Shown: piece after piece, positions 1 to 64,000 of the stretch
Position numbering within the stretch: position 1 is the stretch's first letter
Layout of the letters: every line of letters begins with the position of its first letter
From: a virus
Direction: 5' to 3' (one strand)
IMG/VR virus record: IMGVR_UViG_3300025009_000054
Location: 64,001 to 128,000 of that record
Length of the DNA stretch: 64,000 nucleotides
The notes under the pieces: generated by a model
The model's database searches: none
Told to the model about the DNA's origin: nothing
What the model saw: the letters and a program-made list of their open reading frames with translations, nothing else
Made by a program: the position numbers and the translations under genes

Positions 1-2151
1 ACCATCCATCTTGGAGAGCCCACCAACGCGACCAACTACATCCATAATCTGTTCCTGATAGACGAGTACTCCCCACGTATCATCAACGCTTGGCCACATT
101 AGAGGATGGACGTATGCTACACCTTCTCTAGATTCTCCATCACCAATTAGGATAGCTTCGGTACCATTTTTACGTCTAATGTACGACGGTCCACCAGTTT
201 CAAGCGGTCCAGGTCTAAATAGTGCAACAGCAGCAACTATATCACCAAACTCCGTTGGCCTCATACTCATGATAAACGATGTGAATCCTTGACCCTCTAA
301 CTGAAATACCCCACACGTCTTACCTTGTTGTATGAGCTCATATATCATTGGGTCATTCAGATCTATATCATTAGTGGTTGGCTGCCCTGGTATGTGTTTT
401 AGTGCATCTCGTATAATTGATAGATTCTTGAGTCCCAATATGTCGAGCTTTAGTAATCCAACAGCAGCAATAGCATCCATATCGAACTGCGTAATAATCT
501 GTTTCATTCCCTTACCATACTGGAGCGGAATCAGATTATAGAGCTCTTCCTCTGCTATAACAACACCACCTGCGTGGACGGATTCAGCACGTGGCATTCC
601 CTCAACGCGCAGAGCGTCAGTGTACAGCTTTTTAAAGTACGGGTCATTATCTACTGCGTTTCTGAATGGTACTTCATGCTGATATACAATTGGCAGACTT
701 AGTTTATGTAGGACTCCATCAATAATGATGTACGGATCTTCTGGGATAAGGTCAGTTAGTGATGCGACACCATGTACACCGCATGCCCTTGCCATATCCT
801 TAAGTGCCTGTCTTGGCCCCAGCGTGCTGAATGACTGAATCTGTACAACCTTATGGTCACTTCCACCATAAAGATCACCCATGTGCGCAATAATCTCACC
901 GCGTCTATCGGAATCGAAGTCTATATCGATATCGGCGGCAGTAGCATCACGACCCTCTCCCATAAATCTCTCATGCATTAGTCTGTGTTCGAGTGGGTCT
1001 AACATCGTGATACCTAGTAGCCACGATACTATCATTCCAGAAGCACTACCTCTTCCTGGACCATGTACAATACCATGTTCATCTGCGTAATCTACACAGT
1101 CAGCTACGATTAAAAAGATGTCTGATAATTCCTTATCATACATAATCTTGAGTTCTTCGTTAAGTCTACCACAATACTTATCATTGTACAAACCCAAAGC
1201 TTTTAATTTGTTCCAGCATTTATCTTCGAGTTCCCTATATGCACTATCGTACTTATCCTTATTAAACGGATATCTAGGAAGCATCTTCTGTGGTAGTATT
1301 GGTGTTACGTCTTCGCATCGCTTATATATGTCGAATGTGCCATCACTAATACCTGGGAAGATCGATAGCATCTCCTCTGGTGATTTAAGGTAGCAATCCT
1401 CACTATACATCATATCAGATTTCTTGGTAGAATCAGCCTCATCATCAGCACGTTTCTTACCAGAAGTATGTATCGACATCATTTGGCAATGCACTTCATG
1501 ATCTTCCTTTGTGAGGAAGTGAGCATCATTTGTTATAATGAACGGTATACCCTGAATATTGCCTTGTTCAATAAGGAATTCATTGAGTGGCTTCTGTGGT
1601 GCATACCCATTATCCATTAGCTCAAGATAGAACCTATCACCAAACAAGTCTCTATATTGATGTATGGCCGCTATTGCGTCATCTTCACGTCCAGCCGTAT
1701 ATAACTTTCCGACCTTACCAGCTATACATGCTGTGGTGCATATGAGTCCTTCACTGTGTGCCTCTAACATTGGCCAATCAATACGTGGTTTGTAATAGTG
1801 GCCAACTAGATATCCATGTGATGTTAGCCAGCATAGGTTTTTATATCCAATCTGATTCATCGCTATGAGTATGATATGGTTATTTGTACCTTCGGGATTC
1901 TTCTCTTTAATCCTGCAATCACTATCAGGATTCGATACATAGAGCTCTGCGCCTATAATCGGCTTAATTCCCTCAGCGACACATGCCTTGTGAAATTCGT
2001 AAACACCAGCCATGGATCCGTGATCAGAGATTCCTATCGCTGGCATCCCAAATTCCTTGGCTTTCTTAGCCATTTCCTTAGGTTTCATCATCCCGTCTAG
2101 TAAGCTATAATAGGAGTGGTTATGAAGTTGTATATGCCTATTTATTGCCAT
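1..2151 (-). CDS. dnaE: DNA polymerase III alpha subunit (family C), 3' end truncated by window edge
   Basis: Absent from the ORF track; translated by hand from ATG at 2151: MAINRHIQLHNHSYYSLLDG..ISDHG (PHP domain), GPGRGSASG, DIDIDFD, GLLKLDILGL, GVFQLEG, LFRPGP. Confidence 0.97.
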   Translation of the reverse strand, partial: MAINRHIQLHNHSYYSLLDGMMKPKEMAKKAKEFGMPAIGISDHGSMAGVYEFHKACVAEGIKPIIGAELYVSNPDSDCRIKEKNPEGTNNHIILIAMNQIGYKNLCWLTSHGYLVGHYYKPRIDWPMLEAHSEGLICTTACIAGKVGKLYTAGREDDAIAAIHQYRDLFGDRFYLELMDNGYAPQKPLNEFLIEQGNIQGIPFIITNDAHFLTKEDHEVHCQMMSIHTSGKKRADDEADSTKKSDMMYSEDCYLKSPEEMLSIFPGISDGTFDIYKRCEDVTPILPQKMLPRYPFNKDKYDSAYRELEDKCWNKLKALGLYNDKYCGRLNEELKIMYDKELSDIFLIVADCVDYADEHGIVHGPGRGSASGMIVSWLLGITMLDPLEHRLMHERFMGEGRDATAADIDIDFDSDRRGEIIAHMGDLYGGSDHKVVQIQSFSTLGPRQALKDMARACGVHGVASLTDLIPEDPYIIIDGVLHKLSLPIVYQHEVPFRNAVDNDPYFKKLYTDALRVEGMPRAESVHAGGVVIAEEELYNLIPLQYGKGMKQIITQFDMDAIAAVGLLKLDILGLKNLSIIRDALKHIPGQPTTNDIDLNDPMIYELIQQGKTCGVFQLEGQGFTSFIMSMRPTEFGDIVAAVALFRPGPLETGGPSYIRRKNGTEAILIGDGESREGVAYVHPLMWPSVDDTWGVLVYQEQIMDVVGRVGGLSKMDG

Positions 2152-2192
2152 TAAAGAACTCCTTCTCGTTACTACTCTTAAGTTCAAAACGA

Positions 2193-2642
2193 TTACGATC
2201 CGCTTGATAACTCACGCTCTATAGCTTCGAGTTCCAACTGTGCCCGTAAATCTGGGCTTATAATGTCTTCAAGGCGAGATTTCAGTATATCCAGCTTTTT
2301 CCTCTTTGAAGTAATCTGTACCTTTCCAATACGCATTTTTAGATCGTCAATCCAGTCATCTACGGTAAATCCGGACCACTTAAATGGTGGTGTATCTGTA
2401 CCGAGCCCTAATTTCTCTATAGCTATACAGTACGCTGTTTCACGTTCTATTAGGAAGGCAGCAACATTTATTAATGTAGATACATTAGATTCTACATGGA
2501 GATTGATAGCATCTGCCCTCCCCTCTATATATGAGAACGAACAATTAGTTTTCCATACTGGATGGTCAAGCTTGCTTATTTCAGCTTCCTGTCTCCGGAC
2601 CTCAGTAATAAGTTTTAGGGTTCTTTCATCAGTCTGCGCCAT
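2193..2642 (-). CDS. hypothetical phage protein
   Basis: 149-aa ORF overlapping the upstream gene, with SD; helical C-terminus. Confidence 0.75.
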   Translation of the reverse strand: MAQTDERTLKLITEVRRQEAEISKLDHPVWKTNCSFSYIEGRADAINLHVESNVSTLINVAAFLIERETAYCIAIEKLGLGTDTPPFKWSGFTVDDWIDDLKMRIGKVQITSKRKKLDILKSRLEDIISPDLRAQLELEAIERELSSGS

Positions 2643-3744
2643 TATCTTTTCCTCCTATAGGTTCTAATCCATATGCGTGCACGATACACTCAGTTCCGCT
2701 TTCTAGTAATGCATGGAGTGATAGGCTCGTTGGTTCCTTCCATGGTATTGAATTATAGTAATGAGTCATATTGTGTTGTTTCATATACTCCGGTGAGTAT
2801 GCCTCACCTGATGCCCATTCACACCATAGCATACCATCACGTAACGTAAATGCATAACTACGTCTAATCCTTAGAATTGCAGATGTCTCATCCCTCCAAA
2901 TTGTATGTTCTTTGGAATAATAATAATATATGCCATTGTCTTCCGTAAACCAACTATATTTTATGTCAATACCATCAACCAAGAATAGACTCACAATCTT
3001 ACTGCCGTACTGTGATTTGTAATACGACTCCACTAGCTCAGCATAGTTACTAGCAACTGAATCGCACTCAAGCTTTCCTAATTTAGACATATTATAATGG
3101 AACACAAATTCCTGCCCATTCCAGAATACATACGGTTTAGTAATTCCACGTTCCTTATCTCTACTATACGATGTGGACGTTGAAGTTGGCATATATCTAT
3201 CGAACTTACCAACGTATGTCATGGTTTTAAGGTCTTTCATGGTATAGGATGCACCAGGGATGAGTTCCCTCGCCTTAACTTTCTGTGACATAAGGTTAGT
3301 ATGTTCCCTAGATACCTGGTAGTCCTGGGCGGTTACTGGTAGTAAAACTAAATCTGAGCCATGCCACGCATATACGAACTGTCCCTCTAAACCTTTACCA
3401 CGACTACAATCACACTCGCTTAGTATGAAGAGTAAATTCGGGATTGTAATTTCGAATTCGAACCCGCGTGGGTCATATACCCTTACATACGCCTGTCTCT
3501 GCTCCCAGGAGTGTCCATGCGTACCACCAACATTTTTATTTAGTACGAACCCATCAGTTGGCGCATTTACATATTCAATAGGTTCGATCTTTTTGTCACG
3601 CCAATTCTTCCATGACGTTTCCTTGCGTAATATACCTTTTTGATCGAAATATATGATATACGCCAATTTACCTGTATATGTCCCAGAACGATCTTGAAAT
3701 CCAACGTTTATTCGATCTGGGATAAAGAGTTGCTTAGATTGCAT
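2629..3744 (-). CDS. conserved hypothetical large-phage protein
   Basis: 371 aa; N-terminal VGFQ.R..TYTGKLAYIIYFD..G.LRKE.SW and RVYDPRGFEFEIT resemble a family I recognise from large phages; function unknown. Confidence 0.8.
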   Translation of the reverse strand: MQSKQLFIPDRINVGFQDRSGTYTGKLAYIIYFDQKGILRKETSWKNWRDKKIEPIEYVNAPTDGFVLNKNVGGTHGHSWEQRQAYVRVYDPRGFEFEITIPNLLFILSECDCSRGKGLEGQFVYAWHGSDLVLLPVTAQDYQVSREHTNLMSQKVKARELIPGASYTMKDLKTMTYVGKFDRYMPTSTSTSYSRDKERGITKPYVFWNGQEFVFHYNMSKLGKLECDSVASNYAELVESYYKSQYGSKIVSLFLVDGIDIKYSWFTEDNGIYYYYSKEHTIWRDETSAILRIRRSYAFTLRDGMLWCEWASGEAYSPEYMKQHNMTHYYNSIPWKEPTSLSLHALLESGTECIVHAYGLEPIGGKDNGAD

Positions 3745-4037
3745 TAATCTTGTCTCCTATTCTTTGAGAACTTTTCTGGGTCTACAAACTTCGTAGTACA
3801 CCGTGTACAATAATATCCACTTATGTTAAGGAATACCATTGTGAGTATTATAGACGATGTATACTCTGTAGTAAATTGATTTGACCCACATATGGGACAC
3901 ACAAAATTACTAATCGCTGGTGGTTTTTGTTTGCGAGATTCGATATCTTTAATATACTCATCGAACAACATCGGTGCTAATCTATCTAAATCTTCGGTGT
4001 GGAGAACTTTCTTGGGACAAACTGGGTCTTGTGGCAT
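3744..4037 (-). CDS. small zinc-ribbon protein
   Basis: CPICG...CTRC; ATG at 4037 follows GGAGG (track start 4052). Confidence 0.65.
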   Translation of the reverse strand: MPQDPVCPKKVLHTEDLDRLAPMLFDEYIKDIESRKQKPPAISNFVCPICGSNQFTTEYTSSIILTMVFLNISGYYCTRCTTKFVDPEKFSKNRRQD

Positions 4038-4041
4038 AAGG

Positions 4042-4076
4042 TGTACCTCCACACCCTATATAAATGTGGAGGTACA
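4042..4076 (-). promoter_or_regulatory. 12-bp perfect hairpin occluding the SD of the 3744-4037 gene
   Basis: TGTACCTCCACA (4042-4053) / TGTGGAGGTACA (4065-4076); 11-nt loop contains TTTATA on the coding strand. Confidence 0.65.
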
Positions 4077-4097
4077 AGGTATTCTAACGACAGAGAG

Positions 4098-4907
4098 CTA
4101 CAGCATGCTGTGGAATGCCGGTATCGTCATGGCATAATCACCAACTATATCCCATACTATCTTTCTATCGGCAGCATTGAATATTTTATCTGTAGGGTTA
4201 TGTCTTTCGGATCCTGGCATCCTAAAGCTAAATATTGATGTCTTTGGAAAATCTCCAGATTCTGTACAAGCACGACCCATACCATTCGATAGGGTGTGGT
4301 CCATTACATATCCACCACCTATACTAAGTATCACTCCACCATTGACTATATCTCTTGCTAGGAGGTATGCCCTAAACGTATCATGGACTAAAGCGTGGCC
4401 CCAATCCATCGCCCTATCATCATAGCTAGCCATTGAGCAGAATTTATCGACACCAATGGCAGTATGGATTGTCACCGGCACTTTCTTCTGCCATGCGAGT
4501 TTTGATATGCATGTGCCCATACCGAACTCGTTCATATGCATAGAGATTGCATATCCCATGCCATGCGCCTTTGCTGCCTCGCTACCCGCTACATCGTTGA
4601 TAATATTTAGCGTGTCTTCATTCCACACAGCAAGATTGGGATAAGCCTCATCAACTACAATTTGTCCATGCAATCCTAAATCCATATCGCAAGATATGGC
4701 CGTACCATTCATCATTATATGGGATATATATCCACGATCAATCCAATCGCATATGTATGTACTATAACCCTGCCTCATCACATCGCCACCGAGACAAAGT
4801 ACAACGCCCTTACGAGGACTCATTTTATGAAGGGCTCTTATCGTGGACGCTGCCTGTGCTATATCTCCACCCATCATTCCATTTGGTGCTACTACTGGTA
4901 AATGCAT
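4098..4907 (-). CDS. deoxyhypusine-synthase-like (DHS-like fold) protein of unknown function
   Basis: VVLCLGGDVMRQG...RGYISHIMMNG, VPVTIHTAIGVD, GGVILSIGGG resemble an uncharacterised bacterial DHS-like family. Confidence 0.55.
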   Translation of the reverse strand: MHLPVVAPNGMMGGDIAQAASTIRALHKMSPRKGVVLCLGGDVMRQGYSTYICDWIDRGYISHIMMNGTAISCDMDLGLHGQIVVDEAYPNLAVWNEDTLNIINDVAGSEAAKAHGMGYAISMHMNEFGMGTCISKLAWQKKVPVTIHTAIGVDKFCSMASYDDRAMDWGHALVHDTFRAYLLARDIVNGGVILSIGGGYVMDHTLSNGMGRACTESGDFPKTSIFSFRMPGSERHNPTDKIFNAADRKIVWDIVGDYAMTIPAFHSML

Positions 4908-4921
4908 ATAATACTCCTTCC

Positions 4922-5572
4922 TTATTTTTTATAGAGCAAGATATTCCAGTTATATTCTTTATGTAGATTTAGTCCATTATATTCAGCATCCATTAGTAGT
5001 GGGTGCGTTACGTCATATTCATTAATTCCACCATGTTTCTCAAACAGGATATCCCACCATTCACGTGGTTTATACGTGATATGCGTTGGATCGTCATCCT
5101 TATATTCAGGTGGTGGTGCATCGAACAACAAACTAGCATATACACGTCCACCTGGTTTAAGTATACGCATTATTTCACTGATCATCTTATCACATTGATC
5201 CTCAGGCACATGCTCAAATACCTGCGACGAATGGATAAAATCAAACGTGTCATCTTCAAATAGGCTTAGATTACTATCTTTGATGCACATTAATCTGTTT
5301 CTAAGGGCTCCATCAATAAGATTTTCATCAGATGTGGAATACGTTGATACGTCAACCCCATATGCATCGACGTTATTTCTTACACACGACAATACAAACG
5401 TGCCAAATGCGCAACCAAAATCTAGTACTATTTTACCACTTAGATTATAGACATTATCTATGCCGTAATAATAAGCGACTTGCCAATCACCATATGCCCT
5501 CATATCGTTCTTAGCTTTATCTACCGCCCACTCATCAAAATATTCAACTCCAAAACCTTGATATTTATTCAT
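4922..5572 (-). CDS. class I SAM-dependent methyltransferase
   Basis: VLDFGCAFG, FEDDTFDFIHSSQVFEHV, RILKPGG. Confidence 0.92.
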   Translation of the reverse strand: MNKYQGFGVEYFDEWAVDKAKNDMRAYGDWQVAYYYGIDNVYNLSGKIVLDFGCAFGTFVLSCVRNNVDAYGVDVSTYSTSDENLIDGALRNRLMCIKDSNLSLFEDDTFDFIHSSQVFEHVPEDQCDKMISEIMRILKPGGRVYASLLFDAPPPEYKDDDPTHITYKPREWWDILFEKHGGINEYDVTHPLLMDAEYNGLNLHKEYNWNILLYKK

Positions 5573-6216
5573 ATTTCCTCCAAATTAGATTTTTTTATGA
5601 AGACTATACTCTTGTAGAAACTGACAGACTCTATAGTATTCCTCATATTATTAGTATTAGATGGTGGTGATACGCGCTGTGGTGCCGAGTTAGAATGTCT
5701 ATCTTTACTATTACCATAATCATTAACAACGTCAATAATATTGGCCGTATACTCTATAAAACTCTGTGGACCAACACCCCAACCATCCCAATATGACGTA
5801 TGTAAGTCTTCTACTACATATATACCACCTGGTTTCACGCTATCCCACAAGTCATTAAACGATGATATTTGGCTCTCCCACAAATGACATCCATCGTCTA
5901 TAATGACATCAAACTTGCCATACTTCGTCACTACATGATTAATAAAATTCTTATCGTTACTATCACCTATTTCAATAGATATTCTAGTATCACGATATAC
6001 CTCACATCTAGAGTCTATATCAATACCTACAATATCACCTAGTGGGAAATATTCCTGCCACATCCTCATGGACTGACCATGATCAACACCAATTTCTAGC
6101 AAGCTAATTGGTGATAACTCAAGATGGTTAAATTCCTTCTCATATGCCACCATATAATTATGCCCACCGGATGCCTTATCAGTACCATATTTCTGTGCGA
6201 TTTGGTCAAGTATCAT
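5569..6216 (-). CDS. sugar O-methyltransferase (MycE/TylE/ElmM-like)
   Basis: KYGTDK..HNY, LLEIGV, FDVIIDDGCH, KPGGIYVVEDLHTSYW. Confidence 0.85.
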   Translation of the reverse strand: MILDQIAQKYGTDKASGGHNYMVAYEKEFNHLELSPISLLEIGVDHGQSMRMWQEYFPLGDIVGIDIDSRCEVYRDTRISIEIGDSNDKNFINHVVTKYGKFDVIIDDGCHLWESQISSFNDLWDSVKPGGIYVVEDLHTSYWDGWGVGPQSFIEYTANIIDVVNDYGNSKDRHSNSAPQRVSPPSNTNNMRNTIESVSFYKSIVFIKKSNLEEI

Positions 6217-6225
6217 GCTATCCTC

Positions 6226-7245
6226 CTAACTATCGACGATACACTTAACAGTATTCCATCTTTCGATGAATTTACTAGTGGCAAACTCAGTACCTACAAT
6301 ATTGAGTGCGTATTCCCTACAGTGATTATAAAATCCTCTGTCATCAAGGAGAATCTGATACGCCTTGACAGCTTTATCAATATCGAGCATTGGGTCAAAT
6401 GTCAGGTCTGGGAATAGCATATATTGGGTTTGCTGATGTATAGACCCTATTACTGGTATACCCATTGATGCGAGGTCTAGCGACCATCTTCCCCATGTAC
6501 CGAGTGAGTCCAAGTTGATTCCTATTGTACACCTACTGTATATTTCGTAGAACTTATCATAAGATGTGGTATCGTGTACCGTAACATTTTCAAACCCGTT
6601 ATCAGCCATAAAACTACTGACTGTATCGGGTATAGGTTTACGCGTAATAAGATTTACCTTGGTATCTGACTGCTTAGTAAGATATAAGTTACCTATAAAA
6701 TTTCTACTTAATGCCCTAAGTGCATCAGGTGGTACTCCATTAACTGCAACGATTGGAGTACTACCAAACTTAACATCTGCCGGTAGTCTATAGCGTCTAC
6801 TTACCTCTTCCCAGAATGGTATGCCTAAATATAGTACTGGCTTATCAGTTAGCATTTGATAGAATGGTCCAGATCTATCCACTATTGTACAGTATGCATC
6901 AAATGACTGCATTATCTTCATCAATAGATGACATTCTGGTATGAAATCTCTACGTAAGATATCCTGATATGCACCCTCAGCAAGGCCAATCACCTTAACC
7001 GTCGATGGTAACATTTCCCTAATACGTAGTATAGTTTCTAGATATGTTACATCAATATTTAAGTTTACTATTATATGTGAATACTGGCTGAGTATATCTA
7101 AATTATCAAAATGATTTCCACTTATCATATCACCATTTAAGATATACGGTATGCCAGCTACGGAATGCTCCATGGCACCGGGACCATCATATTTTAATAC
7201 GCATGGAGCATATACTATGACAGCAATCTTATCATTTTGCATCAA
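6226..7245 (-). CDS. putative GT-B glycosyltransferase
   Basis: C-terminal GTWGRWSLDLASMGIPVIGS resembles the GT4 donor-binding motif; adjacent to another GT. Confidence 0.65.
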   Translation of the reverse strand: MMQNDKIAVIVYAPCVLKYDGPGAMEHSVAGIPYILNGDMISGNHFDNLDILSQYSHIIVNLNIDVTYLETILRIREMLPSTVKVIGLAEGAYQDILRRDFIPECHLLMKIMQSFDAYCTIVDRSGPFYQMLTDKPVLYLGIPFWEEVSRRYRLPADVKFGSTPIVAVNGVPPDALRALSRNFIGNLYLTKQSDTKVNLITRKPIPDTVSSFMADNGFENVTVHDTTSYDKFYEIYSRCTIGINLDSLGTWGRWSLDLASMGIPVIGSIHQQTQYMLFPDLTFDPMLDIDKAVKAYQILLDDRGFYNHCREYALNIVGTEFATSKFIERWNTVKCIVDS

Positions 7246-9313
7246 TACTTAATACCTGCCTTACTTTTTCAACAATATCGGTAGGGCAGATCTCCATACA
7301 CGGAGACGTTTCTATACTACCATTCAATGGGCATCCTATATTAGCATTCCTCCAGCATGGAGAGCATTTCATAGGTGACTGAATGGGTACTGATTTATCA
7401 TATATACGAACCCGACTATCGGTTGGACCAAATAAACCAATACAACTCTTTCCAAGTGTACCAGCTATGTGAAGTGCCAACGTATCCGCACACACTACTA
7501 CGTCTACCACCGATATTAACGCTACAAATTCATCAACCCCACCTTCAAAGCATTGATTTGCACTGTTCAATGACAATGCCGATGATATAACATAGCAATC
7601 CTTACTTAACTCTTCAGCGATGCGATCAAATGAATGCGCTGGGTAATCCTTATATGACTCCGCAGATTTGACGCACAATAAAACTCTCTTCTTATTAGTT
7701 AATTTTGATAATTCAGAATCAGCGATCTTAACTAATTCCTCATTTGGGAATATATCAAGGGAATAGTCATCCATCTTAATGCCAAGTGCTTTACAATACG
7801 CGACTGGACGTGAAGTTGTTATATGTGGCAATTCAGACACTTCAGAATGTGCTGGAGCGGTGGATATATCACGGATAATATCGAACTTCATATAATTTAT
7901 TTGATTTGATGGTATGAGAGCATTTAAATACGGATTACCAGAAAGTAATAGGCTTACATTATTTACCATGCTATCACGTACCGATAGGTATACTTCATTG
8001 CCAGATTCATGCAAGCTGCGAATAGCAGGTGTTGTCGTAAGGATATCGCCAAGACCACCACTATTTTCAATAAGCAGCACTTTCTTACCGCCACCCTTTA
8101 TACTAGATACGCCACATCCATATGAACTAATAGCAGACTCTATAGTTTTATGCCACTCAGGTATCATATCTCTCCACATATAATTACTAGTAACGAATTC
8201 TCTACACTGTCGGCCAAGTTCTTTCCTCTCAGATTTTGTTTTAGAGCATAAATCATATATTTTCTTAGCCATATCTTCAACATCTATGATTGGTCTGAGT
8301 AAAGGTATAACTGGGTGTATAACTCTAGCATCTTTATGATTTATCTTTTGCCACTCAAACGGGTTTTGCTCTATCGTGCCAGACCAATGAGTAGAGATTG
8401 ATGGAACACCACATGCCATAGCTTCTGTATGAGGTAATCCCCATCCTTCTCCTAATGTAGAAAGTACATGAACATCGAGCGCACTATATACCATTGGCAT
8501 GTGAAGCGCAGATATCATATCGCCACGATGTATAAATTTTCCATCTATGGAAAGTTGTACAACACTATCTCTCATGTTGTACGCATCGACTATTTCACCA
8601 ATATCGAATCCAACCGGACCATGCCAATTGCAATGCATATATAGCACAGCTTCTGGTATTTCATCAACAACCATTCTCATAGCTTTGATGAGCGATGGAA
8701 AATCCTTACGTATCTGATTAACAGCAACCATACCAACGACTATATTATCATCTAATCCAAACCTATTAGAGTCGCATGGTTTAAAGAACTCGGTATCAAC
8801 TCCGTGTGGTATATATGATATTCGATCTGCTGCCCCAGGAACTGCCTTCTGAAAAATATCTCTAGACCACTTATTATATGTCACTGTAAAATCTTGTTTT
8901 GCAATGGTATCGCACCACGATTTGGGTATTGAATTATCCGGTGTTATCGAATCTAATGGTTGGTAAAAGATAATAGGGAATCTCCTATCAGCCATAAAAT
9001 TTGGATCCGTCATATATGACGTCATCCACGTATCAAGATTTACCACTAGAACATCGGGGTTTACCATTTGCAGCCATCCTGCTATACTCTGCTTACCAAA
9101 CGACCCAGGCTGTCCCAATGCAGGATATATGTGATACGGATACATAAGCGGATTCTGCTTGGAATACGGTGGCTGACCTATGCCCATACAATGTATTTCA
9201 TATTGTCCTGGGTACATATGATATAACCCAGCAAGCACATTTCTTGCTACTGTACCAAAACCAGTCGATCCCATAGGGGAATCGGAGAACCATGCTACTC
9301 TAATTCTACCCAT
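7232..9313 (-). CDS. GT4 + GT9 (heptosyltransferase-like) glycosyltransferase fusion
   Basis: N-half: TGFGTVARN, IPHGVD, NQIRKD, EGWGLPHTEAMACGVP. C-half: GGLGDILTTTPAIRSL, ADTLALHIAGTLG..IGLFGPT, CSPCW. Confidence 0.92.
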   Translation of the reverse strand: MGRIRVAWFSDSPMGSTGFGTVARNVLAGLYHMYPGQYEIHCMGIGQPPYSKQNPLMYPYHIYPALGQPGSFGKQSIAGWLQMVNPDVLVVNLDTWMTSYMTDPNFMADRRFPIIFYQPLDSITPDNSIPKSWCDTIAKQDFTVTYNKWSRDIFQKAVPGAADRISYIPHGVDTEFFKPCDSNRFGLDDNIVVGMVAVNQIRKDFPSLIKAMRMVVDEIPEAVLYMHCNWHGPVGFDIGEIVDAYNMRDSVVQLSIDGKFIHRGDMISALHMPMVYSALDVHVLSTLGEGWGLPHTEAMACGVPSISTHWSGTIEQNPFEWQKINHKDARVIHPVIPLLRPIIDVEDMAKKIYDLCSKTKSERKELGRQCREFVTSNYMWRDMIPEWHKTIESAISSYGCGVSSIKGGGKKVLLIENSGGLGDILTTTPAIRSLHESGNEVYLSVRDSMVNNVSLLLSGNPYLNALIPSNQINYMKFDIIRDISTAPAHSEVSELPHITTSRPVAYCKALGIKMDDYSLDIFPNEELVKIADSELSKLTNKKRVLLCVKSAESYKDYPAHSFDRIAEELSKDCYVISSALSLNSANQCFEGGVDEFVALISVVDVVVCADTLALHIAGTLGKSCIGLFGPTDSRVRIYDKSVPIQSPMKCSPCWRNANIGCPLNGSIETSPCMEICPTDIVEKVRQVLSIDAK

Positions 9314-10227
9314 TACTTCTCCTTTTTAAATGGAAGCTCATTAATATCGAACCCGCTAGCACCCTTATGTCCGCCTCCACCATACTTCTTTGCAATCTTT
9401 TCAACATCGATCTTCATAGAATACAATGAGATTACGAATTTTTCACCATCATAGATAAACGTTATTGACATATCGTAGGTATCTGGATCAATACTGTTGA
9501 ATATTTCACTACCAACCTTGGCAGCATTTACTACTACGCACTTGTGGCCTTCCCAATTACATCTAAATGAGAACGCATCAACTAACTCTGCATTCTTATA
9601 CTTCTTAAATCTCTCGACTATACGACCATCACTATGGACTTTGCACATCATGTGTGGCGATAATACCATAGCCCATATGCTGCCATGTACCTGTTCCCCT
9701 ATCATAGGATTTGTGTCATATGATTCCATGCCAGAGAAGAAGAATCTGGTTTCATCACCATATTTCCAATCCCATACGTCACGATCACCTATGAGGAGTG
9801 TTGGTTTTGGTACGTCACTGACATACTTCTCGATATTCTCTCTTTGAAGCTCCGGTCCCTGCTCACGTATATCATCGCCAAGCAGATTAAAGTATATATA
9901 CGTAAGTACACACCCAGCAATTCCATCGATGCGCATACCAGGTATTCTCTGGTGAAAGCCCTTGTACTTATCTATTGACGTAATATGATGATCAATCCAT
10001 ATCACATCATCAGTGATAGCTAGAAGCTTATCCATATCCTCAGGTTCAAGGGAGAAATCTACTATTACAACCTTCTCATCTTTCTCTACCTTATCGAGAT
10101 ACTCATTGGATGGTATATTATAATTGGCTTTCAGGCACTCACATTCCATACCATACTTATATCGCACCCAGAACGCCGCACATCTACCATCTAGGTCATC
10201 ATGATATATACAACGCACTTTACTCAC
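9313..10227 (-). CDS. DHH/DHHA1 family phosphoesterase
   Basis: YHDDLDG, IVDFS, WIDHH, GGGGHKGASGF. Confidence 0.93.
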   Translation of the reverse strand: MSKVRCIYHDDLDGRCAAFWVRYKYGMECECLKANYNIPSNEYLDKVEKDEKVVIVDFSLEPEDMDKLLAITDDVIWIDHHITSIDKYKGFHQRIPGMRIDGIAGCVLTYIYFNLLGDDIREQGPELQRENIEKYVSDVPKPTLLIGDRDVWDWKYGDETRFFFSGMESYDTNPMIGEQVHGSIWAMVLSPHMMCKVHSDGRIVERFKKYKNAELVDAFSFRCNWEGHKCVVVNAAKVGSEIFNSIDPDTYDMSITFIYDGEKFVISLYSMKIDVEKIAKKYGGGGHKGASGFDINELPFKKEK

Positions 10228-10624
10228 TTAGATTCTCCTCCTTAGATTTAGTATCACTAGAGCCCACTGGCATAATACTAAGATCAATATACGGCGATCT
10301 ATCTTTAATCGGGACAAGATAAATTGACCATGCTAATCTTCCACAAGGCATTTGTGTTGGTAAAAACTTCTCTGTTGGATAACTAACAACAGAATCACCT
10401 ATTACTGCTTTACAGACATTTAGAATAGCATCTGCCAGTGATTGTGGTGTTGCACAATGTTCCCTCCATGGAGCAGCAATTATGTCTATATCGAATTTTA
10501 AGCTCCCATGGACTCCAAGAGCATACCCATATCTACGGGCAACCAACCTCAATGCTGGGATTAACGCATCATAGTATTCCTGTACCATGTCTTGGTGTGG
10601 GCTAATTCTCTTTAATTTAACCAT
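10220..10624 (-). CDS. hypothetical protein with minimal nucleotidyltransferase-like motif
   Basis: GYALGVHGSLKFDIDIIA (hGS...DxD) and a later IDLS. Confidence 0.6.
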   Translation of the reverse strand: MVKLKRISPHQDMVQEYYDALIPALRLVARRYGYALGVHGSLKFDIDIIAAPWREHCATPQSLADAILNVCKAVIGDSVVSYPTEKFLPTQMPCGRLAWSIYLVPIKDRSPYIDLSIMPVGSSDTKSKEENLSE

Positions 10625-10636
10625 TTTAATATCCTC

Positions 10637-11299
10637 CTACGGAGCGCATCTGCCTTTATACCAGCAATCACCACACTCAGATTTTGGATCCGGATTGTAT
10701 TGTATTGGTATTAATTCGCCAGTTTCTAGGTATGGTATCATCGGCCACACCTGACGCTCAATCTTCATCCATCGTATGGGATCATAATCTATCGGAAACA
10801 CTTTATATTTATTGGGATCATTAAGGTACTCTGGATGAAACAAACCAGAACACATGCCTGGTATTCCCTTATTTACGTAAATGAACACCCCGCGATGGAT
10901 ACCACTCCTATGAAGATATGCGTTGAGCTGTGTCTTGTAGTTATCGTGAGGTTCTGTCAGATATCTAAACCTTGATGGACTTATCGACTTAATCTCCATA
11001 ATGTACGGCTCACAATTATTAACCATTGCATCGGGGATTATACCGCGTAACGACTCTGGACACTGATTACGACCATCGCAATGTCCACGCAACTTTAGGT
11101 CTTCCCATTCATACTCAATCTCTACCTGCTTGGTTAAATCAAGTGCCATAAAATGACTCTGTAGATATTCGTGTATGTACGTACCGATGTTGAGGACATT
11201 CTGTAGGTATGGTGGTATAGTGGGGGGAATCCCATAGTATACCATCATCTGCGCTTTTTGACATTTATCTAGTGATGAGCAACGAAATACACCAGCCAT
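10637..11299 (-). CDS. Cas4-like PD-(D/E)XK exonuclease
   Basis: N-terminal Cys, GT.IHE, GHCDG, EIKS, QLNAY, C-terminal CxxCxxxxxC. Confidence 0.88.
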   Translation of the reverse strand: MAGVFRCSSLDKCQKAQMMVYYGIPPTIPPYLQNVLNIGTYIHEYLQSHFMALDLTKQVEIEYEWEDLKLRGHCDGRNQCPESLRGIIPDAMVNNCEPYIMEIKSISPSRFRYLTEPHDNYKTQLNAYLHRSGIHRGVFIYVNKGIPGMCSGLFHPEYLNDPNKYKVFPIDYDPIRWMKIERQVWPMIPYLETGELIPIQYNPDPKSECGDCWYKGRCAP

Positions 11300-11365
11300 T
11301 TGGATTACCTCCGTGTTTTGATAATAACGTATAAACCCAAATGGCTGGCATAATATTAATCTCTT

Positions 11366-12318
11366 TTAACTAATAGTCACATGTGGACATATTCCATCGT
11401 TACGAGCACGTCCTATATTGCAGTTATAACATAATAACCTATACCTATCAAATGGAAAATTATTATGTATGAGCCACTTATAAAATTTGTGCCCACTACC
11501 CCTAATCTTCCGATCATCCGATCCATCATTATCTATGTGATCTATATTTAGAAACATATAATTAGTCTCTCCACAACACGAGCATTTACTACCATATGCA
11601 TTATAGACTATATCACGTGATATGATGGTACTATATAGGGCTGTACCGCCATATTGATTTGTGCTATGTGGACACATTCCACCATTCCTCGATCTACCAG
11701 TATTACAATTATGACACAATACGCGATACCCACTTGGATAATTTTCACGACGCAATCGTGAAAATAAACCAAGTCCAGAATCAGGCTTACTTAGTTGTCT
11801 ATGGTGAGCATCACTAATATGATCTATTGATAGGAATAATGGGTTAGACTCACCACAACAAGCACACCTATCACCATAGTGACTCACTATATCTAAGCGA
11901 AGGCGTTCACTATACCTAGCACGCCATTCTTTGCCATGCGTACGTTTTGAATTTTTCTGACGAGCAATACACTTCTCACACCATTTCGAATCAGTACACA
12001 ATAAAGGTGATCCACAGTCATAACATAACCCATTTTAGTGCGTTTTGCTCTTACCATAATCGATAGGTCGTTATGTTTACGTGAACACTCACCGCATCGA
12101 GTACCACAGCTAGCAGTACTATTGCCACAATCCACACATACTCCAGACGCCTTTAACTTAATAGACCTGCTTTTATGCCTACGCTTAAATAAGTCTCTAC
12201 ATTTTAGACACTGTACATAATCGCCATCGATAGGTGATCCACACGACACACATAGATTATTGTCTTTGCGGTACTGATATTTTATCTTTTGAGATTGAGT
12301 CATAGACAAATAAATCAC
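11366..12318 (-). pseudogene. zinc-finger-repeat + tandem-HNH endonuclease split by a 1-nt frameshift at 12033-12036
   Basis: Track ORFs 11893-12318 and 11366-12001 join if one A is added (ACT AAA [A]AT GGG TTA TGT TAT GAC TGT = TKNGLCYDC). This restores a third CxxC..CxxC repeat, followed by two CxCCGE..DHI..LCxNCN modules. Confidence 0.7.
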
Positions 12319-12345
12319 CTCTATATCATACAGTAGTGCGGGTAA

Positions 12346-13239
12346 CTATTTCCCGCTTGATCCCCATCCATGACTACCGCGTTCGCTTTGATCTAGATCA
12401 TTCACTTGTACCATATGTACATCACACACTCTATGTATAATCAATTGTGCAATTCTTTCACCAGCCCTAATAGTCATTACTTCATTAGGTATCATGCTAC
12501 GTGCACATACAAAAAATTCACCTGAGAACCCTGCATCAATAACAGACTCTTGCACTAGTATGTTGCGTTTGGACGCACTCGACCTAGCTTTAATATTAAT
12601 CCAGTATCCGCTAGGGATCTGGATTTTTAATCCGGTTGGCACTACAGTAAATCCATCATAATTAAGTACTGTATCTTCGACAGCACAAATATCCCAGCCT
12701 GCATCATCTTTATATGTCTTGTTTGGGAGCCCATACTGCCTAGCTCTATCATCCATAACAACCTTGCATATTAAGCCGCTATCGTCATCATTATTGATAA
12801 TATTCCTAGATAGTATATCGATAGCTATACTAGTAAGTCGTGGGTCTATCGATGTAACGCCAAATTCGGCAAGTTTGGCGGTTGTTGTCATTCTCCATCC
12901 AGCAGCACTACTCTTAGTGGTACAATCCATGGGACCAGATAGATAGGCGAACTCTAAATCGCTCCAATCTTTACTATCTATATCTCTGAGTGATTTAATT
13001 ATATCAATGGCGTGGCCTAAACTATATACAATATGTGTCGCCTGAGACTCTGCTACTATCGACATTGGCCTACCAGTTTTCCATACAAGTATACGTGCTG
13101 GCACCCCAATTCTATGTGCATACTCAAGTTCTTGCGCCGTACCTATTGATAGATCATCTGACAGGAAGTTGAATATGCAATAATTCGACGCTTCCACATA
13201 TCCATTATTAATAGTGCATGCTAAACTTCCTCTGGACAT
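12346..13239 (-). CDS. dut: nucleoside 2-deoxyribosyltransferase/N-glycosidase-like domain (circularly permuted) fused to trimeric dUTPase
   Basis: C-terminal AGWDI, ARSS, VIDAGFSGE, RIAQL, RGSHGWGSSG; N-terminal SIGTAQELEYA precedes AYLSGPM..WR..G...IDP. Confidence 0.88.
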   Translation of the reverse strand: MSRGSLACTINNGYVEASNYCIFNFLSDDLSIGTAQELEYAHRIGVPARILVWKTGRPMSIVAESQATHIVYSLGHAIDIIKSLRDIDSKDWSDLEFAYLSGPMDCTTKSSAAGWRMTTTAKLAEFGVTSIDPRLTSIAIDILSRNIINNDDDSGLICKVVMDDRARQYGLPNKTYKDDAGWDICAVEDTVLNYDGFTVVPTGLKIQIPSGYWINIKARSSASKRNILVQESVIDAGFSGEFFVCARSMIPNEVMTIRAGERIAQLIIHRVCDVHMVQVNDLDQSERGSHGWGSSGK

Positions 13240-13451
13240 GTTACCTCCTCAATATTAGGGACTAGATCGCAACTCACAGTACCAACCCCATCTTCTTCTA
13301 TATATGGCAGCGCATTCACTATGGCTTCTGACGTGCCATCTTCTTCTACTACTAAGTCAAATAGTCTAAATCTACCGCCAATCTTCAAATCCATAAAATT
13401 AATACGAACCCACTCACCATCCCTATATGCCTGAGTTATCCTACCTATCAT
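13221..13451 (-). CDS. hypothetical protein
   Basis: Likely start MIGRITQ at 13451, directly after the upstream stop. Confidence 0.6.
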   Translation of the reverse strand: MIGRITQAYRDGEWVRINFMDLKIGGRFRLFDLVVEEDGTSEAIVNALPYIEEDGVGTVSCDLVPNIEEVTCPEEV

Positions 13452-13452
13452 A

Positions 13453-13701
13453 TCAGTTCTTACCCTTCTTAGACTTCTTGATAGCACGATTCTTAGCGCG
13501 ACTAGCTTTGGCGGCCTTATTATTTTTGTGCCTTTTATCAATCTTATTATAATACGCCTGGGCTTTAGTGACTATAGATGGATCATATCGCAATGTCTTG
13601 ACCTCGTCCATGGTCATATATGTAACACCATCGTCAACAAAGGTTGACTTATCGACTATATCATCACACACAATACCAGTGTATCCTGTTTCGGATTCCA
13701 A
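13453..13701 (-). CDS. hypothetical protein with basic C-terminus
   Basis: TTG start at 13701 after GGAGG; Lys/Arg-rich tail. Confidence 0.55.
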   Translation of the reverse strand: MESETGYTGIVCDDIVDKSTFVDDGVTYMTMDEVKTLRYDPSIVTKAQAYYNKIDKRHKNNKAAKASRAKNRAIKKSKKGKN

Positions 13702-13714
13702 TTTAGACCTCCAA

Positions 13715-14338
13715 CTATACAGTAATATTATCAAACATAACTGGTATGAGATTCTTCGCATCTGCAAGTAATGGGATCATAAGCTCTTGCATCTGTGGAT
13801 GCGCGGTGAGTGGCGTTCTCATATGGAATATATGTCTCCACTCTCTCCAGTTGGCAGTTACAGCAATCTCAGTTTTCACACAGGTGGGTAGGCAATTCCT
13901 CGCGATCTGTGGCTTAAATCCTTTTACATTAACGTAGTATTCGTACTCTCTCTGGTCAGCATGCCTTCCTTCAAGCCACACATTAAATGCTTCATCATCA
14001 CCACGTATTTCCTCAGGGCAGATTACCATAATGCCTGAGCTCTTATAATTACAGTACCTGGTACTCTCCTGAGCAAATGCAGCAAGTCTATGTCTAACCA
14101 ACTCATGTGATATGCCACGATCACATATAAATTTAACAGTCATCATACTATGTTCAAACATGGCCTCATGCTTTTCGCTCATTCTAGCACGAAGGAATCC
14201 CTCATATGAATCATCTGTAATTTTCGCTTCTGACTTGTAGCATATGCGGATGATTCGCTCCATATCTTTAGCCATTTCAACCGCATCCATGTGTGAGTAT
14301 GGGAACATAATTTTGTAGCTAGGCTGTATTATTTCCAT
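13715..14338 (-). CDS. thyX: flavin-dependent thymidylate synthase
   Basis: HEAMFEH, RGISHELVRHR..FAQESTRYC, NWREWRH, AHPQM. Confidence 0.97.
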   Translation of the reverse strand: MEIIQPSYKIMFPYSHMDAVEMAKDMERIIRICYKSEAKITDDSYEGFLRARMSEKHEAMFEHSMMTVKFICDRGISHELVRHRLAAFAQESTRYCNYKSSGIMVICPEEIRGDDEAFNVWLEGRHADQREYEYYVNVKGFKPQIARNCLPTCVKTEIAVTANWREWRHIFHMRTPLTAHPQMQELMIPLLADAKNLIPVMFDNITV

Positions 14339-14385
14339 CGGATTCTCCTCTCAATTTGGATAAGTCTACGCTAGGTTGCCCACAT

Positions 14386-16644
14386 CTATCCGCAACGGGA
14401 CCATGAACATGCCGGATTAGAACACTTATAACATCCCTCACTATATTTTATCATCGACCCACAATCGGCACACAGCTCGACCTTGGGACCACCAAATAAA
14501 TCTAGCGTATGTCTAACGTTCTGATCCGTCGCACGTTGAATTGCTTTTCCAATAGCATCGGCACACGATAGAACGTGTGTATTCTCGTCAGCTACGCATC
14601 CTAAGCACCGTATTCCAAGAAGCTGTTCGAGGACCGTATCGACACTCAAACCTGCTCTGAGTGCATTACTGATAACACGCGACAGGCTTTCAGCCAAGGA
14701 ATGGCATCCGCTAGCCCTTCCCGTATTACACATGACCTCAAGCACACGCCCATCAGTATCCTTATTTACAGTAATATATATACTGCCACAGTTTCCAACC
14801 TTAAATACCGACGTGCTACCAGATAGAAGCTGTGGCCTAGTAGTAGATCTTATATCCTCCGGTGTATGGGTTTTCCCACCAGCAGACATTGGTTGATTCT
14901 CACGGCAGTTATTTCTATATACTGTCATTCCTTTACACCCAGTCTCATATGCCAACTTTATAGCACCAGCGACATCTTCAACTGTGGAGTTGTTATTCAT
15001 ATTAATGGTTTTGCTAATGGATAGATCTATATGCTCCTGAAACGCTGCTTGCATTTTGATATGATCAGACCAATGTATATCGTGCGCACATACAAATAGC
15101 CTCTTCAGGGACGACGGGAGTCCTGTAATATTTTGAATTGATCCATCATGTTTTTTTGCAATCTCACTAATTAAATCATTCGACCATATACCAGCACGTT
15201 TTGATTCATCGACAAACATGGGGTGAACTTCACTCATCTCAGTGCCATCAAGTACTGTCCTGGTATAAGCCACTGAGTACATCGGCTCTATACCGCCAGT
15301 GACACCTGCAATTATTGATAACGACCCAGTCGGTGCTACACACGTCCTAGTAGCATTACGGATAGCGTACTTACCATCGTATATACTGCCACTCCACGCT
15401 GGAAATGCACCACGTTCATTAGCCATATAAATAGATTCTTCGGTAGCAATATTTGAGATAGCCTGCATTACCATCTTACCAGTATCACGAGCTTCTTCGG
15501 AATCATATCTCAGTCCAAGTTTGAGTAGCATTTCTGCCCAGCCCATAACGCCTAACCCAATCTTGCGTGTGAGCAGCGTAGCATCTTTGATTTCTGGAAG
15601 TGGGTAACAATTGACATCTATTACATTGTCGAGGAATCTTACTGCAGTTCTAACAGTAGATTCCAATATATCCATGTCTATTTTTGGCATATCATCATTA
15701 GTGACCATTAAAGATAAGTTGATAGACCCCAAATTGCATGACTCGTTGGTTAACTGTGGCACTTCTGCACAGGGATTGCAGCCCTCTATCTCACCAAGAT
15801 GTGGAGTTGGATTATATCTATTAATATTACCCCTGAATAGTATTCCAGGCTCTCCAGTTGCATGCGCATTATTAACGAGTGCATCGAATAATTGAACGGC
15901 ACTAATTGTGGTTCTATTTCCAGTTGTAGGACACACAAGGTCATATTTACTATTGGTATTGACGGCATCCATAAACGCATCATCCACTAATACGCTTATA
16001 TTGAAATTTTTGAGTTTACTTAGATTACTCTTACACTTAATAAACTCAAAAATATCTGGATGGCCTATGGGCATGAGAGCCATATTGGCACCCATGCGCG
16101 CACTACCTTGTTGCACAGCATCCGTACAAGCATTGATAGCTTCTATAAACGATATTGGTCCACCGGCCTTACCATTTGTCGATGATACCAGAGCTCCCTT
16201 TGGCCTAATATGACCAAAATTAGCTCCAACCCCTCCACCCGACTTATGAATTAAGGCAAATTGCTTGATCGTATCAAATATACCTTCCATCGAATCTGGT
16301 AATGATAGCGTAAAACATGCCGCGAGTTGTCCATTATCTCGACCGGCATTGATTAGAGTAGGTGTGTTTGGAAGAAAATGCATATTACTCATTAGCGTGT
16401 AGAAGTCAATGGCCTGGCTTATCACATCTTCCATGGATGACCCATATTGCTTATCAGCCATAGCAATAGCAGCAGCTACACGTGCAAACATATCACGCGG
16501 ACTTTCTATGCAGTTACCAGCACTATCTTTACGTAGATATCTCTTAGTAAGTAGTGTAGTAGCATTGTCGCTCAACACAGGATCTAGATCTACCTGAGCG
16601 TGTATCTCAGCAATAATATCATAGGTGTTAAATTCGATAGGCAC
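14386..16644 (-). CDS. nrdJ: class II (B12-dependent) ribonucleotide reductase
   Basis: FLPNTPTLINAG, QLAACF, NPCAE, CNLGSINL, APTGSLS; C-terminal TSCPD-like domain (LSCADAI) and Zn ribbon. Confidence 0.96.
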   Translation of the reverse strand: MPIEFNTYDIIAEIHAQVDLDPVLSDNATTLLTKRYLRKDSAGNCIESPRDMFARVAAAIAMADKQYGSSMEDVISQAIDFYTLMSNMHFLPNTPTLINAGRDNGQLAACFTLSLPDSMEGIFDTIKQFALIHKSGGGVGANFGHIRPKGALVSSTNGKAGGPISFIEAINACTDAVQQGSARMGANMALMPIGHPDIFEFIKCKSNLSKLKNFNISVLVDDAFMDAVNTNSKYDLVCPTTGNRTTISAVQLFDALVNNAHATGEPGILFRGNINRYNPTPHLGEIEGCNPCAEVPQLTNESCNLGSINLSLMVTNDDMPKIDMDILESTVRTAVRFLDNVIDVNCYPLPEIKDATLLTRKIGLGVMGWAEMLLKLGLRYDSEEARDTGKMVMQAISNIATEESIYMANERGAFPAWSGSIYDGKYAIRNATRTCVAPTGSLSIIAGVTGGIEPMYSVAYTRTVLDGTEMSEVHPMFVDESKRAGIWSNDLISEIAKKHDGSIQNITGLPSSLKRLFVCAHDIHWSDHIKMQAAFQEHIDLSISKTINMNNNSTVEDVAGAIKLAYETGCKGMTVYRNNCRENQPMSAGGKTHTPEDIRSTTRPQLLSGSTSVFKVGNCGSIYITVNKDTDGRVLEVMCNTGRASGCHSLAESLSRVISNALRAGLSVDTVLEQLLGIRCLGCVADENTHVLSCADAIGKAIQRATDQNVRHTLDLFGGPKVELCADCGSMIKYSEGCYKCSNPACSWSRCG

Positions 16645-16646
16645 TA

Positions 16647-17900
16647 TTATCTTCCTCCAGGGTTTATTGCTCTTTTGATTCTCATAAGCGAGAACCTGTC
16701 ATATCTTATATCGAGATTATCACGATTAAACCGCATACTCTCGACCTTGGCATTATCACACCAGCCACATTCTATCGTAGACGCAGCATAATTACGACCA
16801 CTACTGTATGTGTTGCCATTAGACATATGACTACATGCTATGATATGTGATGCGAATGCTGGTATATCATCATCGGTTCCAGATGCCTTACATATGTTCT
16901 GCATCATTTTACCCGTATCAACCCCAAGCGACGCTATCACACTATACATTGATTCAATCATGTAGAGAGTTAAATTATACGCTTCGGGATAGATCATTCT
17001 CTCATTTGCAGAATTTGTTAAATCCCGCTCGTGCCATGTTGGGATGTTCTCCATCGCAACAACCACGTATGATCTGACCATCCTAGCGAGGGAACATATA
17101 CGTTCACATAATCCTGGATTTTTACCAGACTTATGTTTCATTGACGACGACCCAGCCGCAGATTCCTTCGACACCTCATATACCTCATCAATTTCCGGAC
17201 GAGCGAGGTTTCTTATCTCTGTTGCAATACGCTCTAGGGTGCTAGCTATAAGTGCTAGCTGACATATATACTTAGCATATACCGATCTATCGACGATCTG
17301 CGACGACGCTGCCGCTGGATATAGTCCCAGTATATAGCACGCTTTCCTCTCGACATCTGGATCGAGTACATTATACGACCCAACTGGTCCAGACATCTTA
17401 CCATAATACTCGTTAGCATTGAGATCATTGATGTGTCTTGTTATATCCCATATCCAGCTAGCCAATTTGCTAGAAAATTTCATTGGTTCTGCCCACTGTC
17501 CATGCGTCCTACCAATAATTATAGCACCAGAATTATCTTTAGCACACTTCTCTATGGCATTTCTAAATTCGACCAGTGAAGACATTATCTGTGTACCACT
17601 ACGCATACACATTAGCGACATCGATGTATCCATAACATCTGATGCCGCTAGTCCATAGTATACTGGAACGCATTCTGGATATTTATCCTCTACCCATGAG
17701 ATGAAACCTATCATTTCATGAACATATTCATTGATAAATGCGTTGATAACTGGTAAGTCACCACCTAATATCTCTGGTATGCATTTTTTGGTAGACAAGC
17801 CATGCGATTTAATTACAGCATTCATAACCTGTGCCCAGGTTTGGTATTTGGATAGATCACTCCAAATACCATTACATTTGGTATCGTATCGGCTAGTCAT
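16647..17900 (-). CDS. purB: adenylosuccinate lyase (divergent)
   Basis: SRY, GRTHGQWAEP, GKMSGPVG, GSSSMKHK..KNP, ENIPTWHERDLTNSANER. Confidence 0.92.
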   Translation of the reverse strand: MTSRYDTKCNGIWSDLSKYQTWAQVMNAVIKSHGLSTKKCIPEILGGDLPVINAFINEYVHEMIGFISWVEDKYPECVPVYYGLAASDVMDTSMSLMCMRSGTQIMSSLVEFRNAIEKCAKDNSGAIIIGRTHGQWAEPMKFSSKLASWIWDITRHINDLNANEYYGKMSGPVGSYNVLDPDVERKACYILGLYPAAASSQIVDRSVYAKYICQLALIASTLERIATEIRNLARPEIDEVYEVSKESAAGSSSMKHKSGKNPGLCERICSLARMVRSYVVVAMENIPTWHERDLTNSANERMIYPEAYNLTLYMIESMYSVIASLGVDTGKMMQNICKASGTDDDIPAFASHIIACSHMSNGNTYSSGRNYAASTIECGWCDNAKVESMRFNRDNLDIRYDRFSLMRIKRAINPGGR

Positions 17901-17902
17901 TA

Positions 17903-18748
17903 TTAGCCCTCCACACGCACTAACATCTTAATATCGGTAATACCCTTAACACCTTCTAAATAAGCAAACCCATCATTTATTGACATTAATCGATATCTAG
18001 TAGTACCATGCAACATACGAACTACATCTCCATCATGCAACTCTACACCATGCGCGTCATCATTTTTACCTGGTGTCACTGGCACGTTACTGATTATAGG
18101 AACGTTAGTACTCCTAAGCAGAGTTGATATACCATCTTCCTCAATGCGACCCCACAAACCGCGCAGTACCAGTATCGATATAATCGCATAGTTCGACATG
18201 TCGCCCATGGTTTCAATTACGCTCTCTCCACCATCATCGAGTTTGTTCTGAAGAATATTGCGCATGCGGCATGTCTTATCATGCATTCGGCTGTGAATGC
18301 CAGTAACACCAACGTCAGATAGGTTCTCATTACTGTATTTTCGACCACGCTCAACCATAATGGATAAGTTGCGATCACACATTTTCTTAACCTGCTGATC
18401 TACCTGCGCTGCATCCATATAGATTAGATTGTCCTCATCGAATAATCCTGACGATGCTACTAGCTGTCCAACAACTCCATATACCGCGATTCGCTTAAAT
18501 ATGTCTATGGCAGCGCAGCAAGCTTCACGACTAATCTCACTACCAGTATATACACACGGCTTTAGGTTGTCAATATCACCCATACCGACGAGCACTCCAG
18601 CGTCTAACCATAACATCTGACACGATGCCAGTATTCCATCTACCCCTATCCTGCTAACGACTGACATTGAACGTGGTGTATCGGTTAGCATGTTGATCGC
18701 AGCAGCCCCAATACTGTCTACTTCTGTACTAAGTATCGATATTTTCAC
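17903..18748 (-). CDS. DUF1599 / nucleotide-modification-associated all-alpha domain protein
   Basis: RGRKYS..N....G..GIHSRMHDK..R..N......ESVIETMGDMSNYAII; GTG start after GGAGG. Confidence 0.75.
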   Translation of the reverse strand: MKISILSTEVDSIGAAAINMLTDTPRSMSVVSRIGVDGILASCQMLWLDAGVLVGMGDIDNLKPCVYTGSEISREACCAAIDIFKRIAVYGVVGQLVASSGLFDEDNLIYMDAAQVDQQVKKMCDRNLSIMVERGRKYSNENLSDVGVTGIHSRMHDKTCRMRNILQNKLDDGGESVIETMGDMSNYAIISILVLRGLWGRIEEDGISTLLRSTNVPIISNVPVTPGKNDDAHGVELHDGDVVRMLHGTTRYRLMSINDGFAYLEGVKGITDIKMLVRVEG

Positions 18749-18749
18749 A

Positions 18750-21446
18750 TTACGCCTCCACACTCTCTTGACTACCAGATGGCATCCCACCACCTAGCGT
18801 CGGCTGACCATCGGATGGCTCAAACCACGAAGTCGTTTCGCCATCCCATACTGCATGGACGATACCTTCTCTGCCACCTCTATTCTTACTAATATTAATT
18901 ATATGTCTGCCATACTTAAATCCAATCTCATTTATGATCTTCTCAGGTTTCTTCTGTGGAATCATGAATGTATCGCAGTCAGCCCATATCTTCTTCGATC
19001 CACCAACATGCTCGGCACCTATCGGATTAAATTCTCTCTTTTGATCCATCATGCCAATAGCTGATGCCGATAACTGTGCGGCACACACAGCAGCTATATC
19101 TAAATTTCCTGCCATATTTTTAATACCGGTGGATACATCTCTATACTCTGCCCATAGTTCACCTGAGGAATGCGACTCGCTTCCGAGTAGCTGTATGTAA
19201 TCTATAAAGACGGCAGATATATCGTATTTCAGTTTATACAAATGGGTGATAGCTGAAACAGCCTGAATTGATGCACCGTACTTTGTTTCAATAAATATGG
19301 GCATTTGGCTTATGGCATATGCAGCATCTTTAACCATATCGAGTTCTAACTGAGTTAGATACCCGTACTGCATGGCGTTTATGGTCACACGCTGTCCAAA
19401 CATTATCCATATGAGCATTGAGTATAACCTAGTCATAACGTCACCATCTTCCATCTCCATGTTGACGAAGAGGACAGGTGCACCCTGTAATGCCATGACA
19501 AGTGCTATCTTTAGCATAAGCGCACTCTTGCCTTGTCCAGGCAATGCTCCTATGACGATATACTTCTGTTTCCTGATACCGCCAAGTGTAAGCGATAATG
19601 CTGGGAATTGTGGTCTAAGGTCAAATCCTGGTAACGTGCCTGGATTTGCCACCTGGTTTATGATGAACCTCGTAGTCCTATCGACCAGAGCAATCCTATT
19701 GTGTTCTCCATCACCATCAGATGACCCTCTAACAGCGATGGCAACTACGTCACCGCTTATCTTAGATACTATTTCATCAGATGATATCGACGCGTCAATA
19801 CACATCGACATTGTACCAGTCATTTTTTCATATAGGGTACGTCTCTTATACCTATCGATAATTATATCTAAGCACGACTGCCAATCCTCATACGACGCAC
19901 TAAATACAGCATCGACATTCGTTTGAGATACCAAATTGCCTTTACCAGACGCAACTATATTAGAGTGTACGACATGGGCAGTAGGTACTCCGGCCTTGGC
20001 ACGTTCTTCTACGATCGCGCTAAATATGAATTTATTTGAGAATACATAGAAGCAGTCCTCTGTCAGCGACGATACACACTGTGCATATATCTGCTCATTA
20101 CCAGCCATAGCCGATAATATTTTATTTTCGGACGTCGCATCAGATAATACTGACGTATCATATATTCCAGACGATACGCATGCAGTAATTGTTTGCTGAT
20201 CGATTCCTACGGCATCAGATATGCATTTACACGCTATTGCTTTGTTAAGTGGACTCAATGTATGGACTCTAGAGCGTACCTTGTTTATGAGCATATGTAC
20301 ATCAAGCACGTTGTCTACTACTGTATCAAGCATAGACTGTTCTATATAGTATTGAGCAAAATGCGTTGCATTGTTGAGCTTATCATCAATTGACGCAATA
20401 CCATGAGTATTTATGACGTCATCTGGGTCTAGTCCTGGTGGCAATGTTACGATATCTAATATCATGCCATCATCTATACTAAGCTGTGATACTAAATTAT
20501 ATAGACCTTTTCTGCCACCAGCATCACCATCCCACATTAGCGAAATTCTAGATGCGCCATATTGTTTAGCAGTCATAACCTGTTCTGGCGATAGGTTGAC
20601 GTTCATAACTCCAACTGTAGATAGCCTATTACATGAATGCATGCGCATCACATCGAAAAATCCCTCTACAGCAATGAGCCGACCACTCTCTCTTATATGC
20701 TTTCGAGCTCTATGCATACCATATAACGGTGATGCAATCGGGTATACAGGAGAATTCCTACTGGTACCAGCCCATTTATCCTTTGATGGCGTCATAGCTC
20801 TACCACGAAAGAATACTATATCACCCTCAGCATCATGTATCGGGAATATCAACCTCCCACCGAATAGATTATCGTTTGTGAGCTCTAACCTATCAATGGT
20901 AATATCATCAACACCAGCACTACGCATGGCTACGATAAGGTCATGGGCATGCTCCGTATATCCTAAATTGAAGTCGTCCTGTGTCTGAGACGGAATCTGC
21001 CTCACATCAGTAACATACTCAACTATCTTTTTATTCTGAAGGTACATCTGGTGCATTACGTCAGCGGCCATACCATTGATTCCGCACAAATAGTCATGCC
21101 ACTGTTCCTCTATGGTAGGCTCTCTAAGATAATCTTTGATATCTATATTAAAATCGACACTAAATTGTTCAACAGCTTCTATGAACGTCAATCCTAGATA
21201 TGCTTGAATAAATCGTATAACATCTTTTCCATGCTTATCGGAACAGCTACCGAAGCATTTCCATATTTGTTTACGATCGCTTACTACGAAACTAGGGTCA
21301 TTATCAGCGTGGAATGGACAACAGCACCTACTTACGGATCCTGCCTTCTCTAAGACTATATATCTACCAATTGCATCTGATAGTGGAACAGCATTTGATA
21401 TGAACTGGATTAGACCTTGTGGGTCACGAACTCTTAATTTTCCCAT
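18750..21446 (-). CDS. DnaG primase - DnaB helicase fusion
   Basis: CHC2 finger (CCPFHADNDPSF..WKCFGSC), TOPRIM (VEGFFD, WDGDAGG, DPDD), DnaB motifs (GALPGQGKS, NMEM, FIDYIQL, AAQLS, KNRGG). Confidence 0.95.
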   Translation of the reverse strand: MGKLRVRDPQGLIQFISNAVPLSDAIGRYIVLEKAGSVSRCCCPFHADNDPSFVVSDRKQIWKCFGSCSDKHGKDVIRFIQAYLGLTFIEAVEQFSVDFNIDIKDYLREPTIEEQWHDYLCGINGMAADVMHQMYLQNKKIVEYVTDVRQIPSQTQDDFNLGYTEHAHDLIVAMRSAGVDDITIDRLELTNDNLFGGRLIFPIHDAEGDIVFFRGRAMTPSKDKWAGTSRNSPVYPIASPLYGMHRARKHIRESGRLIAVEGFFDVMRMHSCNRLSTVGVMNVNLSPEQVMTAKQYGASRISLMWDGDAGGRKGLYNLVSQLSIDDGMILDIVTLPPGLDPDDVINTHGIASIDDKLNNATHFAQYYIEQSMLDTVVDNVLDVHMLINKVRSRVHTLSPLNKAIACKCISDAVGIDQQTITACVSSGIYDTSVLSDATSENKILSAMAGNEQIYAQCVSSLTEDCFYVFSNKFIFSAIVEERAKAGVPTAHVVHSNIVASGKGNLVSQTNVDAVFSASYEDWQSCLDIIIDRYKRRTLYEKMTGTMSMCIDASISSDEIVSKISGDVVAIAVRGSSDGDGEHNRIALVDRTTRFIINQVANPGTLPGFDLRPQFPALSLTLGGIRKQKYIVIGALPGQGKSALMLKIALVMALQGAPVLFVNMEMEDGDVMTRLYSMLIWIMFGQRVTINAMQYGYLTQLELDMVKDAAYAISQMPIFIETKYGASIQAVSAITHLYKLKYDISAVFIDYIQLLGSESHSSGELWAEYRDVSTGIKNMAGNLDIAAVCAAQLSASAIGMMDQKREFNPIGAEHVGGSKKIWADCDTFMIPQKKPEKIINEIGFKYGRHIINISKNRGGREGIVHAVWDGETTSWFEPSDGQPTLGGGMPSGSQESVEA

Positions 21447-21455
21447 TTATTGCCC

Positions 21456-22073
21456 CTACATATTTGTTAATGAGAACGCTTTTTGTATGTCACTCTTAAT
21501 AGCATCGCGCAGAAACTTGAACTGCTTATATTCAGCCATACGATGCAAATACGACTGATGGAACGTTGGTACTAGTATAGCTGATCCCCACTCAAACTTG
21601 ATCTGATTTGTGGTGCCACGTACGGCAGTCATACTCGATGGTCTTTTACCAACGACACTATGGTACGCAGACACACCAAGCGTCATTATAACTGTCGGTC
21701 TTATTATATCTAATTGCTGCGATAGGTAGGTAGAGCAGCTTACAGACTCCTCCTTATTTGGATCACAGTCAGTGTCTCCATCGTGGGGTCTACATAGTAC
21801 GGTATTGGTAATAAATACATGCTCATCATCTATACCTAGCTCCGTAAGTATCTCATTAAATATGTCACCACCAGGTCCAGCGAGTATATTACCACTAGTT
21901 ACTTCCTCGGCACCTGGACACAATCCTATAATTACAAGCTTACTGTGTATTGATCCACGTGGCATTACTGGTACTGGAGACAGTGCCCTAAGTGGGCACT
22001 CGTTACAGTCCTGCATTTGTCCTACTAGATTTAGAAATTTTACTGTGTCCGGTCTATAACCTTCCATTATCAC
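21456..22073 (-). CDS. uracil-DNA glycosylase family 4-like protein with non-canonical motif
   Basis: CxxCPL, GLCPG..E, ITNTVLCRP, Q..IIRP..IMTLG, PTFHQSY. Confidence 0.88.
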   Translation of the reverse strand: MIMEGYRPDTVKFLNLVGQMQDCNECPLRALSPVPVMPRGSIHSKLVIIGLCPGAEEVTSGNILAGPGGDIFNEILTELGIDDEHVFITNTVLCRPHDGDTDCDPNKEESVSCSTYLSQQLDIIRPTVIMTLGVSAYHSVVGKRPSSMTAVRGTTNQIKFEWGSAILVPTFHQSYLHRMAEYKQFKFLRDAIKSDIQKAFSLTNM

Positions 22074-22375
22074 CCCTCCACAGTCTTTTTAATATATAAT
22101 CCAGGCAACCTACGCGCATCACCATCAAAACTAGTATTGATAGCATATGGCTTACGATACCATGGTTTATACATGAGGCTGACGCCAACACTACCACCAC
22201 CAGAGGGTGCATCAATATGTATAGCTATTGGTAGACACGACGCCAGGACAGTCTGCACTAGCTGTATTAGCACATCAGTATGTACATCATATGCTATGTC
22301 GATGGAGTTTGATTCGGTACTATCACAATTCTCGATTTCCTTACTAAAGTCTGAGATAATTTCATCTATTGTCAT
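22070..22375 (-). CDS. hypothetical protein
   Basis: 101-aa ORF coupled to its neighbours. Confidence 0.6.
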   Translation of the reverse strand: MTIDEIISDFSKEIENCDSTESNSIDIAYDVHTDVLIQLVQTVLASCLPIAIHIDAPSGGGSVGVSLMYKPWYRKPYAINTSFDGDARRLPGLYIKKTVEG

Positions 22376-23012
22376 TGTTCACTCCTAATCCCATCATCAT
22401 ATCCCATTCATACATATTCTTGTTAGCATTAACTTTCTCGCATTGTACACCTGGGACAGCGATATTAATCGTTCTCTTCATAACATTAGCTGTTGCATGC
22501 TCAGCACTAGCCTTATCGCTAGCAATACTAGTAAAGTCTGACTGCAATACACGCAAGGCATATGTAATATGTCTGGCTCCAGCAGATATAGATTGCTCGA
22601 TAGCGTACGATATCTGCTCATTCGATGGCTTCATAGTAAACATTTGCCAGAGTGATGTAAATTGCGATGAATCGAAATCCGACATCATCAGGTTTGTGGT
22701 TATTGAGTTATATATATTCTGAAATTCTTCATTATATATGACATCTGAGTATCTAGCATTATTCTTGAGGTAGTTCACTAATCCTGGGTAGAAATACACT
22801 ATTCCAGTGGCGACTTTATCAATACTCTTTGGGGTTGACCATTTCGACATCAATTCCATTACGGCTTTGACAGGATAGTTATACGCCATCAAATCAGCAT
22901 GACACAAATCTACAGGGGTGCACTGAGCGGTCACCCCTGTAGACTCACATATACTTCTATGATGCGCAATAAGCGTCCTTCCACCGTATGTCATTGGACG
23001 CTCACTAATCAT
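22362..23012 (-). CDS. hypothetical protein
   Basis: 216-aa ORF with SD, abuts neighbours. Confidence 0.7.
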   Translation of the reverse strand: MISERPMTYGGRTLIAHHRSICESTGVTAQCTPVDLCHADLMAYNYPVKAVMELMSKWSTPKSIDKVATGIVYFYPGLVNYLKNNARYSDVIYNEEFQNIYNSITTNLMMSDFDSSQFTSLWQMFTMKPSNEQISYAIEQSISAGARHITYALRVLQSDFTSIASDKASAEHATANVMKRTINIAVPGVQCEKVNANKNMYEWDMMMGLGVNNDNR

Positions 23013-23387
23013 TTATTCCTCCACACCACCATCGACTATCTGGACAGGTGGTACTGTATCATTGGATTCTTCAGATTTTGCATTACTACATGCGCACTGA
23101 TGACCTCCATCATCTACTGCCATAACAGCCTGGAGCAGTCCTAGCGTCTGTCTCTCGGTAATTGGTGCAGATGCCATCATCTTCCCATACTCAACAAGAC
23201 CCATCTGCAGCATAGTATCTGCGCCGAATGGTACGTACTCATATCTAGGCTGGTGAGTATCTGGGTCAACTTTCACACCAATGAGTACAAATGCAGCATA
23301 TCCAGCATCACGCGCAAACCTCTTAATCGGATCCTCTCCTACGATCGGTATATTTCCACCGATAGGGATTCCTCTACCACTTGACAT
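23013..23387 (-). CDS. hypothetical protein
   Basis: 124-aa ORF with strong AGGAGG SD. Confidence 0.7.
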   Translation of the reverse strand: MSSGRGIPIGGNIPIVGEDPIKRFARDAGYAAFVLIGVKVDPDTHQPRYEYVPFGADTMLQMGLVEYGKMMASAPITERQTLGLLQAVMAVDDGGHQCACSNAKSEESNDTVPPVQIVDGGVEE

Positions 23388-23434
23388 TTAATTCTCCTCC
23401 TATGTTGTATATAAATCTAAAGACAGGTGACATT

Positions 23435-24148
23435 CTAAGCAGATTTGATCATGCGGCCAATGATCATCGGTTGTCCGACTGAAGGTACGACAACTTCCCA
23501 CACATATTCGGCTCCAATAAGATTGAGCTTCTTTACTCCAAACTTGATATTACCGTTCATATCTACTTTTGAATGCTTAGTTCTATGCACATACGACGAA
23601 TCACACTGAGAGTGTGAACCTACGATAGTAACACTATTTTTATAAAACATAGCCCACGCTATCTGTCCAATATCAAATACTTTATTCGTGACCATTACCG
23701 GTATTGTTAATACTCCATCATTACCGGCTACACTATGCCATCCATCATTATGCCTCTTCGTAGTATTTGGTCCTCTACTGCGTCTAGGCTTCTTGGGTGC
23801 TATCGAATTCGGAATGGTCGCTGGTGATGAGCAATACATCGCAAGTCCTAAAGACGGGTTCTCTTCTACTATCATTCCACCTGGATGATCAGCCACACTC
23901 TTGCCAATCGGATGATATACAAGTACCCCAATGTCAGTACCAGACATATTACCCATAGTCTGCAAATAATCTTTGGTCATCTCGCCATTATTCCACATAG
24001 ATATAACAATCGGTCTAACATCACTATGTGGAGCCCATAGCCCATCACCACGTACCTTTATAGTAACGTCGTAGGCGGTAAACACTATTCCGCTTGAAAC
24101 ATAGTCAACTACTGTATCCCTTATTGCAACCTCTAATGATGCGTTCAT
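23435..24148 (-). CDS. hypothetical protein coupled to PARP, possibly DNA-binding
   Basis: Start MNASLE after GGAGGGAG; N-terminal FTAYDVT..VR helical domain; C-terminal DG.LTIP / D.NGNIK strands weakly AbrB-like. Confidence 0.65.
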   Translation of the reverse strand: MNASLEVAIRDTVVDYVSSGIVFTAYDVTIKVRGDGLWAPHSDVRPIVISMWNNGEMTKDYLQTMGNMSGTDIGVLVYHPIGKSVADHPGGMIVEENPSLGLAMYCSSPATIPNSIAPKKPRRSRGPNTTKRHNDGWHSVAGNDGVLTIPVMVTNKVFDIGQIAWAMFYKNSVTIVGSHSQCDSSYVHRTKHSKVDMNGNIKFGVKKLNLIGAEYVWEVVVPSVGQPMIIGRMIKSA

Positions 24149-24149
24149 A

Positions 24150-25421
24150 TTATCTCCCTCCATCTGTGAACTCAATCAGGTATTTTGGATTTATCTGATC
24201 AGTTCTATACACAATCCACTCATTGTTCATTACTCCAGACTTATTTGCTTTCGCAAAAGTGGAGTCATGCCCACTCTTTGGTAGATTCTCGCCATAGTTA
24301 TTTGGTACGTAATATTTGCCCATTGCCACATCACAAAGGAACATATAGCATGAGCTACTTCTAGTACCAGACCAATACCCATCTGAGTAATTCAACGCTT
24401 TGGTTGATTGGTCTGATGTATATATGCCATTGCCAAACATACGCCCAGTACAATATGGAGCATTACTTGGTGGGATAATAAAACCTTTTTGCATAATACT
24501 TAATAGATTTCCAGACCTAGTACCATGCCATCCATCCCATATATTAGGTAGATTTGCTCCATAATTGGCAAAAGCATTCGACATGGATGCTATCTCAACC
24601 TTAAATACCTTATGTGGACGAAGTCTAGAGCTTGAATGCATACTTTGTTGGGTAGATACATAGAGCTTTGTTATACGATCGATAACACTCTTGTCAGTAA
24701 CTAAACTTAATGATACCTCAAATAATTTTGGCTCTTCATTAGGTTCATTACCACTAGATACTACCATCTGAACAGATGACTCAAGAGAATCTAAAATACT
24801 ATTTTGCTTTTGAATAGCATCAATATTTGGATATAGGTACTTAAGATTGGGTTTCCTCATACCTATATTCTGTGGGATAAGTTGTAGGTACTCGTTAACA
24901 GAATCTATGAACGAAGGTGATTCATAATCATTGACTATCACATATTTACTTATACTATCAAGTAATAATCTGGCACATGAAATAGCCTCTGCCGTAACTA
25001 CTCCAAGCGGTGTAGAATATGTGCCACGGCTTTCATCGTACTGTATTGTGGTATTGGAGAGGATGTTATGTCGATTTACACTGACAAGATACGAAACCAA
25101 ATCTCTGGTTTCGTTATTATCTGTTTGTATCTGTCCTGTTGCCACTTGCGCCAGTCTTCCTGACGTAACTGTTTTACCGCTCTCCGTAGAGGTACCCCGT
25201 ATAGTTTGCGTCGCCTTGTAACCATGGGATCCCTTCTCAATGACCTTTTGGTCATAGAAACCTTTGCCATGGCCAATGACTTTTCTTTGGCCACTATATC
25301 CGACACGGCCCCAGTGAGTTTCTACTGCACCGTCGTCATATAAATAAATAGACCAAAACTTATTATTGTTTTCACTAACATCTGCCTTATTAAAATGACG
25401 CTCTTCCACTATATTTGCCAT
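24150..25421 (-). CDS. poly(ADP-ribose) polymerase-like protein: WGR + helical regulatory + catalytic domains
   Basis: NNNKFW..HWGRVG (WGR); TPLG...LIPQNIGMRKP (PARP_reg); WHGT, GRMFGNGIY, KALNY, NNEWIVY (H-Y-E triad). Confidence 0.94.
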   Translation of the reverse strand: MANIVEERHFNKADVSENNNKFWSIYLYDDGAVETHWGRVGYSGQRKVIGHGKGFYDQKVIEKGSHGYKATQTIRGTSTESGKTVTSGRLAQVATGQIQTDNNETRDLVSYLVSVNRHNILSNTTIQYDESRGTYSTPLGVVTAEAISCARLLLDSISKYVIVNDYESPSFIDSVNEYLQLIPQNIGMRKPNLKYLYPNIDAIQKQNSILDSLESSVQMVVSSGNEPNEEPKLFEVSLSLVTDKSVIDRITKLYVSTQQSMHSSSRLRPHKVFKVEIASMSNAFANYGANLPNIWDGWHGTRSGNLLSIMQKGFIIPPSNAPYCTGRMFGNGIYTSDQSTKALNYSDGYWSGTRSSSCYMFLCDVAMGKYYVPNNYGENLPKSGHDSTFAKANKSGVMNNEWIVYRTDQINPKYLIEFTDGGR

Positions 25422-25430
25422 ACCGATAAC

Positions 25431-25503
25431 TCCGTTTCCGCCCCTACAGGGCTACATGAGTTGTACATCGAACAAGCTAATTGCGTGATCACTATAAAAC
25501 GGA
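25431..25503 (-). promoter_or_regulatory. structured 5' leader of the PARP gene overlapping its SD
   Basis: Coding-strand TCCGTTTT pairs with GAAACGGA (overlaps GGAG); two internal stems (AGCTTGT/ACAACT, GCCC/GGGC). Confidence 0.4.
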
Positions 25504-25518
25504 TATGCCCAAAGAAGT

Positions 25519-25908
25519 CTATGTCAAGCTTGACTCTAAAGCATGCTTATCATCCTGAGCAGATGTAGAGCCAGCTCCCATACCACCCTTGTCTGGATCA
25601 CTAGCCCAATCACGCTTAAATACCTCTGTTGATACTTCGGTAATCGCGTCCTGCAAATCTATGCCCTCGGCACTACAATACCCAGCTAGAAATACTATAA
25701 CATCAGCAACAGCGTCTCTAGCCTTTGATAGATATGTCTCTCTTGTCATGCCACGTATACCCTGAACACTCTTTAGATGCGCGTGTGCTAATTCACCTAT
25801 TTCCTCTACGGCTCCAAGTAGACAGTGATACGGCACTTGCTCACCAAAATTCCTATCAGACCACTCCTTTTGATTTCTCTGTAATTCTCGAAATGTTAGC
25901 TCACTCAC
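25519..25908 (-). CDS. MazG-like NTP pyrophosphohydrolase
   Basis: GAVEEIGELAH...DAVADVIVFL (ExxE...DxxD). Confidence 0.85.
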   Translation of the reverse strand: MSELTFRELQRNQKEWSDRNFGEQVPYHCLLGAVEEIGELAHAHLKSVQGIRGMTRETYLSKARDAVADVIVFLAGYCSAEGIDLQDAITEVSTEVFKRDWASDPDKGGMGAGSTSAQDDKHALESSLT

Positions 25909-28841
25909 AGTGATAGTACCTCATACCCTTCATCAGTCGCGTATTTTACCCTATTTCTATGATGCTTCGATAGATACCTACAATTCATATCGGCAATGTC
26001 AAGAACAAGACCATTCTTCTTATCAGGTCTATTTGGATCTTTCCTCATGACACGACCAACACGCTGTATATACATGCCACGCTCAGCACCATCAACCACC
26101 ACAATTAAGTCTAAACTAGGAACATCAACACCCTCATTAATGAGTGTAGTTATCATGCATTTAAGCTCACGGCTCTTAAGTTTAGTAAATGCACGTTTTC
26201 TATCGCCTTTACTATCACTACTAATAAGCAAGATAGCACCAGGTATTAGGGGTAGTAAATTTTTACCATGCTCCACTTTACTAATAGCTATAGCTACAGT
26301 AGATCCACTATCCATAGCACGTATTACACTATCGGCTATCATTTGGTTACGTTCTGCATTGTCTATAATGAGTTGTCTATAGACATCGTTATATGATATG
26401 TCAATTTCCTTACGACATTTTGGACAATAACCTTTGTGGCCTACGAACGATGCTGAGAATTCGATTACATTACCACATTTGCCCTTACCGACCTTAGTTG
26501 GGCATATAACCTTAATAATATTTTTAGAATGATCAAATTTCTCGCACCTGATAATGGGCGGGACCAATATTCCAGCATCTATAATCTCTTTTGGACGTGC
26601 CATATACAGCATCCTCGGAAGAGCCGCTTCAATAAGCAGGTCTGTGTCATCGTCACGGTAAGGCGTCGCTGAGTTATGTACTAATACCCCATTAGCCACA
26701 AACGATGGATGCCCATCCATTTCTAAATCATATACATAGTCGATACTATCAAATACTGATAGTCCAGTATCCTTGATTTGCACCTCATTAAATGAGTAGT
26801 TACTATGGCAATATTTTGATCTTGTACCGCTACGACCATTATTCTTACCATTCATAGCATTAGTAGACCATGTTACTATATATGACGGATGTTTACCGAT
26901 AATTTTCCTACCATACACAGTTCCACCATCACGTGGTCCGGATTTTGGTGATGTAGATCCCGAAACACCTATACTACGAAGCAAACACAGAATATCCATA
27001 ACTAACTTATAGGATGTCGTGGTGTAATAACACCTTTTGCGATTTCTCGATCTTTCTGCACTATGACCATCAGAATCTATTAATCCATTTAATAATTGAC
27101 GTCTAGACTGATATGACCATGAAAAAAGACACTCACCTGGTATATGCTTCGTTAAATGGTTTACCTTACCAAAATACGATTGGAATATATCGACTAATAT
27201 AGCACTATTTATCTCTACCTGGGTAGATCCATCTCGTTTATCAAGTGTTAGATTACAATGTAGCCATGACATACTATTCACTTTACTGATAAATGCATCA
27301 ACATCTTCACTACATATCGAAAAACACAATTGATTTGTATCTATCCAACCATCTCCAATAAAATAGCCCATAATATATGCTAAATCTACAGTTGGAATGT
27401 ACGCATCCACCCACCCACCATGTGAATTACCAGAATAGATCCTAGTTGGTTTTGGCAATATATTTTTATGTTGTTTATATATACTTAACGACAAATAGTG
27501 TCCATACTGACCACGATTCCTAAACCTAAACCATGCTTTTGGGTCCAAATTTAATGCTCGACGATTAGTACTCGTCAAATCAACACATACTAGGGTTCCT
27601 GAGTCATCAGCTCTATCTGACGCGTCGATCATATCAATACCACGATCACACCAATCTATTCCATCATCTCCAATTAATACATCACCAATAATCAAATCCT
27701 GGGCTGATGCTTCAGACACTATAACCTGATGTTTGGTATCTCCAATATTTCTACCACCAGGTACTATCTTATATATGGAATGATCATTCGTCGTATTTAG
27801 CCAAGTTCCGTATACACGTACACCTGGTAGCTCACTAGATGCCGGTACATGCCTAATAAAATTTTTGATAGGTTTCCATGCAAACTTATCACCAGTCCAA
27901 CCACGTGACATTATGCCCTGACCAGATACATCTATAATCTCATATCCATCAGATGTTATATGTGATGCCATGTCAGTACAAGAAGCAATATAGAAAGCAT
28001 CTGCGATTTTACAATGTTGTCCAGTCCCAAAAGGACCACCAATAAGCTCTACATACGATTCGCTATGAACTGATAAACCTACGCGTACGTCGGCCTCGGA
28101 AAAGGCTCCGAAGGTATCGAAAACTGTCTGGGCTCGTAGGTGGTGCATTTCATCGCAAAACACGACTCTCGTGTTTTTAATCATATTCTTAAGGTCATTT
28201 GTCCGATAATCGTCCTTTGAACTCATGATCTTACCAATAGTCTGCAATGTCGCAACAGTCACCACATTAGGTTCAAATACAGTATCACCAACTATTCCAA
28301 TACCGGTACTCGGTAAATACTCCTTAAATGATTCATATGTCTGATATAAGAGCTCTATATTATGTACCAGAAACACTGATGGAACACCCATTTCAGCTAT
28401 GGCGTGAGCGGCAAGTAGTGTCTTACCAGACCCAGTAGGGAGACATATCACGCCACATTTCTTCTCAAGTATTGCTTGACACGCGGCCTTCTGATAATCT
28501 CTAGGATCTCTATTGGGTGTCCAATCGAACTTATCCTCATACCCCTTCTGAATACGATGGTCAATAATATCAATCTTAATATCTGGTCTAGCCTTAGATA
28601 TAGCCCATTTTACTCTATCGACAAGTCCTGTTGGAAATTCATATGTGTCAGAGTTAAAAACTGATACAATGCCCGACATATTCTTTTGTGCCCATTTAGA
28701 CCTATGTTTAAACCCAGGATCCTTATATGAGCACACTGAGCACGCATGGCCTACAGCATTTATTGGGTCGTAATCGCACTCTTCAATAATTATTTTACTA
28801 TACGCAGACCTTACATCTATTTTCATTACTGGTTTCCCCAT
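25905..28841 (-). CDS. UvsW-like SF2 helicase containing an intein
   Basis: PRDYQ, LPTGSGKT, DEMHH, GL|SATP, EGVDVP, QRVGRVMR. Confidence 0.93.
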   Translation of the reverse strand: MGKPVMKIDVRSAYSKIIIEECDYDPINAVGHACSVCSYKDPGFKHRSKWAQKNMSGIVSVFNSDTYEFPTGLVDRVKWAISKARPDIKIDIIDHRIQKGYEDKFDWTPNRDPRDYQKAACQAILEKKCGVICLPTGSGKTLLAAHAIAEMGVPSVFLVHNIELLYQTYESFKEYLPSTGIGIVGDTVFEPNVVTVATLQTIGKIMSSKDDYRTNDLKNMIKNTRVVFCDEMHHLRAQTVFDTFGAFSEADVRVGLSVHSESYVELIGGPFGTGQHCKIADAFYIASCTDMASHITSDGYEIIDVSGQGIMSRGWTGDKFAWKPIKNFIRHVPASSELPGVRVYGTWLNTTNDHSIYKIVPGGRNIGDTKHQVIVSEASAQDLIIGDVLIGDDGIDWCDRGIDMIDASDRADDSGTLVCVDLTSTNRRALNLDPKAWFRFRNRGQYGHYLSLSIYKQHKNILPKPTRIYSGNSHGGWVDAYIPTVDLAYIMGYFIGDGWIDTNQLCFSICSEDVDAFISKVNSMSWLHCNLTLDKRDGSTQVEINSAILVDIFQSYFGKVNHLTKHIPGECLFSWSYQSRRQLLNGLIDSDGHSAERSRNRKRCYYTTTSYKLVMDILCLLRSIGVSGSTSPKSGPRDGGTVYGRKIIGKHPSYIVTWSTNAMNGKNNGRSGTRSKYCHSNYSFNEVQIKDTGLSVFDSIDYVYDLEMDGHPSFVANGVLVHNSATPYRDDDTDLLIEAALPRMLYMARPKEIIDAGILVPPIIRCEKFDHSKNIIKVICPTKVGKGKCGNVIEFSASFVGHKGYCPKCRKEIDISYNDVYRQLIIDNAERNQMIADSVIRAMDSGSTVAIAISKVEHGKNLLPLIPGAILLISSDSKGDRKRAFTKLKSRELKCMITTLINEGVDVPSLDLIVVVDGAERGMYIQRVGRVMRKDPNRPDKKNGLVLDIADMNCRYLSKHHRNRVKYATDEGYEVLSL
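26673..28073 (-). mobile_element. 467-aa intein with LAGLIDADG homing endonuclease in helicase motif III
   Basis: Starts SVHSESYVEL, block B TTNDHS, LAYIMGYFIGDG and LLNGLIDSDG, ends YVYDLE..FVANGVLVHN followed by Ser(+1). Confidence 0.92.
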
Positions 28842-29200
28842 TTCTTAGAACCAGTCATTGATAGCTCTGGTTCGCGTAAACTACCGCGCCTCGACGTAAC
28901 ATCGTATAAAAACTTTATGGAGTGCATTACTTCTCTTAAGTAATCACGTTTTGTAATTTGATCTTTACTACCATGATCACGTACCGAATGATCAAGTCTA
29001 GACCACAAACCAACAACATATGAGTAATATGATGGTAACACCATAAACATTTTATCTACTTCATCACCAGGCACTACTGAGGGTACAGACATTCTATGAT
29101 ATGGTTCTATCGATTCAAATAGTTCCTCATAGGACACGCTCTCAACATTGTACACTGATATTTCTATTGACATATCTGTACCCTCCAAATCATACGCCAT
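28826..29200 (-). CDS. hypothetical helical protein next to the helicase
   Basis: ORF coupled to neighbours; true start probably MSIEIS. Confidence 0.6.
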   Translation of the reverse strand: MAYDLEGTDMSIEISVYNVESVSYEELFESIEPYHRMSVPSVVPGDEVDKMFMVLPSYYSYVVGLWSRLDHSVRDHGSKDQITKRDYLREVMHSIKFLYDVTSRRGSLREPELSMTGSKKWGNQ

Positions 29201-30002
29201 ATAAATCTAGATTTATAATCGCGTTTTTATATGTAGCCTCTACTAAGTCATTTCCTGTATAGTTTCTCCCCTCTTGTAACGAAGCTATACCCATACTAGC
29301 AGTACCACAAAATGGATCTATTATGGTCTGTCCAGGGTCTGTATATGTAAGAACTAACCTTCTACATATCTCAATTGGTAACTGGTTTAGGCCAAGACGA
29401 GGGCTCCCCTTCTTATGAAATGATCTAGATATGGTACTACATATATCGGAGATCAATCTACCACCAGGATTCCTCTTATCCTCTTTACCACCATAATCAG
29501 ATAGATACTTCTTACAATGTCTACATACTACATGGGGTTCACGTATGCGATGAAACGTCGACTCATATTCACTGAACCTATCATTCGGCATCCTACGCTT
29601 TCTAAGGACTAAGAACGCATAATGCCTAGGATATAGACCATACTTTTTGGGTCGAGCCCCACTAGGTGCATCCCAAGCTATCCAATGTGCGAACTCTATC
29701 CAATGATTTGTGCATATCTGCGCACCAGCCATCATAGTCTCATATGGCATGTGATGTAGTATGATCCATCCACCTGGCTTCACAGCAACAGCAGCATCTT
29801 CAACCCAACGATAGAGTTTTGATAAGTATATCCCATTATCTATACTGTCATTGACACTATCACCATACTGTACGTCTAAATTGAATGGTGGATCAAGAAA
29901 TACCATATCTGGCCTATTATTGCGACTAAGGATTGACTTTATAAAATCGTTATATTCCTTATTATGCATTTCATACGGCATTATTAGATATCCTTTAACC
30001 AT
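29190..30002 (-). CDS. beta-class amino DNA methyltransferase (M.BamHI-like)
   Basis: DPPFN, WIAWD, LYPRHY, CRHC...DYGG...NP.G, DPFCGTASMG. Confidence 0.88.
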   Translation of the reverse strand: MVKGYLIMPYEMHNKEYNDFIKSILSRNNRPDMVFLDPPFNLDVQYGDSVNDSIDNGIYLSKLYRWVEDAAVAVKPGGWIILHHMPYETMMAGAQICTNHWIEFAHWIAWDAPSGARPKKYGLYPRHYAFLVLRKRRMPNDRFSEYESTFHRIREPHVVCRHCKKYLSDYGGKEDKRNPGGRLISDICSTISRSFHKKGSPRLGLNQLPIEICRRLVLTYTDPGQTIIDPFCGTASMGIASLQEGRNYTGNDLVEATYKNAIINLDLYGV

Positions 30003-30289
30003 GACATAACATCGTCAGCTATATTATCGCCACGGAATACCTTCACAATAACATCTACGTCCCAACCAAATTTCTTTATAGTCTCATTAATAACATTGTC
30101 GTGAATATTATCATAAACTACTCCCCACATATCGCTTGGACCCATATCAACCATCGGCTTCGCTACAAAACCGATAGCCATCATCACTAACTGGTCAATC
30201 AAATGTAAAGTCTTTTCACTTGAATCGAGCATTACTATCGATTTATTATCATCATATTTCTGTATCGTTATCTTCATGGCATACTCCAT
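29984..30289 (-). CDS. hypothetical protein
   Basis: About 97-101 aa, with SD. Confidence 0.6.
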   Translation of the reverse strand: MEYAMKITIQKYDDNKSIVMLDSSEKTLHLIDQLVMMAIGFVAKPMVDMGPSDMWGVVYDNIHDNVINETIKKFGWDVDVIVKVFRGDNIADDVMSWLKDI

Positions 30290-30298
30290 ACAAAATTA

Positions 30299-30364
30299 AA
30301 GCCGTACCCATACTATAAAGAGGAAGAGGAATGACCTCCTAACTCTACGCATTGGGTACGGCTT
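30299..30364 (-). terminator. long imperfect hairpin (terminator-like or structured RNA)
   Basis: AAGCCGTACCCA/TGGGTACGGCTT 12-bp outer stem, inner AGGAGG/CCTCTT stem, followed by TAATTTT on the coding strand. Confidence 0.55.
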
Positions 30365-30400
30365 CATGGTATAATAAGCTACCACACCAATATAACTAAA

Positions 30401-30547
30401 TCATTGGTTTTCGATAAACTTAGCGTATTGCAGTATCATCGATGCAGCATTAAGTCGATCTTGATCAGATGTCGGTATTGTTCCATTAACTAATTTCTGC
30501 AGATATTCTATTGATTCACCAACAGCAGTAGCAAGGTTCTTATTCAT
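30401..30547 (-). CDS. 48-aa microprotein (not in track)
   Basis: MNKNLATAVGESIEYLQKLVNGTIPTSDQDRLNAASMILQYAKFIENQ, preceded by GGGAG. Confidence 0.6.
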   Translation of the reverse strand: MNKNLATAVGESIEYLQKLVNGTIPTSDQDRLNAASMILQYAKFIENQ

Positions 30548-30558
30548 TCTGACACTCC

Positions 30559-31209
30559 CTACTCAGATTTATCTGTAACATATCCAGCGCGGTTTCTATG
30601 AACGCCCTCTGAACAGTTACAGTTCCAACAAAGCACTCTTAATCCTAAATTATCTGGGTATCCATTATTGCGCAACCATCGATAAAACTTCTCACCACCA
30701 CGCTTACCATTAATATTAGAGTGTATAATACCATCTTTATATGAGTGGTCTATTGTTAAAAACAATAGATTAGTCTCATGACAGACTACGCATTCGCTTC
30801 CATAATGAGATATGGCGTCGTACTTCAAACGACGTGAGTATTTCGTATAGTAATTGCTAGACTCAACTATGCCATTATGAGGACATTGCCCACTATTAAT
30901 AGATCTCCCAGAGTTACAATTCCAACACAATAATCTATAACAAGTTGGATATCCATCACGGACTATCTGACGATACAAAGCATGAGTATTTCCAGCTTCC
31001 CTAAGATGTGCTTTACCACCACCATCAATATGATCTAAAGTTAGGAAATCAATATTACTGATACCACAACATGAACATTTACCACCATAATGCTCAATAA
31101 TCAATATGCGGGCTTTCTCTCTGTATCTACGTTTTATAGATTTAATGACATCTGGATGTGACTGGCGATACTCAGCATTCATAACTTTACGCTGTTCTTT
31201 ACTTACCAT
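30559..31209 (-). CDS. tandem-HNH endonuclease
   Basis: Two HYG..CxxC...LT.DH...LCWNCN modules; paralog of 11366-12001. Confidence 0.85.
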   Translation of the reverse strand: MVSKEQRKVMNAEYRQSHPDVIKSIKRRYREKARILIIEHYGGKCSCCGISNIDFLTLDHIDGGGKAHLREAGNTHALYRQIVRDGYPTCYRLLCWNCNSGRSINSGQCPHNGIVESSNYYTKYSRRLKYDAISHYGSECVVCHETNLLFLTIDHSYKDGIIHSNINGKRGGEKFYRWLRNNGYPDNLGLRVLCWNCNCSEGVHRNRAGYVTDKSE

Positions 31210-31714
31210 CTAATAGTCCAGCCATTTTACACATCGTTACCCAATCGGACATTTGCATAACAACAAATCTATTAGTATCTCCCTTGATATGAAAACCCAT
31301 CCACGGAATCTTAGGCGGGCTACACTCGCCTGCATCTCTTATTATATCGTCTAAATCTTTTCTTGGTAACACAATATTCTTCTGCACTACACTATGTGGA
31401 GTAATATCTTTACACTCACCAAGTAATTTGTTACTAACAATATCACCTTTACCGAACTCTTTACTACTACCGGAGTATGGTACTCGATCAGAACCTGTAG
31501 CCTTAGCAAATGCTTTTTCATTTGCCTTACCACGTGCGCGGTTTCTACGGTTTCGCTTTATACGCTCAAATTTGTCAACACGTGCCTTTTCTAGTATATC
31601 GGCTTTCGCAGTATCTGTAAGCGTATCAAGCACTAACTTATATTTATCAAGAGCCTTCGTCTGTTCCGCTGGAGTTAGTATTGTGTTCTCCAGAGTCACC
31701 TTCTTTGATCTCAC
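31199..31714 (-). CDS. Holliday-junction resolvase-like PD-(D/E)XK nuclease
   Basis: RGKANE...RVPYSGS...KGD...GECK; follows recA. Confidence 0.75.
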   Translation of the reverse strand: MRSKKVTLENTILTPAEQTKALDKYKLVLDTLTDTAKADILEKARVDKFERIKRNRRNRARGKANEKAFAKATGSDRVPYSGSSKEFGKGDIVSNKLLGECKDITPHSVVQKNIVLPRKDLDDIIRDAGECSPPKIPWMGFHIKGDTNRFVVMQMSDWVTMCKMAGLLDGK

Positions 31715-32693
31715 TTGGCATACCAGCTTTCTGTCTTACAACGGCTATTAAATCCATAATATGCTGACAAAACACTGGATCTGATCTTAACGCAACATCT
31801 ATAGCCTTCTTACCATTCCACTTTTTGTCAGTGTTAGCAAGGTAAAACCACGACGACACTTGCGTTATAATATTAAGCGAGATTGCCTCTTCGATTAGAT
31901 TACCAATTATATCTATACCAGAATCAAATCTAAAGTCATACTCACCCTTGCCATACGGTGGAGCAACTGATGATTTCTCAACAATAACTCTAACTCTGTG
32001 ACCTACAACATCATCGCCCAATTTGATCTGTTCAAGTCTTTTTAGTTCTAGTCTAAGCGATGCCCAGAATTTGAGAGCCCTTCCACCGGCTGTATCTTCA
32101 TTTTTACCGAACATAACCATTGGCTTAGAACGCTTCTGGTTGATAAATACTACTATACACTTCTTTTCGGCAACCTTCGGACCAATCTTCCTTAGTGCCT
32201 CAGCCATAAGTTTCGAAGTTGGTGCGATGTGGGTATCACCAATATCACCCTTAGCTTCATCTTCTGTTACAAGAGCAGCTACACTATCTAGAACGATAAA
32301 ATCGAAAATATCCGCATCGATAGCATCTTCAAGTATCTGTAATGCCTCTTCACCAACCATCGGACGTGCATATACAAGTCGATCCGGATCCATTCCTAGC
32401 ATCAATGCGAATGCACCCCAGAATCTACGTTCCATATCTATCCACAGAACGTTACCACAAACATTTTTCTGTATAGACGCACCCCATACCATAGCTAAAG
32501 CTGATTTTCCGACAGCCTCATCTCCAAATATCTCTACAATAATGCCACGCGGTGCACCACCAAGCTTGATAGCTTTATCGAGTGCTGGTATTCCTGTGGA
32601 TATAACTTCTCCAGGTGGTGGGACCTCTGTACCAACTCTACCTGGGTGTTTTTTACTCTGGGATGTTATAAAATCAGTAAGGGGACCTGCCAT
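31647..32693 (-). CDS. recA: RecA recombinase
   Basis: ISTG..ALD..GG.PRG.IVEIFGDEAVGKS, LDSVAAL, FINQ, GGRALKF.AS.RL. Confidence 0.97.
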   Translation of the reverse strand: MAGPLTDFITSQSKKHPGRVGTEVPPPGEVISTGIPALDKAIKLGGAPRGIIVEIFGDEAVGKSALAMVWGASIQKNVCGNVLWIDMERRFWGAFALMLGMDPDRLVYARPMVGEEALQILEDAIDADIFDFIVLDSVAALVTEDEAKGDIGDTHIAPTSKLMAEALRKIGPKVAEKKCIVVFINQKRSKPMVMFGKNEDTAGGRALKFWASLRLELKRLEQIKLGDDVVGHRVRVIVEKSSVAPPYGKGEYDFRFDSGIDIIGNLIEEAISLNIITQVSSWFYLANTDKKWNGKKAIDVALRSDPVFCQHIMDLIAVVRQKAGMPSEIKEGDSGEHNTNSSGTDEGS

Positions 32694-32721
32694 GTTGGGG
32701 GATTACCTCCGATATTAATGG

Positions 32722-32755
32722 ATGTGGGGGTACCACATGCACCGGCACCCCACAT
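32722..32755 (-). terminator. GC-rich hairpin between the SSB gene and recA
   Basis: ATGTGGGG...CCCCACAT; no clear U-tract. Confidence 0.4.
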
Positions 32756-32774
32756 TCCCGCGTCTGACTAGTCG

Positions 32775-34001
32775 TTAAGCTACAATGCTAGTTAGCTTAG
32801 TATCAAGCAATCTTAGCTCTTCAACCGTAAGCATATTGATATCGGCTGTTCTTCCATTGCTAGCATCCTTGATGTAAGACGCCAGCTCTGCAAAATTACT
32901 GCCAGTATCAAGTTTACGAAGCTTATCAGCAACTGCAGTACCGATTACTACCCTCTCATCAACCGGTGCCTGAGGAGGATGAACGGTTGCTGTCGGTACA
33001 GACGTCATGTTGACAAGTGCCATATCAAACGCACTCTTTAGCAGGCCAGCAGGAAGACCTGTACTGAACTCTGTCGCGTACTGTCGGTCCATTGACACTA
33101 TATCCCCGACCGTCTTCCCAGGGTACTTTCCCGTTGGGCATACAATAGCTACCGCCTCATTCGGGTTTATCCTGATTTCTGATGGTCCAGGAGTGCCCAT
33201 ATCACCAACTGGTCCGGACTGACCAAACTGGCCGTTAGGCATCGCAGGTGGTGGTCCGTAGGACTGCATTGGCATCGGAGCAGGTGCCCCGAACTGCTGT
33301 CCTGGTTGTGGTGCACCGAACTGCTGTGGCTGTCCGTATGACTGCATCGGAGCCGGTGCACCGAACTGCTGTGGCTGTTGTGTTTGCATACCGAACTGCT
33401 GTGGGGGAGCAGCCATTCCACCCATATTACCAACTGGCATATTAAGCTGTTGGATTAGCATTTGAATCTGTTCCATGCTTTTAGCCTGGAGTTCATCTAC
33501 GGCATCAATATCAATGAGGTCTGCTTCATTGAACTGAATCGGAGCCTGATTAGCCATAGGAATGACAGTATACTGTCCACCTTTAGCCTGTGGCCTTGTG
33601 ATAATGAAATCCACACAGGACACATCTTTATTATACGCTGTGTAAATAGCACCAATCGGATTCCAAATCTGCGTACCACCAACAAGAACCTTATGCTCAG
33701 GTTTAGGTGTATCGAGGACTAGCACGTTACATGCATGTCTCATTGCAGAAGGAAATCTCTGTCTATTCACGCACATTGGGCAAAGACCCTGGCCAAGGCA
33801 CTTCTCGTAGCCTCTCCACTGTCCCCTACCATTTTCACCTTGTGGGTTATATTCATACAGCGAATGACCCCACCAGCTACACAGGTCACCAAACTTCGGA
33901 TGGCCTGGTACAAAGAGCAATCTCACTCTATGAGACTCTCCAGCTTTGAATTGCAGAAGCTTACCGCTCCCACCGACTCCGTTTACGTCATTAAAAGACA
34001 T
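32775..34001 (-). CDS. gp32-like single-stranded DNA-binding protein with Q/P/G-rich linker
   Basis: HRVRLL, C....CPMC, RHACNVL, DFIITR..YTV; QQFGAP repeats; PTGKYPGKT module; start MSFND after SD; next to recA. Confidence 0.7.
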   Translation of the reverse strand: MSFNDVNGVGGSGKLLQFKAGESHRVRLLFVPGHPKFGDLCSWWGHSLYEYNPQGENGRGQWRGYEKCLGQGLCPMCVNRQRFPSAMRHACNVLVLDTPKPEHKVLVGGTQIWNPIGAIYTAYNKDVSCVDFIITRPQAKGGQYTVIPMANQAPIQFNEADLIDIDAVDELQAKSMEQIQMLIQQLNMPVGNMGGMAAPPQQFGMQTQQPQQFGAPAPMQSYGQPQQFGAPQPGQQFGAPAPMPMQSYGPPPAMPNGQFGQSGPVGDMGTPGPSEIRINPNEAVAIVCPTGKYPGKTVGDIVSMDRQYATEFSTGLPAGLLKSAFDMALVNMTSVPTATVHPPQAPVDERVVIGTAVADKLRKLDTGSNFAELASYIKDASNGRTADINMLTVEELRLLDTKLTSIVA

Positions 34002-34055
34002 TCGTAATCTCCCTTCAGGAATTTGAATTTTGTCTGAACTATGTATAAACCCAGA

Positions 34056-34083
34056 GCCAACGAACATGCAAACCGACGTTGGC
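34056..34083 (-). terminator. hairpin after purZ
   Basis: GCCAACG...CGTTGGC. Confidence 0.3.
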
Positions 34084-34093
34084 CCCGTAGATA

Positions 34094-35296
34094 TCAGTAC
34101 TTGCTTTGATAGGCCGGTTCGAAGTCCCTCTTATATCCAGGCTTCGATGATGATTCAGGCGATAGTATGCCGGATTTGAATGCAAACTCTCTAAGTTTAC
34201 CTGGATGCATAGTGATTATATGTTCTGGGCGTGGACCCGTACTTAGCCACCCAATAGAATCAAATAAATCATATTCTGCAGCGAATTTGGCCACCCATTC
34301 TTTACTAACCTGGGACAGACCTTCCCAAGCATTTTTACCATAGTCAATCGCGGCGATATAATCTATGAACGTGACCATTATCGATCCTGGTCGATTAATA
34401 GCAAGGGCTTTTCTAAACAATTTAGGACTAATCTCACCAACTCTTCTAACTCTCTTCGTAACAGTCGTCATTTCAATAACAGGCTTAGACGATCCACTAC
34501 GAGTCTGAATTTCTTCCCACGTGAGTTCCTGAACATTCTCGTCTTCATACCCAAATGGTCCACTGTTGCCAGCAACCCTAATTGGATATGTTCTCATAAC
34601 ACCATATATACTACGTACGGACATTGGTGATAGTCCAGCTTCTGCAAGCCAGTTTGCTGCGTTTGTATCTCTGGACGTAGTTTTTGGATATAAACCATGG
34701 TACATCGATAAAGCCATTCCCTGAGTTCCTTCGAGCATAACGGGAAATCCATTGTTTACCATATTATTGAGTATCATGCATGTATCGCCGATGTAGGGTT
34801 TAAGATAACTCACATCTTTGGCTAAGGTCACATCACCCTGCCTTTTAATCCTATCAATGAGAGCCGCACCACACCCTTCACGTGTACTACCAATAGCTTC
34901 GAACAGATCTTTACTACCATCTTTTCCATGCTCAGCATCAATATGTTTCTGCTCAATCAGAATGGCATTTGGATCAATGACGAGTCTACCATCATCCCAT
35001 ACCTTTTCTTCCTTCAGCCAACCGATTTCCCGATCTAGTACGGTTGGAATAATCATAGCACCAGCACCAATTACGAGCTGTGCTTTTGGTGCCGCTATAG
35101 ACCCGCATGGAATGGTTTGAAAAGCAAGCTTCTTCTTTCCATCTTTACTATAGACATAATGGCCAGCATTCGGCGATCCTGTACGCACTAAAGCACCATT
35201 ATTATATTGCCCAGCAATATGTTCACACAATTTTCCTTTTGCTTCAGAACCAAATGCGAGTCCGACGACGATATCTACGCACCTATTAGTGATCAT
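34094..35296 (-). CDS. purZ: PurZ/PurZ0-type N6-succino-2-amino-dAMP synthetase (PurA paralog)
   Basis: FGSEAKGK (Ser in place of the PurA catalytic Asp of GDEGKG), PNAGH, EGTQG, YPKTTSRD, RTYPIRVAGNSGP, TTVTKRVRRVG, TFID. Confidence 0.85.
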   Translation of the reverse strand: MITNRCVDIVVGLAFGSEAKGKLCEHIAGQYNNGALVRTGSPNAGHYVYSKDGKKKLAFQTIPCGSIAAPKAQLVIGAGAMIIPTVLDREIGWLKEEKVWDDGRLVIDPNAILIEQKHIDAEHGKDGSKDLFEAIGSTREGCGAALIDRIKRQGDVTLAKDVSYLKPYIGDTCMILNNMVNNGFPVMLEGTQGMALSMYHGLYPKTTSRDTNAANWLAEAGLSPMSVRSIYGVMRTYPIRVAGNSGPFGYEDENVQELTWEEIQTRSGSSKPVIEMTTVTKRVRRVGEISPKLFRKALAINRPGSIMVTFIDYIAAIDYGKNAWEGLSQVSKEWVAKFAAEYDLFDSIGWLSTGPRPEHIITMHPGKLREFAFKSGILSPESSSKPGYKRDFEPAYQSKY

Positions 35297-35312
35297 ACTA
35301 ACTATCCTCCTA

Positions 35313-35582
35313 TTAACGTCTTACGGGATCTGACATACGACGTGGTACTTCCCTATCACCACCAGTCTTATTTACTTTAGTAATCTTTACCTCTGCAGAG
35401 GCAATTAATTCAAGCTGCTCCTCATCAAAAAACGAAGTATCTACTGGTACTCCATCTTTAAGTTCTTGAGATTGAACACCCATCCGAACGCACTTATTGA
35501 GATATTCAGATCTCACTGTGACTATACCAGTAAACCCAGTAATAATATCTCTTACTTTATCGCCTAATCCAATTCTCGACAT
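35313..35582 (-). CDS. small conserved phage protein
   Basis: LGDKVRD.ITGFTG.V.....YL..C....VQ...FDE.QL pattern; start MSRIG after GAGGAGG. Confidence 0.75.
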   Translation of the reverse strand: MSRIGLGDKVRDIITGFTGIVTVRSEYLNKCVRMGVQSQELKDGVPVDTSFFDEEQLELIASAEVKITKVNKTGGDREVPRRMSDPVRR

Positions 35583-35662
35583 ATTATCCTCCTCGCCAAT
35601 CACATCAAAATTATAAATATCAATATCGCAGAACGTCTAAGAAGACCTATACTCACGGACAA

Positions 35663-36292
35663 TCATTTCTTCTTTTTAGGTATTGTAAATGCTCCTGGCT
35701 TATTACCTCCAGTCTGTGAGAACTTATTCGATAGCGATAATGCAACTATTTTTGCACCAGGGTACTGTTCTTTATATTGGGCGCACTTCGTGGCGTGTAC
35801 AGCATTTAGATGAGTGACGAGTGATTTGCCTTTAAATCCGCATATCTGGCATACCACTTCATCGCCAGAAGCCTCAGGTATAACAGTGTTACTATCAACT
35901 TTATGAATAATTTCCACAGGTAATTCAATACTACCCCTACATAACGCAAACACAGACTTAATAGTCTCCCTAGCCCATTTACCATCATTAGTTTTACCGG
36001 ATACATTTGCTAGATCATTTACACTTTCTATTAAGCTTGAGCTCGATCCATCAGAGTATATGAATCCACAAAATTTGCCAGGCTCCATAACCCTTGGATG
36101 GATCATATGAACTCCTTTACGTATCCACGGCACGCCTCTAGGAGATACATTCCATTCTGTATCTATTTCTTTCTTCCATCCAGAGCCGGTATGGAATGGA
36201 CATGGTTTGACATTTTCAGATACCGTACACCAAAAACAACCAGGTTCAGCACATTGTATTTTTGTCTTGCCTTCAGCAATATCATAACTCAT
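35663..36292 (-). CDS. zinc-finger protein (C-terminal Ros/MucR-like C2H2)
   Basis: VVCQICG..GKSLVTHL..VH.....YKEQYP; N-terminal Cys cluster. Confidence 0.65.
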   Translation of the reverse strand: MSYDIAEGKTKIQCAEPGCFWCTVSENVKPCPFHTGSGWKKEIDTEWNVSPRGVPWIRKGVHMIHPRVMEPGKFCGFIYSDGSSSSLIESVNDLANVSGKTNDGKWARETIKSVFALCRGSIELPVEIIHKVDSNTVIPEASGDEVVCQICGFKGKSLVTHLNAVHATKCAQYKEQYPGAKIVALSLSNKFSQTGGNKPGAFTIPKKKK

Positions 36293-36304
36293 AGTGATAC
36301 CTCA

Positions 36305-37459
36305 TCATTTATTCTCATAACGAGCGTACGCTCTATTAAAATCTTTTAAACCTACAATTTGTAACCATTCATCGTGAAAGAAGTCTAGTGCTGCTCTAAA
36401 TCCACGGTTTTTATATGTATTTACTGCGGTACGTGAAATATCAAGCTTAGTTGCTATATCTGCAGGGCATAGTCCTTCTATGAGTAATGACATTACATCC
36501 TTTACACGTCCATGTAATGTCATTATGAATTTATCACTTTCCATACCATCAAGGATATTAGCTACCCAATGATCAGTATCAACGCATTGAGTCATATCCT
36601 CCGCTATCGAACGTGATGAATCACTATCATCACCGTGGAGATTATCAGATGTTGATGTTTCTATGGTACTTACATGGGTGGAACCACACGATCTACATAC
36701 TGGCTTACGGCCAACAGTCAGACGTTTTACACGCGTCAATAGATGTCTATGGATTCCCCATCGATCTGGAAGGTATAGATGGTACATTGATTCGATGTGA
36801 GTGCGTTTCATTCTCTCTGCATACTGGATTTCAGCATCTTCCTCAGTTATTCCAGCAAGCATCATGCGGTTGATTATAAAACCTTTATAAGTGGTGCAAT
36901 CTTCAACTATCATGTCTATGTACGCTCGATAGTCCTTCATGCAATAAAAGAATCTATTAAGACTCTTTGCAGTTCTACATGCGGGTTCGTCATTATGATG
37001 TGTACGAGCGGGAACAGTCTTCTTTATCATCGCCCCTTTATCATCAGCAATAAATGTCGATACGCAATAGTTACATTCATTGTATGGGTGTGGGCATGAA
37101 TACATATTACCAGTATATGTAATCCGTTGTCTATGGCTACATTCGCGGCATATCTGTTCAGTACCAGCCTTTATCTTTACCCCAATATCAAACGCAAGAA
37201 ATCTACTTCTAGCCTGTGATATTAAGTATTTTACTGGGTCACCACGATCAAGATTAACTGTTGGTAATACTTCGAGTACGCGTTCTAAGAATAATGGTCT
37301 TAGATCATCACTATCAATAATTCTATTCCTACCAACATATCTGGCAGTAATACCTGGCGCTATATCCCTATCGACTTCTCGTATGAAATCATTGAGATAG
37401 GAACTGTTCGTCGGGATTGACTGCTGTGCACGAGCAATTGCTTCCCTGGTTATAGGCAC
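36305..37459 (-). CDS. phage sigma-70-family factor with large Cys-rich insertion
   Basis: Region-2-like DDL...FLE.V...L...N.DRGDP..YL; region-4 HTH EGLCPADIATKLDISRTAVNTYKNR; insert with CREC, CNYC, CRSC. Confidence 0.75.
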   Translation of the reverse strand: MPITREAIARAQQSIPTNSSYLNDFIREVDRDIAPGITARYVGRNRIIDSDDLRPLFLERVLEVLPTVNLDRGDPVKYLISQARSRFLAFDIGVKIKAGTEQICRECSHRQRITYTGNMYSCPHPYNECNYCVSTFIADDKGAMIKKTVPARTHHNDEPACRTAKSLNRFFYCMKDYRAYIDMIVEDCTTYKGFIINRMMLAGITEEDAEIQYAERMKRTHIESMYHLYLPDRWGIHRHLLTRVKRLTVGRKPVCRSCGSTHVSTIETSTSDNLHGDDSDSSRSIAEDMTQCVDTDHWVANILDGMESDKFIMTLHGRVKDVMSLLIEGLCPADIATKLDISRTAVNTYKNRGFRAALDFFHDEWLQIVGLKDFNRAYARYENK

Positions 37460-37501
37460 CTAGATTATCCTCCTATTCAAATGTGAGACTTCTTCCGCCT
37501 C

Positions 37502-37540
37502 CAAAAGTGCAGACGTGCATAGATTCGTGAGTGGTGCCAA
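37502..37540 (-). promoter_or_regulatory. bipartite promoter-like motif, copy 1
   Basis: TTGGCACCA-N16-CGTCTGCACTTTTG; same spacing as the copy at 55102-55140. Confidence 0.65.
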
Positions 37541-37762
37541 TCTGTGCTTAAGTTTGTGACGATTGTATATTTAAATACCAACTGACTCCGATGGCACTTC
37601 AGATTGCTGTAGTAGTTCGCAGTAAAGAGGAGTAAGCGCGGTCCGGAATCATTCTATCTATATCAATAAGATTTAACTCAGATATCTAATACTCATCACT
37701 TTATTTGATATATTGTCTTTCGACAGGCACATTTCCCAATAAGAACGGGACCGATAAAAGAT

Positions 37763-38251
37763 TTAATCTGAACACAAAATGGGGCTTGCTAAGATCATCT
37801 TCGCAACTTTCTCAGATTTCATCATGATATCTCGTATATCTTCAACTGCTGATTCACACGTACTAGCATTAATAATCTCTATTCCACTATGTATTGCGAC
37901 CGGTATAAATGATCTGTTGATGGCAGATATAGACATTTTAAAAGTACCAAAGTTATGTCCATCTCTCCAATCCCACTCAGTAAGCCCACCGACGGCACCA
38001 CAAATATGCATGAATGGTCTATGTAATTCTACTATTACATGTTCCAATAGATGTGGGACCATACCACATGACAATTCTTCAATTACAAGTAAATTATCAT
38101 CATTAATACACCTGTGTCCGCCAATATTTGGGATGGCGGACACAATATTACTTATCATTCCACAGTAATAGGATACATTCAACGGTGGATCCATAATAAC
38201 ATCAAACATAAAATCATTATTGTATTTTGATATCGGTCCTATTACTATCAT
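37763..38251 (-). CDS. stand-alone cyanophycin synthetase N-terminal-like metallohydrolase domain
   Basis: P....HRC-x18-HLLEHV..EL......G.TE; compare the CphA1 N-domain Cx19HxxEH motif. Confidence 0.7.
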   Translation of the reverse strand: MIVIGPISKYNNDFMFDVIMDPPLNVSYYCGMISNIVSAIPNIGGHRCINDDNLLVIEELSCGMVPHLLEHVIVELHRPFMHICGAVGGLTEWDWRDGHNFGTFKMSISAINRSFIPVAIHSGIEIINASTCESAVEDIRDIMMKSEKVAKMILASPILCSD

Positions 38252-39477
38252 ATATTAATAATACCTGGAGGTCTATGGCCATCTTTCATTGATATGAGGT
38301 GTGCGTAGACATATGGTGTTTTATTCTCTATATGCCAATCACTAGGAAATCCAGTATATAACCTCATAGATTGAAATCTAACTGGTGTGTTTATGTATTT
38401 AGCTTGGTTTTTATTTGTGTAGTATAGAAATGAGTTTTCATTCCAAAAAGAACAATGCGTAGGGTCTTGAAATGCACCTCTACCATCTGTTGATGGTGTC
38501 ATTGATAGAAGATAGCCACCTGGTACTAATACTCTATATATCTCCTCCATAGTAAATATAGGATCTTTTAAGTGTTCAAATATGTCGTGGGCTCTTATAA
38601 CTCCAACTGAATTATCTTCAAATGGCCATTTAGTATTAAGATCGGCAATGGTATCGGCACCTTCGAGATCAACACTATTCCATCCATTTGGGCAATCAAA
38701 CCTTCCACCAAGGTCTAGTTTTAACAATCCGTGACTATTAGACCACTGTTCACATAGACTGTAGATATATTTATCATAGATTCGCATGACATTATTTTGT
38801 ATTTCGCTATTATTTTGTAGCCATACATTGTCGCCATGAATTCTATACAAATATAGACATTTATCTATATGGTAGAACATAGTTGCAGAATAGGTTCTTG
38901 ACATGAGCTCTTGATCATCTAGAACTCTCATATCAGAATTATGCCCACCGACCGCCCAATAAATATCTGATCTCCAAGCGCGTAAATGATTGGGTGCAAA
39001 CCATATTCTACTAACTGATGATGGAGTTGCATCAAAGGCCACCACTTCATCAACTATATGGCCTTTAAAGTACGTATCGTTACGGTATCGCCATCCATAT
39101 TCCTCGCTATACCTATCTACGCTTTTGATATTTCCTTGAAAATTTGCACAATTTGAATACACAAACCCTACATTACTATCACGTTCAAATGCAAGTATAA
39201 CTTCAGATATTGCATTAGGCATTAGTAAGTCATCATGGTCAACTTCTAATAATATATCTCCAGAACAATATTCACAAGCTGTGTGCTTTAGTGCACCGAC
39301 ATATGGAATATGATTATTAATGATGATAGGTTTGATTCTATCATCATTAAAATCTATCACCTTCGCTCCACCATTATAAAGAATTACCCACTCATAAAAT
39401 GGTTGATCTTTAATACTATCATACAATTGACACAAATATCTAGTGTCATGAGTTGGCGTAAAAATTGATACTTTCAT
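38248..39477 (-). CDS. GT2 glycosyltransferase - class I methyltransferase fusion
   Basis: VSIFTPTH, EVDHDD, LYLYRIHGDN; LDLGG, WPFEDNS, FEH, RVLVPGG, QDPTH. Confidence 0.9.
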   Translation of the reverse strand: MKVSIFTPTHDTRYLCQLYDSIKDQPFYEWVILYNGGAKVIDFNDDRIKPIIINNHIPYVGALKHTACEYCSGDILLEVDHDDLLMPNAISEVILAFERDSNVGFVYSNCANFQGNIKSVDRYSEEYGWRYRNDTYFKGHIVDEVVAFDATPSSVSRIWFAPNHLRAWRSDIYWAVGGHNSDMRVLDDQELMSRTYSATMFYHIDKCLYLYRIHGDNVWLQNNSEIQNNVMRIYDKYIYSLCEQWSNSHGLLKLDLGGRFDCPNGWNSVDLEGADTIADLNTKWPFEDNSVGVIRAHDIFEHLKDPIFTMEEIYRVLVPGGYLLSMTPSTDGRGAFQDPTHCSFWNENSFLYYTNKNQAKYINTPVRFQSMRLYTGFPSDWHIENKTPYVYAHLISMKDGHRPPGIINI

Positions 39478-39531
39478 AAAATCCTCCGATAGGATTATAA
39501 GATCTCAAATAGCAGTAAGCCAATTGAATAA

Positions 39532-39786
39532 CTACTCCGCTATTGTCTGGAATTCTTCACAAGCATGTATACATGCTTGTTCAACTTCTTCTTCAGTTAG
39601 ATAATTACCAGCAGGTATCACTATATCATATTCTCTAATTGGTTGATGATTGCCTATAGCAGTTTCATCTGCATATCCATTAAGATGCACATTGAGCGTA
39701 TTACTGATAAAGTCAGGCGTTATTAACCCTATTTTCCATACAGTAGCGTCTATTCCAAAGTTTGTTGCAAGTGTTTTTTGTATCAT
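39532..39786 (-). CDS. small tail-fibre-associated protein
   Basis: Follows the fibre genes; 84 aa. Confidence 0.55.
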   Translation of the reverse strand: MIQKTLATNFGIDATVWKIGLITPDFISNTLNVHLNGYADETAIGNHQPIREYDIVIPAGNYLTEEEVEQACIHACEEFQTIAE

Positions 39787-39798
39787 AATTATTGTCCT

Positions 39799-40485
39799 TT
39801 ATATTAGATATGCTTGAACTGTTGGCGTTGCGGCTGAACCTGCCGCGTTAAAAGCAACTGTATAACTGTAAGTATAATAACCAATATTATTGCCATAGTT
39901 AATTACCTCATTTTTTACACCAGTTGCACCCGCCGCCGCTTGAACCTCATAATTAGTGGTTAAAGCGCGTCCTAAAATAGCCGCAGTACCGAGTAAAGTC
40001 TCACCTGCTGGCACTGAGTCTATTGTCCAAGCGCCAAGTCCTTGTACAAAAGTAAACGCAGTTAATACTAAACTATCTGCTGTAATTGCAGTTAAAGAAG
40101 GTGCTGGAACTGTTTGTGGTGAAGTCGCCGCCCATATGCTTTGTCCTGCATCTTTAATAAATGCTGGTTCACCTGTATTTTTACGGAATGCACCAAGCAC
40201 ACCTATCAGAACCCCAGTTGGTAGCCCAGTCCATGTATAGGATGTTGGTTCACTAGCCCCCGCTAACTTCCAGTAAACTCTAAAATAATTAGAATTTGTT
40301 GTATTAGCCTCTACATTCTGCCAACCTGTCATATTCATTGCATCTAATACAGCCGTAGCAGACGCATTTAAAAATAACACCATTAAGTCACCTTGTATTG
40401 TATTGGTTGGTTTTGAAATACTATAACTAGTGACTGTTGGTGGGGCTTTTAAGCCCGTTGTTGCAGTTCTTATTGTCCAAGACAT
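39799..40485 (-). CDS. virion/tail-fibre accessory protein
   Basis: Thr/Ala-rich beta protein; GDLMVL...GW...VYWKLAGASEPTSYTW. Confidence 0.6.
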   Translation of the reverse strand: MSWTIRTATTGLKAPPTVTSYSISKPTNTIQGDLMVLFLNASATAVLDAMNMTGWQNVEANTTNSNYFRVYWKLAGASEPTSYTWTGLPTGVLIGVLGAFRKNTGEPAFIKDAGQSIWAATSPQTVPAPSLTAITADSLVLTAFTFVQGLGAWTIDSVPAGETLLGTAAILGRALTTNYEVQAAAGATGVKNEVINYGNNIGYYTYSYTVAFNAAGSAATPTVQAYLI

Positions 40486-40497
40486 AATATTTTATCC

Positions 40498-41850
40498 TTA
40501 ACTAATTATCATAATAAGTCCTACCACTACACTTGTAACTGTAGACGAACTATCAACAATAAATTCAAGCACATCCCCTGCCGATACAGCGATTGATAAC
40601 CCAGTTGCTTCATTTTTTTGTGCAGTAGACAATGTAGGTTTACCACTTGCAAATAATGTGGCATTTGTCGGATAACCAGCATACGTCGAAGCGTGAACAT
40701 CCACAACTATACTTCCGCTTTGATCTGCAAATATAGTCCAACCAGTAATAGTACCAGCATAAGGTATACTAATAAAACCCTTACTACCTGTGGTAATTGC
40801 TACACCACCGCCATTAATAACATATGGAACACCTCTAATTTGCATATTATCAGTCGGCGTGTAGGTTGTTCCGTCAGTACCAGCGACGCCTTGTATTCCC
40901 TGTTCTCCTTGTATACCTTGAATACCCTGTTCTCCTTGAATACCCTGTTCTCCTTGTGGTCCTTGTGGTGCTGAGAATTCTAACCAATTAGTAGGGTCTT
41001 CTTTAGGTGCATTGATATCTTCGTTTATTATATTCTGACAAAAGTATATACTATTAATGCCAGTAAAGTCAGATGATTCCGCCAATACATAATCACCAAC
41101 AACATATGAATCACCGTATACCCATTCACCTTTATATATAAGCGATTCTCCATCTACGCCTTGTATGCCCTGCTCACCTTGTATACCCTGTATACCAGTA
41201 TCGCCTTTCGCACCTCTCGGTGCGCTAAATTCTAACCAATTTGTAGAGTCTTCTTTCGGTGCAACAATATCGTTAATTAAAATATCTTGGCAAAAGTATA
41301 TTGAATTATAACCAAGAGCGGTAGAAGATTCGGCAATTACATAATCACCAGAATCATAGTCACTGCCTGATAGCCATTCACCTTTATATATGAGTGATTG
41401 CCCATCTGCTCCAGCCGCTCCAGCCGCTCCAGGTTCACCAGGTACTCCAGCCGCTCCAGGCTCCCCAGGTACTCCAGGTACTCCAGCCGCTCCTTGTGAC
41501 AATGGTACCAAGTAAATAGAATCACCAATAATTAGTGTGTTACCTGTTGGTATAGAGATATTATTACAAATACAATATCTATCACTTCCATTCGCAACAG
41601 CAACATACACTACGACAGAATCAGTATCTAGATTAACAATTTTTACATCCTTAATCATTCTAACTGTACCAGCCACAGGTGTTGTTGCTGCAACCACTTC
41701 TGTTGCATTATTCAATGTGCCATAAATACTGCCAGGTGTAAACCCACTTGCATTATTATCACCATATGTTGTTGAAAATTGGGGTTGATTTTCTGACACA
41801 TTACCACCCAATTTTATCACTAATGTATTGCCATGAATTAAATTAATCAA
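40498..41850 (-). CDS. collagen-like fibre protein with duplicated ~60-aa module
   Basis: G-X-Y runs alternate with two copies of SLIYKGEW..G..Y..GDYV.AESS...NSIYFCQ...NWLEFSAP. Confidence 0.8.
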   Translation of the reverse strand: MINLIHGNTLVIKLGGNVSENQPQFSTTYGDNNASGFTPGSIYGTLNNATEVVAATTPVAGTVRMIKDVKIVNLDTDSVVVYVAVANGSDRYCICNNISIPTGNTLIIGDSIYLVPLSQGAAGVPGVPGEPGAAGVPGEPGAAGAAGADGQSLIYKGEWLSGSDYDSGDYVIAESSTALGYNSIYFCQDILINDIVAPKEDSTNWLEFSAPRGAKGDTGIQGIQGEQGIQGVDGESLIYKGEWVYGDSYVVGDYVLAESSDFTGINSIYFCQNIINEDINAPKEDPTNWLEFSAPQGPQGEQGIQGEQGIQGIQGEQGIQGVAGTDGTTYTPTDNMQIRGVPYVINGGGVAITTGSKGFISIPYAGTITGWTIFADQSGSIVVDVHASTYAGYPTNATLFASGKPTLSTAQKNEATGLSIAVSAGDVLEFIVDSSSTVTSVVVGLIMIIS

Positions 41851-41880
41851 TGTATTATCCTAATCTAATTTTCTATATGG

Positions 41881-43725
41881 TTATAAAAACCACGCAAGAG
41901 CAGATATGCCATTTGTAATGCCCTGTGTACCTTGATACCCTTGATATCCTTGTACCCCTTGATATCCTTGCACACCACGCAATCCCTGATAGCCCTGATT
42001 ACCTTGTACACCCTGGTAGCCCTGATTACCTTGTACACCCTGGTAGCCCTGATTACCAGTTTCTCCCTGCTGACCAATAACACCTTGGTCACCCTGTACA
42101 CCTTGGTCACCCTGTACACCTTGGGGGCCATTAGGCTCACCCTGCGGACCCTGTATTGAATCACCCTGAAATCCCTGATCACCTTGTGTTCCCTGATCAC
42201 CTTGTGTTCCCTGAAATCCCTGATCACCTTGTGTGCCCTGAAATCCCTGATCACCTTGTAGTCCAACATACCCCTGGTCGCCTTGTGCACCCTGGTCGCC
42301 TTGTGCACCCTGGTCGCCTTGATCACCTTGTGCACCTTGGGGGCCATTAGGCTCACCCTGCGGACCCTGAGGTCCAATCCCACCAAAGTCTCCTTGTACG
42401 CCCTGGCTACCTTGTACGCCCTGGCTACCTTGGTATCCATTATTACCTTGTACACCCTGTACACCTTGATTGCCCTGTACACCTTGATCACCCTGAAATC
42501 CCTGAAATCCCTGATCACCCTGAAATCCCTGATCACCCTGAAATCCCTGAGGACCACCAGGATCACCTTGTAAACCCTGAGGACCACCAGGATCACCTTG
42601 TAAACCCTGAGGACCTTGAGGACCATCGATGCCTTGATACCCCTGGTCACCATTTATACCTTGGGGTCCACTTGTCCCTTGTGGACCCTGGACACCATCG
42701 TTTCCTTGTGGACCCTGGACACCATCATTTCCTTGAACTCCAATACTACCCTGTACACCCTGTGGACCACCGTACGCACCCTGGTATCCCTGAAGTCCAC
42801 GTACACCCTGGTATCCCTGTGCACCTTGATATCCCTGGTACCCTTGGTATCCACGCACACCTTGTGTACCCTGTGTACCTTGTGTACCCTGTGTACCTTG
42901 TTCGCCTTGTCCACCACGAAGTCCTATGCCAGTATCACCCTGAGCACCCTGAGGACCTTGTATTCCCTGTGGAGTGGCATTTTTAAATAATTTCAGTGTA
43001 CCATCATATACAAGTGATTGACCATTTGTAGGCGTGGTCACCTGAATTCCAGCTAACGTAGTGATATTGATAGACTTGGGAACAATCTTGTCAGTTGTAA
43101 TAGTATTAGCAGCAATCTTAGATCCAGTAACTGTCAAATCTGATAGATGCCATCCATATACTGAACCAGGTGGATGGTCAATAATCGATTTTCGTCTATG
43201 TGATACCATACCACGCGTATAATTAATATTGGGAACTGAATCCTCAACACTATTAAACGCTACCATATTTGATGTCGCTACAGCTTTTGCTAGTAATACA
43301 CACCCAGGCACAACATTGCCGGTATTATTTGTATATCCTAACCAATCCCCATTAGTAGTAGAAGATTGTGTAGAACTCTCAACTATCTTGGCATATAGAT
43401 ACGTAGTGGTACTTAATGGTATTTCCCATCCGTCTCTTTCTACAGAATTATATATGTATACACCATCAGCTATAGCATCTAGCGATTGTATACGTATTTT
43501 CATCGCGGTACCATCACTATTGCCACCAAAATATAAATTACCCATGGCGATGATAGCACTGGAGCTAGATGTAAAATTACACATACTCCTTATCGATAGA
43601 GATAAGTGCGAGTCTATAATTTTCGATATTCTTTGTTCTTCAGACTCACTACTAAGGTCACCATTAGACCAAATTGGAATTTTTAGTTTTAATGTTTTAT
43701 TACTATATGACATTATGGACCACAC
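41881..43725 (-). CDS. collagen-like tail fibre protein
   Basis: About 350 aa of G-X-Q triplets after an N-terminal attachment region. Confidence 0.85.
41921..42970. repeat. 9-bp-period coding repeat (G-X-Q), with duplicated blocks
   Basis: Recurrent ccttg/ccctg; 36-bp block duplicated at ~42118 and ~42334. Confidence 0.9.
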
Positions 43726-43961
43726 ACCTCTCCACTATTGCCACAGATCGCTATGCCACAGATCGCTATGCCAGTACCGGTACCAGGCAATATATCCACT
43801 GGGATTGGTACAAAAAATAATTGTGAATTGATAGCCGTAATATCATCATTATGAGATTGACTAATACTAGTAGTAGAATCAGTATCAAGCGACACGGATT
43901 TATTTACGATATCTATCATACTATCTATGCGTCTTTTTTCATATATTTTAAAGATACGCAT
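43713..43961 (-). CDS. small tail-region protein
   Basis: 82 aa; paralog of 43967-44131. Confidence 0.65.
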
Positions 43962-43966
43962 GAAGA

Positions 43967-44131
43967 TTAGCTACTTCCCTTAAAATATGTCTGAGAATTC
44001 GCAGCGGTCATTTTTTTGCCATATGTACGGTTTATGGTGGTACATAGGTCAGTACGATGCCCAATAGTACCGTTAATAACCTCATTAGCCTGTTTACTAT
44101 ATTTTTTCTCATAAATCTTATACTGTCTCAT
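43967..44131 (-). CDS. 54-aa microprotein (not in track)
   Basis: MRQYKIYEKKYSKQANEVINGTIGHRTDLCTTINRTYGKKMTAANSQTYFKGSS after GGAG; aligns ungapped to the next ORF. Confidence 0.7.
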   Translation of the reverse strand: MRQYKIYEKKYSKQANEVINGTIGHRTDLCTTINRTYGKKMTAANSQTYFKGSS

Positions 44132-44140
44132 GTCGCACTC

Positions 44141-46552
44141 CTAATATATGGGATCATACGAATATATGGGGTCAACCCATTCGCCATCAATACTGTGCGT
44201 ATATTCTTTAGATTCAGCATTAGATAAATCGTACGATATGCTAATGATGCGGAATCTAGGATCACTAATTACACTTCCTATACCATCATATGCACCATTA
44301 GTAATTGGTGTATCTATGCGGGCAATGTAATACGGAAAGTACACACCGCCAATTATGGAGAGTCCAGTCATAGGTCTTGGCCTAGTGGCACGCGAGAAGA
44401 TATTGTGTGCTATATTACTAGTAATCTCTGGTGATATAAATTGCACATTTTTCATTATGTGCCACCTATACCACGGCATATAATTAGATACTGATGCATC
44501 CGATAAATTCGCCTTCACTATAGACATAATAGGAGTGATGTGCTGGAAATCCAATCCTTGTACCATTATTGCATTTTTAACAAAACTGGTTGGATATTTT
44601 ACCGTTATTGATTTAAGTAGCTCAGTATAATCAGTAACGGCATCCTCAGTTAGTGTACAATCGTACGCATTTGAATTTGTATTATCCCTATATAGCGGAT
44701 TAGTATCATCCTCAGGTGACTGATATATGAGATTGCCCCAATTATTTATAAACATCCATGACATGCTCCATGTGCGGATTTGTTGCATGCAATCATAAAT
44801 AGGAACTGAGTCTTCAAATTTGTACATTGGGTTATCAGTCCACGACATACTCGGAAGTATTTTATGATTACATTTCCCAATAGAGCATAATGAGTCAACT
44901 ACGCCGTAGTGATCGCGTATCGTAGCATACTGACCAGTTACCTGGTCTTGCCATGCTAATAAGCCTGGTGCTAAATCTGATGGATCATCTTGGCACCCAG
45001 CATGATATCCAAGTTGCAATATAGCCCACAACTCGCATGTTCCATCGAGTGGTGGTATAGCTATAGCTGGTGTGTCACGCAGTATCGCCGCAGCATCAAG
45101 TAATTGCCAAGAAACATCGGCAGTAGAGTCATTATGTGTATATTCTGGCTCCCAAATCCAACCAGTATAGATACGCACAGTGTCATATCCTGCATATTCG
45201 CCGGTATCTTCATCAACAAAATGCCATCCAGCGTCTACATATATACGCTTTGCACCAGATAGTCCAGTAAATTTACCATCAGGGTTTTGATTACTAAATG
45301 TTATTGTACCATTATATCCTTCGGTATCAGCCCTAATATTTAGACTTGTAACATCAGCGCCACTAAGTGATGGAAGCTCTGGCCATTCTATATCAATAAA
45401 TTCAGGACCTTTATGTAGGTTTACTCCCCAAAACACCGGACTATATATACCAGATGTTGACATGCCCATATCCACTTGATAGTATACACAGGTTTTATCT
45501 CCAACCATCGCATTTGTACCACTAGCTGAAAAAGTACCATCGCAATTAGATGAGTACACACCCCAGTCTGCATTCATATCAAAGTCTGATTGAGAAAAGT
45601 CATGTGGTATATATGGTGATAAGATTTGTCCACCAGTAACAAATCTTATAGGTAATAGTGCTATCATGGCGTCAGTGTTATACAGTTCAATTATCAATTT
45701 ATATGGTACGCTACTATTGATAGCTGGATAATCTAATCCGTCCTCAATAGCGGGGTACATATTATTTGTATTCCAATTATAATCAGTGCACTTATGGAAC
45801 CACGTCGATTCCCTACTATGATCAAGACCATTTGATATCTCTATAGTATCCCATAGCGTACGAACCACTAATGTGTCGGTAATACCAACATTAAACATAT
45901 CGGATGGACCAACACTGACTTGATCGTATATACCAGTATCTCCATTAAACTGGAATAATGACGGTGCCTTTGTTTGGTATAATCCAATGCACCATTCGGA
46001 TACTCCTCCGAAATATACATACACTACTGTGTTATCGGGATCTACACCACGCTGTGGCACAAATCTTTTAATCGACAATGCAAACCATTCACCCTCTTGA
46101 ATAGTATAATCTGTGGATATATACCTATATCTATTACTGGATAGGGCATCATCATTAGTATCAGACGATATTATATGAGCGAATTGTGCACCATCACCAA
46201 TAACACTTTTCCACGTACCATCACCATCCCATATAACAGTATCATCAGCATCAGCATTTGATGGTAAATCTATACCGCTAAATGTGTTGTCATATCCGTG
46301 TATATACGATCTGAGATGCATACCACCAGTAATCGGATCATACTCAAAATCGCGTGTCATGTCTTTGTCGTTACAACTATCAAAGTATGCATTGTCATAC
46401 GACACAAAGAAGCCACCATCATCGCGACCTATAGATAGGCCATTCCATATGGATCCGGCAGCATCGTGCCTACTCATACCATTTCGGATGCATGCCTGTG
46501 CTGGATTAGCCCAACCGACATCAACGCATGGAAGAGAACGTACTATACTCAT
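44141..46552 (-). CDS. putative tail tip/hub protein
   Basis: 803 aa, acidic and beta-rich; MFINNWGNLIY hub-like segment; position after tape measure. Confidence 0.6.
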   Translation of the reverse strand: MSIVRSLPCVDVGWANPAQACIRNGMSRHDAAGSIWNGLSIGRDDGGFFVSYDNAYFDSCNDKDMTRDFEYDPITGGMHLRSYIHGYDNTFSGIDLPSNADADDTVIWDGDGTWKSVIGDGAQFAHIISSDTNDDALSSNRYRYISTDYTIQEGEWFALSIKRFVPQRGVDPDNTVVYVYFGGVSEWCIGLYQTKAPSLFQFNGDTGIYDQVSVGPSDMFNVGITDTLVVRTLWDTIEISNGLDHSRESTWFHKCTDYNWNTNNMYPAIEDGLDYPAINSSVPYKLIIELYNTDAMIALLPIRFVTGGQILSPYIPHDFSQSDFDMNADWGVYSSNCDGTFSASGTNAMVGDKTCVYYQVDMGMSTSGIYSPVFWGVNLHKGPEFIDIEWPELPSLSGADVTSLNIRADTEGYNGTITFSNQNPDGKFTGLSGAKRIYVDAGWHFVDEDTGEYAGYDTVRIYTGWIWEPEYTHNDSTADVSWQLLDAAAILRDTPAIAIPPLDGTCELWAILQLGYHAGCQDDPSDLAPGLLAWQDQVTGQYATIRDHYGVVDSLCSIGKCNHKILPSMSWTDNPMYKFEDSVPIYDCMQQIRTWSMSWMFINNWGNLIYQSPEDDTNPLYRDNTNSNAYDCTLTEDAVTDYTELLKSITVKYPTSFVKNAIMVQGLDFQHITPIMSIVKANLSDASVSNYMPWYRWHIMKNVQFISPEITSNIAHNIFSRATRPRPMTGLSIIGGVYFPYYIARIDTPITNGAYDGIGSVISDPRFRIISISYDLSNAESKEYTHSIDGEWVDPIYSYDPIY

Positions 46553-46555
46553 ATC

Positions 46556-49500
46556 TTATGTACTCCATGAACTACCATTAGTGGAAATGCTAACGTGTGG
46601 AATTCCTTTATCATCATAGTAGGCAACAGATATTGTATTTGATGGTAATATCTGTATAGAAGGTGAGTGCATCATGGTTGGAGTGTGAACTTTACTATTA
46701 ATATTTACACCATATTCACTACGTGGCATATCCACGTACCATACCGTATTATCACTTCTAATAACATCAGCAATATGTATCGATCCACTATTAGTATCGA
46801 CGGCAATATCAGGTGCAAGATCTGTTGTGCCAATTAGTACAGGTGTACTCCACGTAACACCACAGTCAGTACTGATAATTTTGTATAAATCGTGTGGAGC
46901 TTTATTTACAACTTTTGCATATACAGCAATTATGACATTTTCTTTAGAATTATACCATAGTGATGGTTTATGTTTAGGTATATCACCACTCACTAAGGTT
47001 AGGTTATCAATACCATTGGCCATATTGTGATCAGAAATAGAAATGGTGCCCCAATACAGTTGATAAGTACTCTTACTGTATAGCATTAGCCCAATCTTAG
47101 CTCGATCAGGTATATATACTGCACTAACACTATCGTACCCTTCGCACAATACCTTCTTATTAGTATTACGCCAAGTTGTTATGTTGTGGGAAGTATTATA
47201 TGAATATATCACTTCTCTGGTATCATAGTCTACGTATATTAGGCATTTACCGTTAGACCTATCAATCATAATATTTGGGGATATATACCTACTAGTATCA
47301 GCTATGGTTGTATCTTCCTCTATTTTATCATGATCATCAATAATACATACAGATAGTCCGTCATCTTGATTGATGTAATATAACTCATTACGTCCATTAA
47401 TCCTAACATGATCAATAGACATTCCTGACAATCTAGGTCTAAAGTTAATAACCATCCTAGTATTGTGCCTATCGAAGTGAGCTAATGGTTGTACAATTCT
47501 ACCATTACAGCTAATGCCATATGCTGCTGGTATCCTATCAAATTCATACTGCCCAGAGTTAAACGTTTCAGTATTACCAACACTACTACTATAATGTACT
47601 CCTGAGTAGTATGTGAGGGATTCACTAGTGTCTGGATTATATAGTCCCATATTCGGATCGTATAGAAAATCGTCAAATGCATCATCTGGGTACACTGGAA
47701 TAAAGAAGTTACTCCAATTATCTACTGATATACCACTGATACTCTCAACAAACAATCCGCTACTAAATGATGGTGTAAGTACGCTTCCATCATCCATGTT
47801 TACGCCATTGTCGTATGCGTGCCCATATATCTTACCCTGTGCAACGCGTGTGAAGTAGAACTTTAATACCCCACCTGTAGATATGCCATCACCATATAAT
47901 GCATGGGCAGTTGCCGATGAGTATTTTGGTCTTACATACACACTCATACTTGTATCTATGGAAGCATCATGTGGCCCCATGCACATTTCAACCGGTGCAA
48001 TATAGTTTGCGTTATCATATGAGATTGGATAACTATCATAGTAACTACCTAAAGCTTCTTCAGGATACGATCCATTTGATGGGTTAATATCAAATGACGA
48101 TATTGGTAGTGTTGTTATGTTTTCAATACTACGTATATCATAATCATCAAAGGTTACTATGCCACTATATGGTATATAATATGAAACGGGATCATAATTA
48201 ATGCCATCGCCATAGTCATTTCGATCAAGATATGTAATCGCGTACACACCAGATGTATCGGGTATATATGTATGAAAATCCCACCAATTTCTACCATCAA
48301 CACAGACTGATATTGTAGGCATTGGCACCACGTCTCTACTACCGATAATATATTTATTAATATCAAAATCATCAAATTCTGTGGATATCGGATATGCCAC
48401 ACCGCTGACATCCACAGGTGCATTATTGTAATTATCGTTGTAATGGTATACACCGGACGAATCGATATTACTACAACCAGCAATGACGACATTATTATTC
48501 GACACGGTACTACCAGTACCATTAACGTACTTACTAATATCACCAGTAGATTTAGCCACCATTGACTTAAAAGTATATTCCATGCCTGGGATGAGCCCAT
48601 CGAAGAATATGCCGCTTATATGTCCAATACCCCACGACCATCGTAGGTAATCACCAGGCCAATTCTGATCATGCAGATTATTTGATACTGGAGCATCTTC
48701 CACATATCTATTTAAAGGTCTAATTTGCTCAATCAATGATGTTATATAGTCAATATCATCTGGAGGATTTGATGGCATATACGTATCTATATTAATACCA
48801 CTACCACTAAATTCTAGATACCATGCCTTTGGTGTGTCTCCAGTACATAGTACTGGAGCATGCGCTTCATATATTGTACCACCACCATCAACTGGAAAAT
48901 TATACACATCGCCATTTATCGATGAGTAATATGTATAATATGGGTGATATTCTGTTGAATTAACCCATTTCATTTTCTCTTTATTATCAACTAGTGGTGG
49001 CCATTTATATTTTAATCCAACATCAGTAGTTGATAACACACATGACGCCCCATCAGTAGCATCAACATCTAACTGCCACCATCTATGTGGTGGCATATAT
49101 GTGGGGTCGAAAGTTCTATGTATTGACCCATGTGGACCAACATCATGCACATACAGACCACTACTTGTATAATCAACTACACAGTCAACACCTGACCATC
49201 CAGTTGAGAAATCTTCGATTGTAATATCACTAGTATCAACTTCGAGGTCGTACATGTGGAATGATTTAGGATACGATAGAAGTACGTCCTTATTTGACGG
49301 CATGTTATCAAATTGTTCAGGATTTAGAAGTTTTAATCCGTACGTATGTTTCCCTAGTGGTTCATAAACACCATTTTTTAACACACACCACCCTGGCTTA
49401 TGTTCCCAACTATAGTCAACTTGATCAACATCGTTAGGGAATACACCATCATATCTGTATGTATCATCATCTTCACGATATACTAAGAATCCTGGTGTTA

Positions 49501-50827
49501 CTGATAACGTACGACCCTGATAATTTGGTCTTTTATCTACGTGTATTTGGAAATATGGTTCCGGAGTAAACACTGGAGATATATTACCACGCCAGTGTTT
49601 ACTATCAAAAATATCAATGTAATGTGGTGTAGCTTCCGGTGTACTACCATCTATATTCTTAAGGTCACCAATATATTGATACGACGGTGGTGGGGTTACT
49701 GGCCATTTAAGATTTATACCAATTCCATTATGTTCAATATTGGTCCTTACAAAACGACTGTATTGGTACCAACCAGTACCCGTTTGCGTTCCATTTATCT
49801 TGTCCCACGATATATATTGGCGTGGTATATCCTGAGCATATGCTTCACAAGAAATGACACCATCAATGACTCTAGCATTACTATCCATGCCAGCCATTTC
49901 GTATGTCTTACCAGCAGTATTCCATGAAACATTAGATGATGAGAAGTTAGCCGTAGCACTACTACCATAATTTCCGAGGTAATCATCAATATCTATGGTT
50001 ATGGTCTCACCACCGATTATAAATCTATATAAATGTGTTTCAGCAAAATCACCGATTGGTATATAATCTAGATTTGGTGGAGGGTCACCAATTGGAAGAC
50101 CTGGACCATAAAAAGTTGGACCATCTCCATCGCTATTGACTTTATGAACATATGGTTCTCTATATATACCATTTACGTAGAAACAGAACGACACTCCTTG
50201 ACCACAATCTACCCCTATATCTACTTTTGGTGTTAAAATACTAGTAACATCCACAAATGGATTTACACTGGATCCACCGATATCCTTGAGCTTTGGCCCA
50301 CTCATAGTTAATATATATTTAGTAACACCACTTCCAAATGCAACATGTATCGGAATACCAATCGTAGCGTTGCTATTATATTCAGACCAGCTAATATAAT
50401 TTATAACTAGATCTTGCCAGTCTTTTAGTGCTGTCCAATATGAACCATAACCATCAGTAATCTCTGCTATATATTTATTAGGAAATGATATTGTACATGA
50501 TTCATATATAGTGCCTCCACCACCACTACCGTATAATGCCCTAGTATCCTCATCTAATCTTTTTTTATCATGATCACTTAGTCCATTGTAATATAAGTAA
50601 TGTTCATAACTAGTATGTATGCTCAGGTAGTTTGTATTTATTACCGAGCTATATAATGAGTTTAGTAGGTTACAATTAAGGTATCCCCTACCACCAATAC
50701 CACGCGTTACCCTACATACTATACCATGGCCAGCATCATAATAAGTTATTGTTTTATTTGGTGAGTAACTAGTATTAAATTCATAGCTGAACATAGAGCC
50801 TGTGCGCCCAGTTTCAAAATACGGCAT
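46556..50827 (-). CDS. large tail protein with C-terminal Asp-box beta-propeller
   Basis: 1423 aa directly after the tape measure; STDCGVTWS and STNGSSWS. Confidence 0.65.
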   Translation of the reverse strand: MPYFETGRTGSMFSYEFNTSYSPNKTITYYDAGHGIVCRVTRGIGGRGYLNCNLLNSLYSSVINTNYLSIHTSYEHYLYYNGLSDHDKKRLDEDTRALYGSGGGGTIYESCTISFPNKYIAEITDGYGSYWTALKDWQDLVINYISWSEYNSNATIGIPIHVAFGSGVTKYILTMSGPKLKDIGGSSVNPFVDVTSILTPKVDIGVDCGQGVSFCFYVNGIYREPYVHKVNSDGDGPTFYGPGLPIGDPPPNLDYIPIGDFAETHLYRFIIGGETITIDIDDYLGNYGSSATANFSSSNVSWNTAGKTYEMAGMDSNARVIDGVISCEAYAQDIPRQYISWDKINGTQTGTGWYQYSRFVRTNIEHNGIGINLKWPVTPPPSYQYIGDLKNIDGSTPEATPHYIDIFDSKHWRGNISPVFTPEPYFQIHVDKRPNYQGRTLSVTPGFLVYREDDDTYRYDGVFPNDVDQVDYSWEHKPGWCVLKNGVYEPLGKHTYGLKLLNPEQFDNMPSNKDVLLSYPKSFHMYDLEVDTSDITIEDFSTGWSGVDCVVDYTSSGLYVHDVGPHGSIHRTFDPTYMPPHRWWQLDVDATDGASCVLSTTDVGLKYKWPPLVDNKEKMKWVNSTEYHPYYTYYSSINGDVYNFPVDGGGTIYEAHAPVLCTGDTPKAWYLEFSGSGINIDTYMPSNPPDDIDYITSLIEQIRPLNRYVEDAPVSNNLHDQNWPGDYLRWSWGIGHISGIFFDGLIPGMEYTFKSMVAKSTGDISKYVNGTGSTVSNNNVVIAGCSNIDSSGVYHYNDNYNNAPVDVSGVAYPISTEFDDFDINKYIIGSRDVVPMPTISVCVDGRNWWDFHTYIPDTSGVYAITYLDRNDYGDGINYDPVSYYIPYSGIVTFDDYDIRSIENITTLPISSFDINPSNGSYPEEALGSYYDSYPISYDNANYIAPVEMCMGPHDASIDTSMSVYVRPKYSSATAHALYGDGISTGGVLKFYFTRVAQGKIYGHAYDNGVNMDDGSVLTPSFSSGLFVESISGISVDNWSNFFIPVYPDDAFDDFLYDPNMGLYNPDTSESLTYYSGVHYSSSVGNTETFNSGQYEFDRIPAAYGISCNGRIVQPLAHFDRHNTRMVINFRPRLSGMSIDHVRINGRNELYYINQDDGLSVCIIDDHDKIEEDTTIADTSRYISPNIMIDRSNGKCLIYVDYDTREVIYSYNTSHNITTWRNTNKKVLCEGYDSVSAVYIPDRAKIGLMLYSKSTYQLYWGTISISDHNMANGIDNLTLVSGDIPKHKPSLWYNSKENVIIAVYAKVVNKAPHDLYKIISTDCGVTWSTPVLIGTTDLAPDIAVDTNSGSIHIADVIRSDNTVWYVDMPRSEYGVNINSKVHTPTMMHSPSIQILPSNTISVAYYDDKGIPHVSISTNGSSWST

Positions 50828-53800
50828 TACACTGTCCCACCTGCCACTTGATACCAGTAGGCTTTCATAGCCTCACTATCGAGTGTAAGCTTGCCAACCT
50901 TTTGGGAGCCTATCTGAACGTCTATGGAATTTGACCCAGATGGCATATGCTGTTGTGTATTACTAGATTGCCGACCTACCGGTGCAAGTTGCATCTGTAA
51001 TTCGCCACCTTGATTTCTAATATTCTGCATTTCTTGAAAATCAGGTGTAGGCAGCGTTATTATAGTCTGAACATCGGGTTCATTGTAGGTATATCCACTA
51101 TTACGGTTATCACTTATTTCCTGAGACCCAGGTACCGACGACGGTATAGGCGCAGATTCAGTAGGAATAACATTGTTTATGTCCTGACCAAACATGTCAT
51201 TAGCGGTATCTGTAGAGTATGCGGTGTTTCCAGGCTGTACATAACCATTAATGCCCCACGCTTGTCCTACAACGTCTCTAAATTTATCGACACCTTCTTT
51301 AAACCTGTCAGCAGAATTCTTCTCTATATTTGCTGTAGATGCTTGTCCACTCAATAAATACTTAAACGAATCATTGAGTGTATCTGTTACTCCATTATCC
51401 TTCATCATGCTAACAGCTTTATCATAGAAACCCTTGTGCATAGATGTGTATGAGCCGATACCTCCGCCATATTCATCCCTAGATTGTTTGTATGGGTAGA
51501 ATCCGGAACCTAACATCTGCCAGTTAGACGCACCAACTGGCATAGTATATGTTCCACCATCAAGCTGCATACCTTGTTCGGTTATCATAGATGCCCACGA
51601 TTGTCGAACATAATCTATTTGATTGTATAGACCCTCATATTCCCCACGAAGTTCCTTAACCCTATCTCGCCATTGCGATGACCCCTTTGCACCATTCTGC
51701 TCCATCTCTTTCATGACATTCATGATCATGTGCATACGGCGATTCGTATCATCGATCTGTTCATACAGAATTGGCATCTGTTCGGTTGCTGGTCTATGTT
51801 GAATTTGCATCACTCTAAGTTGAGTTTGTCTAAATTCAGATATATTCCGTTCAACATCCATATTATTTTGATATCGGAGGGCAATCTTTTGTCTCTCTAT
51901 TCTGATAAGGTCCTGCTCACCAGCATATATCTGCTGTCTGAGTGCAAATTCCTCAGCAGCAGTATGCACTTGTGATTTCATTACCTCAAGCTTCTCTTTA
52001 TTATTCTTAAGATCACGAGTAGTTAATGATACACCCTCATCAATCATGTCGATTTGCTTGCGTATATCGACACCAAATATTTCCGATGTACTAATGCGTT
52101 CCTGCAAAAGACCCTTCTCAAATCCAATCTTTTGCGAACGCATCTCATATGGCACGAGAGCAATACGAGCCTTTAGCTCAGCTTCCTCTCTATCTATCTG
52201 CAATAATCTTTGCTTAAACTGAAATACTTCCTGAATACTGTATCCATACTCTTTCCAGTTCTTAATACGATCTTGAAGATCATTACGCTCTATTTGATTT
52301 ATCGCTGACTGTTCCTTACCGTATTTAACGATATCTTGCCATGGTGCTGGTCCTTTACCGGAACCGTAATCTTCAAACGCTTTACCCCAGTCACGTGGGG
52401 CATTTTCAGATTTCCATTGTTTATATTGAGCCTCAGCACGTGGAAACTCAACCTTTTCAGTCATTTTCTGTTCGCGCTCAAGATTACGAATTTCCTTACC
52501 AAGTTGCACAATGTTCATGGACGTATGCATAATACGAGTATTCATCTCCATAAGTCCTTGAACGTCATCTGGACTTAATTTATGGGCTTCCTCACGCAGT
52601 AATGCAAGTTGTTGTTTTGCAATCTTAACCGAGGCAGATAAAGCATCGGATTGACCCTTCCAATCCCCACCAATGGTGCGCTCTCCACCAGGAATAGCCC
52701 ATTTCATCTTGTAATCACCTTCGCCAACTTCACCTTTACCTGGCATACCAAGTTGAAATGTGCCACCACCGCGTCTAGCCATATCATACATAGAAGAAGC
52801 TACTTCAGATTGATTTTGTAATGTTGGGTATAGAATAGTTTTAAGGTTTTGTATCCATTCGACCATCATACGAGATTTATCAAAACCTTCTATGCTAATA
52901 CGGTTGCCCCTTTTATTCATTTCTGCTACTGCAGCTTTATCATCCATTTGAATAGAATTGAATGATTTTTCATAATTCTTAATATCCGCACCAGCGATAG
53001 TTTTTTTCATGCGGTCAGCTACGGCTTTTAGGAGTTCAGGATCTTTATCACCTACCATTTTTAGTGGCACAGGTTGAAAATCTCCAGGTTGAGTGCGCCT
53101 GAACCCAGGTTGAGGACGATCCTTACTAATACGCTCTCTTTCTTCTTCTGTTATTTGATGTTTAACCGATTCATATCGCGCCTTAAAATCGTTAGTTTTA
53201 CTAGAATAGCTATCTCTTTCAATCTCACGAAATTTCTCAATTTGCGATTTGTACCACTCAAATTGTCCTTGTGGATCTTTTGGCATTGGCTTACTACCCA
53301 ATTCATTCAATTGGGCATATTTGTGAGCTATTCCCTGTTTAAATTCTTTTAATGCATCGCCAGCAGCTTTAGTTTGACTTCTAAAACTAACTATTCCGGC
53401 TATTAGCCCGCTAATAGCCCCAATAAGTAACCCCCAATATCCAGTGAACGAAAATGCTAGCGCTGTTGTTGTACCAACACCTACACCAACAGCAATAGCG
53501 CCACCAACAGATGGCTTTTGTTTCTCTCTGGCATTTTGCATAACATATGAATTTGCCATATATGTAGCAAACCCAGCTAGTAATGCAGGACCCATTGACC
53601 TCATAAATTGAGCTCCAGACTCACCCCTAGTCATACCGGTACCTAAGCGTCCACCAAACATGGTAAATGGGTCATTTGGATTTCGTATTGCAAAAAGCCC
53701 TCTCATGCTACCTAATGCGACCCCAAGTTGTCCTGGTACTAATAATCCTGGTAAGGCTGACAATGCTGGTGCCATCCCAACTCTTCTTGCAGCCATAAGT

Positions 53801-54648
53801 CCAGCGGCAGTCATGCCACCATATGCTAATAAATGCCCACCACCTGTACCTACCCCACCACCAAGTTTACTAGAGAGTTGCCCGATTGCGACACCAACAT
53901 TACGCATGTCACCCAAAAATGTAGTTATTGTCTTCTGCCATGCAAGTGACATGTCTATAATCGCATCATTGAAATCACGCTTTACTGACATCTGAAAATC
54001 TTGGAATTCACGTAGTTTCTTAAATTCAGGATCATCAACTTTTACTTTTGCTTCATTAAACCTACGGACCAATACAGCAGTTTCATAGTTGTATTGACGC
54101 ATTACTGATATGAAGTCCTGTCCACTCATGGCTCTTTTACCAGTAAATACGTCTTGCATTGTAGGCATTTGCTCAATAAGTTTATTGAACTGACCCATCA
54201 TTTGTGGAGCTTGATCTCTGAATACATACGCCATTTTATTCATATAGTCGTCAAGGTCTTTATTATTAAGACTTCTGACATTAAGACGTACTCCAGCCAC
54301 AGATCTGGATAGCCCGTCAAGCATAGATATGATATCTGCACGTGGTATATTCATTGATTTTGATAGACTTACGACATTAACTTTAAGTCTATCGACTTCT
54401 TGTGCACTGATATGTAGGTTTTTCGACAAATTGTAGAGGCTTACTGTATATGATAGTACGCTTGCTTGCATAGCACCAAAATTAAGCGCACTTCCCATTT
54501 CACCTGACATGCCTTTTGCAGCGTCTGATACTGCATGCATAGATGTAGCTATACCAAGAACACTATCTGCCAGTATAGCACCAGGGCTAGCACCGGCACC
54601 AGCTAAAAGAGCTGCGCCAGCTAAATTTTCTCCTATGATGTTTGCCAT
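50827..54648 (-). CDS. tail tape measure protein
   Basis: 1273 aa helical protein with a Gly/Ala hydrophobic segment; downstream of tail chaperones. Confidence 0.82.
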   Translation of the reverse strand: MANIIGENLAGAALLAGAGASPGAILADSVLGIATSMHAVSDAAKGMSGEMGSALNFGAMQASVLSYTVSLYNLSKNLHISAQEVDRLKVNVVSLSKSMNIPRADIISMLDGLSRSVAGVRLNVRSLNNKDLDDYMNKMAYVFRDQAPQMMGQFNKLIEQMPTMQDVFTGKRAMSGQDFISVMRQYNYETAVLVRRFNEAKVKVDDPEFKKLREFQDFQMSVKRDFNDAIIDMSLAWQKTITTFLGDMRNVGVAIGQLSSKLGGGVGTGGGHLLAYGGMTAAGLMAARRVGMAPALSALPGLLVPGQLGVALGSMRGLFAIRNPNDPFTMFGGRLGTGMTRGESGAQFMRSMGPALLAGFATYMANSYVMQNAREKQKPSVGGAIAVGVGVGTTTALAFSFTGYWGLLIGAISGLIAGIVSFRSQTKAAGDALKEFKQGIAHKYAQLNELGSKPMPKDPQGQFEWYKSQIEKFREIERDSYSSKTNDFKARYESVKHQITEEERERISKDRPQPGFRRTQPGDFQPVPLKMVGDKDPELLKAVADRMKKTIAGADIKNYEKSFNSIQMDDKAAVAEMNKRGNRISIEGFDKSRMMVEWIQNLKTILYPTLQNQSEVASSMYDMARRGGGTFQLGMPGKGEVGEGDYKMKWAIPGGERTIGGDWKGQSDALSASVKIAKQQLALLREEAHKLSPDDVQGLMEMNTRIMHTSMNIVQLGKEIRNLEREQKMTEKVEFPRAEAQYKQWKSENAPRDWGKAFEDYGSGKGPAPWQDIVKYGKEQSAINQIERNDLQDRIKNWKEYGYSIQEVFQFKQRLLQIDREEAELKARIALVPYEMRSQKIGFEKGLLQERISTSEIFGVDIRKQIDMIDEGVSLTTRDLKNNKEKLEVMKSQVHTAAEEFALRQQIYAGEQDLIRIERQKIALRYQNNMDVERNISEFRQTQLRVMQIQHRPATEQMPILYEQIDDTNRRMHMIMNVMKEMEQNGAKGSSQWRDRVKELRGEYEGLYNQIDYVRQSWASMITEQGMQLDGGTYTMPVGASNWQMLGSGFYPYKQSRDEYGGGIGSYTSMHKGFYDKAVSMMKDNGVTDTLNDSFKYLLSGQASTANIEKNSADRFKEGVDKFRDVVGQAWGINGYVQPGNTAYSTDTANDMFGQDINNVIPTESAPIPSSVPGSQEISDNRNSGYTYNEPDVQTIITLPTPDFQEMQNIRNQGGELQMQLAPVGRQSSNTQQHMPSGSNSIDVQIGSQKVGKLTLDSEAMKAYWYQVAGGTV

Positions 54649-54728
54649 GATGGTATACCTCTCGAAGTGTAATCTATGAATATAATAGGTGTAATGTTGG
54701 GGAGTGTTTACTACTAATGTACGAAAGT

Positions 54729-55073
54729 CTAATACACACTACCTGGAGCATCAATGATTGCCTGTCCAGTCGATATTAGCCAATGGATAATAAGTAAGAA
54801 TATAATTACCAATATGATCTCAAAGAATGTCTGCGTGAGACAGCATCCACATCCACACCCAGTACCAGAATCTTCATTAGATGGATATCCATGGACGGTC
54901 TGATTAGGCTCTTCATGATATGGGTTATGGTATTCCTTCCCATACATACCATCTGGAGGATCAATACCTGGATGATCGCGCATCCACTTGTCTACGGCTT
55001 TTTCTTGATCTCTCCTATAGCTATCTTTTAATAGTTTTGCTGGTATCAATGGCCACCACCACATAATGTACAC
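54729..55073 (-). CDS. moron-like small membrane protein
   Basis: CGCGCC followed by a TM helix; has its own promoter motif upstream. Confidence 0.6.
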   Translation of the reverse strand: MYIMWWWPLIPAKLLKDSYRRDQEKAVDKWMRDHPGIDPPDGMYGKEYHNPYHEEPNQTVHGYPSNEDSGTGCGCGCCLTQTFFEIILVIIFLLIIHWLISTGQAIIDAPGSVY

Positions 55074-55101
55074 CTCTCACGTCAAAGTGATATTCCTACC
55101 T

Positions 55102-55140
55102 CAAAAGTGTAGACGCACGAAAAGGGATAGATGGTGTCAA
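55102..55140 (-). promoter_or_regulatory. bipartite promoter-like motif, copy 2
   Basis: TTGACACCA-N16-CGTCTACACTTTTG. Confidence 0.65.
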
Positions 55141-55165
55141 CATGGTTTCTACAATGGCCGAGACG

Positions 55166-55209
55166 ACCGTTCCCGCCCAAAGAGGAGTGCCTCTTTTATC
55201 AAGAACGGT
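55166..55209 (-). terminator. extended hairpin upstream of the moron promoter
   Basis: ACCGTTCTT..AAAGAGG-CACT-CCTCTTT..GGGAACGGT on the coding strand. Confidence 0.5.
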
Positions 55210-55250
55210 TTATAAGACCCATGGGGCTTTTGGAATAACAAGAAACGCGT

Positions 55251-55655
55251 TTACGGACCAGGTTTGCCTTTAATAATATCGACAATACTACTGGATTGCT
55301 GTATCATGTGTGTCGCCAGTTGTTGCCATGTCCAATACCACCCGCCGAATGCAAATGCTATTGTCGCGGCAACAACTGTCCAAAATTTCGAATTGAGGAT
55401 TTTTACCTGAATTTTAAGTCCTTTAATACTACCTTCGCAATCAGCAATTCTACTATCACCACTATCGGCATGCCATAATTGTTTATCGGCACGTGACATA
55501 AAATCCTGACATTGTCCACATCTACTAAGTAATGGTCCTATACTACTACTCATATATGTAACAGTTTCAGTAAGAGCGTCGATTTTAGCACCTAAAACTG
55601 CAATATCAACTTTCTCAGATTGATCGTCTCTAGGTGCAGCCACGGCATCCTCCAC
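55251..55655 (-). CDS. coiled-coil + TM protein (holin/XhlA-like architecture)
   Basis: Coiled coil followed by FWTVVAATIAFAFGGWYW. Confidence 0.45.
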   Translation of the reverse strand: MEDAVAAPRDDQSEKVDIAVLGAKIDALTETVTYMSSSIGPLLSRCGQCQDFMSRADKQLWHADSGDSRIADCEGSIKGLKIQVKILNSKFWTVVAATIAFAFGGWYWTWQQLATHMIQQSSSIVDIIKGKPGP

Positions 55656-55721
55656 TAATTACTATACTAACTAAGCGCCTGGTACTGAGCGGCACTCAGC
55701 AATATAGTAGTTGGAGACGCA

Positions 55722-56222
55722 TTACGACAGCACTTTCTCATCGTATGTCTGAAGTATTTTTGCAAGGATAGCAGTAGGGAGGCTACGTCTTATATTCTTG
55801 ACTGTAGATGCATCTAGCTGTTCCACTTCAAACAAGGTAACAAGCTTGAGAGGCATGTCGATTGTCCAGTCTTTGAGCAAATACTTGATCTTTGCAAATC
55901 TGACACTTGAAGGATCATGGTAGTATCCAAGTATGGGATTATTCACTATCGATTCCTGACTAATAAGTGCATCGAGCTCAGCGTTAGTAGCTACCATCTT
56001 AGCTTCTTCACGTGTATAATCAGACGGTACAAATTGTATATTCAGATCGTCAGTAGATTCTGTACCTTCATCTTTATTATTTGGTGTATATCGCTGCACA
56101 AACGACTCATATTCCTCAAGAGATAGTACACTCGATCTTGTATGGTCTTCATTCACAGCAACATATATGACTATAGGAATGCGCTTATTGGTATCTACTC
56201 TATATTTAGAAAGATTTGACAT
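55722..56222 (-). CDS. second tail-assembly-chaperone-like protein
   Basis: KYLLKDWTI / QLDASTV match KYLLRGWSI / QLDLTFV of 56501-57007. Confidence 0.6.
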   Translation of the reverse strand: MSNLSKYRVDTNKRIPIVIYVAVNEDHTRSSVLSLEEYESFVQRYTPNNKDEGTESTDDLNIQFVPSDYTREEAKMVATNAELDALISQESIVNNPILGYYHDPSSVRFAKIKYLLKDWTIDMPLKLVTLFEVEQLDASTVKNIRRSLPTAILAKILQTYDEKVLS

Positions 56223-56237
56223 GACTAAGATTCTCCT

Positions 56238-57007
56238 TTACGAAAATGGACAGCCTGACCCACTATTTGGGTTTAGCTCTCTACGTATTTGTAGTGCGAG
56301 TAATATGCGTTCTACTTTCTGTGGATCCATATTATGAAAGTCAGCCCAGGAGATACCCAGATCTTTCCATAGTATTCTAGCTATCTCGAACTCATACAAT
56401 TCTAATATGTCAGCACTCATATCAACGATGCCACTATTCTTGCGATTACTATAAAACCCTGCGGCATACTTCTTAAATGAGCGATGACGATCTCCTGGGC
56501 TTATTTTTTTGGGTTTGGTTTGTCGAGATCAGAATCGCGCATACCTAGTTCCAATACCATATCAGCTTTATCAATAAACGCATCAAGTATGATGGGGTCT
56601 ATAGCATGTGGACCATTTATACTATCACGCACAAATGTTAGGTCTAACTGAGTTCCTTCGGGATTAAGCTTTACATTAATCGGCGACCCATCATCCTCTG
56701 TGATACTCCAACCGCGCAGTAGGTATTTGTACTTATTATGCTTCCTAAGTATAGGATTAATGTAGTGGGTGCCACTAGTCCTATCAAACAATGTTGACTG
56801 CATATCTATTTCTAGTTTTGTTTGATAGTCCCAATGTAAAAACTCAGCCCATTCAGTAACTATCTGCGATTGATCATATCCACGCGATAGTAGATCATGC
56901 TTATGTGATTCACTACGTATAATTGATATGCCGCTTTTTGTCTGAAGAACATCTATGTTAACGCGGAATGTATCACCTTGCTTCCTATATCCCATAACAT
57001 ATATCAC
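56238..57007 (-). CDS. tail assembly chaperone G (56501-57007) and GT via -1 programmed frameshift
   Basis: C CCA AAA AAA TAA at the ORF end; the -1 frame is open (ISPGDRHRSF...DMSADIL) into ORF 56238-56420. Confidence 0.85.
56504..56513 (-). promoter_or_regulatory. -1 ribosomal slippery site CCCAAAA(AAA)
   Basis: Canonical X XXY YYZ heptamer in frame, just before the stop. Confidence 0.85.
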
Positions 57008-57031
57008 CTCCCATCTTGTATTGGGAGGATA

Positions 57032-57868
57032 TTATGTTAATCCATCCCAATCACCAGTAATGACGTATATTGGTCTGTAAACATAGTCACCAACAGATGT
57101 AAAACTAAACTTCTGCGTTATTCGATTACTATGATTATCAAGATCTGTGGGATCTTCATCCCAGATAGCAGAGTGTACTCTTAACCCTATATCATCATTA
57201 TCTATTGATTCACCTAGAAGAAAGTCAATTGATTCACTACCACGTAACTCTTGTCTTTCTATAGTTGTAATCGAACCTGAAACATCCACAGCGCCAATGC
57301 CAACATGACTAAATGATCTATAACCATCCCACGTATGTTTATAAACATTATTACGCTTAATAGATATAGACCACTCGGAAACGTTGTCAGTAATTATATC
57401 GCATCCAGATACTGCTGTTCTATATGATGTTACCAATTTTTGTGGGTATGTCTGACCTATATCTGTCGGATAAGTACTATATTCCCACCCTTGAGATGAT
57501 ACTTGTACGTCACACGATACGTATGATCCATTGCCACAATTTATATTTACTGCGTCTATATAGCAATTGTAAAATACACGAACATCTGATACATAATCTA
57601 CAGTTATATCTATTGGTTCTACCGTATTGAGGACACCATTGAGTACCTGCAAAAAATCACATGAAGCATCAGTGTCGTATATGTCATATGCGGGGATACT
57701 GATGAGGCCACCAGATGTTGATGGCCCCATCGTTACTGACGAAGAATATGAGTCCGGCACCGGCCTACGACTCAAGTTATATACGTTCGATGTATTGAGG
57801 GTACATCGACTCCAAGCTATAGGCAGTCCGCCGAAGCATACTCTAGATTTATATATGCCATCGGCCAT
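57032..57868 (-). CDS. tail tube-like protein 2
   Basis: VSEWSISI..N...VSGSIT, paralogous to 57887-58867. Confidence 0.6.
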   Translation of the reverse strand: MADGIYKSRVCFGGLPIAWSRCTLNTSNVYNLSRRPVPDSYSSSVTMGPSTSGGLISIPAYDIYDTDASCDFLQVLNGVLNTVEPIDITVDYVSDVRVFYNCYIDAVNINCGNGSYVSCDVQVSSQGWEYSTYPTDIGQTYPQKLVTSYRTAVSGCDIITDNVSEWSISIKRNNVYKHTWDGYRSFSHVGIGAVDVSGSITTIERQELRGSESIDFLLGESIDNDDIGLRVHSAIWDEDPTDLDNHSNRITQKFSFTSVGDYVYRPIYVITGDWDGLT

Positions 57869-57886
57869 AACCTTAAACCTCCAATA

Positions 57887-58867
57887 TTACGCTGTATCTG
57901 TCCAAGTAGTAGAAGCACTGACCCTCAACAAGAATGAATCAGTAGAGCTATCTGTTTCTGGTATAAGATTATTAGCTACTTGGTATCCGAGTCTTTGCGT
58001 AATCCTAGTATTTGGCTCTGGGAGCGGCACACCATATTCACCAAACTTAACAATTGGTATGAAAATCGTACCTGGTGTACCCTTATATCCATATGTGCCA
58101 CCAGAATCATCATGCCCGTAGTCGCGTATATCGTACACTGAGATTCTTATACAAGTGCCATTAGGCTTACTCTTAAAGTTACCATCAATGTATGGATTGA
58201 TAAGCGTGATGTTTCCACTACACTTCTGTTGACCCATATGCAATCTCTCGCCCTGTGGATCAATTGCCGTTGCTGCTGATATGAATGTTCCCCCGATCTG
58301 ATTATCGAGGCTAATGCTCCATCCAGATACATCATCGGCAACCCAGTTTGCGTCTACAGCACTCCACACACCACTTGCCGATGTTCCGACCTCAACTAGA
58401 GTTCTCCAGAATGGAATCTGTGGCTTATCGACATATTTAGAATCGAGTGTTCCACCAGTAGAATCACCGTATGTGATTACATCTGTACTATCAACTACGC
58501 CACATCTGATACCACAGGTAGCAGATAAACCTCCACCTGGATCCGCAGTAAGTTCAAATGTGCCTAGAGCACCGTGATACGTTTGTCTTGAAAAGCTATT
58601 ATCAATTATGATAGTCCTATTCGCTCTGCGTTCGGTTTCGGACTTGATAAATAGCTGTAGCATGTCATAGAGCATTGCACGTCCCAATATTGGGAATGTA
58701 ATGTTACCCTGACGAGTGAGCCCACCTTCACTAATTCCTAAGGAAGTGGGTGACCCATTAACGTCTGGTGTAATAATATTCTGTGTCTCAGCGATAGTTT
58801 CATTAGTGTATGGATACCCAACACCATCTATCGTGACTATACCCTTGTATCCTGCTGCACCCTGCAT
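57887..58867 (-). CDS. major tail tube protein
   Basis: VSGWSISLDN...CSGNITL; lies between tail terminator and chaperones; strong SD. Confidence 0.7.
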   Translation of the reverse strand: MQGAAGYKGIVTIDGVGYPYTNETIAETQNIITPDVNGSPTSLGISEGGLTRQGNITFPILGRAMLYDMLQLFIKSETERRANRTIIIDNSFSRQTYHGALGTFELTADPGGGLSATCGIRCGVVDSTDVITYGDSTGGTLDSKYVDKPQIPFWRTLVEVGTSASGVWSAVDANWVADDVSGWSISLDNQIGGTFISAATAIDPQGERLHMGQQKCSGNITLINPYIDGNFKSKPNGTCIRISVYDIRDYGHDDSGGTYGYKGTPGTIFIPIVKFGEYGVPLPEPNTRITQRLGYQVANNLIPETDSSTDSFLLRVSASTTWTDTA

Positions 58868-58931
58868 TGGTAGTCACCTCCTGAAATCGTAGATGATACT
58901 ATCATCTATTACCTATAGTAGCGTGATGTAC

Positions 58932-59429
58932 TCATGGGTCATATAATGCTGTTGGTATATCAATTTTGAACGTAGCAGTCATTGACCCAGTCCTTACTCC
59001 CTTGCCCATACGCTCGGTATAATTAATACTAAGAGGCATTTGTAAGTCCCATACGGTTAGTACGGTTGTCCCAACAGTAATCTGCAGATTAATACCACGT
59101 AAACAAAGTGTCCTAATGGCATCTATAAATACTGCAGTCATACTCTCTAGAGTTGCTGCATCATTAGATTTAGCATTTGCCTGTATTGTATACGAATGTA
59201 ATTCTGCAAACACACCAGTTGATAACCTATTTTGCTGTTCTGGACCGTGTTGCATATAGATATTGGGGAAATGCGGTGCTACCTGTGGCGCAGTATATAC
59301 GACGAATTCATCACTAGTATACGCAGACAAAGCGGTATTAATAAACGTATTATTGGCATCCAATTCAAGCCATGCTTTAAAAGCATCACGTATTTTGTTT
59401 TGTATATCGGGCGGTGGTTTTAATACCAT
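58932..59429 (-). CDS. putative tail terminator/completion protein
   Basis: FPNIY motif, size and position. Confidence 0.55.
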   Translation of the reverse strand: MVLKPPPDIQNKIRDAFKAWLELDANNTFINTALSAYTSDEFVVYTAPQVAPHFPNIYMQHGPEQQNRLSTGVFAELHSYTIQANAKSNDAATLESMTAVFIDAIRTLCLRGINLQITVGTTVLTVWDLQMPLSINYTERMGKGVRTGSMTATFKIDIPTALYDP

Positions 59430-59432
59430 TTA

Positions 59433-59588
59433 TTACACCTCAGATGACAACATATCATGTACTGATTCTATGAAACTGCTGAACACCTTAATAGTCAATT
59501 TCTCATCGGAATCTAGTATTTCAGAAACATTATTGAGATCGTCTGCCTGTACTGCTATCTTGTCTAGGATTGGTCTAACGTCTGTCAT
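59433..59588 (-). CDS. 51-aa microprotein (not in track)
   Basis: MTDVRPILDKIAVQADDLNNVSEILDSDEKLTIKVFSSFIESVHDMLSSEV after GAGGGG. Confidence 0.6.
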   Translation of the reverse strand: MTDVRPILDKIAVQADDLNNVSEILDSDEKLTIKVFSSFIESVHDMLSSEV

Positions 59589-59693
59589 ATTACACCCCTC
59601 GTAATTTCGTTATGACATGCCTAAATGCGTAACAAAACGACACTCCTATAATTGCAACTACTAAAATACCAAAGACAATTTTAATTACTAACA

Positions 59694-60161
59694 TCATTTT
59701 GCTACCTCTCCAGAGGGGCCAGCCGATGCCTGTATTGATGGTGTTACACCATGCGATCTAGCTTTTCTACGTTGTCCATCAATCACTGACTGACCGGTTA
59801 TGTATGGCAACATTATTTTGTCAAACTCACTAGCAAGGTCTACTGCGCGTTGCGACATTGCCGGATCTATTTCACCAAATATTGAACTCAATACCATCGA
59901 CCCAGCTAGAATTGCGTTAGCTCTAACAATATCATAGTGATACTCAGTAGTACCATATGTATCTGTATTCCGCGATATTGTTTTACGTAAAGGTGTGAAA
60001 TACATGTGCGATAAAACGCCATTAATCCGGCCATACGCACTCTTAACATGCTTTTCAATATCAGCATCGGCTACTTCACCTTTTGCAGGGTTAGTACCAA
60101 ATACCACTATACGCCGTAGAACATCTTTCACATCCTGACTAGTACAATATAAATCACTCAC
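59694..60161 (-). CDS. head-tail connector (gp6/gp15-like)
   Basis: LYCTSQDV...I...A...IN..L...Y.TPL pattern. Confidence 0.7.
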   Translation of the reverse strand: MSDLYCTSQDVKDVLRRIVVFGTNPAKGEVADADIEKHVKSAYGRINGVLSHMYFTPLRKTISRNTDTYGTTEYHYDIVRANAILAGSMVLSSIFGEIDPAMSQRAVDLASEFDKIMLPYITGQSVIDGQRRKARSHGVTPSIQASAGPSGEVAK

Positions 60162-60188
60162 TAAATGTCACCTCCTAACGTACCAATA

Positions 60189-61343
60189 TTACGTCATAAT
60201 TCCAGCGTATTGTCTCCAGTTTGTGCCAGTAACTCTACCAGGCACTCTGTACTTACCAGACGCTATGACATTAGGACTAACCAGACCTCTTCTCTTGGTT
60301 TCTTTGACCATTGCTTGAAAATCAACGTTTACCTGTGTATAAAGCGTTTGTACTAGTGGAATGGCATTGTCACCAGCCAGGATGAGCTGTGTATCCCTAA
60401 ACATTAAACCTTGTAGTATACGTCTAAGAGCTAATCTATATGCACCATATAGTATCGGAGCATCCCATGGTCCAGGTGTGGTTCCTAATGCGAAGTCCGT
60501 ATATGGTTTCTTAATATTTATCTCGTTTAATGATTGACTGATGAATTTACTAAGCGATTCATCAGTAAAGTACCTGAACGTATAATCGGCAGTAACACTA
60601 CTACCGTACGGTATACCCGACACACCAACTATGCCATTATTATAGTCAATATAATTCTTAGATGTTAAAATTATGCCATTATCGACAAAAAATTGTGGTG
60701 GTGTGTCTATACCCCAGTTTTTAAATGCAAATTTGAATAGTGAGCCACCAGTATTCATTTCAACGACACTCTCATTACTAACGTGTATGTGTTGAAATTC
60801 GAATAAGAGGTCGTTCAATGTATCTAGTATGCCTACCATATATCTAGACACTGATAGACTATCGGATCCGAGTAAAGTATCACCATCGTACGCAGATATA
60901 GTATAGTCGCCATCAGGAGCCGTAATCAATATCTGTCCTGAATACGATCCAAACTCGTCTGTTTCTATACTCCACGTGGACACCACAGTGGCACCCTTGA
61001 GGAGTTTTATCGAGATACTACCAATCACATATGTTCCGATAGAAATATCGACGGTGCCCCCAGATGATATATAATCCTGGTATACCTGCACTCCGTACTG
61101 GTTTACTATTGATGCACTAAACGTTTGGGCTTTTCCACTAGATTCAAGTGGTCCGCCAGCGTTATCATATCTAGTATATATCTTGTACCAATTAGTGGGA
61201 GTACCACTAGGATCAACGTATGACGTAACACCAGCACCTACAACATCATCGACGTCTTCATATGTGCCAAGCGAGTTGTTAGCGCGTGTTATATGATATC
61301 CATACACACCGGACGCGGCAGTTTGTGACCACATTATATCCAT
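60189..61343 (-). CDS. virion structural/neck protein
   Basis: N-terminal FnIII-like strands, C-terminal helical connector-like region (FTDESL..FI...L.EIN); follows the capsid gene. Confidence 0.55.
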   Translation of the reverse strand: MDIMWSQTAASGVYGYHITRANNSLGTYEDVDDVVGAGVTSYVDPSGTPTNWYKIYTRYDNAGGPLESSGKAQTFSASIVNQYGVQVYQDYISSGGTVDISIGTYVIGSISIKLLKGATVVSTWSIETDEFGSYSGQILITAPDGDYTISAYDGDTLLGSDSLSVSRYMVGILDTLNDLLFEFQHIHVSNESVVEMNTGGSLFKFAFKNWGIDTPPQFFVDNGIILTSKNYIDYNNGIVGVSGIPYGSSVTADYTFRYFTDESLSKFISQSLNEINIKKPYTDFALGTTPGPWDAPILYGAYRLALRRILQGLMFRDTQLILAGDNAIPLVQTLYTQVNVDFQAMVKETKRRGLVSPNVIASGKYRVPGRVTGTNWRQYAGIMT

Positions 61344-61395
61344 GATATCACCACCTATTCAGTATCACAAACATAGTAGTATCTAAACATAACAA

Positions 61396-61421
61396 AGGGG
61401 AAGGCATTTCTACCTTCCCCT
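61396..61421 (-). terminator. Rho-independent terminator after the capsid gene
   Basis: AGGGGAAGG...CCTTCCCCT followed by TTGTTATGTTT on the coding strand. Confidence 0.8.
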
Positions 61422-61470
61422 AAGTACCAGCCTAATAAAAGCTAGTCAATATAATAGCTAGTCGCCCAAC

Positions 61471-62394
61471 TTAGGAAAGCTGGAGGACTGATACGCCATA
61501 GTTATTTGCGATTACAGATGCTACGTATTCGTAGAACACCCAACCGAGCAACAGGTTGTCAGGATCCTGTGCGTCCATCTGGTCCAGGTCAAGCCTGACA
61601 GCATGTACACCAAGGAAGTCCTGCTCAGCCAAGCAGTAAACGGTCTTTGCTTCCATCTTTCGGCTCACGCGGACCTGAGCATTCCAGATGTCGCCGACGT
61701 AACCGGTCTTAATCAACTCACGCTGACTGACAGGATCAAAGTCGGTGTTAGACCATGTTCGGAATCCTCTGTAGCCATTGGCATTCATCAGAATGTTGGC
61801 AACAGGAGCATCCCACTGTTCAACTTGCGTAAATGCAGCGGCAAGCTGGGTTCTGCTCAGTGTATCACTACCGTTAGCTGTGATGGCATTTCTACCAGCA
61901 GTAGCAGTAGCGGAAGCGTACGTTGCAGTACCTTCGGTCGGTGTCAGATAGCTGTCGGTCCAGAAGATCGACTTGAGTGCGCGGAAGAACTCCACGTCCT
62001 CAGCAGCGGCCATTTCAGCGCGTGCCCTAGTCTGCTCACGATCAAGGATATTGAATCGTCTTACGGCGACTTCAAGTGCAGGGATTCGGACGTATGCAAC
62101 GATCGCATAGGGAGAAGGAGTGATCCTAGTACCTTCGATCTGCTGATAAGTCGGTCCACCTCTCTTGGAGAGTACCGTAGCGTATACGTCAGGATCTTTA
62201 TCATACCACATTGGAGCACCGGTAGGTAGTTTATCTACCCAAAGGCACTTTCTGGTAAGACCTACGTAATCCCGTCCTTTACGAATGGGTTCCATCATAC
62301 TCTGACCGATACGAGATTTACCCTGAGGGTTTCGTATCTGTCGCTCGATATAGCGATCGAGCTGCGCTCTTGACATTCTCATCTTAAGATTCAC
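61471..62394 (-). CDS. major capsid protein (HK97 fold)
   Basis: RDY....RK...V..LP.GA...YDKDP, RRF.I.DR......E...ED, ILMN, G.IWNAQV; downstream terminator. Confidence 0.85.
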   Translation of the reverse strand: MNLKMRMSRAQLDRYIERQIRNPQGKSRIGQSMMEPIRKGRDYVGLTRKCLWVDKLPTGAPMWYDKDPDVYATVLSKRGGPTYQQIEGTRITPSPYAIVAYVRIPALEVAVRRFNILDREQTRARAEMAAAEDVEFFRALKSIFWTDSYLTPTEGTATYASATATAGRNAITANGSDTLSRTQLAAAFTQVEQWDAPVANILMNANGYRGFRTWSNTDFDPVSQRELIKTGYVGDIWNAQVRVSRKMEAKTVYCLAEQDFLGVHAVRLDLDQMDAQDPDNLLLGWVFYEYVASVIANNYGVSVLQLS

Positions 62395-62411
62395 CTCCCC
62401 GTTCTAAATTA

Positions 62412-62825
62412 TTAGGATGCTATTAGTGTTGCTCCACCGAACCACCAGAAGTGCAACGGAACCGTCGCGCTTGGTGTATTGATGGCGATACCGACTACTC
62501 TATCACCTGCTGCAGCGACCTTAAACTTACCAGTCGTTGCATCTATGCCCAGCGACCCGCCAAAGGTGAGTCCTGATACGATAACCTGATCGGTACTTCC
62601 TTCGAAGTCACCCATTACTACTGTTGCTAGACTACCAGCAACCGGTGTAACCTCAGTAACTGAGTCATCGAAGAATATACCAACCGCAAGTGCCGCGTCA
62701 TCGCACAGCGCAACGGTGTCACTTGCAACAATCTTAGCTGCCAGACCTGGCACGAATGCTGCAGTCGTAGTAGCTGCTAAGGATACCCTGTATCCACCCC
62801 GCAATACTTTAAACATATTAGTCAC
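62412..62825 (-). CDS. capsid decoration/cement protein
   Basis: Ala/Gly/Val-rich 137 aa between scaffold and capsid genes. Confidence 0.7.
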   Translation of the reverse strand: MTNMFKVLRGGYRVSLAATTTAAFVPGLAAKIVASDTVALCDDAALAVGIFFDDSVTEVTPVAGSLATVVMGDFEGSTDQVIVSGLTFGGSLGIDATTGKFKVAAAGDRVVGIAINTPSATVPLHFWWFGGATLIAS

Positions 62826-62853
62826 CTCCTACTAGTAATAATAGACTGAGCCA

Positions 62854-63999
62854 TTACTCGTCTGATAGATCTATTCCAGATGCCTCAAGTAATTCGTCTG
62901 ACGGTGAGCTTAACTGTAGCCCTATGTCAAGCGTTTCACTATTGTCATCATTGTCTTCTGTCACGTTTTCGAAATCATCATCAACCAACATGGTATCCAA
63001 CTCTACATCGGTAATATCATTAGACTGTGCCTGACGTGAATTTCGAGATGCGCTTCTAGTTGACGGTCTACTCTCATCAATTTCTATAGGAGTGGACCAC
63101 AACTGCATTTCACCACCACCGGCCATTTCATCAGCATCAGCGATAGATGTACCCATTGTATCCTGCTTAACCTGTGCGACAGCCCTCATACCATTCTTTG
63201 GAGCAGGTATGGTCTGAGACGCTGTTCTATTAGGAGCATCAGATACTGTCCTAACAAATGTCTCAAACGATTGATCATCCATAGCTAACAAATCGCTAGC
63301 TAGTCTTTTCTTATTTTCCTGTGCCTTACGTCGTGCAGTAATCTCAGGGACACCAGTAGACATCATAGATGTACCATCATCCAACATGCCCTTCTCTTCC
63401 ATAGCACTAAGGACTTTTGATACACGCTTAGCTTGCATCCCCTTAGATTTCTCAACCTTGGCCTCAGATAGCATATCAAGTGCCTGTTTTACAGACTTCT
63501 GATCACCATTGAAGAGCCCATTGACGAAATCCGCAGGAAAGATCTGTCTGTAATATGCAGCCTCGTCCTCTGATTTTGGTGCACCTACAGAGCCAACTTC
63601 TGCCTTTCGGTCCTGAAGGAATGTAGGCACTTTCTTTTTACTAACGTCGTCATCATCATCTTCCTTCTTGCCAAAAGGTGGCTTCTTACCACCAAAAGGA
63701 GGAGCCTGTTTACCACCAAAAGGAGGCTTCTTATCTTTATGTTCACTAGCCTCTTCCTTTGGTGTCTCCTTATCTTCGTGTGCCTTGCCTTCATCTTCAT
63801 CAGCGTCTTCACCTTCATCAGGTTTCTCGCTCTTAATTTTAGGCTTTCCACTACCAGGCTTATCACCATCTCCGCCCTTAAGTTCGTCTATGCTATCCTG
63901 GAGATTTTCCATAAACCCATCCATACCATCACCAGATATGCCTTGTAACCATGACTTAATTTCATCGACGGTATAATGGCCATCCTCAGCTACAAGGAC
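62854..63999 (-). CDS. capsid scaffold / protease C-terminal region, 5' end truncated
   Basis: Frame stays open from 63924 to the window end; highly charged, KKPPFGG repeats. Confidence 0.6.
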   Translation of the reverse strand, partial: VLVAEDGHYTVDEIKSWLQGISGDGMDGFMENLQDSIDELKGGDGDKPGSGKPKIKSEKPDEGEDADEDEGKAHEDKETPKEEASEHKDKKPPFGGKQAPPFGGKKPPFGKKEDDDDDVSKKKVPTFLQDRKAEVGSVGAPKSEDEAAYYRQIFPADFVNGLFNGDQKSVKQALDMLSEAKVEKSKGMQAKRVSKVLSAMEEKGMLDDGTSMMSTGVPEITARRKAQENKKRLASDLLAMDDQSFETFVRTVSDAPNRTASQTIPAPKNGMRAVAQVKQDTMGTSIADADEMAGGGEMQLWSTPIEIDESRPSTRSASRNSRQAQSNDITDVELDTMLVDDDFENVTEDNDDNSETLDIGLQLSSPSDELLEASGIDLSDE

Positions 64000-64000
64000 A

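Follow-up and report, generated by a model that had tools for sequence, protein, structure and literature searches.

The nucleotide-metabolism genes of this locus raise the question of whether a large phage replaces the adenine of its DNA with 2-aminoadenine (Z), and copies such DNA with a bacterial-type replicase. The window, i.e., the whole stretch of 64,000 bases analysed, comprises bases 64001–128000 of a 142,704-bp IMG/VR record (G000) of an uncultured groundwater phage, and represents the module for replication and nucleotide metabolism in a genome of at least 143 kb (Table 1). Terminal repeats are absent from the record, and its CheckV completeness is 82%, so about a fifth of the phage genome may be unseen. 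A megablast search with 12 kb against the phage collection gave zero matches, and in the sequencing runs the region is represented by assembled contigs only. The first-pass annotation had named a PurA paralogue with Ser in place of Asp, a phage PurB, a MazG-like pyrophosphatase and DnaE as parts of a Z pathway. All four could be confirmed on the minus strand, with positions equal or close to those first assigned, the PurA paralogue as a PurZ-family protein by residues and tree, the PurB as a PurB-like lyase, and the MazG-like protein through a weak match.

Table 1. Features of the window, with positions counted from its first base.
Feature	Position	Strand	Evidence or remark
DnaE family-C polymerase, N-terminal 729 aa	1..2187, running off the left window edge	-	PHP, pol III alpha and finger domains
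NDT (DmtZ-like, residues 1–160) and trimeric-type dUTPase (DutZ-like, residues 171–297) fusion	12346..13239	-	Pfam dUTPase E 3.9e-22, 78.9 bits; NDT profile
ThyX thymidylate synthase	13715..14338	-	
Ribonucleotide reductase large chain with TSCPD domain	14386..16644	-	
PurB-like adenylosuccinate lyase (417 aa)	16647..17900	-	Lyase_1 E 1.1e-28, 101 bits
296-aa protein, DUF1599/'nucleotide modification associated domain 1'-like helical domain at residues ~133–220	17903..18793	-	Pfam 18 bits, below cut-off
Fused DnaG primase–DnaB helicase (898 aa)	18750..21446	-	
UDG-superfamily protein	21456..22073	-	
MazG-like all-alpha NTP pyrophosphatase (129 aa, EEIGE motif)	25519..25908	-	Weak: PRA-PH 21.4 bits against a cut-off of 21.3; PHROG 'MazG-like pyrophosphatase' E 2e-6
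DNA methyltransferase (N6_N4_Mtase)	29190..30002	-	DPPF motif
RecA	31647..32693	-	
430-aa protein with Gln/Pro-rich middle, between purZ and recA	32775..34067	-	
PurZ-family synthetase (400 aa)	34094..35296	-	Pfam Adenylsucc_synt E 8.9e-48; phrog_1211 '2-aminooxy adenylosuccinate synthetase' E 1.5e-67

The synthetase carries the motifs FGSEAKGK (residues 15–22), RTYPIRVAGNSGP (residues 235–247), TFIDY (residues 308–312) and STGP (residues 352–355), and its translation also contains YPIRVAGNSGP and TTVTKR. Within the P-loop GSEAKG, Ser17 occupies the position of the catalytic Asp of PurA (Asp13), and Ser is found there in all 120 of the 120 closest database relatives. In the alignment, Ser17, PIRV (for TRV of PurA) and GNSGP are shared with every known PurZ and PurZ0 protein and set the synthetase apart from Asp-type PurA; likewise, YPIRVAGNSGP and TTVTKRVRR align with all reference PurZ/PurZ0, where the PurA equivalents are TRVG-SGP and TTGR. 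In the window protein, Ile replaces the IMP-side Thr of PurA, just as it does in enzymes proven to be PurZ. The donor motif combines residues of two types, in that the Asp of TFIDY is of the GTP type, whereas the Phe and Tyr are those of the ATP-type PurZ motif NFxNY; TFID aligns with TKLD of PurA and TMLD/SFAD of PurZ0, with the GTP-type donor-site Asp kept. The best solved-structure match by sequence is the archaeal PurA of Pyrococcus horikoshii (PDB 2D7U and 5K7X, E 5e-45), which has the same short architecture, GTP-type Asp and STGP motif, but retains the catalytic Asp and TRV/TRVG-SGP in place of Ser, PIRV and GNSGP.

The first-pass annotation had proposed a tree of PurA, PurZ and PurZ0 as a check. 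In a quick LG+G4 tree of 65 sequences, the window protein lies inside the Ser/Gly-type clade, away from housekeeping PurA, with the split from bacterial and archaeal PurA at an SH-aLRT of 99. It belongs to a third, metagenome-only clade that stands apart from classical PurZ and, in the best tree, outside the PurZ0 clade (Wayne, Ghobes and Hiyaa). Constraining the window clade to group with PurZ0 lowers the lnL by 19.6 (AU p 0.21), a grouping that the test does not reject, and classical PurZ is slightly favoured as its sister group (AU p 0.59). The signature residues and the tree thus assign the synthetase to the PurZ family. The 'PurZ0 type', first assigned from TxxD, holds for the guanine-recognising Asp, but not for the ATP-type Phe and Tyr or for the separate clade.

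Could such an enzyme make something other than the Z precursor? Another succinylated or aminated purine nucleotide, partial substitution only, or a small-molecule role would be in keeping with a clade apart from both characterised groups and with the hybrid donor motif, as well as with the Cys-rich or other long inserts found in many clade members and missing in the window protein. However, all substrate-side signature residues match characterised PurZ/PurZ0, and the lyase and the dATP/dAMP-removal homologues described below fit a route to Z, so that a different product seems improbable to us.

The dSMP expected from a PurZ reaction would require a lyase. The PurB-like lyase of the window is 34% identical to the one annotated in phage Hiyaa and contains THGQ, while its loop, SSSMKHKSGKNP, departs from the SSxMPxKxN signature by a Pro-to-Lys change and two extra residues. 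Of 20 records searched, five encode a phage PurB, each of them from a PurZ-family phage, and the gene is annotated in the public records of Streptomyces phage Hiyaa and Flavobacterium phage MaF61; it is therefore not the new feature it was first taken to be. The MazG-like protein, for which no counterpart was found in relatives, has 26% identity to S-2L MazZ (pairwise E 6e-5) and is a candidate MazZ-like supplier of dGMP from dGTP. An NDK gene lies in the same phage genome outside the window, and a search for a guanylate kinase found none, so that the pathway is not self-contained as had been claimed. The atypical lyase loop, the MazG-like match at the Pfam threshold and the 82% completeness of the record count against a Z genome.

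DatZ and DpoZ had been noted as absent from the window, and this absence extends to the whole record. The dATP-exclusion step, which the first-pass annotation had counted as missing, was however overlooked: a predicted dATP-exclusion module is present, in the form of an NDT–dUTPase fusion homologous to DmtZ and DutZ. An NDT profile built from remote homologues, which also matches Pfam NDT and the NDT chains of the PDB, recovers the characterised Wayne DmtZ-DutZ (E 2e-12), an uncharacterised Hiyaa homologue (E 1e-14) and Ghobes gp53 (E 3e-8). Unlike the NDT domains of the PurZ0 actinophages, that of the window is circularly permuted, with profile positions 56–129 matching residues 6–82 and positions 2–61 matching residues 96–151, i.e., the canonical segment order of DmtZ is swapped. 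The triad N11/E37/Y99 and D105 correspond to N77/E103/Y6/D12 of Ghobes DmtZ, with spacings of 26 (N to E) and 6 (Y to D) in both proteins. All DmtZ catalytic residues (Tyr, Asn and Glu) and the adenine-reading Asp, as defined in PMC12884076, are thereby present. DmtZ-DutZ enzymes clear dATP in PurZ0 phages (Poubanne 2026, PMC12884076), and the NDT–dUTPase architecture is reported in 77 of 98 PurZ0 genomes (PMC12884076). When the first 168 residues of the fusion were used in a word-based search, only the protein itself was returned, and relatives were found by exhaustive HMMER search; an NDT gene directly adjoins Dut in the DnaE-bearing relatives G001, G002, G004 and G007. A single-sequence AlphaFold model of the fusion (pLDDT 31.8) was unusable.

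The kinship of the Dut domain bears on whether these genes merely supply purines and dNTPs for canonical DNA, with the PurA-like protein and PurB serving (d)AMP supply or salvage, Dut acting as an ordinary dUTPase that protects ThyX-made pools, and DnaE copying normal DNA. In a nearest-neighbour ranking of 1035 phage records that carry Dut, Arthrobacter, Microbacterium and Streptomyces (Hiyaa-type) phages, groups that carry PurZ0, account for 57 of the top 60, although these 57 represent few independent lineages, the Arthrobacter ones being many near-copies of one. The closest Duts among phages thus belong to PurZ0 phages; this, and the fusion of Dut to an NDT domain with DmtZ residues, argue against an ordinary dUTPase, as do the replaced catalytic Asp and the Ile at the IMP-side Thr against an ordinary PurA. 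On the other hand, Dut is adjacent to ThyX and only about 40% identical to DutZ, ribonucleotide reductase, ThyX, Dut and NDK form a common phage dNTP-supply set, and the closest solved structure to the synthetase is a PurA. In addition, Ser-type PurA homologues are widespread in cellular genomes, and one is the sole PurA homologue of a Saccharibacteria genome, so the Ser signature alone is no proof of a Z genome. The helper genes also vary among relatives: the complete relative G003 has PurZ and DnaE without Dut, NDT, PurB or a YfbR-like/HD_3 DatZ, and the set is thus not constant. Taken together, we consider a canonical genome unlikely.

Apart from DnaE, neither the phage record nor its nearest relatives have a recognisable polymerase, as first noted for the window; the open frame, first given as 1–2151, spans 1–2187. 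The full gene encodes 1053 residues with PHP (E 2.7e-50), pol III alpha (E 5.6e-67) and finger (E 7e-32) domains. The search that had been proposed beyond the window, for HD-domain DatZ, DUF550 and polA, found none of them in the 142,704-bp record, from which HD, YfbR-like/HD_3, DUF550, PolA and PolB are all absent. PurZ occurs with DnaE, and without PolA or PolB, in five of the five nearest large relatives (among them G003 and G004, each 100% complete, and G007, 92%); neither a PF00476 match that would indicate a PolA-type DpoZ (also searched for in G000) nor a YfbR-like/HD_3 DatZ was found in these five. A standard Z system, with DatZ, DUF550 or a PolA-type DpoZ encoded in the roughly 18% of the genome that the record lacks, would be compatible with its completeness and lack of terminal repeats. 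It is nevertheless very improbable, given that the recorded part contains the replication and nucleotide genes as a cluster and that G003, G004 and G007 have DnaE but lack PolA, PolB and a YfbR-like/HD_3 DatZ. GenBank MT835501, among the closest public matches to DnaE, has no PurA homologue. The searchable literature yielded no paper describing PurZ with DnaE, in line with the first-pass annotation, and this apparently unreported pairing of a PurZ-type gene set with a bacterial-type DnaE is a candidate Z system.

With these alternatives weighed, we think it probable, from gene content and homology, that the phage replaces adenine with Z in its DNA. The gene content, residues, tree position and recurrence in relatives are observations, and the chemistry of every step is drawn from homology. 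The PurZ-family synthetase would join dGMP and aspartate to dSMP, probably with GTP as the phosphate donor, the PurB-like lyase would release dZMP from dSMP, and host guanylate kinase and phage NDK would convert dZMP to dZTP. By analogy with DmtZ-DutZ of PurZ0 actinophages, the Dut domain would hydrolyse dATP to dAMP and dGTP to dGMP, the latter feeding PurZ, and the MazG-like protein may add to this dGMP supply. The NDT domain would destroy dAMP and may pass its deoxyribose phosphate to free Z base. DnaE and the DnaG-DnaB fusion would then polymerise the remaining purine pool, for which no selection for Z of their own is required; the PrimPol of S-2L reportedly does not itself select for Z.

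Among known systems, the PurZ0 actinophages Wayne (Arthrobacter), Ghobes (Gordonia) and Hiyaa (Streptomyces) share with the window the GSEAKG P-loop, YPIRVAGNSGP and the Asp of an NKxD-like donor motif, and their system is likewise without an HD-type DatZ. Wayne and Hiyaa also have NDT and dUTPase on one polypeptide, the window fusion retains the triad and adenine-reading Asp of Ghobes/Wayne-type DmtZ, and Hiyaa carries a PurB-like lyase as well. The window phage differs in a PurZ of only 31–37% identity, in using DnaE rather than the PolA-type DpoZ-1, in a genome two to three times larger and in its groundwater origin; a phmmer search with Wayne gp50 as sole query found no DUF5664 homologue. 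The classical cluster of phiVC8 (Vibrio), SH-Ab 15497 (Acinetobacter) and cyanophage S-2L combines PurZ, DatZ and MazZ/DUF550 with DpoZ or PrimPol. Its PurZ shares with the window protein the Ser for catalytic Asp, PIRV and the Phe and Tyr of NFxNY, whereas the window has GSEAKG rather than GSTGKG, TFID rather than NFxN, no DatZ, DUF550 or PolA, and DnaE as replicase. S-2L carries a PrimPol and shows that a Z genome can do without DpoZ, so genomes of this kind were already known. The cultured Flavobacterium phage MaF61 (PQ858689, 168 kb) is also large and has an annotated PurA-like gene (GSSGKG P-loop) in addition to its annotated adenylosuccinate lyase. However, its enzyme has the ATP-type motif NFVN and sits on a long branch with classical PurZ, and the phage has neither DnaE nor an NDT match.

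Two further genes have no detectable counterparts in the relatives or in Hiyaa. Two DUF1599-NDT fusions, P0127 and P0128, match the 296-residue protein through their N-terminal domains (phmmer, E 1e-10 to 1e-12), and in the place of the 430-residue gene the relatives carry an unrelated gene of similar size. Avoidance of GC-only palindromes was considered as a footprint of Z (6 observed against 40.6 expected in G000, with a similar bias in phiVC8), and was dropped as non-specific because unmodified lambda shows it (19 against 89) and G003 does not.

To our knowledge, all proven Z-genome phages are small (about 40–80 kb) and have a PolA-type DpoZ or PrimPol. We give roughly even chances to the wider proposal that a lineage of large environmental phages (about 100–180 kb) has fully Z-substituted genomes copied by a family-C DnaE replisome, in the present case with a permuted DmtZ-DutZ fusion removing dATP and with a lyase brought by the phage itself. 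If so, Z-DNA would not be tied to PolA-type DpoZ or PrimPol, i.e., the modification would not depend on the family of the polymerase, and it would scale to genomes three to four times larger than that of any proven Z phage. DnaE of such a lineage would be a candidate enzyme for making Z-DNA, and the PurZ0-style clearance of dATP and dAMP by Dut and NDT would reach further back, and occur more widely, than the actinophage group from which it was reported.

The window spans bases 64001-128000 of a single, linear IMG/VR virus record of 142,704 bp, with a CheckV completeness estimate of 82%, and identical DNA is present in groundwater metagenome runs, all from one study. Nearly all genes lie on the minus strand. 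The genes named in the first-pass annotation, i.e., the PurA homologue, the lyase, the MazG-like protein and DnaE, are all recovered by Pfam and PHROG scans, and further neighbours include a fused DnaG–DnaB, RNR, ThyX, a UDG-family protein and RecA.

Features of the window, with the corresponding genes of Flavobacterium phage MaF61 in the last row
Feature	Coordinates	Strand	Remarks
DnaE	past left window edge	-	full length 1053 aa; Pfam/PHROG
Four-gene run	4098-9313	-	between DnaE and nucleotide genes
HNH endonuclease genes	11366-12001 and 30559-31209		same module as UvsW/ResIII-type helicase
NDT-Dut fusion, 297 aa	12346-13239	-	dUTPase domain at 171-297
Lyase_1 protein (PurB-like)	16647-17900	-	Pfam/PHROG
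DUF1599-like protein, 296 aa	17903-18793	-	between DnaG-DnaB and PurB
PARP-like protein	24150-25421	-	WGR, regulatory and catalytic domains
Small PRA-PH/MazG-like protein	25519-25908	-	threshold barely reached (Pfam/PHROG)
UvsW/ResIII-type helicase	25905-28841	-	split by LAGLIDADG intein
DNA methyltransferase	29190-30002	-	DPPF motif
Adenylosuccinate-synthetase homologue, 400 aa	34094-35296	-	Pfam/PHROG
MaF61 synthetase and lyase genes	118051-119394 and 129735-131090		PQ858689

The translated synthetase contains the motifs GSEAKG, YPIRVAGNSGP, TTVTKR, TFIDY and STGP. It was aligned with characterised PurZ (phiVC8, S-2L, an Acinetobacter phage and PMBT28), with PurZ0 of the actinophages Wayne, Ghobes and Hiyaa, and with archaeal short PurA and bacterial PurA, and it carries all PurZ-side signatures of this alignment: replacement of the catalytic Asp by Ser, replacement of the Thr of TRV by Ile, and the GNSGP insertion. 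Like PurZ0, and unlike classical PurZ (GSTGKG), it has the P-loop GSEAKG. The donor-base motif is TKLD in PurA, T/S-x-x-D in PurZ0, NFxN in classical PurZ and TFID in the window protein. The T-x-x-D motif on which the PurZ0 assignment had been based is thus present, but the assignment itself holds only in part, since TFIDY also retains the Phe and Tyr equivalent to F295 and Y298 of phiVC8 PurZ, two residues that reportedly stack against the adenine of ATP (bioRxiv 10.1101/2025.10.22.683976). GTP seems the more likely phosphate donor, although sequence cannot decide the donor, and use of both donors is possible. One sentence in PMC12884076 gives ATP to PurZ0 and GTP to PurZ, in conflict with its own introduction and with the bioRxiv preprint summary; we take the sentence to be inverted, probably by a slip. 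The closest solved structure by sequence is an archaeal PurA.

In a 65-sequence tree, Asp-type PurA is split from the Ser/Gly-type proteins with SH-aLRT 99, and the window synthetase falls on the Ser side, not inside the named PurZ0 clade but within a 40-member, metagenome-only clade (support 98) distinct from both the named PurZ0 clade and the classical PurZ clade. AU tests reject neither PurZ0 (p 0.21) nor PurZ (p 0.59) as its sister group. Ser occupies this position in each of the 120 closest relatives in the database. Ser-type PurA homologues are also frequent in bacterial and archaeal genomes, so the Ser signature alone is no proof of a genome containing 2-aminoadenine (Z). We note that the sole PurA homologue of a Saccharibacteria genome (G023, L171/L175) is a Ser-type protein of 335 aa, and that in genomes of Microbacterium, Dyadobacter and Cenarchaeum (L174, L176 and L177) the Ser-type domain sits in a frame of 530–553 aa with an extra N-terminal region, while a normal PurA is encoded at another locus.

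The first-pass annotation reported no DatZ or DpoZ in the window, but a missing exclusion step does not follow, as the NDT-Dut fusion protein, a predicted module for dATP/dAMP removal, is homologous to DmtZ and DutZ. In the account of Poubanne et al. 2026 (PMC12884076), every one of the 98 PurZ0 genomes encodes a dATP- and dGTP-cleaving Dut, named DutZ; 85 of the 98 encode DmtZ, an enzyme of the NDT family that degrades dAMP and is able to form dZMP; and 77 encode the two fused in a single protein. When 1035 phage records are ranked by nearest match to the Dut domain alone, the top 60 include 57 from Arthrobacter, Microbacterium and Streptomyces (Hiyaa-type) phages, the groups that carry PurZ0; these 57 represent few independent lineages, at ~40% identity. 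The first 170 residues have no match in Pfam. An exhaustive HMMER search with this N-terminal part finds eight remote relatives, including two NDT-Dut fusions and two DUF1599-NDT fusions, three of the eight passing the Pfam NDT threshold. The NDT domains of these relatives, combined into a profile, match the Wayne fusion, which is characterised, at E 2e-12, the homologous but uncharacterised protein of Hiyaa at E 1e-14, and Ghobes gp53 at E 3e-8. In gp53, residues Y6, V11, D12, Q13, P57, N77 and E103 are the DmtZ residues given in PMC12884076.

Against the window protein, this profile aligns as two segments of swapped order (profile 56–129 to residues 6–82, and 2–61 to residues 96–151), which indicates that the NDT domain is circularly permuted. 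In contrast to all relatives found, the N-terminal third with YLxGPxD is placed after the C-terminal two thirds, and N11, E37, Y99 and D105 are kept with the same spacings as in Ghobes. An INN motif is present at each end of the domain, a pattern that fits, and hints at, an origin by tandem duplication and subsequent trimming. An assembly error is unlikely, because five contigs encode this protein in identical form. In four related phage records (G001, G002, G004 and G007) the NDT gene is unpermuted and adjoins the Dut gene, so the NDT/Dut pair is a conserved module of the phage lineage.

The lyase, which has an atypical signature loop, shares 34% identity with a protein of Streptomyces phage Hiyaa annotated as ‘PurB-like adenylosuccinate lyase’; Hiyaa combines this lyase with PurZ0, an NDT-Dut fusion and a PolA of its own. 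Among 20 records searched, all of PurZ-family phages, five contain a Lyase_1 gene. The cultured Flavobacterium phage MaF61 (PQ858689, 168 kb) likewise has an annotated synthetase, which belongs to the PurZ clade with GSSGKG, NFVN and a large insert, and an annotated adenylosuccinate lyase; the MaF61 paper is silent on both genes. Given the annotations in Hiyaa and MaF61, a phage-borne PurB is not the novelty it was taken for, and PurB is still called a host function in the Z-phage literature searched. Describing the pathway as self-contained also overstates the case, since no guanylate kinase was found in the 142,704 bp and the NDK gene of the record falls beyond the window. The 296-aa product next to the lyase has a candidate DUF1599-like domain (‘nucleotide modification associated domain 1’), homologous to the one that P0127 and P0128, both metagenomic proteins, carry fused to NDT, a fusion that connects it with this nucleotide pathway.

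Elsewhere in the window, the four-gene run encodes a double glycosyltransferase of 693 aa, a pair of SAM methyltransferases and a protein with weak similarity to deoxyhypusine synthase, and may serve further modification of DNA or the virion. DNA methyltransferases with a DPPF motif are usually of the N6-adenine type, and a PARP-like protein is unusual for a phage.

No PolA, PolB, HD, YfbR-like/HD_3 or DUF550 protein was found in the 82% complete record, nor was a DnaQ-type exonuclease or a beta clamp. Because the record is incomplete, 18 IMG/VR records with a PurZ-family gene (about 53–312 kb) were checked: six have DnaE without PolA, including all five of the nearest large relatives of the window synthetase, seven have PolA without DnaE, and five have neither. 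Completeness is 100% for G003 (144,798 bp, with terminal repeats) and for G004, and 92% for G007. The complete 53-kb genome G018 encodes DnaE, a YfbR-like DatZ, Dut and PurB. The helper genes differ among relatives: in G003, which has PurZ and DnaE, no Dut, NDT, PurB or YfbR-like/HD_3 DatZ was found. The presence of PurZ with DnaE in complete relatives makes the pairing recurrent and real rather than an artefact of contig truncation, and no paper on the two together was found in the literature searched.

S-2L carries a PrimPol and has a Z genome without DpoZ, so a non-selective polymerase on a cleaned nucleotide pool is a sufficient mechanism; in the window phage, a non-selective DnaE would copy such a pool. 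For the S-2L and PMBT28 clusters, Z has been measured in plasmid DNA after co-expression in E. coli. Avoidance of GC-only palindromes looked promising as a footprint of Z and was discarded when the negative control, unmodified lambda, failed. In sum, the gene observations of the first-pass annotation stand and its interpretation survives in part, without the novelty of PurB and the missing dATP exclusion. On sequence evidence, we favour with moderate confidence, as the most likely reading, a Z-DNA phage that combines PurZ0-style control of the nucleotide pool with a DnaE replisome. Being both large and cultured, MaF61 could serve to test for Z-DNA in phages of this size class.

Follow-up and report, generated by a model that had tools for sequence, protein, structure and literature searches.

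Published systems for the synthesis of 2-aminoadenine (Z) DNA include the step that is proposed here for a phage lyase, the cleavage of dSMP to dZMP and fumarate (PMC12884076, PMC12783734, bioRxiv 10.1101/2025.10.22.683976), and they use a host lyase to carry it out. The cleavage has been credited to canonical host PurB (PMC12884076, PMC12783734), and the lyase step has also been assigned to "host or uncharacterized phage proteins" (PMC12884076). As a measure of scale, 481 PurA homologues were reported in 53,887 NCBI viruses (~0.9%); all phage members of the PurZ0 subgroup carry Ser, and DmtZ-DutZ fusions are reported in PurZ0 phages as a hallmark (PMC12884076).

Phage PurB-likes are already known at the annotation level. 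Ghobes gp36 and Hiyaa gp76 (phrog_1703) are phage Lyase_1/PurB homologues found together with a Ser-type PurZ0 and a dUTPase-type DutZ gene, and the lyase described here, P0001, resembles them in all of these respects while being a rare variant. For cellular PurB, the S. aureus enzyme provides the reference. Roles have been given to its catalytic residues, including Ser262/263 as the mobile-loop base and His141 as the acid; Ser94 binds the dicarboxylate and adjoins His68, Gln259 binds an oxalate occupying the succinyl site, Thr93 is cited as a proposed ligand of the succinyl group, and Asp69 contacts ribose O3' through its amide with its carboxylate near O4' (PMC2917274).

P0001 is encoded by a large uncultured phage. 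Unlike the published Z systems, this phage brings its own lyase, and neither DatZ (HD_3) nor a DpoZ-type PolA was found when looked for in the genome.

Results

A PurB-family lyase with a diverged C-terminus

The window, meaning the whole 64,000-nucleotide stretch of DNA that was analysed, corresponds to bases 64001-128000 of an IMG/VR virus record of 142.7 kb (82% complete). The genes around the lyase all lie on the minus strand, and the coordinates of the features discussed are collected in Table 1.

Table 1. Features of the lyase locus, with positions counted from the first base of the window.
Feature	Position	Strand	Remarks
PurB-like class II (fumarase/aspartase superfamily) lyase P0001	16647..17900	-	417 aa, stop-free translation
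Diverged C-terminal region of P0001, residues ~337-417	16647..16892	-	without ADSL_C match; low-confidence helices
Remodelled "signature" loop GSSSMKHKSGKNP, residues 250-262	17115..17153	-	HMMER alignment, translation-verified
C1 substrate-binding motif VYYGLAASD, residues 80-88	17637..17663	-	alignment, translation-verified
GRTHG, residues 130-134, general acid His133 (His141) and Thr132 (Thr140)	17499..17513	-	alignment, translation-verified
dUTPase fusion, 297 aa	12346..13239	-	after small ORFs; ~165-aa N-terminal extension and dUTPase domain at residues 171-296
ThyX thymidylate synthase	13715..14338	-	downstream of RNR
Ribonucleotide reductase (RNR), class II-type architecture (lgN + barrel + TSCPD)	14386..16644	-	2-nt gap downstream of lyase
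296-aa gene, weak DUF1599/Nmad1 similarity	17903..18793	-	2-nt gap upstream of lyase; Pfam DUF1599 E 0.0036 (below cutoff), phrog_1485 E 6e-12
Primase-helicase	18750-21446	-	first in gene order before lyase
MazG-like all-alpha NTP pyrophosphatase	25519..25908	-	PRA-PH E 3e-4; phrog_715 MazG-like E 2e-6
PurZ0-type succino-amino-deoxyadenylate synthase candidate P0002	34094..35296	-	PF00709 E 9e-48; ~16 kb upstream of lyase

P0001 belongs to the PurB family, as established at the level of superfamily and fold. Its Pfam Lyase_1 match (E 1.1e-28) reaches 101 bits against a gathering cutoff of 27, and the best solved relatives found with HMMER are the adenylosuccinate lyases (ASL) of T. maritima (1C3U, E 2e-61) and B. 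subtilis (1F1O, E 8e-55). An AlphaFold2 model built from 76 sequences has a mean pLDDT of 81.9 and a pTM of 0.85; searched with Foldseek, it returned ASL 1c3c as the top match (TM 0.80), and nearly all of the top 40 matches were ASL (TM 0.73-0.83). The NCBIfam purB model TIGR00928 gives 242 bits, below its equivalog cutoff of 326.2, and aligns with residues 1-336 only, while the PHROG match, phrog_1703, is labelled "unknown function". In an alignment of 72 cellular-type PurBs, 106 columns reach at least 90% conservation; P0001 agrees with 79 of them and differs at 27. With cellular PurB (1C3U, 1F1O, S. aureus 2X75) it thus shares the fold, ~35-42% identity over residues 1-340, the same catalytic Ser/His/Lys/Asn/Glu and the phosphate-binding Arg/Tyr/Ser/Arg. 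It departs from cellular PurB in its score, in its pocket and loop, in its C-terminus and in setting, as a phage-borne gene adjoining an RNR rather than a member of a pur regulon.

The C-terminus had been described as shortened. P0001 is indeed ~14 aa shorter than PurBs of ~431 aa, but it is not truncated: the last ~80 aa have neither an ADSL_C match nor a confidently predicted fold, so the C-terminus is diverged and not cut off. Pfam ADSL_C (PF10397) gave no match in P0001, only the first helix of domain 3 can be aligned there (S351, G362), and pLDDT runs from 44 to 79 across residues 340-417. Loss or strong reduction of this domain recurs among viral PurB-likes (L020-L022, L029, L037, L038, L045, L047 and the Ghobes lyase L004), in which the tails after the core measure 12-60 residues and the shortest whole protein has 349 aa.

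A rebuilt substrate pocket around retained catalytic residues

The original prediction was of a remodelled active site, and the substitutions behind it are real. The HMMER alignment with 1c3u and 1f1o sets GSSSMKHKSGKNP opposite GSSAMPHK--KNP and VYYGLAASD opposite FHYGLTSSD, and translation and coordinates agree with it; on this alignment rest the Pro to Lys change, the two-residue insertion, the His to Tyr change and the replacement of Thr-Ser by Ala-Ala. Residues are numbered here as in B. subtilis / S. aureus PurB, mapped via PMC2917274, with P0001 numbers following. In the loop, Pro266 has become Lys255, and Ser258-Gly259 are inserted between the equivalents of Lys268 and Arg269, so that the canonical GSSxMPxKxNP pattern, with its Pro and fixed spacing, is absent. 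In the C1 motif, His89 is replaced by Tyr81, Thr93 by Ala85 and Ser94 by Ala86; elsewhere in the pocket, Gln259 is replaced by Ala248, which leaves none of the substrate-binding set His89/Thr93/Ser94/Gln259 in place, and Asp69 by Glu62. The catalytic machinery is another matter. GRTHG is intact, as had been noted from the sequence, and the histidine that changed is the non-catalytic His89, whereas the catalytic His68 (H61) and His141 (H133) are kept. So are Ser262/263 (S251/S252), Lys268 (K257), Asn270 (N261) and Glu275 (E266), together with the phosphate-binding Arg4 and Tyr5, Thr140 (T132), Gln212 (Q201) and Ser306/Arg310 (S297/R301). What is remodelled, then, is the part of the site that handles the substrate.

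In B. subtilis ASL, activity falls sharply when His89, Thr93 or Ser94 is mutated. Since these three residues and Gln259 are all replaced in P0001, it could be a slow or altered enzyme. The changes are not chance variation: the 72 cellular-type PurBs show 100% conservation at every one of the positions His89, Thr93, Ser94, Gln259, Pro266 and Asp69, and the variant is nearly unique. Among 5.8 billion clustered proteins the sole close relative is P0003, a 409-aa protein from a 3.9-kb ENA contig that is 58% identical to P0001; the next matches are cellular PurBs at ~42% identity. Run exhaustively against 1.84 billion representatives, phmmer returned nothing above 43% identity besides P0003. Among the 150 closest of these representatives, the Lys with the loop insertion is confined to P0001 and P0003, as is Tyr at His89, and 137 of the other 148 have Pro and the canonical single-residue spacing. 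The pocket changes are lineage-specific. P0003 carries GSSAMKHKSGKNP and VYYGLTSSD; the Ala85-Ala86 pair is absent from it and occurs in this phage only. Both proteins, at 58% identity, have the loop change and the Tyr, and this conservation points to selection rather than decay. A DNA pattern back-translated from MKHKxGKNP had no match in IMG/VR, and its three JGI metagenome matches were dismissed as chance, falling in a helicase, an isopropylmalate synthase and an unrelated contig without a lyase ORF.

A nucleotide-metabolism operon in a genome with a candidate PurZ0

The lyase had been placed directly upstream of RNR-thyX-dut, and the minus-strand gene order bears this out, with the dUTPase fusion following after small ORFs. 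It sits inside a nucleotide-metabolism operon, 2 nt from each neighbour. Across residues 105-297 the dUTPase fusion matches Hiyaa gp69 with 36% identity (E 6e-29), and its N-terminal part matched no Pfam family; on this similarity it is a candidate fusion of the DmtZ-DutZ type, typical of PurZ0 phages. Megablast of the region against the INPHARED phages found no nearby phage DNA.

The 296-aa gene on the other side of the lyase, which has an Atlas leads score of 0.86, weakly resembles DUF1599 ("nucleotide modification associated domain 1"), and its translation is coupled to that of the lyase. Relatives carry a thymidylate-kinase-like gene in the same slot, to which it bears no relation. Further along the same strand, a helicase gene (ResIII/DEAD, 25905-28841) is split by an intein that contains a LAGLIDADG homing endonuclease.

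A Ser-type PurZ/PurZ0 is present in the same genome. P0002, the only PurA-family gene found there, has the P-loop FGSEAKGK, in which Ser replaces the Asp of PurA, as well as YPIRV and TFID motifs, and on these features it fits the PurZ0 subgroup; residue roles in PurZ are taken from bioRxiv 10.1101/2025.10.22.683976. Its NCBIfam scores are 257 bits for archaeal-type PurA and 215 bits for PurZ, both under the cutoffs. We presume that P0002 supplies the lyase's substrate. The MazG-like protein is a candidate dGTP/dATP pyrophosphohydrolase on the basis of its family matches, and an NDK is encoded by the same genome outside the window; guanylate kinase and SAICAR synthase were looked for in the genome and not found. 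The phage appears to make Z DNA.

Two observations concern PurZ0 itself and its neighbour. A shift to ATP/dATP has been described as the derived state of PurZ (bioRxiv 10.1101/2025.10.22.683976), while PMC12884076 gives the ATP preference to PurZ0 and the GTP preference to PurZ, where the word order may be swapped. Between PurZ0 and RecA lies a gene for a 430-aa protein (32775-34067, minus strand) whose N-terminal half is rich in Cys and which also has a repeat region rich in Gln, Pro and Gly. A related contig (L165) has a conserved counterpart (E 1e-40) at the same pre-RecA position, and the protein may serve in replication in the manner of an SSB; Hiyaa gp68 (419 aa), which follows the Hiyaa PurZ0, is not related to it.

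Viral PurB-likes and their association with PurZ

Searching 50,697 phage records with tblastn gave 33 with a PurB match. The genuine phages among them infect Streptomyces (the Hiyaa group) and Gordonia (the Ghobes group), and their proteins are annotated "PurB-like adenylosuccinate lyase"; Ghobes and Hiyaa, which are PurZ0 phages, each also have a PurA-family gene. "Phage" records from Listeria, Staphylococcus, Enterococcus and Microcystis in which PurB is canonical were set aside, since they have the look of host DNA or of misassigned contigs; MaAM05, for example, was dismissed as evidence, its purB being flanked by metG, mtaB and glgX.

Within IMG/VR, 40 loci encode PurB relatives. PF00709 is present in 26 of the 39 searchable records, rising to 8 of 9 among those at least 90% complete, and at 19 of the 40 loci the partner lies within 10 kb of the PurB relative. 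About 21 of the 26 partners are PurZ-type (Gly-Ser P-loop and PIRV), and four (five if L011 is included) are of the true PurA type, with Asp. The converse association is much weaker: Lyase_1 was found in 5 of the 50 PurZ records closest to P0002 (the best 50 of ~590 PurZ loci), and in only 1 of the 24 near-complete ones. These loci were retrieved with an alignment as query, as P0002 used alone found nothing in IMG/VR. A co-occurrence of purB with purZ, suggested for survey in the original prediction, is thus borne out from the lyase side and weak from the PurZ side. We take the lyase to be an accessory gene, strongly tied to PurZ yet dispensable, because 26 of 39 holds one way and 5 of 50 the other; with 45 of the 50 PurZ records (23 of the 24 near-complete ones) lacking it, the gene is not needed for Z synthesis. 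In two large-phage loci, L061 (G017:C1:98568-102464) and L056 (G016), PurZ-type domains lie inside frames of 821 and 584 aa respectively, which suggests N-terminal PurZ fusions in some large phages.

In a quick IQ-TREE search (LG+G4; several rows have long branches) the viral PurB-likes form a 40-row clade apart from the sampled cellular PurBs (SH-aLRT 97), with P0001 inside it and within a 20-row subclade (SH-aLRT 97) whose members are mostly partnered by PurZ. There, P0001 and P0003 (SH-aLRT 100) are sister to P0113 and P0028 (99). The Ghobes and Hiyaa lyases belong to the same viral clade, in which the C-terminal domain is often reduced. They are 29-34% identical to P0001 and, unlike it, keep Thr93-Ser94, Pro266 and a normal loop length, whereas the Ghobes lyase shares with P0001 the Tyr at His89 and Glu at Asp69. 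This pairing hints that the two positions are free to vary in phage lyases.

The contigs of P0113 and P0028 (L164 and L165) are syntenic with the window and encode a PurB with the canonical loop. Their order is an SSB-like 425-aa gene, RecA, helicase, primase-helicase, a thymidylate-kinase-like gene, the PurB-like gene, an intein-bearing RNR and a 287-aa dUTPase; no PurZ was found in the 15-19 kb fetched. The RNR intein of these relatives is of the LAGLIDADG type, and the RNR of the present phage has none. Directly upstream of the PurB-like gene (L164:9231-9998 and L165:9236-10000), the 254-aa protein of the thymidylate kinase family is a candidate phage dNMP, possibly dZMP, kinase.

Discussion

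Taken together, the presence of PurZ0 in the genome, the class-wide co-occurrence of PurB with PurZ and the distinct viral clade make an accessory phage dSMP lyase the best reading. On this genomic evidence P0001 is, on balance, probably an active, fast-evolving accessory phage lyase that would convert the PurZ0 product dSMP to dZMP, as the second enzyme of the Z pathway; we infer both its catalytic activity and dSMP as its substrate. The original prediction of a dedicated dSMP lyase is supported in part, as a lyase of the phage's own. The idea that the remodelled site reflects dSMP specificity is not supported. Nearly all of the other PurZ-partnered viral PurB-likes (~20) have His89, Thr-Ser, Gln259, a normal loop length and Pro266 (Ala in a few), and the lyase directly beside the closest PurZ0 (50% identity to P0002, G040) is canonical at the pocket sites. 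Remodelling is not required for dSMP cleavage, since these PurZ-linked PurBs and the host PurB credited with the step are canonical.

This bears directly on the reading that P0001 has switched specificity, becoming selective for dSMP while handling adenylosuccinate and SAICAR poorly, or else acting on a different N6 adduct. Four of the replaced residues, Ser94, Gln259, Thr93 and Asp69, belong to the substrate site of S. aureus PurB (PMC2917274), the spacing from Lys268 to Asn270 is two residues wider with Lys standing in for Pro266, the loop change and Tyr81 are both conserved in P0003, and the Tyr recurs in the lyase of the PurZ0 phage Ghobes. Nevertheless, we regard such a switch as unlikely, given the canonical pockets of its PurZ-partnered relatives, the credit given to host PurB (PMC12884076, PMC12783734) and the absence of Thr93Ala and Ser94Ala even from P0003. 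Were it true, Z synthesis could be fed without feeding host adenine synthesis, and the two would be uncoupled. A non-aspartate N6 adduct, which had been proposed as a product of PurZ acting with this lyase, is less likely than dSMP selectivity and finds no support: the PurZ0 aspartate-site motif TTVTKRxRR is kept in P0002 and invariant in all aligned PurZ proteins, and the lyase retains Lys268 and Asn270.

An ordinary auxiliary PurB, boosting AMP (and AICAR) for phage RNA and ATP and unrelated to Z, is a further and quite unlikely reading. The true PurA-type partners with catalytic Asp mean that auxiliary PurA and PurB pairs do exist in phages, and the fetched parts of the two syntenic contigs show no PurZ. 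In this genome, however, the only PurA-family gene is PurZ-type (Ser) and SAICAR synthase is lacking, the clade of the lyase is dominated by PurZ partners, and more adenine nucleotides would counter the exclusion of dATP in a Z phage. That P0001 is impaired or repurposed, whether as a decaying gene, a succinyl-nucleotide binder or a subunit perturbing host PurB tetramers, is very unlikely: its lost substrate-binding residues, its 27 changed conserved columns, its score below the equivalog cutoff and its degenerate C-terminal domain would fit, but all acid-base and phosphate-binding residues are intact, the reading frame is unbroken and closely linked to those on either side, P0003 still has the remodelled loop at an overall identity of 58%, and C-terminal reduction is common among viral PurB-likes.

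If P0001 is an accessory dSMP lyase, it would remove fumarate from dSMP by the usual beta-elimination to give dZMP, with Ser251/252 on the mobile loop acting as the base and His133 as the acid. The dZMP would then be phosphorylated to dZTP, for which the phage NDK would be available. Possession of its own lyase would probably free the phage from the level of host PurB, an accessory trait that a minority of PurZ phages possess.

The wider picture is of a distinct viral PurB clade that accompanies PurZ in a minority of the Z phages, often without the C-terminal domain, and of one rare branch in which the substrate pocket has been rebuilt and the catalytic machinery kept. Should the phage lyases prove active on dSMP, they would complete a portable, host-independent module from dGMP to dZMP, useful for engineering the production of Z-DNA, and in the remodelled variant nature would have run its own experiment on how adenylosuccinate lyases choose their substrate.

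As a minor observation, the window also encodes an N6/N4 DNA methyltransferase (29190-30002, minus strand) that carries a D12-class N6-adenine motif; the phage itself is predicted to swap adenine for 2-aminoadenine.

Follow-up and report, generated by a model that had tools for sequence, protein, structure and literature searches.

A phage PARP-family ADP-ribosyltransferase gene and its conserved pairing with an unnamed, predicted winged-helix/MraZ-like protein family

An uncultured phage of ~143 kb (IMG/VR record IMGVR_UViG_3300025009_000054; 142.7 kb, 82% complete) encodes on its minus strand a protein that resembles the DNA-break-bound core of human PARP1, an enzyme of the type that marks DNA breaks with ADP-ribose, and this raises the questions of what kind of PARP a large phage carries, whether the gene directly behind it belongs to the same system, and what the two might do together. 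The stretch of DNA that was analysed, here called the window, comprises 64,000 nucleotides (positions 64,001 to 128,000 of the record), and the features of the locus are collected in Table 1.

The gene had been placed at 24150–25421 by an initial annotation made from the sequence of the window, which described a PARP2/3-like layout of WGR, helical and catalytic domains with an intact H-Y-E triad. A minus-strand open reading frame of 423 aa with an ATG start occupies exactly this interval, and the layout and triad were upheld by Pfam, by a phmmer search of the PDB and by fold matching. The catalytic domain scores 92.8 bits with PF00644 (cut-off 26.7; residues 248–418; 96.1 bits when the whole genome was searched), the WGR domain scores 34 bits with PF05406 (cut-off 22; residues 8–48), and PARP_reg (PF02877, residues 135–214) scores 22.7 bits, slightly below its cut-off of 26.8, a threshold that most relatives of the protein pass; phrog_23333 matches along the full length with 191 bits. 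In the phmmer search, residues 134–386 align with the helical and catalytic part of PARP1 (E 4e-23), residues 134–250 with its HD, and residues 7–369 with the WGR-HD-CAT region of PARP2. An AlphaFold model (pLDDT 83.7) was matched by Foldseek to the WGR-HD-CAT portion of PARP1 bound to a DNA break (4dqy_C and 4opx_C; TM 0.70, E ~1e-25) and to PARP2 (7aeo and 6x0l; E ~1e-25). This model is all-helical at residues 88–223 and superposes on the PARP1 HD, and on this modelled fold a helical regulatory domain is present between the WGR and catalytic domains despite the sub-threshold PF02877 score. Among 30 relatives, G38 and R39 of the WGR motif are invariant and W37 is found in at least 90%.

The triad residues H299, Y334 and E401 align with H862, Y896 and E988 of PARP1 and, together with Y345, are invariant across the 30 relatives. 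The phage enzyme thus shares the WGR-HD-CAT core of human PARP1, PARP2 and PARP3, with the equivalents of H862, Y896, Y907 and E988 kept, but unlike these proteins it lacks zinc fingers, a BRCT domain and a basic N-terminal tail. T4 Alt, ModA and ModB are likewise phage-encoded, NAD+-dependent ADP-ribosyltransferases; they are R-S-E mono-transferases that possess neither a DNA-sensing nor an autoinhibitory domain and are partly packaged in the head, whereas the enzyme of the window belongs to the H-Y-E clade and has PARP-type domains, so that the contrast with Alt and Mod drawn in the initial annotation is sound. Judged by its sequence and predicted fold, the gene product is a true ADP-ribosyltransferase of the PARP family, of the clade-1 kind.

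Table 1. Features of the PARP-partner locus; positions are those of the window.
Feature	Position	Strand	Basis and remarks
PARP gene (P0001)	24150..25421	-	423-aa ORF, ATG start; WGR-helical-catalytic
WGR domain, residues ~4-68, with W37-G38-R39	25218..25412	-	Pfam WGR; model with strands in 4-49 and a helix at 52-65
Helical (regulatory, HD-like) domain, residues ~88-223	24753..25160	-	Sub-threshold PARP_reg; phmmer; model
ADP-ribosyltransferase catalytic domain, residues ~236-420	24162..24716	-	Pfam PF00644; triad alignment
Catalytic triad, H299	24525-24527	-	
Catalytic triad, Y334	24420-24422	-	
Catalytic triad, E401	24219-24221	-	
97-nt gap between MazG-like gene and PARP gene	25422..25518	-	Sequence; no recognised promoter
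Shine-Dalgarno-like GGAGGGAG	24154..24161	-	Sequence read; in the final codons of the PARP gene, 5 nt ahead of the partner ATG
Partner gene, 237 aa, of an unnamed family accompanying one PARP clade	23435..24148	-	HMM search; linkage
Partner N-terminal winged helix (predicted), residues 1-90, motif FTA[FY]DVT..R...H	23879..24148	-	Model; Foldseek; VIA; Atlas
Partner linker, residues 91-140, predicted disordered, basic here (PKKPRRSRGPNTTKRH)	23729..23878	-	pLDDT <50
Partner C-terminal MraZ/AbrB-like module (predicted), residues 141-237	23438..23728	-	VIA; Foldseek; Atlas; single-member Pfam matches

The novelty that the initial annotation implied for a phage PARP did not hold up, as the same layout is already annotated in GenBank and phage PARPs are discussed in several papers, at least three of them on comparative genomics (PMC4245714; PMC7824862; PMC9503650; PMC11662467). 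Annotated examples are found in Xanthomonas phages XacN1 (BBA65562.1, the phage PARP cited in PMC7824862) and Xoo-sp13, Klebsiella phages 05F01, vB_KpM_FBKp34 and KP13-16, Stenotrophomonas phages CM1 and RAS14, and Cellulophaga phage phi4:1; they share the three-domain architecture over 94–97% of their length, which in the case of FBKp34 the annotation names domain by domain, and are 22–36% identical to the PARP of the window. A megablast search of the locus against phage records gave no match. Bacterial proteins of the same description are HaPARP of Herpetosiphon aurantiacus and CdPARP of Clostridioides difficile CD160, which have ~420–450 aa, domains in the order WGR-PARP_reg-PARP_cat and an H-Y-E triad (PMC5966428; PMC8120803), and which automodify with PAR only when activated DNA is present (PMC5966428). 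No conserved DNA-binding partner is described for these two enzymes in the papers devoted to them (PMC5966428; PMC8120803). The genes downstream of the annotated PARPs of cultured phages differ from one another (radical SAM, a 155-aa hypothetical protein, vWA), and the partner family described below occurs in none of the cultured PARP phages listed here. On its own, the phage PARP adds one more member to a group already catalogued; of greater value is its pairing with an unnamed, predicted winged-helix/MraZ-like family that travels with one PARP clade.

The proposal in the initial annotation that the downstream gene may be a partner gained strong support from linkage conserved in both directions. 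Viral PARP loci were fetched by a PARP alignment, a single-protein PARP query having yielded none, and of the 35 viral loci 18 have a partner-family gene downstream of the PARP in the same orientation, as do about 13 of the 41 genome loci. No other gene recurs in that position: the partner forms a cluster of 17, the other clusters having at most three members; homing endonucleases, an ABC transporter, WD40, DUF1501 and acyl-carrier-like genes directly downstream of PARPs gave no pattern. To view the linkage from the partner's side, a motif of the partner alone was used to collect 80 metagenome loci, which were picked without reference to PARP. This sample carries some ascertainment bias (three of its eight seeds were taken from PARP-linked loci, and one locus duplicates L006), and within it a PARP lies upstream on the same strand in 16 of the 25 partner loci with at least 3 kb of upstream sequence, and downstream in one, while the corresponding count for loci with 1–3 kb upstream is 13 of 22. 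The only record in the phage database that holds the partner, LR756511.1, has a PARP 1.6 kb away. On a quick IQ-TREE tree, the linked pairs are confined to a single PARP clade of 53 rows (SH-aLRT 97), the other clade, of 20 rows, containing none. The association is looser in places: about one third of the sampled partner genes do not adjoin a PARP, and the genes upstream of these (metallophosphoesterase, SprT-like, deformylase) showed no pattern; many PARPs of Armatimonadota, and some of phages, are intact and have either no partner or only its winged helix. Because so many Armatimonadota PARPs lack a full partner, the enzyme is able to work, or at any rate is retained, without one. PARP and partner form a module conserved in large phages and some bacteria, and this two-gene module is distributed patchily over phages, plasmids and distant bacterial phyla.

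The partner protein has no match in Pfam, PHROG, PADLOC or NCBIfam. Its family was delimited by an exhaustive HMM search, which returned 2279 cluster representatives at E<=1e-3, as against just six proteins from a word-based homologue search. The family is predicted to be built from an N-terminal winged helix, a linker rich in T, P, A and S (13.6%, 11.1%, 9.8% and 8.5%) that varies from 18 to 69 aa, and a C-terminal MraZ/AbrB-like module. In the AF2 model the winged helix is confidently predicted (pLDDT ~90), with three helices (3–19, 25–34 and 41–53) followed by two strands (61–68 and 74–80). Foldseek relates it to PadR/LmrR (probability 0.97–0.99), VIA to the winged helices of Zur, Fur and PadR (Z 6–7.2) and the Atlas neighbours of residues 1–90 to PadR/FUR; nearly all the top VIA and Foldseek rows for residues 1–82 are winged helices, and no sequence family matches this part. 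It is the sole portion of the partner retained in many bacterial copies.

The C-terminal half is modelled with less confidence (60–85, and <50 beyond residue 209). It was compared by VIA with MraZ 1n0e_A (Z 6.5 over 97 residues) and matched weakly by Foldseek to MraZ 1n0e/9qlg, and an Atlas MraZ cluster spans residues 136–236. Among 12 family members, Pfam recognised AbrB-like (3e-4), MazE_antitoxin (3e-4) and MraZ (0.22) in one member each, and none of the three in the copy of the window; TIGR01439 matches one member at 0.0077. The MraZ/AbrB/MazE swapped-hairpin superfamily has two tandem beta-hairpin repeats, as this half of the partner may have, and the family consensus D-x-R-G-R...VD...NIR, of which the copy of the window lacks the first D-x-R-G-R motif, resembles the DXXXR repeats of MraZ; all the matches to MraZ are sub-threshold or middling (Z 6.5). 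Unlike MraZ, the partner is fused to a winged helix through a long disordered linker and has no link to a dcw operon. Four partly independent looks point to a predicted fold of winged helix plus MraZ-like module, that is, two predicted nucleic-acid-binding modules, the second a MraZ/AbrB-like barrel, joined by a disordered linker.

The two genes are closely apposed, the ATG of the partner (24146–24148) beginning one base past the TAA stop codon of the PARP gene (24150–24152). A scan for sigma-70 promoters and terminators around the pair gave sites no commoner than in shuffled sequences. A promoter motif private to this phage, TGGCACC-N17-CGTCTACAC, has no copy in the 97-nt gap upstream of the PARP gene, its closest upstream copy on the same strand lying at ~37538; a two-part repeat that was apparent in this gap was set aside, as the pair did not recur. 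The same-strand neighbours are genes for a primase-helicase, a UDG, an intein-bearing helicase, the MazG-like protein and a DNA methyltransferase, placing the pair within a replication and nucleotide-metabolism block of an apparently lytic large phage. This phage also appears to make Z-base DNA.

That no eraser of ADP-ribosylation was seen in the window was confirmed and extends to the whole 142.7-kb record, at its 82% completeness: PF01661, PF10021, PF08719 and PF03747 gave no match, and no Macro, PARG, NADAR, ARH, NAMPT, Nudix or NAD-ligase gene was found. PF05028 likewise matched nothing in the record but equally nothing in control genomes, so that this one search carries no weight. The genomes that encode HaPARP and CdPARP also encode a DUF2263-type PARG, whereas the record of the window has no PARG, Macro, NADAR or ARH match. 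Since the record holds no eraser, the modification would be irreversible or reversed by the host, or an eraser would lie in the missing 18%. Among 35 related viral records, a bacterial-type PARG occurs in just one. Of 14 near-complete viral records that carry a PARP, 10 have Macro domains, which is not clearly above the 56% published for jumbo phages (PMC9503650), and no specific Macro-eraser link is claimed for this reason. PADLOC-DB v2 at E<=0.01 returned no family for the PARP, for the partner or for two of three other members of the partner family, and the third gave chance-level Cas3 rows only.

The activity, DNA dependence, target and biological role that we infer for the enzyme are best united in a break- or nick-triggered ADP-ribosylation module that would act with or on its DNA-binding partner, the two genes being co-expressed; this explanation as a whole is held tentatively, at slightly under an even chance. 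The WGR domain would detect nicks or ends in damaged or replicating DNA, this sensing would lift the block that the helical domain imposes on the NAD+ site, and the activated enzyme would ADP-ribosylate itself and nearby DNA-bound proteins. The partner would serve as a targeting subunit, as the chief acceptor, or as both, the winged helix being the part tied to the PARP. Because the module lies in the replication and nucleotide-metabolism block, its role would most likely be in handling phage DNA (replication, repair or end protection) rather than in general host shut-off. The roles put forward in the initial annotation were counter-defence, repair or NAD drain, and the present observations favour none of these three over the others. 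A prediction of the complex of PARP and partner scored at zero and was run without controls, so that it counts neither for nor against binding.

A different role, given for phage PARPs in the literature (PMC7824862), is host take-over, in which the enzyme would modify host proteins, for instance RNA polymerase, translation factors or defence proteins, in the manner of Alt, ModA and ModB of T4, perhaps adding chains instead of single units, and the partner would be a phage transcription factor co-transcribed by happenstance. Most jumbo phages do encode wHTH or AbrB transcription factors of their own, the partner has two folds of DNA-binding type by prediction, and the third of partner genes with no adjacent PARP would fit such a factor; this role is nevertheless unlikely, as a WGR and an autoinhibitory helical domain indicate activation by DNA lesions and not constitutive modification of the host (PMC5966428), two-way linkage confined to a single clade is difficult to reconcile with chance co-transcription, and the gene lies away from the head and packaging genes that are the usual place of injected ADP-ribosyltransferases (PMC9503650). 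The order of the genes, an ADP-ribosyltransferase followed by a smaller second gene, recalls instead DarT-DarG, which is likewise carried by mobile elements and associated with conflict between phage and host, and with the MazE_antitoxin and AbrB-like matches of single family members and the patchy spread of the module it suggests a pair of toxin-antitoxin type. The PARP would then be a toxin that consumes NAD+ or attaches ADP-ribose and is set free by foreign or broken DNA, with the AbrB/MazE-type partner as its antitoxin and autoregulator; the module would serve to exclude superinfecting phages or, in bacteria, to abort infection. The partner, unlike the macrodomain eraser DarG, has no eraser fold, and DarT lacks the WGR and HD. 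If the enzyme were a true toxin, keeping it intact without a partner, or with a winged helix alone, would be lethal, and the commonness of such partnerless enzymes in Armatimonadota and some phages is evidence against a type II pair. The part of the partner that is tied to the PARP is moreover the winged helix and not the AbrB-like module, neither protein matches a PADLOC defence model, and the pair is embedded in the replication block of a large phage that appears to be lytic; a toxin-antitoxin function is accordingly considered quite improbable.

The copy of the window has features that might be read as decay or repurposing into a protein that still binds DNA or NAD+ while having lost efficient transfer of ADP-ribose. 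Of the nicotinamide-site residues corresponding to PARP1 G863, S904 and Y907, G300 and Y345 are kept and the serine, retained in 27 of 29 aligned relatives, is replaced by A342; T335 and W402 stand where at least 90% of relatives share other residues, 14 of 137 conserved positions deviate from the family consensus, and the terminal branch is long (1.02). Such decay is highly improbable given that the H-Y-E triad, Y345, G300 and K341 are all retained, that the reading frame is of full length and its fold confidently predicted, and that one other of the 29 relatives also has alanine at position 342. A342 is one residue of the pocket, which bears on activity and does not exclude membership of the PARP family. 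The loop ahead of the catalytic glutamate is ~26 residues shorter than that of PARP1 throughout the family, and with this loop and A342 the product may be poly- or mono-ADP-ribose.

Within the lesion-triggered module, the partner can be given a stronger part, as an obligate cofactor or dedicated DNA-bound acceptor of the PARP, so that the pair would be a phage and prokaryotic counterpart of the PARP-HPF1-histone arrangement. HPF1 offers a precedent for an accessory protein that shapes what a PARP modifies; no similarity between the partner and HPF1 could be detected, and a cofactor role is put forward as a conjecture by analogy, which we hold to be doubtful. If it were true, phages and some bacteria would run self-contained DNA-lesion signalling, by a logic predating the eukaryotic one. 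What sets the locus apart is this pairing, together with the lack of any eraser or NAD-network gene found in an apparently Z-base phage, and a partner whose two-way linkage holds in large phages and in several bacterial phyla provides a concrete experimental handle on the role of the PARP.

The virus record comprises 142,704 bp (completeness 82%, CheckV), of which the window occupies positions 64001-128000, and almost all genes are carried on the minus strand. One of them had been described in the initial annotation as a PARP with a eukaryote-like WGR-helical-catalytic architecture and an H-Y-E triad, a description borne out by profile, alignment and structure searches. In Pfam, the PARP catalytic domain scored 92.8 bits (cut-off 26.7), and the WGR domain 34 bits (cut-off 22), whereas the score of the PARP regulatory domain, 22.7 bits, fell slightly short of its cut-off of 26.8; phrog_23333 of PHROGs matched the entire protein at 191 bits. 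Using phmmer against PDB sequences, residues 134-386 were matched with an E of 4e-23 to a helical and catalytic fragment of PARP1, and an alignment with PARP2 spanned residues 7-369. Because the motifs WHGTRS, GIYTSD, LNYS and NNEWIVY pair in the phmmer alignment with the PARP1 motifs of H862, Y896, Y907 and E988, the triad was assigned to H299, Y334 (with Y345) and E401; the WGR signature is W37-G38-R39. An AlphaFold model built with 30 relatives as input (pLDDT 83.7) resembled the PARP1 WGR-HD-CAT assembly on a double-strand break (4dqy_C and 4opx_C, TM 0.70) as well as DNA-bound PARP2 (7aeo and 6x0l), in each case with a Foldseek E of ~1e-25. From D386, where a strand ends, to N393, six residues stand in place of 32 in PARP1 (about 26 when the flanking strand is matched manually), and this short form is common to all 30 aligned relatives. 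The H-Y-E triad alone does not guarantee polymer formation, as in PARP3 and PARP4; therefore, the product of the window PARP may be mono- or poly-ADP-ribosylation.

Full-length relatives with 22-36% identity were found by tblastn in 18 phage records, including Klebsiella 05F01, FBKp34 and KP13-16, Cellulophaga phi4:1, Xanthomonas XacN1 and Xoo-sp13, and Stenotrophomonas CM1 and RAS14, and the FBKp34 gene annotation already names the WGR, regulatory and catalytic domains. Cellulophaga phi4:1 was listed as a viral PARP carrier in 2014 (PMC4245714); XacN1 BBA65562.1 was cited in 2021, when phage PARPs were suggested to be ART-like but to add chains (PMC7824862); PARTs were counted in 2022 with the commonest ART families of viruses (PMC9503650); and a PARP was noted in NAD-jumbo phages in 2024 (PMC11662467). 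The WGR-regulatory-catalytic enzymes of Herpetosiphon and C. difficile show PAR automodification only with activated DNA (PMC5966428, PMC8120803). A word-indexed search returned a family of 1384 proteins at E<=1e-3, mostly of ~430 aa, with a top identity of 55%. By itself, the window PARP is, as judged from its sequence, a new member of a catalogued group.

The gene immediately downstream, which had been proposed as a possible partner, starts one base past the PARP stop codon TAA (24150-24152), and GGAGGGAG lies within the last PARP codons, 5 nt upstream of its ATG; the Met at this position is also where the alignment of its homologues begins. The protein has no match in Pfam, PHROG, PADLOC or NCBIfam, is present as one copy in the virus record, and was not found described in the literature searched (one relevant review lay outside the search). 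Linkage to the PARP was recovered in both directions, in agreement with the proposed partnership. Among 40 viral loci fetched with the PARP alignment, 7 gave a weak tblastn match to the partner directly after the PARP, and when 2479 ORFs were searched iteratively with an HMM, the search settled on 19 ORFs from 18 loci, nearly every one being the next or next-but-one gene to the PARP on the same strand. With a profile built from 42 family members, the partner was identified in 18 of the 35 viral loci whose PARP belongs to the close clade and in ~13 of 41 loci taken from assembled prokaryote genomes (Armatimonadota, Blastocatellia, Omnitrophota and Planctomycetota). When the immediate downstream ORFs were clustered, the partner family accounted for 17 and every other cluster for at most 3, the remaining ORFs being unrelated genes such as homing endonucleases. 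A GIY-YIG homing endonuclease fills the slot right after the PARP in one related locus (L022), in which the partner gene is shifted ~14 kb downstream (L087), and a LAGLIDADG homing endonuclease fills it in another (L028). For the reverse direction, 80 metagenome loci were fetched by the partner-only motif FTA[FY]DVTK: a PARP lies upstream on the same strand in 16 of the 25 partner loci with at least 3 kb of upstream sequence (gaps of 18-2660 nt; downstream instead in 1 further locus) and in 13 of the 22 with 1-3 kb. The sole phage-database record with the partner, LR756511.1 (595 kb), has a PARP 1.6 kb away. An exhaustive profile search returned 2279 cluster representatives of the partner family at E<=1e-3, of which 1357 remained at E<=1e-10; almost all have a length of 190-260 aa and match end to end.

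The AlphaFold model of the partner comprises an N-terminal domain of three helices followed by a hairpin (pLDDT ~90), a disordered segment (residues 96-142) and a beta-rich C-terminal half of lower confidence. The top Foldseek rows for residues 1-85 were PadR, LmrR and MarR winged helices (probability at most 0.99, E>0.04), and those for the C-terminal half were MraZ (1n0e, 9qlg). Middling similarities were also obtained with VIA-align against 48,161 chains, for residues 1-82 to winged helices (Z 6-7.2) and for residues 136-237 to MraZ 1n0e_A (Z 6.5), and the ESM Atlas model has PadR and FUR neighbours over residues 1-83 and an MraZ cluster over residues 136-236. Single family members match the Pfam models AbrB-like (3e-4), MazE_antitoxin (3e-4) and MraZ (0.22). 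The two MraZ repeats are echoed in the consensus of the family, D-x-R-G-R ... VD...NIR, the first motif of which is lost in the window's copy; the linker spans 18-69 aa, with a high content of T, P, A and S. The halves of the partner can occur apart, since the locus L026 encodes a 353-aa protein (8637-9698, (+)) with just the C-terminal MraZ-like module (profile positions 128-207), 2.5 kb upstream of its PARP, and a complete partner downstream. Because bacterial and a few phage copies retain the winged helix alone (profile positions ~1-100), the winged helix is the element tied to the PARP.

In a quick IQ-TREE analysis of 73 PARPs, two clades of 53 and 20 rows were resolved (SH-aLRT 97 each). 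All partner-linked PARPs and the window PARP fall in the former; the latter contains mycobacteria, Paracoccaceae plasmids and some phages, and none of its PARPs is partner-linked. The window PARP is placed on a long branch, grouped in 25 rows with Armatimonadota, Blastocatellia and Gemmataceae, and its top identity is 53-54%, to Armatimonadota, which hints at an Armatimonadota-like host or at gene exchange with Armatimonadota but proves neither. Some of the genes in this group are chromosomal, as their contigs measure 1-6 Mb. Among the nearest cellular PARPs, those of L054, L058, L066 and L072, with 47-51% identity to the window PARP, lie on contigs of 0.8-6.1 Mb in Chthonomonadaceae and Blastocatellia MAGs, and identity reaches 54% on other contigs of Armatimonadota MAGs. 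Their location on chromosome-sized contigs, together with their grouping by family, suggests vertical descent in Armatimonadota following exchange with phages. The partner is missing beside the Chthonomonadaceae copies, and of the partner of the Blastocatellia copy the winged helix alone is kept.

The absence of an eraser, previously noted for the window, held for the whole record: no Macro, bacterial-type PARG, NADAR or ARH domain was found, nor a eukaryotic-type PARG, although the model for the last matched 0 control genomes, which makes that search uninformative. The record likewise has no NAMPT-type, NAD-ligase or Nudix domain. A Macro domain is present in 10 of 14 related viral records of at least 90% completeness, a share that does not clearly exceed the published 56% of jumbo phages (PMC9503650); bacterial-type PARG is present in 1 of 35 related viral records. 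In two viral loci, L013 (IMGVR_UViG_3300032116_000001) and L031 (IMGVR_UViG_3300010344_000283), a Macro gene follows the partner at 0.3 kb and 0.9 kb, respectively, and the resulting PARP-partner-Macro order is missing in the window's phage.

The pair is flanked on one side by a MazG-like gene, an intein-bearing helicase and a DNA methyltransferase, and on the other by UDG and a primase-helicase, all on the same strand. The helicase is split between ResIII/DEAD and Helicase_C, where an intein carrying a LAGLIDADG homing endonuclease is inserted (Pfam LAGLIDADG_3, Intein_splicing and Hom_end). Farther upstream of the pair, at 9 kb, is a PurZ-like gene, whose presence with the MazG-like gene suggests that the phage makes 2-aminoadenine (Z-base) DNA. 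By counting hexamer pairs, a two-part motif, TGGCACC-N17-CGTCTACAC(T/C)TTTGGAGG, was recovered before genes (12 sites record-wide; the coding strand of the window has a single regex match, at ~37538), and the 97-nt gap that precedes the PARP (25422-25518) contains no copy. This gap holds the heptamers TGGGCAT/GGCATAT and ATAGTGA/TAGTGAT, which occur 22-35 times each on the record's coding strand and do not recur as a pair in the record. Three consecutive very large ORFs without a PHROG family at E<=1e-5 are followed by collagen-like tail-fibre genes.

Coordinates of the window genes discussed in the text
Feature	Position	Strand	Description
Gene of PHROG family	16647-17900	(-)	family of unknown function only
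Partner gene	23435-24148	(-)	237 aa, ATG 24148
PARP gene	24150-25421	(-)	ORF with ATG start, 423 aa
MazG-like pyrophosphatase	25519-25908	(-)	directly upstream of PARP
Superfamily-2 helicase	25905-28841	(-)	978 aa, two genes upstream of PARP
PurZ-like gene	34094-35296	(-)	adenylosuccinate-synthetase relative, phrog_1211, 1.5e-67
Collagen-like tail-fibre genes	40498-43725		
Three very large ORFs	44141-54648	(-)	803, 1423 and 1273 aa

Several readings of the pair compete. A partially decayed copy of the PARP has to be set against its recognizable triad: 14 of 137 conserved positions (consensus at least 90%) deviate in the window PARP, among them T335 and W402, which adjoin Y334 and E401, and A342, at the position of PARP1 S904, a nicotinamide-site residue listed alongside G863 and Y907 (PMC5966428). 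The PARP could also be a host take-over enzyme and its neighbour an unrelated transcription factor, a reading that fits the folds of the partner but is hard to reconcile with the two-way linkage. A toxin-antitoxin-like exclusion module, another reading of two adjoining genes, is weakened by how often the PARP is kept where the partner is missing.

The observed anatomy and linkage are best accounted for by a lesion-triggered ADP-ribosylation module composed of the PARP and its partner. In such a module, the WGR domain would detect nicks or DNA ends and the helical domain would gate the PARP active site, and the partner, which combines two folds of DNA-binding type and would be produced together with the PARP, would either target the enzyme or serve as its acceptor.
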